Source: Vibrio cholerae ATCC 14035 (GTDB taxonomy: Bacteria; Pseudomonadota; Gammaproteobacteria; Enterobacterales; Vibrionaceae). Taken from it: a stretch of DNA of 20,192 nucleotides. Both the position numbers and the translations under genes were made by a program. The notes under the pieces were generated by a model. That model did not search any database, was not told the DNA's origin, and was given only the letters and a program-made list of their open reading frames with translations. Below, in pieces: positions 1 through 20,192 of this stretch. The DNA lies in assembly GCF_000621645.1 (NCBI RefSeq), contig NZ_JHXR01000032.1, forward strand, positions 1 through 20,192, given 5' to 3'. The number at the start of each line of letters is the position of its first letter. The stretch's first letter is position 1.

Positions 1-69
1 ACAAACTCTTCATCACCATTGCTGATATCAGAGCAAGCTTAGGCTAGTTATCCACTACCTTTAGCAAAC
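1..69 (-). other. Tail of a neighbouring integron gene cassette, cut by the window edge
   Basis: Lies directly outside the R' end of the split VCR at 70..95. On the minus strand an ATG at 19..17 (ATGGTGATGAAGAGTTTG) reads out of the window, the same start-next-to-VCR geometry as the cassette at 19715..20170. Too short to evaluate as a gene. Confidence 0.3.
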
Positions 70-95
70 TAACGCCCGCCTAAGGGGCTGGCAAC
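70..95 (-). repeat. VCR (integron attC), R'-proximal 26 bp, separated from the rest of the site by the island
   Basis: TAACGCCCGCCTAAGGGGCTGGCAAC is identical to the first 26 nt of the intact VCR at 19596..19717 and to the truncated copy at 20170..20192. Homology stops right after AC at 94..95. Confidence 0.9.
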
Positions 96-132
96 AGAAA
101 AACGCTACTATTACCACAGTTGTTACATAACC
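70..132 (+). other. attL (VCR half-site + AC core + island P' half-site)
   Basis: VCR sequence runs up to AC (94..95). The P' arm AGAAAAACGCTA-CTATTACCAC-AGTTG-TTACA (96..127) mirrors the arm at 19053..19084. Confidence 0.75.
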
Positions 133-172
133 AGTAACCCAAGTTAAACGGAATTTAACGGAGAGTAGCTAA

Positions 173-325
173 ATGCGTAAACAAAGCCTTAAACCTGTTG
201 TAGTCACTGCACAGCCTTGTGAGATCATTAACTTTGTAAACCACAGCAAACACTTGTCAATCAAGCAATGTGTGAGGTTACGCCTCTTAGCTGCTCGCCT
301 AGAATTCCATCAAACCTCAATTTAA
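173..325 (+). CDS. Small hypothetical protein (50 aa), not in the supplied ORF track
   Basis: ATG at 173 preceded by GGAGAG (160..165). Reads MRKQSLKPVVVTAQPCEIINFVNHSKHLSIKQCVRLRLLAARLEFHQTSI and stops with TAA at 323..325, 18 nt before the next gene. No recognisable family. Confidence 0.35.
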   Translation: MRKQSLKPVVVTAQPCEIINFVNHSKHLSIKQCVRLRLLAARLEFHQTSI

Positions 326-343
326 TTTAGGAGATACTAATAT

Positions 344-838
344 ATGTTTAAAGTGTTAATTCATGAACGTAGTAAAGACGTTAAAATTCTGCCTGATGGT
401 GGGTTTGATTTAACCGTATTGTTGTTTGGTGTGTTTGTCCCCTTGTGGCGTGGACAATACAAACGTGCATTAAGTTACCTAGCAATTGTTATTTGCACCT
501 TGTTTGTTGCTTGGTTATTTATTCCTTTCTTCTCCAACAAACACTATATCAAGGATTTGTTAGAGAAAGACGGGTATTTATTGGCAGAAGATTATACAGG
601 TATTAAACCTGTAATCCCTGACACCTCCCCACTAATGATCATGCTGAAAGATTTTGTCAGTTGGTTTATGTTTATCCATGTTTTACTTGGTGTTCTTGGT
701 TTATTTATATTAGGGGATTTGTTGTTAGCTGTTACCATAATCGCCCTGTTTGGTTTAGGGTTGGCTTTACGTTACCACCGTGCTTTAGCTAAACACCAAG
801 CTATCACAAAGTATAATGAGGTGAGTAATGCTGCTTGA
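344..838 (+). CDS. Integral membrane protein; N-terminal region resembles the DUF2628-type small membrane domain
   Basis: AGGAG RBS 8 nt upstream. Several hydrophobic spans (LTVLLFGVFVPLW, LSYLAIVICTLFVAWLFIPFF, FVSWFMFIHVLLGVLGLFILGDLLLAVTIIALFGLGLAL). The GF-x-LTVLLFGVFVPLWRGQYKRAL pattern is reminiscent of DUF2628; this comes from memory, not alignment. Confidence 0.7.
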   Translation: MFKVLIHERSKDVKILPDGGFDLTVLLFGVFVPLWRGQYKRALSYLAIVICTLFVAWLFIPFFSNKHYIKDLLEKDGYLLAEDYTGIKPVIPDTSPLMIMLKDFVSWFMFIHVLLGVLGLFILGDLLLAVTIIALFGLGLALRYHRALAKHQAITKYNEVSNAA

Positions 839-1055
839 TCAAGATTATATCGACAGTAATTTCCGCAAATACCACGTAAACACAATAAAAAAGTGGTGTT
901 CTGGGGAGTGTAGAGGTTTGACGGAAGAGTTAGCCCTTAATTCTCTTGATGTGCTTTTGCACGTGGAAGATTCCACACTAACAGAAATTGCCGAATCTAC
1001 AGGGTTAACACTAGAGACAGTTGCAAAGTTAAACGCAAAACTAGTGTTGTCATAG
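828..1055 (+). CDS. Small helix-turn-helix protein (75 aa)
   Basis: Overlaps the upstream gene by 11 nt; GAGG lies 7 nt upstream of the ATG. STLTEIAESTGLTLETVAKLN looks like an HTH. Confidence 0.6.
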   Translation: MLLDQDYIDSNFRKYHVNTIKKWCSGECRGLTEELALNSLDVLLHVEDSTLTEIAESTGLTLETVAKLNAKLVLS

Positions 1056-1110
1056 GGTTGGTTTTACAACTAGTTTTTAACAAGTTAGGTTAGTTTGTTT
1101 GTGTTATTAT

Positions 1111-1139
1111 GGGGAGGCTTAACGCCTCTCCTTTTTATT
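1111..1139 (+). terminator. Intrinsic terminator closing the left-end three-gene module, immediately upstream of int
   Basis: GGGGAGGC-ttaac-GCCTCTCC stem (one mismatch) followed by TTTTTATT. Confidence 0.7.
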
Positions 1140-1155
1140 AAGCGTGTGTGAATTT

Positions 1156-2814
1156 ATGCCAAAACTTTACATATTTAGACGAGTATCTAGTAAACGCCAA
1201 ACCAACAAAACAGGTTTAAAGATACAAGTTCGCCCTGAAACTGTAGAGCGTTTATTGTCTGAACATGGTTTATCAGAGGTTGTTGATCTTGGGGCTGAGG
1301 TTGCCAGTGCAAGCAAAGGTAAGCATATCGAAGAAGGGAGTATTTTAAAACGCTTTTTAATGAAATGTGAGCGCGGAGAAATTGAACAAGGGTCAATACT
1401 CGCTGTTTATTCCCTCGACCGTCTAAGCCGCCTTGAGAAGCTTGGACTGGCTAAGAGTCTAATCTACTTGCCGATTACAAACAACGGCGTGAGTATATTC
1501 GGTGAAATAGACAATTTCCTATACAAACCCCACGATGTTTTGAGTGAAATATTATCAAGCTTAGTGTTTGAGCGTGCAGCCGAAGAGAGCCGAGCAAAGA
1601 AAAACCGTAACATTGACAGTTTAGCGGCTAACCTCGCACAGTATCAGCGAGATGGACAATACACAACAAAACTGGGTAAATCTCCTAGTTGGATAAATCA
1701 CAAAACAGGTAAGCTTAACGAAGAGGCTGTATTGTGGCGTGAGGTGATTAATTGTTATACAAGTGGACAATATAAAAACTTATCCGCATTGCATACAGCT
1801 ATGCAATTGGCAATACCCTACAACACATTGAGCAAGGTTATTAATAACGCTCACAAAACGCTTATAGGGACAAAGGTTATTAAGGGTGTGGAGCTTGCAG
1901 AATTTTATGAGCCATTGTTAACACAAGAGGAATACAACCGTTTGTTGATTTATGTCCGACAAATGGGAACTGGTAAAGGTAAAGCTATTGCCACCACTAA
2001 AACCGAGAATATCTGGCTATTGAAGGGATTAGGAGAATGTCCTCAATGCGGTAGTTTGTGCGGGAGCTTCAAGAATGGTGCAAGTGTTAAAGATAAGGTG
2101 AGGTATAACTACCGATGCAATGCAGCCATAAACAAGCATTGTGATAGTCCCACGTATAACCTAAACCCTATAGAGGCTATCGTAACGCTGTTATCAGCCG
2201 ACTATTTGCATGAAGTTAGCCAAAGGGAAACCAACACCGAACTAAACGCTAAAATTGAAGCTATGCAGGTAGAGGTTGAACGGTTAGAAACACAATTAGA
2301 CCAAGCAACACAAGCCTTAAATACCTTTTTCAGCCCTGAGTTGGCACAAGCCATACCAAAATACCGAGAACAACTAGAAACCGCCCAAAACGAACTACAG
2401 ACACTATTAGCATTAGCTTCTAACCACACACCAATTAATGAAAGCTTATTATCAGCAGAGATTATATTAGACAAAGCTAACCCTGAAAGGGTGAAGCTTG
2501 TTAAATTGTTGCAAGGTTGTATTAATCGCGTGATTGTTACACGTAAGAGTGTTAAAAAGGGTGACATACGATTTAACCCAAAGATTTACACAGGCTGCGA
2601 TTACTCTCTGTTGTGCGTAAGGGTGGAATTTATAGATGGGAATATTAGGGTGTTTGATAGTGTGCTTAGGGACAACCTACGTTTAAATTTAAGTGTTAGC
2701 GATGGCACAAGATCAATTGGTTTAGAAAACTTTCATAGATTTAGCCGAAGGTTGAGAGAATACGATTTGATAAAATATTGTGTGATAAATAACCGCAAGC
2801 TGAAAATCACGTAA
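1156..2814 (+). CDS. int: Large serine recombinase (integrase)
   Basis: N-terminal catalytic motif YIFRRVSSKRQ and YSLDRLSRL. Cys-rich zinc-ribbon CPQCGS...YRCNAAINKHC. Long coiled coil (ELNAKIEAMQVEVERLETQLDQATQAL...ETAQNELQTLLA). About 550 aa and adjacent to attL. I prefer ATG 1156 (MPKLYIF) over the track's GTG 1144. Confidence 0.92.
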   Translation: MPKLYIFRRVSSKRQTNKTGLKIQVRPETVERLLSEHGLSEVVDLGAEVASASKGKHIEEGSILKRFLMKCERGEIEQGSILAVYSLDRLSRLEKLGLAKSLIYLPITNNGVSIFGEIDNFLYKPHDVLSEILSSLVFERAAEESRAKKNRNIDSLAANLAQYQRDGQYTTKLGKSPSWINHKTGKLNEEAVLWREVINCYTSGQYKNLSALHTAMQLAIPYNTLSKVINNAHKTLIGTKVIKGVELAEFYEPLLTQEEYNRLLIYVRQMGTGKGKAIATTKTENIWLLKGLGECPQCGSLCGSFKNGASVKDKVRYNYRCNAAINKHCDSPTYNLNPIEAIVTLLSADYLHEVSQRETNTELNAKIEAMQVEVERLETQLDQATQALNTFFSPELAQAIPKYREQLETAQNELQTLLALASNHTPINESLLSAEIILDKANPERVKLVKLLQGCINRVIVTRKSVKKGDIRFNPKIYTGCDYSLLCVRVEFIDGNIRVFDSVLRDNLRLNLSVSDGTRSIGLENFHRFSRRLREYDLIKYCVINNRKLKIT

Positions 2815-2848
2815 GAAAAAGACCGCCCTATTAAGGCGGTTTCTTTTA
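2815..2848. terminator. Bidirectional intrinsic terminator between convergent int and the leftward operon
   Basis: AAAAAG-ACCGCC-ctattaa-GGCGGT-TTCTTTT. The A-run and T-run flank a 6-bp GC stem, so it should work on both strands. Confidence 0.8.
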
Positions 2849-3265
2849 TGTGTTTAGAAAACCGTAGACAGTAGTTGTCCATGTTCTACCTGTCTTAGGG
2901 TTAAGTAGTGTTATTGGTGTCTTAGACGCACCGAACCACTCCCCAACCTCACCACCAAAACCTAGTAATACATAACCCTTTTGGACACAATTCCGCTGAA
3001 CCAAGATATGATACTGGTTTGGGGAATATTTGTAGCGACCACTGCAGGGACACGGCACTCTCTCATTGCAAACAAGATTACTTTTGGTTGATGTAAAACC
3101 ATCCGGAAATAACACTTCATCCACACTACAAATAGAACACTCAACCGTGAATACTGCATTACGTCCACTAGTTTGATCGGTGATACCCGTTACTGTTAGT
3201 GTGCCGCCCTTGGGTGTATGAAACTGCTCCCCGATAAACTCACGTTGTAATCTCGTAATTTTCAT
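2846..3265 (-). CDS. Homing-endonuclease-type DNA-binding protein without a catalytic domain (candidate repressor)
   Basis: AAGGAA RBS. The pattern FIGEQFHTPKGGTLTVTG, then CSIC...(19)...CNERVPCPC, then YVLLGFGG...TLLNPKTGRTW...VYGFL resembles the N-terminal Zn-ribbon/DNA-binding modules that precede T5orf172/GIY-YIG catalytic domains in phage homing endonucleases. At 139 aa it has no room for a nuclease domain. Confidence 0.5.
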   Translation of the reverse strand: MKITRLQREFIGEQFHTPKGGTLTVTGITDQTSGRNAVFTVECSICSVDEVLFPDGFTSTKSNLVCNERVPCPCSGRYKYSPNQYHILVQRNCVQKGYVLLGFGGEVGEWFGASKTPITLLNPKTGRTWTTTVYGFLNT

Positions 3266-3300
3266 ATTTCCTTTCTCTATTCTTCTTTTGTTGTTATTTG

Positions 3301-3702
3301 TTATTTTGAATCAATCAATTCGATCATTAATTTGAAAGTTTCTGAATTGATAGCTTGCCAAGTAATGCCACTGCCATACGTGTTTGCTTTAGCTGTAGTG
3401 GTGGTATAAGCCTTGATAAAATTATGTAGTATGTCGTTGAAAATGCACTTATTTTCTTCTGTTAACCACCGCTTGAAATAATCATGATGCAGTTCGACAA
3501 GTTGTTTTATTTCTACAATTGTTTGTGGTGGGATAAGCGAGATTAAACTCATTCGCACTTGATTGCTTTGCCCCACTAAATCCTCTACACGAAAACCCAA
3601 TGCATCCACAAAGGCGCAAGTAATATCATGGTATTGTAGAGGGAGAAGGAGGCGGTTATATTCGTCATATTCAAAATTAAAAGTTTGCGCTGTCATGTTC
3701 AT
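3301..3702 (-). CDS. Hypothetical protein (133 aa)
   Basis: AAGGAA RBS; tight operon spacing with its neighbours; no recognisable motif. Confidence 0.7.
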   Translation of the reverse strand: MNMTAQTFNFEYDEYNRLLLPLQYHDITCAFVDALGFRVEDLVGQSNQVRMSLISLIPPQTIVEIKQLVELHHDYFKRWLTEENKCIFNDILHNFIKAYTTTTAKANTYGSGITWQAINSETFKLMIELIDSK

Positions 3703-3716
3703 AGTTCCTTATATTA

Positions 3717-4094
3717 TTAAAACTTGGTTGATTTAAATTGACGTGGATCGAATGGTTTGGGAGGTGTATTAGGTGTAGTTGTTGGTTGTTGTCCACCTTC
3801 TACAGCCTCCACTGCTTGCACTTTCTTCAGCAATTCCTCTAGATCTGCAACAACCTTGCTCAAGTGTTTCTGTTCATTCAATACAATCTTGATTGCATCG
3901 GATTGACCTTTAGTTAATTCGATCTCGCCTTTGCAAGCTTTGATTAGTTGTAACATGATCCCGTCATAGGCTTTATTGATGCGACCTAGTGCCTTATTGC
4001 TACCTTTGGCAGCTTCTAGCAGGGTGTCGAGGTGATTGTCCAAGGAGGCTTTGATATTGTCGTTTGATTTATACACTGGATATACATTACTCAT
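3717..4094 (-). CDS. Coiled-coil protein with Thr/Pro-rich C-terminal tail
   Basis: The start at 4094 (MSNVYPVYK) has an AAGGAA RBS and avoids overlap with the upstream gene; the track's start at 4124 is the alternative. C-terminus is QQPTTTPNTPPKPFDPRQFKSTKF. Confidence 0.7.
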   Translation of the reverse strand: MSNVYPVYKSNDNIKASLDNHLDTLLEAAKGSNKALGRINKAYDGIMLQLIKACKGEIELTKGQSDAIKIVLNEQKHLSKVVADLEELLKKVQAVEAVEGGQQPTTTPNTPPKPFDPRQFKSTKF

Positions 4095-4110
4095 TTTTAT
4101 ATGTTCCTTA

Positions 4111-4386
4111 TTATATGATTTCATGGAATTGGTAGAGGCGGTCGGTTTCTTCCGATAAGGTTTTTACAATACTGTTATATGTTGAACGAATTTTAGTAAT
4201 TCGATTAACACTCAATGTTGTCCCTGTTTCCGCTTTAACGATATTTGCAATTGTGGCTCGTGGGATATTCAAACCACTTAGGCACACTACCAATTTAGTT
4301 ACATTATTGGTGCGAGTTTCTGACATTAGTGACATACCCAAACCAATAATATCGTTTTGAATCTTACTTAAAATTTTACTGCTCAC
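4111..4386 (-). CDS. Small protein, possible HTH regulator; first gene of the leftward operon
   Basis: GTG start with AAGGAA upstream. GLNIPRATIANIVKAETGTTLSVNRITKIR is HTH-like. Sits downstream of the minus-strand promoter at 4658..4687 and a ~265-nt leader. Confidence 0.6.
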   Translation of the reverse strand: MSSKILSKIQNDIIGLGMSLMSETRTNNVTKLVVCLSGLNIPRATIANIVKAETGTTLSVNRITKIRSTYNSIVKTLSEETDRLYQFHEII

Positions 4387-4415
4387 TTTATATAGTTTTC
4401 CTTATGTTGTTTGTT

Positions 4416-4448
4416 GTTAACTTTACAAGTTAGGGGGTTAACTTTACA
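4416..4448 (-). repeat. Two exact 12-bp direct repeats GTTAACTTTACA, 21 bp apart, in the leader of the leftward operon
   Basis: Copies at 4416..4427 and 4437..4448; each contains the GTTAAC palindrome. They lie 30-60 nt upstream of the start at 4386. Confidence 0.8.
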
Positions 4449-4650
4449 CCCATAAATTAACCGTCCTATAAGGGCTAGGTGAGGTTTTAGAGATTAGACG
4501 GCGTATTATATTGAGGATTATTTAGAGCTTGTTGTGGACGCTTGGAGAAGCGTTATATACCCCCTATACCCTACCCCCTAACTAAAACTGAGGAATTGAC
4601 GAGTTTAAAGGGGAGTTGTGGATGTATAACAGGAAGATTTCCTACCCTTA

Positions 4651-4690
4651 TATTATCATTATAGCATTTAATGAGAATCATTATCAATAG
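4651..4690 (-). promoter_or_regulatory. Sigma-70 extended -10 promoter for the leftward operon, with an overlapping Fur-box-like operator
   Basis: Minus strand reads TTGATA (4687..4682), 18 nt, TGcTATAAT (4666..4658). The module is near-identical to 11966..11998 on the plus strand. 4667..4685 (TTTAATGAGAATCATTATC) matches the 19-bp Fur consensus GATAATGATAATCATTATC at 16 of 19 positions. Confidence 0.7.
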
Positions 4691-5405
4691 GTATTAGTAA
4701 AAAGGTGATAGTTTTAAGCCAATATTATCAACAAATATCTATCACCTTGTAATTATAACAAGTGATATTGTTTTAACATGGATATTAGGACTACCGCTAA
4801 AATTTCAGAAAATTATAAAAAATTTTATAGCAGGTAATAAATTGAGGGCTAAACCATTATGAAACCTAGAGATAATATCCATATGAGGGAGAGGGTGTGA
4901 GGTGGGGTAAGGTAAAATTATACAAATTGAGCAAGAGCTGCTAAGCCCACCCACTCCACCCCTTTACACTACTTATACATTTTTCTTGCATATCCATGCA
5001 CAGGTGTATTTCTCCCCTATCGGGACAATAATTCCACTCATAATCAAAGATTAAATTATGGCGCACTGAGGTGTAATCTCTTACAACCATTGATACATAA
5101 GGGTTTGAGTGCGATTACGTGCGCCTATTATGCGTTATTGGTAGATATTAGAACCATTATGTTAAATGAGTGATTTCTAATATATAGGTTAGAGGTGTCT
5201 AGTTTGCATTTTCACAAGTTTACTGTCTGCAAAAGGTGGTAAAACCTCATAGATAACTGAGTAAATACTTGCACCAATTTAGTGCAATAAAAAGTAATGT
5301 AAGAATCTGCACTTTGAATATGATTCGCTGTAAATCTCCCACTTTTCACAATTCCCATAATTTAACCTAAATATTCGTGACTGAGTGTTGTATGCATACA
5401 TATTC

Positions 5406-5451
5406 TTTGCATTTTGCAAATCATAATGATAACTATTTGCATTTTGCAAAT
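5406..5451. repeat. Two exact 16-bp direct repeats TTTGCATTTTGCAAAT, each an internal dyad (TTTGCA/TGCAAA), 30 bp apart
   Basis: Copies at 5406..5421 and 5436..5451. Related TTTGCATT cores occur at about 5203 and about 6985. Confidence 0.85.
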
Positions 5452-5812
5452 ATGAGTTTACACTTATGTGCGGCGATGGTGTTTGTGATTTGTTTAGCAC
5501 CTCTTCTGTATATTATACATAACCTTACCCCCTAACAATCCTCTTTGCATATGTGTGGCATACTCCATATGTGTATATAACAGCTTATATGCTTTTCTAT
5601 CCTCATTTAAACACGCTCAGAACGTCATTTAACGCATCTTATCACCACCTTAATATGATTGCCTTATGTATCATTAAAACCTCTTAGAATCGCTTACAGG
5701 AGCTTACAACGTGTTGTAGGAGCGTTTATAACAAGTTATAAAGTGCTTTTAGATAGATTCCGAGAATATACGGTAACTTACCACCTACCCAATCTCTTAT
5801 ATCTCCACTTAT

Positions 5813-5860
5813 ACGTTAGTATTACTGACGTTAGTATTACCCCCAACGCAATAATGCGTT
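5813..5860. repeat. Tandem 13-bp repeat ACGTTAGTATTAC (x2, 15-bp period) followed by the palindrome AACGCAataaTGCGTT
   Basis: Repeats at 5813..5825 and 5828..5840; palindrome at 5845..5860. Confidence 0.85.
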
Positions 5861-6003
5861 TACCCACACATATTTGTGTATCCCACAATAACGCAACAGA
5901 ACGCATTTTAAACGTGTTTACACACAACCCAATACATTCGTATGCCTTTGCATACAAAACTCAATACAGAGCGTTACAGAGCGTTTTACACAAGAAATGT
6001 GTA

Positions 6004-6094
6004 TCCACACAAGGAATACTCCCACACACAAGAATTGTGTAATCCACACAAATAAAGAATTCCACACAAAGAATATTGTTTGCACAAAAGGGAT
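6004..6094 (+). repeat. Iteron-like array, five copies of TCCACACAA-GAAT with ~18-20 bp period
   Basis: Copies start at 6004 (TCCACACAAGGAATA), 6021 (CCCACACACAAGAATT), 6043 (TCCACACAAATAAAGAATT), 6061 (TCCACACAAAGAATA) and 6079 (degenerate, TTGCACAAAAGGGATA). Confidence 0.75.
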
Positions 6095-6106
6095 AACCTT
6101 CACAGG

Positions 6107-6641
6107 TTAGACGAACACAACATACAAGGAGCATAGCGACACAGTAGGTTGTTTAGTGAGTCTTACCTATACACACTCAATAAACGTTAGTTTATGCAAC
6201 ACACAATGTTATAGCGGAGCTATTAAGTATGCACATTAGTTACGTAGTAACAAAGGATGCCCACAAGAGGTGCTTTAGCACTTAGACGAACAAAGTGAGT
6301 CTATTATTTGTAAGCGAAGCGCACACACAACCGAAGGGCGTAGGCGTTAGCCGTGAGGTGAGTGTTAACGAACTTATTACTTATAGTTCTCTTGTCTTTA
6401 AATCTTTACATGTAAAAACAAAAACAAAGATCTTTAAATCTTTTCTTGTGTGGTTCTTATGCACTTAGGAGCGTAAGCGAGTTAGTGCACACATAAGCGC
6501 AAGCGTTGTCACGTAGTGAGCACAGGCGAACGTAGTGTTATAGTTATGTGAGCTTATGCGAACTTAGTGTTATTTGGTTTTAAGCCTCATGGCGTTTGAA
6601 TGTTTTAGTTTGGACGAAGTCCTTATGAACTAAGCGAAGCG
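6107..6641. repeat. Degenerate array of (A/G)CGAA(C/G) and TTAG(T) motifs flanking an AT-rich core
   Basis: Exact 11-mers TTAGACGAACA (6107..6117, 6282..6292) and TAAGCGAAGCG (6311..6321, 6631..6641). 16-mers GCGAACgTAGTGTTAT and GCGAACtTAGTGTTAT at 6526..6541 and 6558..6573. Many looser copies. Confidence 0.6.
6395..6443. repeat. AT-rich core bracketed by exact 13-bp direct repeats TCTTTAAATCTTT (candidate DNA-unwinding element)
   Basis: Repeats at 6395..6407 and 6431..6443. The spacer is ACATGTAAAAACAAAAACAAAGA and contains a GATC. Confidence 0.6.
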
Positions 6642-6657
6642 TGTTCTTTATAGTTAG

Positions 6658-6760
6658 TGGGGTGATTTTCATACCTATAAAGTATGTTTATATGGATGAT
6701 TTTCAGCCCTATAAGATTCTCTAAGCTTCTATTTATATGGGTGATTTTCATACCTATAAA
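6658..6760 (+). repeat. Three ~25-bp iterons TATGG(G/A)TGATTTTCA(T/G)(A/C)CCTATAA
   Basis: Copies at 6658..6681, 6691..6715 and 6736..6760. Copies 1 and 3 share the 21-nt core GGTGATTTTCATACCTATAAA exactly; copy 2 has 4 substitutions. Spacing is 33 and 45 bp. Confidence 0.8.
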
Positions 6761-7000
6761 TTCATACAGTAGTACAGTTTACGGACTGCTTCCTACTTTC
6801 ATCCTCCCGATGCACACGCGGCAATGTGCGCCGAGACGGAATATTTGCAGCCCCAGAAAATCAATCGCTTACCAGATTTGTTTAGCGTAGAGGTGCTAAA
6901 AGGCATCACATAATCATATGTTACGTTACATACCTTAACCATCTGACCGCAATTTATTGGTTTGGTGTTTATACGGTGTGCATATTTGCATTGGGGGTTG

Positions 7001-7064
7001 TTGAACGTTTTTGTTCAAATCATCTCACTGTCCATTGATTGTTGTATATTTTTCATGTTATAAT
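7001..7064 (+). promoter_or_regulatory. Promoter of the winged-helix regulator gene, with an upstream palindromic operator candidate
   Basis: TTGATT (7035..7040), 18 nt, TGtTATAAT (7056..7064). The palindrome TTGAAC-gttttt-GTTCAA at 7001..7018 ends 16 bp upstream of the -35. Confidence 0.6.
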
Positions 7065-7100
7065 GGTCATAATAACAACAATCATTGAGGAGCCAACCTT

Positions 7101-7814
7101 ATGCAACACAATACCCCATACCTACCACACCAATCTCTACAACTACAATCGCGCCTAATCAAACTTTATCAGAATGTTGGTTTGTTTGTCCCTAAACTCA
7201 CTTTTTGTTTTAGTGTAGACAATGCAGAAACAGATACTCACTACTATAATGTGTGGTTTTCATCCAACGTTGATGGTGAGTTGATCATCGGTGAATGTAA
7301 TACATACGAAAAGGCGACTTTAATCGCCCAACAATGGCTTGATAACACAACAGACGAGGATTTACTTCACCTTGTGCAAAGTGTCTTATCTAGAGGCTAT
7401 ACAGACGGATTTAGTGAATGTATCGAAGGTGTTAGACAGGCAGACAAACTCACCAGTAACGAATTGCTTGTTTTAGAATGCCTACGACCTCAACTAGATT
7501 TTGAAGAAGGTTCAGAAAGTGGTCAGTATCCTTGGAGCAATACAGACATTAGTGACAAGACAGGCATTCACCGTTCAAACCTTCACCGTGTGCTTAAAAG
7601 TTTGGTTAACAAAGGTTTGATTGTAGAAGAAACCGTCAAACGTGATGTATGGGCAAGCTTGAAGAAGTGCGGCCATGTTCAGAAAGATGTATTGGTTTAT
7701 TACCCTGTTGCTACCCGTGAAGAAGATCTTGAGGTGATGGAAAACTGGCACGAATGGCGAGCTATCCGACAAAAGGAAGCAATGCAGAAGTGGCGAGCGA
7801 TGTTGTCTAGTTAA
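7101..7814 (+). CDS. Winged-helix (MarR-like) DNA-binding regulator with an orphan N-terminal domain
   Basis: GAGGAG RBS. The C-terminal segment NTDISDKTGIHRSNLHRVLKSLVNKGLIVEETVKRD is a typical wHTH recognition helix plus wing. Confidence 0.75.
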   Translation: MQHNTPYLPHQSLQLQSRLIKLYQNVGLFVPKLTFCFSVDNAETDTHYYNVWFSSNVDGELIIGECNTYEKATLIAQQWLDNTTDEDLLHLVQSVLSRGYTDGFSECIEGVRQADKLTSNELLVLECLRPQLDFEEGSESGQYPWSNTDISDKTGIHRSNLHRVLKSLVNKGLIVEETVKRDVWASLKKCGHVQKDVLVYYPVATREEDLEVMENWHEWRAIRQKEAMQKWRAMLSS

Positions 7815-7843
7815 TAACTGCTAGTTAATAACTGCTAGTTAAC
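7807..7843 (+). repeat. 14-bp tandem repeat CTAGTTAATAACTG, 2.6 copies, starting inside the last codons of the regulator gene
   Basis: Copies at 7807..7820 and 7821..7834, plus partial 7835..7843 (CTAGTTAAC). The first copy contains the TAA stop codon (7812..7814). Confidence 0.85.
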
Positions 7844-7919
7844 GAACACCGCCCAATTCTGGAACAGAACACCCCTAACACCCCCAACACAAAAAGATCC
7901 TGAATGCAATAAAAAAGTG

Positions 7920-7949
7920 TTGAAGTTGTCGGGCGGAACATGCTAATAT
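7920..7949 (+). promoter_or_regulatory. Extended -10 promoter (upstream member of a tandem pair)
   Basis: TTGAAG (7920..7925), 18 nt, TGcTAATAT (7941..7949). Followed by TTAACTTAGTGAGG, resembling the initial transcribed region of the other promoters. Confidence 0.5.
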
Positions 7950-8013
7950 TAACTTAGTGAGGCGTGAAGCACAAAAAGATGAATAATATTTTCAAAAAAG
8001 TTGTGTTTTACTA

Positions 8014-8043
8014 TTTACTATGCTAGTCGAAAACTGCTATAAT
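8014..8043 (+). promoter_or_regulatory. Extended -10 promoter for the replication operon
   Basis: TTTACT/TTACTA (8014..8020), 17-18 nt, TGcTATAAT (8035..8043). GCTATAATTAATA is identical to the -10 region at 11991..12003. Confidence 0.55.
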
Positions 8044-8199
8044 TAATACATGAGGTAATAAAAGACACCTTTTCACGGTAGTGACATACCCCTGAACAAA
8101 CTTTCATAACACAATCTAACCTACTCCATACGTGCATTGCTTGCGATGAATCACACGTTGTGGGGTTTTCGTGTATCCGCAGGATAAGGAAACAAAACT

Positions 8200-8436
8200 A
8201 TGAAATATGAAATTCCACCATCATTAAATTTGAAAGAACTACCACTAACAACACAGTATCAACTGAACCGCATGTTAAACGGTGAGATTCGCCCGTCAGC
8301 AATTCGACGTAATAAAGCTAACTACAAGCTTAAAGGTGATAAAGATAAGGTGTTCGAGAATGGTTTAGCCGTCCGACTATTTAACCTTATTAAAGAATAC
8401 AACAATGTCGAAAGTGTTGAGAGTGAGGAGGTTTAA
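8200..8436 (+). CDS. Hypothetical protein (78 aa)
   Basis: AAGGAA RBS; first gene after the tandem promoters. Confidence 0.65.
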   Translation: MKYEIPPSLNLKELPLTTQYQLNRMLNGEIRPSAIRRNKANYKLKGDKDKVFENGLAVRLFNLIKEYNNVESVESEEV

Positions 8437-8442
8437 CAGATT

Positions 8443-8625
8443 ATGAAAATTCAATTAAAACACCCATACGATAAACTAGCGGGCGAGTTAGCAGATCTTA
8501 CAGGACTAAGCCCCACTCAATTAACTATCCAACTGATGCAAGAGCTACAAATCAAAATTTCTGAAACAAATGCCCAAGAAGAGGCAAAGGAGAATAATAA
8601 CAATGTCAAAGTTTTACCAAATTAA
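8443..8625 (+). CDS. Hypothetical small protein (60 aa)
   Basis: GAGGAGG RBS. LADLTGLSPTQLTIQLMQEL could be a small DNA-binding fold. The 3' end overlaps repA by 23 nt. Confidence 0.55.
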   Translation: MKIQLKHPYDKLAGELADLTGLSPTQLTIQLMQELQIKISETNAQEEAKENNNNVKVLPN

Positions 8626-9643
8626 TACAACACTTCTAGAAAGTAATGAAGCTGTAAACAAACAAACAGGTGAGGTTGTCCCACTTTCACCAGAAACAAA
8701 GCTTGTATATGCCTATATGCTAAATCAATATCGAATGCATAGAAAATACGGCAACCGTAGATATACTGAATCATGGGATAAAATCTTTACAGTGTGTTGT
8801 GATGTGGCTACGCAGAAGCAAAAGAAATTAGCCAAAGAACTTACAACACTAGGCTTGATAGAAGTAATCGGTAACAAAAACGCCTACAAGGTTGTGCATA
8901 GTGTTGAATCTATTATGGAAGCTTGGGAACTTACCAATTCAAAACTTAACACCTTCAAAGATCCTACCCAAACAACCAAGCGGAAAGAATCTAAGAAACA
9001 ACGCCTCAATAAATGGGAAGAAGATAAGCGCAGCAAAGGCGAATGGAAGGATTTTAAAGAACCTCACCTAGAAGAGATGCAAGATTGTAACGGCGCAGAA
9101 AGCTACTTTACAGAGCAACCACCTGTAGAAGCTTACGAGCAAGATTACCGCCCTATCGCTGGTGATACCGTTAACTTTGGTGTATTAGCTGATATTGATA
9201 CTTCTGGCGCACCAACGTCTGATCAGTGGGATTGTCCACCAGAAGATGAACCAGAGTCACCTACCCCTGCAAAGGATGAACCTCAAGAAGTTGTTGAAGT
9301 GGTTACGCCGCAAGTGGTGGAGCATGTTACCCCTGTAGTGTGTGGTGATAAAAGTAAACTGTTGAAGTGCTTCCGACCAAACACAGATATTAGTGAAATT
9401 GATATAAGCGGAAAAGGGATCGGATTCTTTGCCAAACCTTTACACTTGAAAGAGTGCGATAAAGATACAGCAAGGCAATATCTCAAGGCTATAAAAGCGT
9501 ACTATTGGGATCAATACAATCCTGATAATGCAACGATAGCTAACATGGTTAGTTGGTTGACTTGTTCAGTATGCAGCAATTTAACTAACGAGCTAGGCTA
9601 CTGCCTCGATCCTAATTGCTCTAGTAATAACCTCCCCTTCTAA
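8603..9643 (+). CDS. repA: RepA_N-family replication initiator
   Basis: The N-terminus FYQINTTLL...PLSPETKLVYAYMLNQYRMHRKYG...WDKIF...KKLAKELTTLGLIEVIGNK follows the RepA_N pattern (F/Y-x-hydrophobic, LS-x-x-AKLLY, embedded wHTH ending in GLI). An acidic Pro-rich linker (PPEDEPESPTPAKDEPQEVVEVV) and a Cys-rich C-terminus (CSVCSN...CLDPNC) follow. Start at ATG 8603 (AAGGAG 10 nt upstream) is preferred over the track's 8570. Confidence 0.75.
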   Translation: MSKFYQINTTLLESNEAVNKQTGEVVPLSPETKLVYAYMLNQYRMHRKYGNRRYTESWDKIFTVCCDVATQKQKKLAKELTTLGLIEVIGNKNAYKVVHSVESIMEAWELTNSKLNTFKDPTQTTKRKESKKQRLNKWEEDKRSKGEWKDFKEPHLEEMQDCNGAESYFTEQPPVEAYEQDYRPIAGDTVNFGVLADIDTSGAPTSDQWDCPPEDEPESPTPAKDEPQEVVEVVTPQVVEHVTPVVCGDKSKLLKCFRPNTDISEIDISGKGIGFFAKPLHLKECDKDTARQYLKAIKAYYWDQYNPDNATIANMVSWLTCSVCSNLTNELGYCLDPNCSSNNLPF

Positions 9644-9727
9644 GCTTACCCAATAAATCAACAATTTGAATGCACTACCTTAGTAAGGTTGGTGTGATAA
9701 CTATTTTACTAATATGAGGAATAAATA

Positions 9728-10579
9728 ATGTCATTTACAAAATCTGAAATCCTAGAAGCCTTGCAAAGTAACCTAGAGATTACAAATATCACCTGCAACA
9801 CTGCAACATTAAAATTTAAGTATGAAAATACACCTTTTGAAATACTACCCTCTAAAATGTGTATTAAATCTAAGAATAAAGGTTTTGCAGGTAGCTACCG
9901 AACATTTAAGAGTTTATCGGAGTTGGTTCAACTAGTCAAATCTTGTGAACGTTTTATCCTTGGTGACGGCCTTGTTGATACAATCCCCGACCTACTTTAC
10001 AAAGCTAAGGTTAGAGATGCTCAGTTTATCGAAGATTGTTATTACAAAGAGAGTGCCTACTACAAACTAAAACGAGAACTTTCAAACAATTCTGACTACG
10101 CTAAGAAAAGTTTTAAGGAGATAAAAGATTCTTGTGACGATTTTAAAAATTGGTGGGATAGAATTGACCTCCCTGACAACTGGGAAGATTTTAAAACATG
10201 GTGTGACACTAATAATTGCTCTACACAAATCGCACTAGAGTTAATCTTGAGAAGATTACGTTTTCTTCCTTCAGATTCAGGCGTTAAAGCGGTGAGATTT
10301 TGCAATATCTTCTATTGGTATAACGGCACATATCGTAATGCAAAAGGTAAAACCCACTACCAATCTAAAAACTTGTTACATGTGATCAGATTGCAGGATA
10401 GTTTCAATCCCTTAGAAGGAGCTAACATTGACGATTATTCACTCTTACCTACAGACAAGGCAACGTTGACGAAAGAAATTGCAATGTTTTTAAGTAATAC
10501 TGAGTTTTATAAGTTAGATATGCAAGCTTACACTAAAGGTTATAAAGATAGTTATGTCCTTGACACCAAAGCTCTATAA
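9728..10579 (+). CDS. Hypothetical protein (283 aa), Trp/Cys-rich central segment
   Basis: GAGGA RBS; operon context downstream of repA; no family recognised. Confidence 0.7.
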   Translation: MSFTKSEILEALQSNLEITNITCNTATLKFKYENTPFEILPSKMCIKSKNKGFAGSYRTFKSLSELVQLVKSCERFILGDGLVDTIPDLLYKAKVRDAQFIEDCYYKESAYYKLKRELSNNSDYAKKSFKEIKDSCDDFKNWWDRIDLPDNWEDFKTWCDTNNCSTQIALELILRRLRFLPSDSGVKAVRFCNIFYWYNGTYRNAKGKTHYQSKNLLHVIRLQDSFNPLEGANIDDYSLLPTDKATLTKEIAMFLSNTEFYKLDMQAYTKGYKDSYVLDTKAL

Positions 10580-10732
10580 AGCTTGAACCTACAAAGGTTA
10601 CGCCGCTTAAAACCCCACACAACACGCTCTAACACAAACAAACACACTACCCCATTGATGCAGCGTTAAACGCTTCTACGGCTTTCTACGCTCGTTATTC
10701 AGGGGTATATAACAATATAAGGAACTAAATAC

Positions 10733-10885
10733 ATGCAACAATTCACAATAGACAGTATCACCCTTGCCGCCATGATTCGCATTTGCACAATCGAAACATT
10801 AACGGAAGCGCAGCGCCTTGAACTTATCAAAGCTCACTTACTCAATATTAAAACACCAACCACTGATGAATGGGACGAATTTTAA
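10733..10885 (+). CDS. Micro-ORF, 50 aa (not in the ORF track)
   Basis: AAGGAA RBS; reads MQQFTIDSITLAAMIRICTIETLTEAQRLELIKAHLLNIKTPTTDEWDEF. Confidence 0.5.
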   Translation: MQQFTIDSITLAAMIRICTIETLTEAQRLELIKAHLLNIKTPTTDEWDEF

Positions 10886-10886
10886 A

Positions 10887-10967
10887 ATGAAAAAGAGATT
10901 ACGAATCCGCAAAATTAGACGTAGCCGACTACGTTTTAACTATAAACTATTACAAGGAAATAAATAA
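10887..10967 (+). CDS. Micro-ORF, 26-aa Arg/Lys-rich peptide (speculative)
   Basis: Reads MKKRLRIRKIRRSRLRFNYKLLQGNK. The ATG lies 1 nt after the previous stop and its own stop overlaps the next ATG (TAATG), which suggests coupling. No clear RBS. Confidence 0.25.
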   Translation: MKKRLRIRKIRRSRLRFNYKLLQGNK

Positions 10968-11113
10968 TGTACCAGATTGAAGACGGACAAGCGTATATTA
11001 TCGTCAGTAGGGCAGAATTCGACATTTACACCGCTTTAAGTGATGCAGGTAAAAAAGAATATTTTGATGAGTTAACACACAACCGCCCTATCTATAGCTT
11101 GATCGAAGATTAA
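10967..11113 (+). CDS. Micro-ORF, 48 aa
   Basis: AAGGAA RBS; reads MYQIEDGQAYIIVSRAEFDIYTALSDAGKKEYFDELTHNRPIYSLIED. Confidence 0.5.
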   Translation: MYQIEDGQAYIIVSRAEFDIYTALSDAGKKEYFDELTHNRPIYSLIED

Positions 11114-11145
11114 ACAACATAACAACAATAAGGAAAGGAAAAATT

Positions 11146-11262
11146 ATGAACATCCAAGACGTGACAGCAGCAATTGATCTTCTAACCATTGCATATGTGT
11201 TTATCAAATCGCATCCATATTACACCGAGTTTATGCAATATCTTCTACTAAACCAACAATAA
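11146..11262 (+). CDS. Micro-ORF, 38 aa
   Basis: AAGGAAAGGA RBS; reads MNIQDVTAAIDLLTIAYVFIKSHPYYTEFMQYLLLNQQ. Confidence 0.45.
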   Translation: MNIQDVTAAIDLLTIAYVFIKSHPYYTEFMQYLLLNQQ

Positions 11263-11278
11263 TAATAAGGAGAATAAT

Positions 11279-11617
11279 ATGAACCCAGATTATGTTAAGC
11301 TGAAACTAAAACAAGGCCAGATTGACTCCATTAATAAAAAGATCGCCAAACTAGCCAAGAAAAACACACCAAATGCTGTTGTTAAAAAGCTTACTACCCA
11401 ATGCTTACAAGGTTTGCTGACATATGATCACGAAGTTAAAGTATTGATGGAGTATGTTGTAGCAAATGCAGATTGTTTTGTGGATGAACAGGTAAAGTGC
11501 GCTAAAAAGTATCTAGCAGCTAAAACCGCACCTTATCCTATTCTGTTCTTGATGGACTTTTATAATGCAGGATCAAGTGACGGCTGGAATTATAAAAATG
11601 TGCTATTAGGTATTTAA
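11279..11617 (+). CDS. Hypothetical protein (112 aa)
   Basis: AAGGAG RBS; operon context. Confidence 0.7.
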   Translation: MNPDYVKLKLKQGQIDSINKKIAKLAKKNTPNAVVKKLTTQCLQGLLTYDHEVKVLMEYVVANADCFVDEQVKCAKKYLAAKTAPYPILFLMDFYNAGSSDGWNYKNVLLGI

Positions 11618-11638
11618 CAAACTAAGAGGATTATTAAA

Positions 11639-11938
11639 ATGTACCAAGTGGAATTTAAGACAAAAGAAGGTGCACGTTACACCGTGGTATTCACACAATA
11701 TGTTTGTGCCATGCCAAATCCCGACACCTTGCATGTTACTAGCGACCGTTTCGATTTTAAAATTACCCGTATTAAAAATGACCGCAGTATTACTCAGGAT
11801 GTAAATTTCAATTTAAAAATCGACGGTAAGGTTATCCCTGCAACCCAATACGTTGTAAGTGGGCAAAACAGTAAACGCACAAGCAAGCAGACGGATGTAA
11901 TACTATCGAACTATTACAACTGGGTGGATTTAATTTAA
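11639..11938 (+). CDS. Hypothetical protein (99 aa)
   Basis: AAGAGGA RBS; last gene of the replication-side operon. Confidence 0.7.
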   Translation: MYQVEFKTKEGARYTVVFTQYVCAMPNPDTLHVTSDRFDFKITRIKNDRSITQDVNFNLKIDGKVIPATQYVVSGQNSKRTSKQTDVILSNYYNWVDLI

Positions 11939-11965
11939 ACATTTTCACTTATGACTTGAAAATAG

Positions 11966-11998
11966 TTGTTGATAATGATTCTCGTTTAATGCTATAAT
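11966..11998 (+). promoter_or_regulatory. Extended -10 promoter, the plus-strand twin of the 4658..4690 module
   Basis: TTGATA (11969..11974), 18 nt, TGcTATAAT (11990..11998). 11969..11998 differs from the reverse complement of 4658..4687 at 2 positions. 11971..11989 matches the Fur consensus at 14 of 19 positions. Confidence 0.7.
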
Positions 11999-12004
11999 TA
12001 ATAT

Positions 12005-12229
12005 GTAGGGGAGGATAACCTTACCTACTTTTGATTATATGTTTCTCCTTACATTCATATAATACACCTCTTCAAATTGCGCTGTCACGCAATCTTAGCT
12101 AACTGCTATTGCATACCCAATAGTATTCTCCCCTGTTCATAACCATTGTTAGCGTGGTGAGGATTCCTTATGTTTGTTGTTATGTAAATTAATAAAGGTG
12201 GTTCCCTTCTTCAACCACTTTTATTTTTA
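12005..12229 (+). ncRNA. Candidate ~225-nt structured non-coding transcript, either an sRNA or a terminated leader of the late operon
   Basis: Bounded by the promoter at 11969..11998 and the terminator at 12195..12229. No ORF longer than 7 codons. Hairpins: GTAGG-GG-AGG-ATAA-CCT-TA-CCTAC (12005..12028), ATTGCG-ctgtca-CGCAAT (12076..12093), CTATTG-catacc-CAATAG (12106..12123). Confidence 0.55.
12195..12229 (+). terminator. Intrinsic terminator
   Basis: AAGGTGGTT-cccttcttc-AACCACTT(T): a 9-bp stem with one G-U pair, followed by a T-rich tail (TTATTTTT). Confidence 0.75.
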
Positions 12230-12391
12230 CCATAGCATTCAAGTCATAAGTGTAAATTGTAAATTGTGAAAGGTCGATTCGACAGTAAATCGGCCACTTT
12301 AAAAACCCTATTACACTAGCAAATGACAGACTGTTAGCTGTAAATATTTTATAACAACAATAAATAATAATAATTACAAGGAAATACGAAC

Positions 12392-12868
12392 ATGCCTTAC
12401 TACAGTAAAAATGCAGAACGTGCCGCTTTAATTGGTTGCACACTACAACAACTTAAAAAACTTAACGTGCAGTTTTTAAATATTAAATATAGATGCGGTC
12501 GATTAAAAGGTTATGAAACCTGCCAGTTTAAATTAGGAACCTTTGACGATTTTATTGAATGGATTGCCTCGCAAGGTGGATACAAAACAAGTCCTCACGG
12601 TCATGCATACCACGTCAGCCGCATCCGAGATCAAGGTGATTACGAATATTCAAACATCAGATTTTGTAGTCACGCAGAGAATTTAAGAGAGACTGCTCAT
12701 TTTTGGTTAGTTACCGACATTAAAACCTCACGTCAGGAACTATTTCAAGGAAATTTAACAACCAAGCTAAAAGAATTATTTGATGTGAGTGGCTATGGTG
12801 CTTATAAAGCCGCTGAAAGTGGTCGTTTATACAAAGGCCGATTTAAAATTGACAAGTTAAGTATTTAA
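12392..12868 (+). CDS. HNH-type homing-endonuclease-like nuclease
   Basis: AAGGAA RBS. HGHAYHVSRIRDQGDYEYSNIRFCSHAENLRE fits the H-N-N/H beta-beta-alpha-metal motif (H...N...H-x-EN). The C-terminal FDVSGYGAYKAAESGRLYKGRFKI resembles the small DNA-binding modules at the C-termini of phage homing endonucleases. Confidence 0.65.
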   Translation: MPYYSKNAERAALIGCTLQQLKKLNVQFLNIKYRCGRLKGYETCQFKLGTFDDFIEWIASQGGYKTSPHGHAYHVSRIRDQGDYEYSNIRFCSHAENLRETAHFWLVTDIKTSRQELFQGNLTTKLKELFDVSGYGAYKAAESGRLYKGRFKIDKLSI

Positions 12869-12880
12869 AAAGAGGAACAC

Positions 12881-13105
12881 ATGATAACCATTGAACTTTT
12901 AAGCAGTAAGCTTGCAATGCTAAGCCCAACAGAGCGACAAGCATTAAGGCTAATGCTAACCACAAACTTAACTAATAGTGAAATTAACAAAGAGCTAGGC
13001 GTTAGTCACAACTATGTTTACTGGCTTAAAAATGAAAGCCCACACGCTGAAACTGTGCAAATGTTTTTACAACTGAATAACAAATTTAAGGAAACAAAAG
13101 AATGA
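12881..13105 (+). CDS. Small LuxR / sigma-70-region-4-type HTH protein (74 aa)
   Basis: AAGAGGA RBS. LSPTERQALRLMLTTNLTNSEINKELGVSHNYVYWLK follows the LSxRExxVLxL...xEIAxxLgiSxxTV pattern. Confidence 0.65.
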   Translation: MITIELLSSKLAMLSPTERQALRLMLTTNLTNSEINKELGVSHNYVYWLKNESPHAETVQMFLQLNNKFKETKE

Positions 13106-13860
13106 TTACGATTAATTTAAAACTTGGTAATAGTGAAAGTATTACACGCACATATAGCCAGATTAGTATTGAAGAGTCTCGTATTATCCTTGATACCCCT
13201 ACCTCAACAGTTAACGAGACAGTATTAAGTTTTGCAAATGGTGTGCTTAGTAGTATTACGGTGACGGAACCGAAGCAAGGGGTTAGCACAATGCCGCAAG
13301 CAACCACCCGTAGTGCCGTATATGCGACGATTAGTAACAAGGGGTTGGTGCTTAACTTTACAACATACGCCATATTAAGTGCAATGCTAAGTGGTATTAG
13401 TGCGAATGCCGAGATTGTGAAGGGTTTAAAACAAAAACCTGCACAGCAACAGGTTGTTAAAAGCGCTGCACTAGGTAAAGAAACACCGGAACAAACACAA
13501 CAACGCTTACAACGTGCATTAGCAGCTAAACAAAGCAAACAAGCTAATACTGGTGTTAATAAGCAGCAAATTTACGATGAGTTAAATAAAGCTCGCAACC
13601 CTATCAAATCTGGTAAAGAACTAGCCAAAATTGCAAACACTAAACAAACAGAATTGGTTAAGTGTGGTGCAATCATGAAAGGTAATAGCGAATGGGAAGA
13701 ATTGGTTAAATACCTACAAGGTGGTGATTTTACCTACGATGCATTTGACGCCTTTTCCGATGTTTTAAAAGAGCGTGATTATTCAACATGTCTAACAAAA
13801 ATTCGTGAATTAGCAAACCGCTTAAACATTGTTAACGGTGTTATTCACCTAATCAAATAA
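13102..13860 (+). CDS. Hypothetical protein (252 aa), Gln/Lys-rich central linker
   Basis: ATGA overlap with the upstream gene; AAGGAA RBS; no family recognised. Confidence 0.7.
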   Translation: MITINLKLGNSESITRTYSQISIEESRIILDTPTSTVNETVLSFANGVLSSITVTEPKQGVSTMPQATTRSAVYATISNKGLVLNFTTYAILSAMLSGISANAEIVKGLKQKPAQQQVVKSAALGKETPEQTQQRLQRALAAKQSKQANTGVNKQQIYDELNKARNPIKSGKELAKIANTKQTELVKCGAIMKGNSEWEELVKYLQGGDFTYDAFDAFSDVLKERDYSTCLTKIRELANRLNIVNGVIHLIK

Positions 13861-13953
13861 AAGAATTTTGGGAGTGTGGTGTGTGCTCTCAGATGTTTAA
13901 GCAATACGCACCAAACATAACAACACAATACAAAATATAAGGAAAAATGAACT

Positions 13954-14838
13954 ATGACTACTACTACCAACATTTTCGACCTAGCCGCTGTAATTGCAGA
14001 ATACAAAGCAGGTTTCGAGCAATATAAAGCGGACAATAAACAATATAATGCTGATGCATACCGCCGCAAAATCGAAAGTATTAATAGCGATGCCGCACTA
14101 ACTAATGGTGCTTACCGTGATTTTGCTTATGGTTCTCAACTGTTTGAGGGTGATAAAACCCTAACAGAAATTGCCGAGATGCTTAAAACACGCACCGCAC
14201 AAACGGAACGAGAAGACGAACAAGGCTTTATTTACCCACACGTTGTTATTCAGTTTGTGTCCCCGATGACAGCTACACAATACTACGGTTTGATTGGGGA
14301 GTGTATCAAGCTAGGGTTTGAAGTGTGTCCAGACTGGCGCTTACATGTTGGAACTGGTCGCCAATTTCCCGCATGTCGATTGGTGCGCAAAGCTGAATGG
14401 TATAAGCCACATAACGAGAAGCTGATGGAAAGTCGCATTGCAGAAGCTGAAAAACACGAAGCGGAACGCCTGAAAGCTGAATACTTCAACGAACAGCGTG
14501 TGCAAGCATATGTGGAACAAGCACAACGTAAGTTTATGGCTGCACAAGCACAACAAGCCGCCATTAGCTTATCAGCCGCTATCTCTCGTGAGTTGTATGC
14601 ATCAAGTGGTTTGAGTGATGATGACCTTGCAATCGTTAACCAAAGCGATGTATGGGCGTTTAATACCCTAGCCGCACAACTGCAAGAAAAAGACCCTAAT
14701 GTAATTTCTGCAAGCTTACAATCACTAGGTTACGCAAAAGGTAAGCATAAACTTTCGGACGGTAAACAAGCTACCTTGTGGGTGAAAGATGGTGCAGATG
14801 TCACAGCACTAACCCTAGAAAGTAAGTATATTCAATAA
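13954..14838 (+). CDS. Hypothetical protein (294 aa) with a central coiled coil
   Basis: AAGGAA RBS. The segment ESRIAEAEKHEAERLKAEYFNEQRVQAYVEQAQRKFMAAQAQQAA is coiled-coil-like. No family recognised. Confidence 0.7.
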   Translation: MTTTTNIFDLAAVIAEYKAGFEQYKADNKQYNADAYRRKIESINSDAALTNGAYRDFAYGSQLFEGDKTLTEIAEMLKTRTAQTEREDEQGFIYPHVVIQFVSPMTATQYYGLIGECIKLGFEVCPDWRLHVGTGRQFPACRLVRKAEWYKPHNEKLMESRIAEAEKHEAERLKAEYFNEQRVQAYVEQAQRKFMAAQAQQAAISLSAAISRELYASSGLSDDDLAIVNQSDVWAFNTLAAQLQEKDPNVISASLQSLGYAKGKHKLSDGKQATLWVKDGADVTALTLESKYIQ

Positions 14839-14891
14839 CTCACATACTTTAGGGGAGATTGCTCCCCTACAATAATAAGATAAAAGGAAAT

Positions 14892-15101
14892 ATGAACATG
14901 AAAATGACAGCAGAACAATTTAACGAGCGTTTAGCACACATTGTAAAATGTTGGGTGGAGTTTGGTTACGAAGTGGAAACTTGGGAAGAATTTTTGGCCG
15001 CTGAATTAAAATGTATGGAGTTTCAAGCAGAATTAGTCGCCGAAGCAGAACAGCGTGTGCAGTATGCTTTAAATTCTTTAAAAACATTACAACTTAAATA
15101 A
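14892..15101 (+). CDS. Hypothetical small protein (69 aa)
   Basis: ATG 14892 (MNMKMTAEQF) follows AAAGGAAAT. The track's start at 14859 lacks an RBS. Confidence 0.6.
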   Translation: MNMKMTAEQFNERLAHIVKCWVEFGYEVETWEEFLAAELKCMEFQAELVAEAEQRVQYALNSLKTLQLK

Positions 15102-15112
15102 GAGAGGGAAAT

Positions 15113-15589
15113 ATGAAATATAGTGACACCATTATTAATAAAACTTTTACAACCGATAAAGGCGATAAAATTGTAAAAGCCGTAACACTACATGCTATTA
15201 AACAAGGTATGTTGCAATTTAAATTAGCTCGCGTTTTAGCCCCTGCGATGGGCGGCGTAGTCGATGGTATGGCAAGCAAAGATCGCACCTTAATGTACTC
15301 AACAGTGTTTAACCTGATTGCAGCAAAAGCGACAGAAGAGTTGTTTGAGGAACTACAAACTCTACTACTAGGCAGTATTTTAGATAGTAGTGGCGAACCT
15401 TTAGAAACTGTTGAACGTATTAACACTTATTTTGCTAATACCAGTATTCACCAATTTGATCTTTTAGTGTGGTTGTTTGAAAAACAACTACTAGAACCCC
15501 TCCTTAAATCTTCTGCCTTATCTGGTTTTATGCCAAAACTTAAAACTATTGCAGATAACTTTATGCAGGAAAATAAAGAGGTGGAATAA
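15113..15589 (+). CDS. Possible tail assembly chaperone-like protein
   Basis: GAGAGGGA RBS. It sits upstream of the tape-measure-like gene. The KQGMLQFKLARVLAPAMGGVVDG segment resembles some phage tail-assembly-chaperone families; the call rests on weak motif and position only. Confidence 0.4.
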   Translation: MKYSDTIINKTFTTDKGDKIVKAVTLHAIKQGMLQFKLARVLAPAMGGVVDGMASKDRTLMYSTVFNLIAAKATEELFEELQTLLLGSILDSSGEPLETVERINTYFANTSIHQFDLLVWLFEKQLLEPLLKSSALSGFMPKLKTIADNFMQENKEVE

Positions 15590-16143
15590 TGACCGACCTT
15601 TTCCCTATGCCAACGGTTAGTGTTATTGGGGAATGGTTGGAGGTAATGAGGGGTGATATTGAGGACAATATAGAGCAAATTTTAACGCTATACCTTAAAC
15701 AATTTCCAAACACCCCTACTCAAGATTTACTCACAAAAACATTCACCTACCTAGATTTTATAACCGATACATTAACAAAACATCAACGATTGTTAACTAT
15801 GGCAGAAAGTAGGATCGAAGAATTACAAACCCTACTTGCAGCCCCTGATATACCGGAACCTAAACGTGTCGAGCTAGAGAAAACCTTGTATAGTTTGAAA
15901 CAACAAAAGCAAGGTGGCAAAAAGCAACAAGCTGTTACACGTTGGTTAACTAAGCATGGTGTTGAAGTTAGCGAGATCGAAAATTGGGCTTTATATATTA
16001 GTGCTGAAAGTGGTTTAACAGTAAACGATATTTATAATAAACCGTGGGATGCGTTTATAAAGCTTAATAACACTATCGCCGTTCGCACTATGATTAGTGA
16101 AGCAATTCAACATGATGCGAGGCATCAACAACAACAACAATAA
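15589..16143 (+). CDS. Hypothetical protein (184 aa) ending in a poly-Q tail
   Basis: TAATG coupling with the upstream gene; GAGGTGGA RBS. Confidence 0.65.
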   Translation: MTDLFPMPTVSVIGEWLEVMRGDIEDNIEQILTLYLKQFPNTPTQDLLTKTFTYLDFITDTLTKHQRLLTMAESRIEELQTLLAAPDIPEPKRVELEKTLYSLKQQKQGGKKQQAVTRWLTKHGVEVSEIENWALYISAESGLTVNDIYNKPWDAFIKLNNTIAVRTMISEAIQHDARHQQQQQ

Positions 16144-16160
16144 TAATAAGAGTGTAACCT

Positions 16161-16526
16161 ATGAATTTTGTAATAACAAACCGCCAAAACTTTATAAAAT
16201 TGTGTGTTGGTGTTGTGTGTTATTGGTTTTCTATCGTTACACTCTATTTATATACATTCACCTCATTACAAAACGCCTTTTTCCCCATAACAATATCATT
16301 ATTAATTCACCTCAAAATATATAGGGTATTACACAAAAAATACCCTTGCATAAAAGAAATTAAAACTAAAGTAATTGTTAAAAAGTATATTGAAGAGGAT
16401 AACGGGAAGTTAGTCGATTTGAAGGAATGGAAGGAACAAAAAGCCAATGATGAAAACATTAAAAAAGCGGATGATGTTACTAGCAGCACAAACCCTACCC
16501 TATTTAAAAGAACTAAGGGAAGATGA
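16161..16526 (+). CDS. Small two-TM membrane protein with a charged C-terminal tail (holin-like topology)
   Basis: Hydrophobic spans FIKLCVGVVCYWFSIVTLYLYTF and AFFPITISLLIHLKIY, then a Lys/Glu-rich tail. The RBS is weak (AAGAG). Overlaps the next gene by 80 nt. Confidence 0.5.
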   Translation: MNFVITNRQNFIKLCVGVVCYWFSIVTLYLYTFTSLQNAFFPITISLLIHLKIYRVLHKKYPCIKEIKTKVIVKKYIEEDNGKLVDLKEWKEQKANDENIKKADDVTSSTNPTLFKRTKGR

Positions 16527-16782
16527 GACAGGTAATATTGTAAACGTTGATAATACCCCTAGCCAGTTAAAATACGACATTACAGCTCTTGAGGATGAGT
16601 TATATAGAGCATCCATTGCAACTATGCAAAATGATGAAGCTAAAAAGCTAGGGTTTGAATTTAGTGCAAAAGTGGATGAGGTAGCTAAATTACTTATTGC
16701 ACAGAAAGATAATTTAGATCTACAGGAAGTTATTTTTGATTTTCTTGTGGAATTTCCAGAATACAGCGAGGCGTTTAAATGA
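16447..16782 (+). CDS. Hypothetical acidic protein (111 aa) immediately upstream of the tape-measure-like gene
   Basis: AAGGAA lies 10 nt upstream; ATGA overlap with the following gene. This is the position typical of a tail chaperone. Confidence 0.6.
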   Translation: MMKTLKKRMMLLAAQTLPYLKELREDETGNIVNVDNTPSQLKYDITALEDELYRASIATMQNDEAKKLGFEFSAKVDEVAKLLIAQKDNLDLQEVIFDFLVEFPEYSEAFK

Positions 16783-18527
16783 GTAATGCAGGTGTAGTAG
16801 AGAAATTTGTCTACGAGAATATTATTGACAACCGAAAGGCTGTGCGTGGTATGCGTAAATTTGAAGAGATGACACGCAAATATAGCGCTAAAATTACAAA
16901 ACTGTTTGAAGATACAGAAAAAAGTAAACAACGTGCAATTAAAAACACAGAGAAAGAAGAAGTAAAAGCCGCTACCAAGAAATTAACAGCAGAGCAAAAA
17001 GCCGCTGCACAAGCTGAAAAGTTAAAAGCACAAGAAGCCGCCAAACTTAAAAAGTTTAATGATTGGAAGCTTGCACAATTCCGTAGTGCTGCGTTTGAGC
17101 GTTTAAGCTTAGAGCAAAAGATGGAATTGAAACGTGTGTTAAGTGCAAAACGAAGTGAGGAGGAAATCCGCGAGGAATACCGCCAAACCACCGCAATGAT
17201 GCGTAGAGAAAACCAACGCCGTGCAGCCTATGAACGCAAACAAAGCAAGATTAATAATAGTGGTGTTAAGGGTGGTTTAACAGCAGGTGCAACAGGGGGT
17301 GGTATTGTAGCCCTTGCAGGTAATCCGGCAGCTTTAGCGGCAGCCGCTGTTATTGGTGGTGGTGCGATGGCTATAAATAGTGGTAGCCAACAATTCAGGG
17401 ACACCAAGGAAGGTGCAAACCTAGTAGGCTTGGATTATAACGAGTTCGCCCAATTAGCCAACGGTTTAATAGCTGTAACGGAGACTATCCCAGACGTAAG
17501 CACCGCAGCCGACAAAATTAAAGATTTGCTAGACCGTAGCGGCGAAGTTATGGCTGACACCGTGTTCGATAGTGATAAGGGTGAGTTTGATAAGGGAGAA
17601 GGTTCGATTTTAGCTAACTTGTTGTTAAAACAGGGTGTTATAACTGGTGATAAAGAATCGTTAAATAACTTTATGAATCAATCCCCTGACAAGTTTATCG
17701 ATAGTGTTGTCAAAGCAACAGAAGGGCTAGACGCTAAACAACAAGCTTATGTCCTAGAGGCATTTGGTTCTGACTTTTATAACATTGTTCGAGGCATTCA
17801 GACTAATAGACAAGGGTTTGAGGCAGGTAAACAAAATGCTGTGCAGTTTAACACTGCAGAAATGACAGCCGCTACAGAGTTTAATAAAAGTGTTGCAAGT
17901 ATGGTTAGTGCCATTAGTAATGCCGATTTAAACATTTTTAAAAGCTTTACGGAGTTTCTGAGCCCATCGAGTCTTGCAATGTTTGGTAAGCTTGGGGAGT
18001 TGTTAAATAGTATCGCTACTCTTTTAGGTTACACATTATCTGGTGCATTAAACTTGTTATCCCCTGCTATTAACCTAGTGTTAGATGGTTTGAATTTATT
18101 ACTTGGTGGACTAACTAACGTTCAGCGTTATATTACCGAATTAACAAAATATGTAAGCGATGGTTTAACGATAGCTACCGAGTGGATTAAAAACAGTTTG
18201 AAGGGAATGTTACACGATATTTTGAACGCATTACCAGATTTTGCTAAAAAGGCGTTAGGTATCTCAACTGTAGAACAAACCCCAACTACACCTACTACCA
18301 CGACTGCACCAACTACACCAAAACCCTATAATATGACCTCGCCCACAACATACGGCGGCTACAGTGGTTATGGCACACAAAACCCTACAACCACTACAAA
18401 CCCCACAAACACAACAGCTACTGTTAATCTTGTTGTGGACGGTAACACATTAGCTACGGCGGTAGTTAATTCTGCCGTAGGTCAGGAAGGCGTTAAACAG
18501 ATTATGCATAGATCGAGACCTTACTAA
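16779..18527 (+). CDS. Tape-measure-like protein (582 aa)
   Basis: N-terminal Lys/Glu/Ala coiled coil. Gly/Ala-rich hydrophobic block GGLTAGATGGGIVALAGNPAALAAAAVIGGGAMAINSG. A second hydrophobic block LGYTLSGALNLLSPAINLVLDGLNLLLGGL. Thr/Pro-rich C-terminal linker. Largest ORF of the module. Confidence 0.55.
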   Translation: MSNAGVVEKFVYENIIDNRKAVRGMRKFEEMTRKYSAKITKLFEDTEKSKQRAIKNTEKEEVKAATKKLTAEQKAAAQAEKLKAQEAAKLKKFNDWKLAQFRSAAFERLSLEQKMELKRVLSAKRSEEEIREEYRQTTAMMRRENQRRAAYERKQSKINNSGVKGGLTAGATGGGIVALAGNPAALAAAAVIGGGAMAINSGSQQFRDTKEGANLVGLDYNEFAQLANGLIAVTETIPDVSTAADKIKDLLDRSGEVMADTVFDSDKGEFDKGEGSILANLLLKQGVITGDKESLNNFMNQSPDKFIDSVVKATEGLDAKQQAYVLEAFGSDFYNIVRGIQTNRQGFEAGKQNAVQFNTAEMTAATEFNKSVASMVSAISNADLNIFKSFTEFLSPSSLAMFGKLGELLNSIATLLGYTLSGALNLLSPAINLVLDGLNLLLGGLTNVQRYITELTKYVSDGLTIATEWIKNSLKGMLHDILNALPDFAKKALGISTVEQTPTTPTTTTAPTTPKPYNMTSPTTYGGYSGYGTQNPTTTTNPTNTTATVNLVVDGNTLATAVVNSAVGQEGVKQIMHRSRPY

Positions 18528-18985
18528 TGCAACTGAATAAACAAGCCTCGAAAGGGGCTTTTAATCAAATCAAAACCCTCACCACTTTGTTAAAACGTAG
18601 TGATAAACATGGTTTCGAGGTTGGTGTATTACAGGACAAAAAGCATAGTTCTGGTTTTAGCATTGTGGGTATAGCATGGGTTACACATAGCGGTAGTGGT
18701 AACATACCTGCAAGGGCTTGGGTGTATATTAGCAATGCTATGCATAAACAACGGCGTAATAAAGCGTTTAAAGCTGAATTTAAAAAGTTTTTACGTGGTA
18801 AGGTTACGCTTAACACTGTTTGCAATGTATTGGGTAATAAATGGGTAGACGATGATAAAAATGTATTAGGTGATCCGTTAATCCTCATGCCCAACTCGCC
18901 ACAATGGGCAGCACGTAAAGGTAAAAACACTCCCCTTGTGGAAACTGGTGAACTAAGAGACAGCATTGACCACAAAGCTATCTAA
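18527..18985 (+). CDS. Tail-completion / neck protein-like (HK97 gp10 or Mu G-like)
   Basis: TAATG coupling. The C-terminal PLVETGELRDSI matches the conserved (D/E)TG-x-LR-x-SI motif of those families, and NIPARAW resembles their P-x-RPF segment. Confidence 0.5.
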   Translation: MQLNKQASKGAFNQIKTLTTLLKRSDKHGFEVGVLQDKKHSSGFSIVGIAWVTHSGSGNIPARAWVYISNAMHKQRRNKAFKAEFKKFLRGKVTLNTVCNVLGNKWVDDDKNVLGDPLILMPNSPQWAARKGKNTPLVETGELRDSIDHKAI

Positions 18986-18990
18986 TATTA

Positions 18991-19020
18991 AAACCCTGCC
19001 TTTTTGGTGGGGTTTATTCA
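18991..19020 (+). terminator. Intrinsic terminator closing the rightward operon
   Basis: ACCCTGCC-ttttt-GGTGGGGT: an 8-bp stem with two G-U pairs, followed by TTATT. Confidence 0.55.
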
Positions 19021-19050
19021 TAAGTTATGTGACAAATATCACAATTTTCT

Positions 19051-19120
19051 GGTGTAATTTACGTGGTAATAGCTTTACTTACCTACGCATTTCCACCAAA
19101 CTCAAACACAACAACCGTAA
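19051..19120 (+). other. attR (island P half-site + AC core + VCR half-site)
   Basis: TGTAA-tttac-GTGGTAATAG-ctttacttacct (19053..19084) is the mirror image of 96..127. AC sits at 19085..19086 and VCR sequence follows. The palindrome TGTGAcaaataTCACA lies just inside at 19028..19043. Confidence 0.75.
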
Positions 19121-19183
19121 CCACTACGGCTCATTGGGACTGGAAACGCTACGCGTTGACAGTCCCTCTTGAGGCGTTTGTTA
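19085..19183 (-). repeat. VCR (attC), R''-proximal ~99 bp of the split copy
   Basis: ACGCATTTCCACCAAACTCAAACACAACAACCGTAACCACTACGGCTCATTGGGACTGGAAACGCTACGCGTTGACAGTCCCTCTTGAGGCGTTTGTTA aligns along its whole length with 19620..19717. Confidence 0.9.
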
Positions 19184-19595
19184 GTTTCGTAGCCCATTGT
19201 TTAACAATGACTTTTTTAAAACATTTGTTTGAAGACCATTTTACGCAAATGCATCGAACAAACACACGTCCAACACCAAAAGCTGTGAAGTTAGCTGCCA
19301 AAACTCAAAACGGTCAAGGTTAAGTTGGTCATGTTTAGAGTCCACGACAAAGAAAACCAGATCACAGCGATGATGCAGCCTTTGTGAAACCAAATTTGCC
19401 GTGTTGAATATCCGACAACATTGAAGCTTAGAAGTTTGTTGGTTCTCAGCGACTTTTAACTATCTGAAATTTCAACACTTTCTACCAAATCAGCATCAGG
19501 AAAAACTCAAAAGCCAAATAGTGAGACTTGAACGTTTAAAGCTGATTATTCAGGGCATGAATCTGAACTTTTGATGATTTTTTCTAGATAGAAAC
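19184..19595 (-). other. Integron cassette without a convincing ORF
   Basis: Bounded by two VCRs. The longest minus-strand ORF I can find is 19 codons. The plus-strand track ORF 19063..19323 begins inside attR/VCR. Confidence 0.5.
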
Positions 19596-19717
19596 TAACG
19601 CCCGCCTAAGGGGCTGGCAACGCATAACGCTAAACTCAGTCACAACAACCGTAACCACCGCGACTCATTGGGACTGGAAACGCCACGCGTTGACAGTCCC
19701 TCTTGAGGCGTTTGTTA
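19596..19717 (-). repeat. Intact VCR (attC), 122 bp
   Basis: TAACGCCCGCCTAAGGGGCTGGCAAC...GTTGACAGTCCCTCTTGAGGCGTTTGTTA. The reverse complement matches the published VCR consensus as I remember it (TAACAAACGCCTCAAGAGGGACTGTCAACGCG...CCCCTTAGGCGGGCGTTA). Confidence 0.92.
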
Positions 19718-20170
19718 TGAGGAAATTTGAAGCGACAAAGAATAAAAGTGCTCGTCACTATCAATAAGCTGATAACCAAGCGATTTGTAAAATCTTACCG
19801 CGGCCTCATTTCGGATAAAGCTGGATAACGTCACCCGATTTCTCCCCTCAGCGTCCGCGAGCTTATGGACATAACTCATTATCTTTTCCCCAAACTTTTG
19901 GTTCTGAAACTCGGGAAAAACAACAAGTAGATGAACATGAATTACATTGTCATAAGGTTTGAAACACAACATGCCAATTCGCTGACCTCCTTGTTGTACC
20001 CAGTAAAACCAACTAGGGTCATAGTCTCTTTTTAGACGTTTACGTTGAAAGTCATCGTCCCAACCAAAAACAGCATCAACGTGTGAATAAATTCCCTGCT
20101 TTACAACAGAAAAAAGACTATCGAACTCTTCACTTTCTATTGGTCGTAATTTGATATCCATATTCCTCAT
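19715..20170 (-). CDS. GNAT-family N-acetyltransferase (integron cassette gene)
   Basis: Motif-A-like VVFPEFQNQKFGEKIM and the C-terminal AVRFYKSLGYQL are typical of GNAT enzymes. The gene fills the cassette exactly: its start abuts the VCR at 20170 and its stop lies inside the next VCR. Confidence 0.85.
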   Translation of the reverse strand: MRNMDIKLRPIESEEFDSLFSVVKQGIYSHVDAVFGWDDDFQRKRLKRDYDPSWFYWVQQGGQRIGMLCFKPYDNVIHVHLLVVFPEFQNQKFGEKIMSYVHKLADAEGRNRVTLSSFIRNEAAVRFYKSLGYQLIDSDEHFYSLSLQISS

Positions 20171-20192
20171 AACGCCCGCCTAAGGGGCTGGC
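20170..20192 (-). repeat. VCR (attC), first 23 bp, truncated by the window end
   Basis: TAACGCCCGCCTAAGGGGCTGGC is identical to 70..92 and 19596..19618. Confidence 0.85.

Follow-up and report, generated by a model that had tools for sequence, protein, structure and literature searches.

A 19-kb insertion in a superintegron VCR of Vibrio cholerae ATCC 14035 best explained as the phage satellite PLE5

PLE5, a satellite that hijacks the lytic phage ICP1 and blocks it, is the oldest known member of the PLE family of V. cholerae. The SaPI/PICI and P4 satellites resemble PLEs in their helper-dependent excision and replication, the redirection of capsid size and the interference with helper packaging, but have no sequence relationship with them. 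Unlike these satellites, PLEs use a serine recombinase whose directionality factor is encoded by the phage, replicate with a RepA_N initiator, inhibit TerL rather than TerS, and parasitise a strictly lytic phage.

The element of the classical strain O395 has been named PLE5 (PMC5665941, PMC10002752), and Data Set S3 of PMC8844924 lists O395 (GCA_000016245.1; India 1965) as PLE_5, with flanking sequences. PLE5, which sits in a superintegron VCR, is already well studied and not new. Here, a window of 20,192 nucleotides (the whole stretch of DNA analysed) is compared with these systems. PLE1 was represented by the locus L027, assigned through its spacer content and the full-length match of its tcaP product to PDB 8G1R chain E (298 aa) rather than through the GenBank PLE1 record. 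Identity, boundaries, the presence and intactness of parts, mobility among VCRs and targeting by ICP1 CRISPR were read from sequence; biochemical activities are those of the literature.

Identity and integration site

The insert is almost certainly PLE5. The O395 sequence CP000626.1 shows 100% DNA identity to window positions 1-10838 and 99.9% to 6765-20192, and O395 PLE5 (CP000626.1/CP001236.1) has the same VCR site, flanks and gene order. Three other sequences (GCA_000176395.1, CP196624.1 and JALDCC010000024.1) share the right flank and a full-length tcaP, each being 100% identical to 6779-20192. GCA_000176395.1 was entered as PLE5 in PMC8844924, and the PLE_5 flanks published there contain the junctions of the window. 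Furthermore, PLE qPCR primers and tcaP cloning primers from the literature match the element exactly, and protein identity to PLE1 ranges from 65 to 100% from int through the ORF after tcaP. The element, with about 29 ORFs, is a PLE sensu stricto and not merely PLE-like. The original prediction, AT-richer DNA of about 19 kb splitting a VCR and representing either a PLE or an element closely related in architecture, agrees with these data: GC content is 38.1% in the element versus 41.9% in the right flank, and DNA identity to O395 together with the published flanks points to PLE5.

The integration site is a VCR of the chromosome-II superintegron, as in O395. The two VCR halves, once joined, make 124 bp that align with the intact VCR of the window. 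The boundaries were set through the comparison of occupied and empty sites, not by eye. Five different left flanks among PLE5 copies all enter a common sequence after ..CAAC/AGAAAA, the switch to either of two VCR right halves comes after ..CCTAC/GCAT, and the uninterrupted empty site is found in three PLE-free genomes (L021, L023 and L025). Judged from these comparisons, the crossover is the AC shared by both ends (attL 94-95, attR 19085-19086) and the element therefore occupies 96-19086, within 2 bp of the predicted 94-19086. The same element is inserted, with precise junctions, in five or more different VCRs.

Modules of the element in comparison with PLE1

PLE1 shares with PLE5 the VCR target, a 93% identical Int, the capR-gpi-gpsB-gpsA operon (93-98%), the non-coding region that carries the pac mimic and the iterons (DNA identity of about 90%), orf7, repA (85%), nixI (65%) and tcaP (85%). 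The features located in the window are listed in Table 1; the names gpi, gpsA, gpsB, nixI and lidI are based on position, size and identity to L027.

Table 1. Features of the window, with coordinates, strand and supporting observations.
Feature	Position	Strand	Observations
VCR left part, TAACGCCCGCCTAAGGGGCTGGCAAC	70-95	+	aligns with intact VCR 19596-19718
Element assigned to PLE5	96-19086	.	18,991 bp, 38.1% GC
50-aa ORF	173-325	+	ORF list; gene call in O395; 3' part within left-end accessory segment
Membrane-protein ORF, 164 aa	344-838	+	phrog_4915 (class 'unknown function'), 3e-9
75-aa ORF	828-1055	+	gene call in O395; mostly inside accessory segment
int, large serine recombinase, PLE1-type	1156-2814	+	552 aa from publicly annotated ATG; Pfam Resolvase and Zn_ribbon_recom; phrog_95 integrase 4e-28; 92.9% aa identity to PLE1 Int
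capR, ICP1 capsid operon repressor	2846-3265	-	Pfam PF21817 CapR 3.6e-22
ICP1 CRISPR protospacer	3119-3150	+	exact spacer match
ICP1 CRISPR protospacer	3143-3174	-	exact spacer match
gpi (orf3), ICP1 large terminase inhibitor	3301-3702	-	operon position; 97.7% identity to PLE1 counterpart
gpsB (orf4), genome packaging specifier	3717-4124	-	97.6% identity to PLE1
gpsA (orf5), genome packaging specifier	4111-4386	-	93.3% identity to PLE1
Non-coding region between divergent operons	4387-7100	.	2,714 bp, 36.4% GC; holds pac mimic and origin
ICP1 pac site mimic	4914-5000	+	74.7% identity over 87 nt to ICP1_2011_B 401-486, E 5e-8
Conserved PLE diagnostic amplicon	5100-5249	.	primers zac14 (5100-5119) and zac15 (5229-5249) exact
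Replication origin, three 34-nt semi-palindromic iterons	6648-6760	.	repeat family D1
orf7, MarR/IclR-like winged-helix regulator	7101-7814	+	HTH_IclR 1.7e-7; 96.2% identity to PLE1
ICP1 CRISPR protospacer	7690-7721	-	exact spacer match
Two small ORFs, early replication operon	8200-8625	+	78 and 60 aa; 98.7% and 95% identity to PLE1
ICP1 CRISPR protospacer	8510-8541	- (spacer-sense)	exact spacer match
repA, RepA_N-type replication initiator	8603-9643	+	346 aa from annotated start; 85% identity to PLE1
283-aa accessory orphan ORF	9728-10579	+	no counterpart in PLE1
Small ORFs, variable region repA-sviR	10733-11938	+	50, 48, 112 and 99 aa
Candidate sviR small RNA	12005-12228	+	about 220 nt; coordinates inferred from signals, not alignment to published SviR
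nixI, HNH/N nicking endonuclease against ICP1	12392-12868	+	65.4% identity to PLE1 counterpart
Two ORFs, 74 and 252 aa	12881-13860	+	96% and 78% identity to PLE1
ICP1 CRISPR protospacer	13017-13048	-	exact spacer match
tcaP, external scaffold for small capsids	13954-14838	+	full-length 294-aa allele; 85% identity to PLE1 TcaP
Tail operon start	14859-16143	+	small ORF, tail assembly chaperone (15113-15589), 184-aa ORF
lidI, membrane protein breaking ICP1 lysis inhibition	16161-16526	+	121-aa hydrophobic ORF in expected place
111-aa ORF and tape-measure-like tmp	16447-18527	+	tmp 16779-18527, 582 aa; position as orf22/tmp
ICP1 CRISPR protospacer	16614-16645	+	exact spacer match
Tail completion/Neck1-like protein	18527-18985	+	phrog_222 5e-28
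VCR right part	19087-19184	+	aligns with intact VCR 19596-19718

At the left end, 830 bp (207-1036) have no counterpart in the PLE1 locus and comprise the membrane-protein ORF, the greater part of the 75-aa ORF and the 3' portion of the 50-aa one. The membrane-protein ORF is probably the published ORF 2 of PLE4 and PLE5, which has transmembrane domains and lacks a PLE1/2 homologue (bioRxiv 10.1101/790493). The 75-aa ORF gives a weak HTH signal under the Pfam cut-off (Sigma70_r4, 0.007), and the 50-aa ORF has no match in Pfam or PHROG. A serine recombinase had been predicted next to attL; the recombinase is present, but three small ORFs (about 1 kb) intervene. The leftward four-gene operon stands as predicted (2846-4386). 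Its capR product is 95.7% identical to that of PLE1, and the 5' end of capR has 69% DNA identity to ICP1 gp165. The functions of Gpi, GpsB and GpsA are taken from 10.1101/2024.04.22.590561.

The region between the divergent operons, predicted as 2.7 kb of ORF-free, repeat-rich DNA and found to be ORF-poor and repeat-rich, corresponds to the 2.7-kb NCR of PLE1 (PMC7145576). Two stretches of the pac mimic, 18 nt and 21 nt long, are identical in ICP1_2011_B; the mimic lies 528-614 bp upstream of gpsA, in agreement with 10.1101/2024.04.22.590561. The iterons, which read TTTATAGGTATGA-AAA-TCACCCATATAAA on the minus strand in a region 89.5% identical to the PLE1 locus, fit the published PLE origin, in which three iterons of ~30 bp each have 13-bp inverted sub-repeats on either side of a poly-A tract (PMC7145576 among others).

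Rightward genes number about 21 ORFs (7101-18985), not the roughly 25 first counted; the RepA_N initiator, HNH nuclease and partial tail module predicted among them were all confirmed. orf7 has been described in PMC13595925, and the two small ORFs that follow it have no family matches in Pfam or PHROG. The repA product matches DUF6945, the PLE RepA N-terminal domain in Pfam (1.3e-21), and PDB 4RO3, the structure of that domain (3.8e-70; PMC7145576). The 283-aa ORF after repA is absent from PLE1, and a 131-aa ORF that PLE1 carries upstream of the replication operon is missing from PLE5. The 283-aa orphan has no Pfam, PHROG or PADLOC match and an AlphaFold pLDDT of 43.9; a search of 5.8 billion sequences retrieved no cluster but its own, and one of 1.84 billion representatives just a piece of the ORF itself. 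In the variable region, identity to PLE1 is 100% for the 112-aa ORF and 99% for the 99-aa ORF.

The candidate sviR has a sigma-70-like promoter (11969-11998, score 11/12) and a hairpin with a T-run (12191-12229), and is flanked by a 20-nt inverted repeat (11941-11960/12238-12257); published SviR is a 210-nt species with flanking inverted repeats. The 40 nt across the terminator hairpin (12191-12230) match the PLE1 locus exactly, and no Rfam family matches the candidate. The identity of nixI and its place after an ORF-free space agree with PMC9410903, where PLE NixI proteins share >65% identity and nixI follows a small ORF-free space; an H..N..N motif can be read at about residues 74-97. The 74-aa ORF downstream has a weak sigma-70 region-4-like HTH.

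The tail module is strongly diverged from that of PLE1 (just 21-36% identity). The tail operon is described as orf18-23 in PMC13595925, where orf22/tmp has the position of the tmp found here. The start of the operon matches Phage_TAC_15 (1.6e-7) and phrog_29715 (1.5e-9); the tmp product is 24% identical to PLE1 TMP, and neither it nor the 111-aa ORF has a Pfam or PHROG match. LidI has 121 aa in PLE3, PLE4 and PLE5 versus 66 aa in PLE1 (10.1101/790493). Altogether, every described PLE part is present and intact, sviR as a candidate and the tail module as a partial one. Most ORFs had been considered candidate effectors with no recognisable function; this no longer holds for about half, whose functions are now published.

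Helper dependence and working model

As predicted, no capsid, portal, terminase, sheath/tube or lysin family was matched in Pfam or PHROGs, and a six-frame scan of the whole window found no Walker A motif ([AG]xxxxGK[ST]). The absence of capsid, portal, terminase and lysin families and of this motif argues for helper dependence. Six exact ICP1 CRISPR protospacers, matched by spacers of the ICP1_2011_B array beside csy4 and by those printed in PMC5665941, all carry the same TC dinucleotide immediately 5' (6/6), which points to ICP1 as the helper.

The working model rests on experiments in the literature, done mainly with PLE1 and in part with PLE5, and is tied here to the located parts. Int would hold PLE5 in the VCR until ICP1 infection supplies PexA, the directionality factor with which Int would recombine attL and attR into a circular element. 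RepA would then act on the three iterons, borrowing the ICP1 replication machinery, while NixI would nick ICP1 DNA and block its late replication. CapR would repress the ICP1 capsid operon, and TcaP, full length here, would scaffold the ICP1 coat protein into small capsids. Gpi would block the ICP1 large terminase, with GpsA, GpsB and the pac mimic steering packaging toward the satellite. LidI would bring lysis forward, and the SviR small RNA would tune satellite and ICP1 genomes. The partial tail module may contribute to the transducing particle; this is the least secure step because of its low identity to PLE1. The predicted outcome is that no phage progeny form and that the satellite moves into a new VCR.

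Alternative readings and the tcaP allele

The tcaP product matches PDB 8G1R chain E (2.2e-162), and the primer CMB18 ('tcaP PLE5 2017') matches at 13954. O395 tcaP lacks 14 nt near its 5' end, GCAGAATACAAAGC, which are present in the window; the O395 ORF is consequently truncated to 219 aa. O395 tcaP also has one SNP (Gly to Ser). These two differences, both in tcaP, and the known exchange of modules between PLEs would suit a new PLE variant, whether a recombinant or an eleventh type. Nevertheless, the remainder is identical to O395 across 20 kb, the tcaP allele has already been described as a PLE5 allele, and the identity over 6779-20192 is to a genome classified as PLE5 (PMC8844924). A new variant is very improbable and already close to refuted.

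That the insert is a decayed prophage remnant, located in a VCR by chance and no longer mobile, is scarcely credible. Tail-related genes without head genes, and near-identical copies common to many genomes, could be read in this way, but the identical element sits precisely in at least five VCRs, its genes are all intact, and an initiator and iterons of its own are present. The element also mimics the ICP1 pac site and is targeted by ICP1 spacers, and the excision, replication and transduction of PLE5 have been published. Least likely of all is another satellite family (PICI, P4-like, cfPICI or PICMI) or an integrative mobilisable element. Size and helper-dependent lifestyle are alike; however, Pfam and PHROGs revealed no tyrosine integrase, primase-helicase, Sid/Psu or TerS family, nor a relaxase or any further family related to conjugation, and the recognisable markers (CapR, DUF6945, TcaP) are all PLE-specific. 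No sequence evidence against the PLE5 assignment was found in the window.

With the element read as PLE5, the tcaP allele provides a new side result. The full-length allele has been described in the literature as 'restored in 2017', and it is also carried by GCA_000176395.1 (ADAI01000034.1), recorded as Indonesia 1991. The 'restored in 2017' tcaP allele was already present in an isolate dated 1991.

Identity and boundaries of the element

Comparison with fetched loci by blastn showed that positions 1-10838 of the window are 100% identical to the chromosome of the classical strain O395 (CP000626.1), and that positions 6765-20192 align with O395 at 99.9% identity, with 1 mismatch and one 14-nt gap. 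Positions 6779-20192 are 100% identical to ADAI01000034.1 (GCA_000176395.1), CP196624.1 and JALDCC010000024.1. The O395 element carries the name PLE5 in the literature, through a spacer assigned to 'PLE5, CP001236.1' (PMC5665941) and through the entry 'tcaP (PLE5_2008), CP001236.1, VC395_A0477' (PMC10002752). In Data Set S3 of PMC8844924, O395 (GCA_000016245.1) is entered as PLE_5 together with its flanking sequences. Of these, the left one, ending ..ACAAACTCTTCATCACC...GGGGCTGGCAACAGA, includes window 1-98, and the right one is the reverse complement of the window from 19084 on. Judged by these alignments, the element is PLE5, inserted at the O395-type site, and the original prediction of a PLE or a close architectural relative is supported by this 100% and 99.9% identity. 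PLEs integrate into a VCR, the superintegron attC repeat, when they carry a PLE1-type Int, and into vca0581 when they carry a PLE2-type Int; a split 124-bp VCR and a PLE1-type Int are both found here. The element is already known, and what is added is an annotation map and a note on the tcaP allele.

The boundaries were set by comparing public V. cholerae assemblies, retrieved through exact-protein look-ups, in which PLE5 was found behind five different left flanks. At the left junction, the variable VCR-derived sequence, which includes a G/A polymorphism (..CTG[G/A]CAAC), stops at CAAC in all five, and the constant sequence AGAAAAACGCTACTATTACC.. follows. At the right junction, the constant sequence ends ..CTTACCTAC, and a shared GCAT is followed by two different VCR right halves. 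The uninterrupted site lies between the same two cassettes in three genomes without the element. Serine recombinases leave a two-base crossover, and AC (94-95 and 19085-19086) is the only sequence that both junctions share at the switch point; the element is therefore placed at 96-19086. It measures 18,991 bp, with a GC content of 38.1% against 41.9% in the right flank, and the two VCR pieces (26 and 98 nt) together are as long as one VCR, 124 bp. The ~19-kb element splitting a VCR that had been predicted is thereby confirmed, by the VCR alignment and by the occupied and empty sites, and its proposed limits of 94 and 19086 proved correct within 2 bp. The possibility that the element is not bounded at these junctions was checked, and they lie where they had been predicted.

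A crossover deeper in the VCR, near the junction of CTA and AACTC, was also considered, prompted by an empty-site VCR that differs from the reconstituted one in its central 11 nt. It was rejected because, in independent insertions, the variable VCR-derived sequence begins directly at CAAC at the left end and directly beyond GCAT at the right end. The VCR rebuilt from its two halves (window 19087-19103) has the centre GCATTTCCACCAAACTC, and the empty site of three PLE-free genomes (L021, L023 and L025) has GCATAACACTAAACTC, with all else identical across the 187 nt compared; in other PLE5 insertions the centre is GCATAACAACC. This difference may reflect VCR variation between lineages, or conversion.

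Gene content and comparison with PLE1

The gene map was built from Pfam, PHROGs and PDB sequence searches, together with tblastn against the PLE1 locus. The locus standing for PLE1 (L027) was assigned to it because it contains all four published 'PLE1' protospacers and a TcaP matching 8G1R chain E 1-298.

Features of PLE5 and its flanks in the window
Feature	Coordinates	Strand or direction	Evidence or remark
Superintegron cassette	window start		left flank of the element
VCR left part, first 26 nt, TAACGCCCGCCTAAGGGGCTGGCAAC	70-95	plus	alignment with intact VCR 19596-19718
Three small ORFs	173-1055	plus	left of int
Membrane protein, 164 aa	344-838	plus	phrog_4915, unknown function
int, large serine recombinase	1156-2814	plus	Resolvase and Zn_ribbon_recom; phrog_95; 92.9% identical to PLE1 Int
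capR	2846-3265	leftward	Pfam CapR 3.6e-22
gpi	3301-3702	leftward	operon order, PLE1 identity
gpsB	3717-4124	leftward	operon order, PLE1 identity
gpsA	4111-4386	leftward	operon order, PLE1 identity
Non-coding region, 2,714 bp	4387-7100	.	between divergent operons; carries iterons and pac mimic
ICP1 pac-site mimic, 87 nt	4914-5000	plus	74.7% identical to ICP1_2011_B 401-486
RepA iterons, three 34-nt semi-palindromic repeats	6648-6760		minus-strand reading TTTATAGGTATGA-AAA-TCACCCATATAAA
orf7, MarR/IclR-like regulator	7101-7814	rightward	
Two small ORFs	between orf7 and repA	rightward	
repA, RepA_N-type initiator	8603-9643	rightward	DUF6945 (PF22182) 1.3e-21; PDB 4RO3 3.8e-70
283-aa orphan ORF	9728-10579	rightward	just after repA; no PLE1 counterpart
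Several small ORFs	after 283-aa ORF, before ~450-bp ORF-free gap	rightward	
nixI	12392-12868	rightward	65% identical to PLE1; equals published figure for PLE NixI proteins
Two function-unknown ORFs	between nixI and tcaP	rightward	
tcaP, full-length, 294 aa	13954-14838	rightward	8G1R_E 2e-162; tcaP compared with that at L003 7176-8060 and L001 7401-8060
Tail assembly chaperone	15113-15589	rightward	tail operon
lidI, 121 aa, membrane ORF	16161-16526	rightward	tail operon
Tape-measure-like protein, 582 aa	16779-18527	rightward	tail operon
Tail-completion/Neck1-like protein	18527-18985	rightward	phrog_222 5e-28
VCR right part, remaining 98 nt	19087-19184	plus	alignment with intact VCR 19596-19718
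GNAT acetyltransferase cassette	19715-20170	minus	downstream of intact VCR; start of further VCR next

Every member of the core anti-ICP1 and hijacking set (capR, gpi, gpsA, gpsB, nixI, tcaP and lidI) is present, supported by the CapR domain, the 8G1R_E match of TcaP, 65-98% identity to PLE1 in the same order and the 121-aa lidI ORF. The leftward operon capR-gpi-gpsB-gpsA is 93-98% identical to PLE1. The PDB sequence search returned no match for CapR or NixI. The 5´ end of capR (3126-3266) shares 69% DNA identity over 144 nt with positions 90266-90406 of the phage genome ICP1_2011_B, within ORF165 ('hypothetical protein'), and CapR matches phrog_681 'endonuclease' at 8e-36. Both similarities agree with the published idea that capR may derive from a phage homing-endonuclease gene.

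DNA identity between PLE5 and PLE1 ranges from 85 to 93% from int through tcaP. PLE5 has two segments without counterpart in PLE1, namely an 830-bp stretch at the left end (207-1036, between attL and int) and the 283-aa ORF. In turn, PLE5 lacks a 131-aa ORF that precedes the replication operon in PLE1. The left-end stretch holds the membrane-protein ORF, most of a 75-aa ORF and the 3´ part of a 50-aa ORF; the 75-aa product gives a weak HTH signal. The tail module (15113-18527 versus L027 17532-20714), compared through the chaperone, a 184-aa ORF, a 111-aa ORF and the tape-measure-like protein, shows 21-36% protein identity, against 65-100% in the rest. This divergence looks like module exchange between PLEs.

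With the 283-aa ORF as query, a word-indexed search of 5.8 billion sequences retrieved its own cluster alone, and exhaustive HMMER across 1.84 billion representatives retrieved just a 31-aa fragment of the ORF; it gave no Pfam, PHROG or PADLOC match. Its single-sequence AlphaFold model (pLDDT 43.9) was too poor for a fold search. Over ten function-unknown ORFs, PADLOC returned nothing beyond a sub-threshold fragment match to BrxC, which was dismissed. The functions of this ORF and of the left-end membrane-protein module are not described in the literature.

In the non-coding region, the pac-site mimic, a feature already described in PLE (10.1101/2024.04.22.590561), includes two stretches, of 18 and 21 nt, that are identical in ICP1_2011_B, and the published PLE qPCR primers zac14 and zac15 have exact matches. 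The iterons have the form reported for the PLE1/4/5 origin, the class cut by Odn, the origin-directed nuclease of ICP1. At 7807-7842, CTAGTTAATAACTG forms a perfect tandem repeat with a 14-bp unit (2.6 copies), overlapping the orf7 stop codon at the head of the 385-bp spacer that leads to the early replication operon; in the PLE1 locus the unit occurs once. Finally, the ORF-free gap upstream of nixI contains a near-consensus promoter and, ~220 nt downstream, a hairpin-plus-T terminator, the unit being flanked by a 20-nt inverted repeat. This arrangement agrees with what has been published for sviR, for which it is a candidate by its signals and length; the 40 nt across the terminator hairpin are the same in PLE1, and the candidate has no Rfam match at gathering thresholds.

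Dependence on ICP1 and proposed mode of action

An autonomous temperate phage would carry its own capsid, portal, terminase and lysis genes, and these were sought with Pfam and PHROGs. None of the 28 ORFs matches a capsid, portal, terminase, sheath, tube or lysin family, and a six-frame regular-expression scan of the entire 20-kb window, including the flanking cassettes, found no Walker A motif ([AG]xxxxGK[ST]). Lacking these genes and the motif, the element is therefore no autonomous phage, and the profile and six-frame scans concur with the original prediction, which had noted no head, terminase or lysis set and no Walker A.

The helper is ICP1. Megablast of the whole element against the phage collection gave only 32-37-nt matches, all in ICP1 genomes, where they fall within the CRISPR array adjacent to csy4. 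Six exact protospacers were located (8510-8541, 16614-16645, 3119-3150, 3143-3174, 7690-7721 and 13017-13048), two of them from the ICP1_2011_B array and four from spacers printed in PMC5665941. In spacer orientation, TC directly precedes each of the six. The ICP1 CRISPR system uses a GA motif, to which the adjacent TC corresponds. These spacer matches count as independent evidence for the helper.

The steps of the mechanism were drawn from the literature and then mapped onto the parts located in the window, where every gene of this PLE5 copy is intact. Int would be produced constitutively, with ICP1 PexA acting as the directionality factor for excision, as demonstrated for PLE5 too (PMC6002521). 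RepA would bind the iterons, with ICP1 functions required for replication (PMC7145576). NixI would nick ICP1 DNA (PMC9410903), and CapR would repress the ICP1 capsid operon. TcaP would make small capsids out of ICP1 coat protein (PMC10002752). Gpi is expected to block TerL, and GpsA, GpsB and the pac mimic to favour satellite DNA, following the roles published for the three proteins (10.1101/2024.04.22.590561). LidI would speed lysis (10.1101/790493), and SviR would regulate transcripts of both the PLE and ICP1 genomes. ICP1 may counter with CRISPR-Cas or with Odn. For PLE5, ICP1-induced excision, replication and transduction, as well as a complete block of ICP1, have been published (PMC5481146, PMC6002521).

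The tcaP allele and its implications

The O395 tcaP lacks 14 nt (GCAGAATACAAAGC) near its 5´ end, leaving a 219-aa ORF, whereas the window has them (at about 13996-14009) and encodes 294 aa; the two also differ by one SNP. It has been reported that the truncated PLE5 allele is non-functional, that the 21 PLE5 copies dating from 1991 or before do not differ, and that full-length tcaP was 'restored' in a 2017 isolate (PMC10002752). This account does not fit the sequence of GCA_000176395.1, listed as a PLE5 genome from Indonesia, 1991, in Data Set S2 of PMC8844924. Across tcaP, this genome is 100% identical to the window, and its gene call for tcaP has a length of 294 aa. We take it to be strain RC27, a classical O1 strain (Indonesia, 1991). 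In the collection, 75 indexed blocks contain the 294-aa protein in identical form.

The full-length gene is probably ancestral, since a full-length copy existed in 1991, the 1991 and 2017 genomes share their VCR site and flanks with O395 (PMC8844924 data), and the 14-nt segment is identical to that of PLE1. We lean towards an account in which the classical lineage retained this ancestral allele beside the O395-type deletion, the 2017 allele representing survival and not reversion.

In cholera patients, the arms race between V. cholerae and ICP1 is shaped by PLEs, which are the best-studied satellites to fully block a phage that is strictly lytic. The recognition of PLE5 is useful for annotation, as published names are transferred to window coordinates; it brings no new biology. 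In public records, nearly all PLE5 genes are still 'hypothetical'. The tcaP allele is the sole point that could be of interest to specialists. Should classical strains have harboured both full-length and truncated PLE5 by 1991, the published history, in which small-capsid formation was lost and later restored, needs revising, and PLE5 would offer a natural polymorphism with which to test the effect of capsid remodelling on satellite spread.

What the first reader, a model, noticed from the sequence alone, without database searches (positions are those of the whole stretch)
70..132. Exact crossover inferred: shared AC core, a restored 123-bp VCR, and a dyad-symmetric attP
Seen in sequence: AC occurs at both junctions (94..95 and 19085..19086). 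Joining 70..95 to 19087..19183 gives a 123-bp VCR that is collinear with the intact 122-bp neighbour at 19596..19717. Joining 19051..19086 to 96..132 gives a candidate attP whose arms mirror each other around AC. The two arms are identical at 19 of the first 32 positions. This includes a perfect 10-mer CTATTACCAC at offsets 13-22 (108..117, and inverted at 19063..19072) and a perfect TTACA at offsets 28-32 (123..127, and inverted at 19053..19057). A 2-bp core with about 30-bp imperfect inverted half-sites is what large serine recombinases use. The spaced outer and inner motifs fit the zinc-ribbon-domain and recombinase-domain contacts known from structural work on these enzymes.
Basis: partly seen in the sequence, partly recalled or inferred. 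Interest (0 to 1): 0.7.

Follow-up and report, generated by a model that had tools for sequence, protein, structure and literature searches.

The report
Known PLE5 satellite attachment junctions

Summary
Observation confirmed. AC sits at 94-95 and 19085-86. Joining the flanks rebuilds a 123-bp VCR. The rebuilt circle junction is a dyad centred exactly on AC (19/32 matches, with a perfect 10-mer in each arm), far beyond chance.

The 19-kb insert (96..19084) is PLE5. The sampled ends of the window are 100% identical to V. cholerae O395 and related contigs, and the Int protein is identical to O395's. The Seed laboratory has shown that PLE1-type Int is a large serine recombinase. It recombines attP with a VCR in vivo and in vitro, and excision needs the phage ICP1 protein PexA.

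New support found here:
- The same break point occurs in at least 5 different VCR contexts on the left and 4 distinct VCRs on the right.
- Two elements with only 41-43% identical integrases, one in V. vulnificus, show the same break and the same motif register.

One correction. Measured against the A118 integrase structure, the 10-mer lies where the zinc-ribbon motif sits, not the recombinase-domain region. The outer TTACA lies outside that footprint, is displaced 2 bp in functional PLE1, and is absent in distant relatives.

Verdict: correct, but already known, so low interest. The central dinucleotide and motif map are at most a small refinement.

The parts
70..93 (+). B half-site. This is the conserved outer arm of the split VCR (TAACGCCCGCCTAAGGGGCTGGCA), the left part of attL.
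   Evidence: Identical or differing by one base (G/A at 91) in every attL and every intact VCR examined.
94..95 (+). Central (crossover) dinucleotide AC in attL.
   Evidence: The only bases shared by attP and attB at the junction. The same break ..CAAC|AG.. occurs in at least 5 different VCR contexts for PLE5, and also in PLE1-type, V. metoecus, V. vulnificus and L032 elements.
96..118 (+). P' half-site of attP (AGAAAAACGCTACTATTACCACA). Its invariant part is the 10-mer CTATTACCAC at 108-117.
   Evidence: ATTACC at offsets 15-20 is conserved in elements whose Int is only 41-43% identical.
122..138 (+). Probably not part of the recombinase site.
   Evidence: Read from the sequence. The register differs by 2 bp in PLE1, and TTACA is absent in L032/L033.
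1156..2814 (+). int: PLE1-type large serine recombinase, 552 aa, catalytic Ser11.
   Evidence: 100% identical to V. cholerae O395 ABQ18627.1/ACP11324.1 and 93% to PLE1 Int. Pfam Resolvase is above cut-off and the Zn-ribbon hit is just below it. R9/S11/Q15 are invariant. The profile hits A118, TP901-1 and phiC31 integrases. The AF2 model matches full-length serine integrase-att complexes at E about 1e-14.
96..19084 (.). Body of PLE5 (phage-inducible chromosomal island-like element 5), about 19.0 kb.
   Evidence: CapR domain protein at 2846-3265(-) and DUF6945 (RepA-like) protein at 8570-9643; tail-assembly-chaperone-like protein at 15113-15589. The window's first 5814 bp are 100% identical to four V. 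cholerae contigs (L001, L004, L008, L010), and its last 3666 bp are 100% identical to O395 chromosome 2. O395 carries PLE5 in a VCR between VCA0481 and VCA0480 (PMC5481146 supplement).
19062..19084 (+). P half-site of attP (reverse complement AGGTAAGTAAAGCTATTACCACG), with the inverted 10-mer at 19063-19072.
   Evidence: Identical in PLE5, PLE1-type and V. metoecus elements.
19085..19086 (+). Central dinucleotide AC in attR.
   Evidence: The break ..CCTAC|GCA.. is seen next to 4 distinct VCR right halves at 5 sites: window type, L014, L020, L026/L027 and L037.
19087..19183 (+). B' side: the remainder of the split VCR. It holds the variable inner half-site GCATTTCCACCAAACTC..., then the conserved distal arm.
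   Evidence: Collinear with intact VCRs.
19596..19717 (+). Intact neighbouring VCR, i.e. an unoccupied attB-type site.
20170..20192 (+). Start of the next VCR, cut by the window end.
   Evidence..TAACGCCCGCCTAAGGGGCTGGC.

Best explanation
Positions 70-132 are attL of PLE5, a roughly 19-kb phage satellite of Vibrio cholerae integrated in a superintegron repeat (VCR).

The element's large serine recombinase (Int, 1156..2814) binds as a dimer to a roughly 50-bp attP. On the circular form, attP is made of 19062..19086 joined to 96..118. Its two arms each carry ATTACCAC about 15-22 bp from the centre. Int also binds double-stranded VCR DNA as attB.

In the synapse all four strands are cut with 2-nt staggers at the shared, non-palindromic AC. 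One pair of half-sites rotates and the ends are religated. This gives attL (VCR arm + AC + P') and attR (P + AC + rest of the VCR). Because AC is asymmetric, the satellite enters in one orientation only.

Reversal (excision) needs a directionality factor that the satellite does not encode: PexA of the lytic phage ICP1.

Shown here: the junction anatomy, the symmetry and its centre, the reuse of the same break in many VCRs, and the LSR nature of Int.
Taken from the literature: catalysis by PLE1 Int and the role of PexA.
Inferred: the exact cut at AC, the roughly 50-bp extent of attP, and the assignment of the 10-mer to the zinc-ribbon domain.
For: - Coordinates and counts are verified.
- The best dyad centre in the circle junction is exactly AC. 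Whole-window and shuffle controls support this.
- attP and attB are identical only at AC.
- Independent insertions break at the same base: at least 5 left contexts, 4 distinct right-hand VCRs at 5 sites, and PLE1-type and V. metoecus elements.
- Elements with 41-43% identical Int in another V. cholerae contig and in V. vulnificus break after the same GGCAAC and keep ATTACC at offsets 15-20.
- Every insertion seen has the same orientation relative to the VCR.
- Int is an LSR: Pfam, invariant R9/S11/Q15, profile hits to A118/TP901-1/phiC31 integrases, and Foldseek hits to full-length serine integrase-att complexes at E 1e-14 to 1e-12 and to 4kis at 2e-8.
- Identity with O395/PLE5.
- Published work: Int alone recombines attP (300 bp) with attC (70 bp of a VCR) in vivo and in vitro; PexA plus Int recombine attL with attR (PMC6002521). 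PLE1, 3, 4, 5, 6 and 10 integrate in VCRs (PMC8844924; PMC5481146). Circularisation products were sequenced.
- Pfam finds no transposase or tyrosine recombinase among the 30 ORFs scanned.
Against: - Neither a sequenced circle junction nor the empty VCA0480/0481 site could be retrieved with these tools. The AC assignment therefore rests on comparing occupied and unoccupied VCRs.
- A zinc-ribbon motif shifted 5 bp inward in attB, as the A118 model predicts, is not evident in the VCR: 3-4 of 9 matches, counted by eye against the half-site sequences.
- The Pfam Recombinase domain (PF07508) is not detected directly in this Int, and the Zn-ribbon hit is just under its cut-off.
- The experiments cited were done on PLE1 Int (93% identical), not on this PLE5 protein.
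Confidence: 0.93

Rival explanations
1. The element is a cut-and-paste or replicative transposon. On this reading the two ACs are a 2-bp target-site duplication, and the symmetric arms are terminal inverted repeats bound by a transposase.
For: Formally, imperfect inverted ends flanked by a 2-bp direct repeat look like this.
Against: - Pfam finds no transposase among the 30 ORFs scanned.
- Every independent insertion uses the same base of the same repeat in the same orientation.
- An LSR gene lies next to the end.
- The published circular form and Int-only attP x attC recombination argue against it.
Confidence: 0.02
2. The integron integrase (IntIA, a tyrosine recombinase) inserted the element at the VCR as if it were a giant cassette.
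For: The target is an integron attC site.
Against: - The break lies 26 bp inside the VCR, not at the G|TT of the terminal core site where integron integrases exchange strands (that rule is established knowledge). The VCR is split, not duplicated.
- The element carries no attC of its own.
- Int alone suffices experimentally.
Confidence: 0.01
3. It is an LSR site, but the functional attP is longer (about 66 bp or more). On this reading the outer TTACA pair is a real protein contact.
For: - TTACA is present in both arms of all PLE1-type elements seen.
- An in-register run of 5 or more has only about 1.3% chance expectation.
- The model shows a low-confidence segment (residues 271-283) between the recombinase-like and zinc-ribbon regions. 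A longer linker could reach further, as suggested for TP901-1.
Against: - The register differs by 2 bp between the arms in PLE1, L026 and L028, and PLE1 is functional.
- TTACA is absent in the L032/L033 arms.
- It lies at positions 29-33, beyond the 24-25-bp half-site of the solved complex.
- In the right arm it is part of a separate local palindrome.
Confidence: 0.1

Closest known systems
PLE5 of Vibrio cholerae O395, and PLE1-type Int/attP/VCR integration (O'Hara 2017, PMC5481146; McKitterick & Seed 2018, PMC6002521; Angermeyer 2022, PMC8844924)
   Same: The Int protein is identical to O395's, and the sampled DNA matches exactly: the first 5814 bp to four V. cholerae contigs and the last 3666 bp to O395. 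The insertion site is the same (a VCR between VCA0481 and VCA0480). The gene content matches too: int, CapR, RepA-like and tail-related genes.
   Different: Nothing differs biologically. In the papers and supplements I could search, I found no explicit statement of the AC central dinucleotide or a half-site motif map for the PLE1-type Int.
[quoted passage not shown]
   Same: A 2-bp central dinucleotide and an imperfect inverted attP. The best-conserved motif lies at positions 16-23, where the A118 zinc-ribbon motif (16-24) sits. The profile and fold match over the recombinase-domain end, zinc ribbon and coiled coil.
   Different: Only about 16-17% sequence identity. No clear 5-bp-shifted copy of the motif is seen in attB. 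Instead the VCR consensus carries ATTACCAC at offsets 3-10. attB here is a repeat present in more than 100 copies, not a unique site.
PLE2-type Int (630 aa), which integrates into vca0581
   Same: Also an LSR on a PLE. The rest of the satellite is homologous (L029).
   Different: A different integrase lineage: 44% identity over 190 aa only. It uses a different, single-copy attB in an M48 peptidase gene, and it does not use PexA.

Membership tests
Large serine recombinase (serine integrase) att system | N-terminal resolvase-type catalytic domain with a nucleophilic serine | tested here: met
   PF00239 scores 24.6 bits against a cut-off of 23.3. R9, S11 and Q15 are invariant in the family alignment. 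The profile hits the TP901-1 catalytic domain at 1.8e-8.
Large serine recombinase (serine integrase) att system | C-terminal recombinase domain, zinc-ribbon domain and embedded coiled coil | tested here: met
   PF13408 scores 23.4 bits, just under its 25.3 cut-off, and PF07508 is not detected directly. However, the family profile hits the A118 integrase CTD at 3e-12 over positions 264-434. The AF2 model (pLDDT 80.6) has a long helical hairpin at 336-422. It matches full-length integrase-att complexes 9dxd/9dxh/9y66 at 1e-14 to 1e-12 and 4kis at 2e-8. Remote homologues P0062-P0066 carry PF07508.
Large serine recombinase (serine integrase) att system | attP and attB share a 2-bp, non-palindromic central dinucleotide at the exchange point | tested here: met
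   The two sites are identical only at AC. The same break is seen in many independent insertions, all in one orientation.
Large serine recombinase (serine integrase) att system | attP is an imperfect inverted repeat of about 40-50 bp centred on the dinucleotide | tested here: met
   The best dyad centre is AC. The match is 19/32, with a perfect 10-mer at offsets 13-22 in both arms.
Large serine recombinase (serine integrase) att system | attB carries the zinc-ribbon motif shifted about 5 bp towards the centre relative to attP (A118 model) | tested here: inconclusive
   Offsets 10-18 of the two VCR half-sites match ATTACCACA at only 3-4 of 9 positions, counted by eye on the sequences. An ATTACCAC copy does occur in the VCR consensus, but at offsets 3-10.
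Large serine recombinase (serine integrase) att system | Integration needs only the integrase; excision needs a recombination directionality factor | not testable with these tools
   Published for PLE1 Int and ICP1 PexA (PMC6002521). PLE5 Int is 93% identical.
PLE (phage-inducible chromosomal island-like element of V. cholerae) | An island of about 18-19 kb with int at one end, a leftward operon including capR, a non-coding region with repeats, repA, and a rightward morphogenesis-related operon | tested here: met
   CapR (PF21817) and DUF6945/RepA-like protein. Repeats at 5965-6074. Tail-assembly-chaperone-like protein. Gene-by-gene similarity to PLE1-type and PLE2-type loci. Sampled sequence identical to O395, which harbours PLE5.
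PLE (phage-inducible chromosomal island-like element of V. cholerae) | Excises, replicates and blocks phage on ICP1 infection | not testable with these tools
   Literature only.
Integron cassette insertion by IntI | Exchange at the G|TT of the attC core site, with the inserted unit ending in its own attC | tested here: not met
   The break is 26 bp inside the VCR, and the element has no attC of its own.
DDE transposon with 2-bp target duplication | An element-encoded transposase and relaxed target choice | tested here: not met
   No transposase family is found among the 30 ORFs scanned. Every insertion is at the identical base of the VCR.

The most novel reading that the evidence does not exclude
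The PLE1-type integrase lineage may be a family of serine integrases specialised on double-stranded integron attC repeats as multi-copy landing pads in several Vibrio species.

The supporting hints:
- Relatives at 41-43% identity, in another V. cholerae contig and in V. vulnificus, sit at the same base of a VCR-like repeat.
- Target choice may be narrowed by the variable inner half-site. All 5 occupied sites read ACCAAACTC, against about 17% of VCR-like repeats.
- The attB architecture appears to depart from the A118 '5-bp shift' rule, since ATTACCAC lies at offsets 3-10 of the VCR consensus.
Probability: 0.3. Interest if true: 0.35.

Novelty: already known. Interest (0 to 1): 0.15.

Why it matters
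PLEs are the main defence of epidemic V. cholerae against the phage ICP1, and their Int/attP module is itself a target in that arms race. A base-level map of the central dinucleotide, a roughly 50-bp attP and the conserved ATTACC motif would help in designing minimal substrates and in predicting which of the more than 100 VCRs can receive a PLE. It does not change what is understood about the system: the element, the enzyme class, the target repeat and the phage-encoded directionality factor are all published.

Tried and rejected
Searches that found nothing:
- The PLE circle junction (GCTTTACTTACCTACAGMAAAACGCTAC) in viral contigs and metagenome contigs, and an arm 18-mer in viral contigs: no hits.
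- The exact rebuilt empty site in metagenome contigs: no hit. It is also absent from the fetched loci.
- The PLE in the phage record collection: no match. The plasmid collection returned only VCR-like attC copies, not V. cholerae chromosome 2.
- Single-sequence phmmer of Int against the PDB: nothing. The family profile was needed.
- Rfam on the whole window: nothing.

Look-ups that were blocked:
Their attP symmetry is therefore untested.

Leads that were not informative for the VCR site:
- Homologues of the 582-aa tail-region protein led to PLE-like arrays outside integrons (L035, L036).
The background frequency for the possible target preference therefore comes mainly from V. mimicus, V. metoecus and other Vibrio species.

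Readings rejected: transposon with target duplication, integron-integrase insertion, and chance symmetry (see rival explanations).

Full report
**What is in the sequence**

- AC lies at 94-95 and at 19085-86.
- 70..95 joined to 19087..19183 gives a 123-bp sequence. It aligns end to end with the intact repeat at 19596-19717, with 112 identical positions and one 1-bp gap. It also aligns with seven other intact V. cholerae repeats (VCRs) from related contigs, and the AACGCA around the proposed core is invariant in all of them.
- 19051..19086 joined to 96..132 gives two arms that match as an inverted repeat at 19 of the first 32 positions.
- The arms share a perfect CTATTACCAC at offsets 13-22 and TTACA at offsets 28-32.

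**Is it more than chance?**

Yes. I scanned every possible dyad centre in a 600-bp reconstruction of the circular junction, and the best centre is exactly the AC. In the whole window, only 2 of 20112 centres reach 19/32 and none has a 10-base run. Shuffling one arm gives P=3e-4 for 19 or more matches and 5e-6 for a 10-base run.

Two independent lines therefore point to the same two bases: where VCR homology stops, and where the dyad is centred. attP and attB are identical only at AC, and the neighbouring bases differ on both sides. The exchange point is not ambiguous.

**What the element is**

The 19-kb insert is PLE5, a phage-inducible chromosomal island-like element of Vibrio cholerae.
- The protein from 1156..2814 is identical to the V. 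cholerae O395 proteins ABQ18627.1/ACP11324.1.
- The last 3666 bp of the window are 100% identical to O395 chromosome 2. The first 5814 bp are 100% identical to four other V. cholerae contigs.
- O'Hara et al. list O395 as carrying PLE5 'in VCR between VCA0481 and VCA0480' (PMC5481146 supplement).
- The gene downstream of int has the CapR domain, and the 357-aa protein has the DUF6945/RepA-type domain.
- A tail-assembly-chaperone-like protein is present.
- Most ORFs have close counterparts in PLE1-type and PLE2-type loci.

**What is already published**

- PLE1 Int is a large serine recombinase. Alone it recombines a 300-bp attP with a 70-bp VCR attC, in vivo and in vitro.
- Excision (attL x attR) needs PexA, a protein of the lytic phage ICP1, as directionality factor (PMC6002521).
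- PLE1, 3, 4, 5, 6 and 10 share this integrase type and integrate into VCRs. Fourteen natural VCR sites are known (PMC8844924).
- Circularisation products were confirmed by sequencing (PMC5481146).
- PLE5 Int is 93% identical to PLE1 Int.

**Independent support obtained here**

*Same break in many insertions.* Contigs carrying the identical Int show PLE5 in at least five different left-hand cassette contexts. Each breaks at ...CAAC|AGAAAAACGC. On the right, 4 distinct VCR sequences at 5 sites follow ...CCTAC|. PLE1-type elements and a V. metoecus element break at the same base.

*Same break in distant relatives.* Integrases only 43% and 41% identical were found in another V. cholerae contig (L032) and in V. 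vulnificus (L033/L034). They sit behind the same ...GGCAAC break of a VCR-like repeat, and their element-side arms carry ATTACC at offsets 15-20, the same register as PLE.

*One orientation.* All insertions have the same orientation, as expected from an asymmetric core.

**Is Int a large serine recombinase?**

Pfam alone is marginal. Resolvase is just above its cut-off, the Zn-ribbon hit is just below, and the Recombinase domain is not called. Stronger evidence comes from three sources.
- A profile of the family hits the A118 integrase C-terminal domains (3e-12), the TP901-1 catalytic domain (2e-8) and phiC31 integrase (1e-7).
- An AlphaFold model (mean pLDDT 80.6) matches full-length serine integrase-att complexes at E 1e-14 to 1e-12, and 4KIS at 2e-8.
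- R9, S11 and Q15 are invariant. S11 is the likely nucleophile, by analogy with resolvases.

No transposase or tyrosine recombinase is found among the 30 ORFs scanned.

In the A118/LI integrase-attP structure, the recombinase domain covers positions 1-12, the linker 13-15 and the zinc-ribbon motif 16-24. In attB the zinc-ribbon motif is 5 bp closer to the centre (PMC3783163).

Counting the core base as position 1, the PLE 10-mer is positions 14-23. That is the linker plus zinc-ribbon region, not the recombinase-domain region. Offsets 1-12 of the two arms agree at only 4 positions.

TTACA is positions 29-33, outside the known footprint. A natural experiment argues against it being a spaced contact.
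- In PLE1, L026 and L028, the right arm has a 2-bp deletion between the 10-mer and TTACA. This moves TTACA to offsets 26-30, while the left arm keeps 28-32. PLE1 is the element whose recombination was demonstrated.
- TTACA is absent from the L032/L033 arms.
- In the right arm it is part of a separate local palindrome, GTTAC..GTAAC, at 122-138.

I therefore place the likely attP at about 19062..19086 + 96..118 (about 50 bp). A longer site cannot be excluded.

**Rivals**

- *Transposon with a 2-bp target duplication.* This would look similar on paper. It is contradicted by the lack of a transposase, by strict reuse of one base in one orientation, and by the published Int-only reaction.
- *Integron-integrase insertion.* This would occur at the terminal core site of the attC, not 26 bp inside it.

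**What remains open**

- I could not retrieve a sequenced circle junction or the empty site.
- The A118-type 5-bp-shifted motif is not evident in the VCR.
- Instead, the VCR consensus inner half-site (GCATTACCACTAAACTC) carries the same ATTACCAC 8-mer at offsets 3-10. I cannot explain this.
- All five occupied inner half-sites read ACCAAACTC. Only 30 of 175 VCR-like repeats in other Vibrio genomes, and 2 of 16 distinct intact VCRs beside PLEs, have C at that position. This hints at a target preference. The sample is small and the insertion events may not all be independent.

**Verdict**

However, it describes the attachment sites of a well-characterised satellite. Novelty: already known. The AC dinucleotide and the motif map are at most a small refinement, because I found no explicit statement of them in the texts I could search.

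Noticed in passing
window 19087-19103; VCR consensus in alignment A2; L038-L150: The consensus VCR inner half-site GCATTACCACTAAACTC carries ATTACCAC at offsets 3-10 from the AC. This is the same 8-mer as the invariant attP arm motif at offsets 15-22. It is a 12-bp inward shift, not the 5 bp of the A118 attB model. Unexplained.
   Followed up: partly
window 19087-19103; L014, L020, L026/L027, L037: All five occupied VCR inner half-sites read ..ACCAAACTC (C before AAAC). Only 30 of 175 VCR-like repeats in other Vibrio genomes, and 2 of 16 distinct intact VCRs beside PLEs, have C there. This may be a target preference of Int. The sample is small.
   Followed up: partly
L032:656-3384; L033:6306-9018; L034:5-2717: Integrases 43% and 41% identical to PLE Int, in another V. 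cholerae contig and in Vibrio vulnificus, sit behind the same ...GGCAAC break of a VCR-like repeat, with ATTACC at offsets 15-20. Apart from Int, only one or two small ORFs are recognisably PLE-like. The right ends could not be fetched.
   Followed up: partly
L035:10001-12794; L036:10001-12850: Homologues (42-54% identity) of the PLE 582-aa and terminal 152-aa proteins lie in PLE-like gene arrays that are not next to integron repeats. They are flanked by BatD/QSregVF_b or by LysR-type genes. These may be PLE-like satellites with other integration sites.
   Followed up: no
window 5965-6074 and 7807-7842: Tandem repeats occur in and next to the long non-coding region: 10 bp x2, 19/38 bp x2-3, and a perfect 14-bp unit x2.6 just after the HTH protein gene (7101-7814). 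They are probably the counterparts of the non-coding-region repeats and ori iterons described for PLE1 (PMC7145576).
   Followed up: partly
window 122-138: GTTACATAACCAGTAAC is a local inverted repeat (GTTAC..GTAAC) just inside the left end, upstream of the first small ORF. It could be an operator or accessory site rather than part of attP.
   Followed up: no
window 19087-19717 versus plasmid records: VCR-like attC copies (90-95% identical) occur on plasmids of Aeromonas, E. coli, Klebsiella, Shewanella and other Vibrio species, in one case beside AAC(6')-Ib9. Potential attB-type sites for this integrase therefore exist outside V. cholerae.
   Followed up: no
window 1144-1158: An in-frame GTG at 1144 gives a 556-aa reading, which older annotations use (MJ-1236, B33). 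Current records start at the ATG at 1156 (552 aa).
   Followed up: yes

Follow-up and report, generated by a model that had tools for sequence, protein, structure and literature searches.

The 2714-bp stretch at positions 4387-7100 of the DNA analysed here (20,192 nucleotides of Vibrio cholerae ATCC 14035, hereafter the window) is, with a probability that we put at roughly 90%, the non-coding region (NCR) of a V. cholerae PLE satellite of the PLE5 type, the type of strain O395 (reference CP001236), which gathers the cis-acting sites for exploiting the phage ICP1. It is exactly the gap between two divergent genes, from the GTG start of a minus-strand 91-aa gene (4111-4386) to the ATG of a plus-strand 237-aa HTH gene (7101-7814), and this gene-free region makes up 13.4% of the window. 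The gene order of the element is that of a PLE (CapR domain, serine recombinase, DUF6945 RepA, winged-HTH gene), the proteins flanking the NCR are identical to those of the PLE5 of O395, and 18.9 kb of the window is matched at 100% identity by a V. cholerae contig. The position of the NCR between the gpsA/orf5 cluster and orf7 is syntenic with PLE1 (L002) and PLE4 (L006), and its end-to-end alignment with the PLE1 NCR in L002 gives 84% identity, with indels. The identity, positions and conservation of the NCR sequences are established here, all PLE comparisons being made with V. cholerae contigs found through exact-protein matches. Queries of species-representative genomes with the Orf7 protein and an invariant 24-mer returned no PLE relative, and searches of phage and plasmid collections with the NCR at E <= 1e-5 returned no similarity, a relaxed search alone recovering the ICP1 pac match described below.

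4387-7100, no strand: PLE non-coding region (NCR) between gpsA/orf5 and the marR-like orf7, delimited from the ORF list and Pfam.

A first-pass annotation had proposed that the region is a PLE non-coding region holding the replication origin together with other cis functions, among them a packaging signal and helper-sensing sites, and this proposal is supported, as these functions map both to sequences identified here and to published PLE experiments. From left to right, the NCR would comprise a late promoter with its leader, the pac site, central repeats, the origin and the orf7 promoter/operator. RepA binding, the requirements for the iterons and for the pac core, promoter induction by ICP1 and cleavage of the PLE5 origin by Odn are published, mainly for PLE1; the functional assignments for the PLE5 NCR are carried over from experiments mostly on PLE1, the NCR of which is only about 84-90% identical, with indels. 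Note that the NCR is already known and characterised, so that the mapping on PLE5 adds coordinates and comparative detail and no new principle.

The origin is recognised by three iterons, each 1-3 mismatches away from "repeat 3" of PLE1 (Barth et al. 2020, PMC7145576, supplementary figure S3), a sequence that is bound by RepA in EMSA and whose deletion showed that it is needed for replication (PMC7145576).

6647-6681, 6687-6715 and 6732-6760, plus strand: three RepA iterons separated by 5 and 16 bp, semi-palindromic around TGATTTTCA.
6367-6456, no strand: AT-rich element (about 22% GC), two copies of TCTTTAAATCTTT flanking TTTACATGTAAAAACAAAAACAAAG; candidate DNA-unwinding element.
6516-6573, plus strand: two 26-nt direct repeats, GTGAGC..GCGAAC.TAGTGTTAT, inside the segment whose variation follows that of the origin module.
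6764-6795, plus strand: single copy of a 32-nt repeat, three copies of which occupy the origin position in another PLE type (L008).
8603-9643, plus strand: repA (DUF6945), trans-acting partner of the iterons, outside the region.

Over its full length, the RepA encoded by the element has 85% identity to that of PLE1, the N-terminal ~130 residues being nearly identical, and its N-terminal domain matches PDB 4RO3 (E = 3.8e-70). Judged by its position, its iterons and the cognate RepA N-terminal domain, the NCR carries a replicon of the PLE1/4/5 type. A RepA_N-type initiator would bind the iterons through its N-terminal domain, and the ICP1 replisome would do the copying. The AT-rich element, about 200 bp from the iterons and 95-100% conserved in PLE types with different iteron modules, would form part of this origin and may serve as its unwinding element. 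In PLE1, the published read-depth peak lies about 1 kb upstream of orf7, i.e. to the left of the iterons, so the placement of the initiation point is provisional. DnaA boxes (TTWTNCACA) are not enriched over the whole window (76 matches, 73 expected); ten one-mismatch matches cluster on the plus strand at 5860-6235, where they coincide with CACA-rich repeat units, and only one match is perfect. A weak fourth "iteron" at 4423-4456 (65% identity) was taken as chance. The iteron stretch is swapped at the same position for other repeat families in other PLE types, in agreement with the modular origin/RepA exchange published for PLEs (PMC8263062), and the single 32-nt repeat at 6764-6795 is likely a junction of such an exchange. 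The iterons would also be the target of the ICP1 nuclease Odn, which cuts the PLE5 origin: the published work on PLE5 covers Odn cleavage of a PCR product of the origin, and a strain deleted for ori (PMC8263062).

The second cis function is packaging. A stretch of ~89 bp resembling the ICP1 gp1-gp2 intergenic region and ending in an identical 14-bp core, conserved in all PLEs, has been published as the PLE pac site, and deletions in PLE1 and in ComPacT-PLE have shown that it is required for transduction (10.1101/2024.04.22.590561).

4914-5000, plus strand: ICP1 pac-site mimic, with the 14-bp core TGCATATCCATGCA at 4987-5000.

By sequence, positions 4914-5000 qualify as this pac site: they are 74.7% identical over 87 nt to ICP1 560-645 (gp1-gp2 intergenic), with a match in 83 Vibrio phage records, a local alignment score of 44 (13.6 +/- 1.3 in shuffles) and runs of 18 and 21 bases identical to ICP1. 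Six PLE types have the core without variation, and it lies 601-614 bp upstream of the gpsA start, the published distance being 628 bp in PLE1. The site would copy part of the ICP1 pac region, invariant core included, so that the ICP1 terminase, redirected by the Gps proteins, would package satellite DNA.

At the right end of the NCR, the promoter/operator of the marR-like orf7 is predicted in a segment that overlaps a block (7027-7066) invariant in six PLE types.

7033-7087, plus strand: orf7 promoter (promoter proper 7035-7064), TTGATT, 18-nt spacer, TATAAT, enclosed by the inverted repeat CATTGATTGTTGT/ACAACAATCATTG.

Between the pac site and the origin, the NCR holds a central variable stretch, about 1.4 kb long and made up of repeat arrays.

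5406-5451, no strand: two exact copies of TTTGCATTTTGCAAAT, 30 bp apart, each in a 17-bp palindrome, operator-like.
5618-5655, plus strand: single copy of PLE1 "repeat 1", an exact match to the published sequence (PMC7145576).
5807-5844, plus strand: single copy of PLE1 "repeat 2", containing two copies of ACGTTAGTATTAC, one mismatch from the published sequence (PMC7145576).
5865-6095, plus strand: 19-nt units, about seven in an array, three with the palindromic form ACACA-N4-5-TGTGT; TRF periods 19 and 38.

The abundance of direct repeats is borne out by their statistics: eight local exact pairs (>= 10 nt, within 80 nt) are present in the NCR, compared with 0.29 in shuffles (maximum 2) and at most 4 in other 2.7-kb pieces of the same element, a ~25-fold enrichment over shuffles, and repeat search and TRF bring the number of repeat families well above the seven claimed as a minimum. 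The other compositional claims fared less well. Palindromes with 8-nt arms are not enriched as a class (15 observed, 17 in shuffles), and the AT-rich sequence, although present, forms two patches, 4627-4866 (about 24% GC) and 6367-6456 (about 22% GC), rather than one core, against 38% for the window. Single palindromes do occupy plausible regulatory positions. Most of the repeat families counted, at roughly 5000-6640, about half of the region, have no demonstrated role.

The central part (about 5000-6640) could be a functionless scar of recombination left by PLE module exchange, its repeats being by-products of slippage and duplication, a reading that we consider unlikely while granting it a real chance. 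Between PLE types the NCR is a marked mosaic, some segments being carried by one type and missing from another, and PLE2 has an IS insertion; repeats 1, 2 and 4 as well as the 19-nt units vary in copy number, and the published PLE1 deletions NCR1 and NCR2 left replication unaffected; replication was, however, the sole assay applied to these deletions. Moreover, the mosaicism has spared blocks at 5090-5103, 5157-5168, 5924-5988 and 6092-6160, which all six PLE types share in conserved or invariant form, and the units are palindromic and spaced by about 19 or 30 bp, as for binding sites of dimeric proteins. The 19-nt units occur in all six PLE types in variable number; their array is interrupted by the all-PLE block 5924-5988, which carries the hairpin GTATGCCTTTGCATAC and two copies of TACAGAGCGT, and is followed by the all-PLE block 6092-6160. 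The TTTGCATTTTGCAAAT pair is conserved in PLE1, PLE4 and PLE2, though not in L008 or L011. Some of the NCR palindromes may act as operators within the cis-acting region of the satellite.

The left end of the NCR would respond to the helper. The best sigma-70 promoter match of the region (11/12) is P_CL, and about 55 nt are common to P_CL and the sviR promoter (11969-12026).

4658-4687, minus strand: P_CL, promoter of the gpsA-gpsB-gpi-capR operon, TTGATA, 18-nt spacer ATGATTCTCATT, TATAAT, extended -10.
4387-4651, minus strand: gpsA operon leader (5' UTR), roughly 265 nt, its start placed from the -10 position.
4416-4427 and 4437-4448: two copies of GTTAACTTTACA in the gpsA leader.
4400-4415: site complementary to the SviR seed, at the gpsA RBS, from a seed-complement search.
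4702-4748, no strand: inverted repeat AAGGTGATAG-N27-CTATCACCTT, just upstream of the P_CL -35.
11969-12230, plus strand: sviR sRNA gene with promoter and terminator, outside the region, from its sequence and promoter homology to P_CL.

The promoter common to sviR and the gpsA cluster has been published as ICP1-inducible (10.1101/2022.04.08.487710), and it is this promoter, heading the gpsA operon leader, that answers to the proposed helper-sensing site. Its positions 4670-4687 are invariant in six PLE types. The PLE4 and PLE2 types retain the inverted repeat at 4702-4748 only in part. Transcription probably starts near 4651 on the minus strand, as placed from the -10, and transcription about 200 bp upstream of the gpsA cluster has been reported in all PLEs (PMC7567579). 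P_CL, with the same core as the sviR promoter, would drive the operon for packaging and capsid repression, gpsA-gpsB-gpi-capR, together with its leader of roughly 265 nt.

The regulatory RNA suggested by the first-pass annotation holds in part: the region gives rise to the gpsA leader, which has been proposed as a second regulatory RNA, whereas SviR lies outside it. The sviR gene sits between two rightward gene clusters at ~11.97-12.23 kb, its published location, with promoter, seed, terminator and flanking inverted repeats all within 11945-12255, and the promoter core is the sole part of this locus duplicated inside the NCR. It could nevertheless be argued that the main product of the NCR is a trans-acting, SviR-like regulatory RNA and that the repeats belong to its gene, since the leader and SviR start from the same promoter, their first ~25 transcribed nucleotides are similar, and Hi-GRIL-seq detected an interaction of the leader with orf12 mRNA (10.1101/2022.04.08.487710). 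We regard this as improbable: transcription would cover only about 265 of the 2714 nt, the leader shows no sequence conservation from one PLE group to another, SviR itself is encoded elsewhere, and an Rfam scan of the whole window (E <= 1) found no family. The leader fold is no more stable than that of shuffles (z = +0.49), for which reason a special RNA structure was dropped. Duplex energies of SviR with all 5' regions did not set targets apart from background, so the simple seed-complement search was used instead.

That the NCR hides unannotated protein genes is less probable still. Fifteen ORFs of at least 40 aa are present in 4387-7100 and none looks coding, in keeping with the earlier view that the region has no credible ORF, and a tRNA/tmRNA scan found none. 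The best case, apart from unspecified small proteins, is the longest of these, a 127-aa ORF with a TTG start (5659-6042), which is longer than the longest ORFs of 98% of dinucleotide shuffles (mean 79, sd 18; 2.2% reach 127); its coding status was rejected, as it scores -0.08 per codon in codon usage, below each of the 18 real genes of the element (0.13-0.44), has no Shine-Dalgarno sequence or Pfam match, is read from the C/A-rich strand, which has few stop codons, and is not conserved, the segment 5615-5916 being absent altogether from the PLE4-type element and an insertion or duplication falling inside the ORF in PLE1, and the region is treated as non-coding in published annotation and RNA-seq (PMC7145576, PMC7567579).

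The cis-acting region of PLE5 can be set against its known counterparts. It shares with the PLE1 NCR (PMC7145576; 10.1101/2024.04.22.590561) its place between orf5 and orf7, its size (2.7 kb), the repeat-3 iteron family, the RepA N-terminal domain, the 14-bp pac core, the P_CL core and a conserved qPCR amplicon. It differs in carrying repeats 1 and 2 only once, where PLE1 has two copies of each, in the absence of repeat 4, in the gap between iterons 2 and 3 (16 bp, 14 bp in PLE1) and in a pac mimic slightly closer to ICP1 (74.7%, compared with the published 71%). The same layout is found with the PLE2/PLE3-type and other origin modules (Barth et al. 2021, eLife, PMC8263062), in which the promoter, the pac core, the AT-rich element and the orf7 promoter are conserved, but the iterons are replaced by unrelated repeats (3 x 32 nt in L008, 4 x ~23 nt in L009) whose partner is a different RepA N-terminal domain and which reportedly resist Odn (PMC8263062). 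As in the RepA_N plasmid origins of Staphylococcus aureus (pSK41, pTZ2162), direct repeats contain inverted sub-repeats converging on an A-tract and are suited to dimeric RepA_N binding (PMC7145576); unlike in these plasmids, the PLE iterons are found not in repA but in a non-coding region apart from it, their sub-repeats are longer and replication also needs helper-phage functions. The SaPIs and P4 (pac/cos mimicry) are likewise satellites with their own iteron origin and initiator that copy or redirect the packaging signal of the helper, whereas SaPIs use a helicase-type Rep as initiator and, once induced, replicate autonomously, and PLE adds a TerL inhibitor and specifier proteins to its pac mimicry (10.1101/2024.04.22.590561).

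Two small leads may be new, further ICP1-like patches and a likeness of P_CL/P_sviR to ICP1 late promoters; neither was found stated in the accessible PLE papers.

4814-4832, no strand: AT palindrome TATAAAAAATTTTATAGCA, invariant in six PLE types.
5141-5167, plus strand: candidate ICP1-like patch, 23/27 to ICP1 778-804, colinear with the pac mimic.

Short patches identical or nearly identical to the first ~1.1 kb of ICP1, the intergenic region that holds pac, are spread over about 1.8 kb of the NCR (4643-4654, 4670-4682, 4782-4793, 4812-4826, 5141-5167, 5968-5981, 6239-6253 and 6507-6519). Positions 4812-4826 are identical to ICP1 318-332, 5157-5168 is invariant among PLEs, and the patches fall preferentially on positions that do not vary between PLE types. 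Barth et al. inferred a late origin close to this end of the ICP1 genome. In addition, the P_CL/P_sviR core TTGATAATGATTCTCATT resembles the late/structural promoter class of ICP1 (TTGATAA.RATT...ATTTCTGTTATAAT). It is conceivable, though we hold it tentatively and would sooner expect it to fail, that mimicry of ICP1 goes well beyond the 89-bp pac mimic and that the NCR is a composite decoy or sensor of the terminal cis region and late promoters of ICP1; if so, the palindromic arrays would be binding sites for ICP1 or PLE factors, e.g. the MarR-like Orf7. Neither the 19-nt units nor the TTTGCA operator pair, the hairpin or the iterons had a meaningful match when searched for in ICP1, so these repeats were ruled out as ICP1 mimics themselves.

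Overall, the NCR would be the control hub by which a defensive satellite of epidemic V. cholerae hijacks its helper phage. Since its origin is the target of the phage counter-defence nuclease Odn, variation in the NCR, from swaps of the iteron module to similarity of the pac site, would track the arms race seen in cholera patients, and the conserved blocks and additional ICP1-like patches may bear on how PLE senses the late phase of ICP1 and competes for its packaging machinery.

The region between the divergent genes gpsA/orf5 and orf7 is already known, and its detection here is a rediscovery, in the sister variant PLE5, of a characterised region. The gene order of the window is that of a V. 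cholerae PLE, the satellite of phage ICP1, with the following genes:

1144-2814, large serine recombinase
final gene of the leftward cluster, CapR-domain protein
4111-4386, minus strand, 91-aa protein (gpsA/orf5)
7101-7814, plus strand, winged-HTH gene (orf7, 237 aa)
about 8570-9643, plus strand, DUF6945 protein (repA)

V. cholerae O395, whose chromosome II (CP001236) carries the PLE5 reference (PMC5665941), encodes proteins (ACP113xx, ABQ18xxx) identical to both proteins flanking the non-coding region (NCR) and to many others, and window 1279-20192 recurs at 100% identity in a V. cholerae contig (GCA_025505075.1). The element is bracketed by VCR-like repeats of ~120 bp, consistent with superintegron integration. 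Gene order, protein identity, contig match and flanks therefore identify the window as PLE5 integrated in the superintegron. Copies of the VCR-like repeat lie at 69-188, 19094-19183 and 19596-19719, and other PLE loci have this repeat in their chromosomal flanks; on the matching contig, toxin-antitoxin and acetyltransferase cassettes come next after the element. Tandem repeats were also observed elsewhere in the window: a perfect one, CTAGTTAATAACTG x2.6 (7807-7842), overlaps the end of orf7 and continues into the untranslated DNA that precedes the next rightward cluster, at its start, a second, AACACCCCC x2.6, lies at 7868-7890, and the 3' part of a 582-aa ORF (16779-18527) holds two degenerate repeats of 9-nt period, CCAACTACA and AAACCCTAC (18282-18416), the latter also readable with an 18-nt period.

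The first-pass annotation had seen no credible ORF in the NCR, which spans exactly 2714 bp (4387-7100), and this view holds. Of the fifteen ORFs that reach 40 aa, the longest (127 aa, TTG start, 5659-6042, on the C/A-rich strand) exceeds the longest ORF of 98% of shuffles. By codon usage this ORF scores -0.08 per codon, against 0.13-0.44 for 18 of the element's genes; it lacks an RBS and matches no Pfam family, and other PLE types have it interrupted or not at all. A coding reading is therefore rejected. A tRNA scan and an Rfam search of the region found none. The NCR contains eight local pairs of exact direct repeats 10 nt or longer (0.29 in shuffles, at most four in each other 2.7-kb piece of the element), and the repeat search and TRF list well over seven repeat families, at least seven having been proposed initially. 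Palindromes, also listed initially, are not enriched as a class, and in place of the single AT-rich core two patches are found, at 4627-4866 and 6367-6456.

In PLE1, replication requires only the right-hand part of the NCR (NCR3) and its repeat 3, to which RepA binds, and a minimal element with the NCR and RepA replicates during ICP1 infection (PMC7145576). The origin varies together with the RepA N-terminal domain, as a module; PLE1, PLE4 and PLE5 have one such module in common, and the ICP1 nuclease Odn cuts its origin through the iterons (PMC8263062). Placing the PLE1 repeats as published (PMC7145576, supplementary figure S3) on the window by approximate matching gave:

5618-5655, plus strand, repeat 1, single copy, exact match to PLE1
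5807-5844, plus strand, repeat 2, single copy, one mismatch to PLE1
6647-6681, plus strand, iteron 1 (repeat 3), 1-3 mismatches to PLE1
6687-6715, plus strand, iteron 2 (repeat 3), 1-3 mismatches to PLE1
6732-6760, plus strand, iteron 3 (repeat 3), 1-3 mismatches to PLE1

Successive iterons are spaced by 5 and then 16 bp; repeat 4 was absent from the window by the same matching. RepA matches PDB 4RO3 (E = 3.8e-70; N-terminal domain 8603-8990), titled 'hypothetical protein' and used in the literature as the PLE RepA structure, and its DNA-binding domain is nearly identical to that of PLE1 RepA. Iterons and RepA thus bear out the proposed replication origin.

We then compared the NCR with those of PLE1 (L002), PLE4 (L006), PLE2 (L009, with an IS) and two further types (L008, L011), obtained by exact-protein look-ups; L002 was taken as PLE1 because it has every published PLE1 repeat exactly. 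Across types the NCR is mosaic, and the segments invariant in all six are:

4670-4687, core of P_CL, the promoter of the gpsA-gpsB-gpi-capR operon
4814-4832, AT palindrome
4952-4975 and 4987-5000 (14-bp core), blocks of the pac mimic, a copy of the ICP1 packaging site
5090-5103, 5157-5168 and 6113-6124
6959-6984 and the orf7 promoter

Only PLE1 and PLE4 share the window's iteron stretch (about 6507-6790); in L008 and L009, different repeat families occupy its position. Directly to its left, the AT-rich element 6367-6456 is 95-100% conserved across differing origin modules, which suggests, by inference only, a common unwinding/loading element beside exchangeable specificity modules. Immediately right of the third iteron, 6764-6795 is one copy of a 32-nt repeat present in three copies in L008 (4678-4832, a presumed iteron array) and probably marks a breakpoint of origin-module exchange. 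In the NCR of the PLE2 type, a conserved hairpin, GTATGCCTTTGCATAC (5941-5956), is found as its reverse complement, GTATGCAAAGGCATAC, between flanks whose orientation is unchanged.

The predicted packaging signal is likewise recovered. The corresponding region of PLE1 carries, 628 bp upstream of orf5, a mimic of the ICP1 pac site with a 14-bp core that is the same as in ICP1, present in all PLEs and needed for transduction (10.1101/2024.04.22.590561). In a relaxed phage search, the ICP1 gp1-gp2 intergenic region was matched in 83 Vibrio phage records; 4914-5000 aligns with ICP1 560-645 at 74.7% identity, with identical runs of 18 and 21 bases and a local score of 44 (shuffles 13.6 +/- 1.3). 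Of 70 exact NCR-ICP1 matches of at least 12 nt, 10 fall in the first 1.1 kb of ICP1, versus 0.83 (maximum 4) for shuffled NCRs and 0-2 for other pieces of the element. Beyond the published 89-bp mimic, the patches resembling ICP1 1-1100 include 4643-4654, 4782-4793, 6507-6519 and:

4670-4682, ICP1 936-948, exact
4812-4826, ICP1 318-332, exact
5141-5167, ICP1 778-804, inexact (23/27), colinear with the pac mimic
5968-5981, ICP1 11-24, exact, inverted
6239-6253, ICP1 1000-1014, exact

In these extra patches, invariance across PLE types is 63%, versus 35% in the whole NCR (p about 0.012).

The best promoter-like site of the NCR (4687-4658, minus strand, TTGATA-18-TATAAT, 11/12) is P_CL; a second good one (7035-7064, plus strand) lies within an inverted repeat directly before orf7. 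P_CL and about 25 nt transcribed downstream are homologous to the promoter of the sRNA SviR (11969-12026). Helper-sensing sites were also proposed initially, and a helper-responsive promoter is published for this region. By RNA-seq, about 200 nt of non-coding leader precede the leftward cluster in every PLE (PMC7567579). According to the SviR preprint (10.1101/2022.04.08.487710), this leader and SviR have a promoter in common, and the leader may act as a regulatory RNA too; SviR is encoded between the two rightward clusters. For the regulatory RNA expected in the NCR, the candidate is thus the leader, SviR itself sitting elsewhere. The leader, inferred to run from about 4651 to 4387, shows no gain in folding stability over shuffles; its stretch 4400-4415 (minus strand), at the gpsA RBS, is complementary to the SviR seed. 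SviR 12166-12181 has complementary sites there and at 11255-11270 and 13076-13091 (both plus strand), each in or shortly before the ribosome-binding region of its gene (gpsA, and the ORFs that begin at 11279 and 13102); the search gave five matches, including the segment's own site, versus 0.67 expected.

The -35 and spacer of P_CL and P_sviR (TTGATAATGATTCTCATT) are identical at 11-15 of 18 positions to several ICP1 promoters (annotated structural Porf78, Porf84 and Porf120, and those upstream of orf126 and of the late gp135/136 non-coding transcript), whereas TTGACA-type promoters of ICP1 share only 5-10 of the 18:

4658-4687, minus strand, and 11969-11998, plus strand, common core TTGATAATGATTCTC[AG]TT-N6-TATAAT
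HQ641347 39105-39133, 45768-45796, 65816-65844, 71139-71167 and 78505-78533, resembling ICP1 promoters

ICP1 also has two exact copies of the 13-mer AATGATTCTCATT in its non-coding DNA, at 948 and 80179 (minus strand). The likeness of both PLE promoters to ICP1 late/structural promoters is one of sequence, in promoter classes drawn after the fact.

The centre of the NCR (roughly 5000-6640) contains the repeats and blocks below, for which a search of ICP1 gave no counterpart:

5406-5451, exact 16-nt site pair TTTGCATTTTGCAAAT, 30 bp apart
5865-6095, about seven 19-nt units, three palindromic (ACACA-N4-5-TGTGT)
5924-5988 and 6092-6160, blocks kept in all PLE types, interrupting and following the 19-nt array
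6516-6573, two 26-nt repeats

These look like candidate protein-binding arrays; a DnaA-box search did not support reading them as DnaA boxes.

Overall, the initial interpretation agrees in essence with the published one, in which an origin and a packaging signal stand beside a promoter that responds to the helper and a leader that may be regulatory. Beyond this, only the central arrays and the two leads of ICP1 likeness, the patches and the late promoters, offer something testable; the late-promoter likeness, if true, would explain the ICP1-dependent late firing of both PLE promoters.
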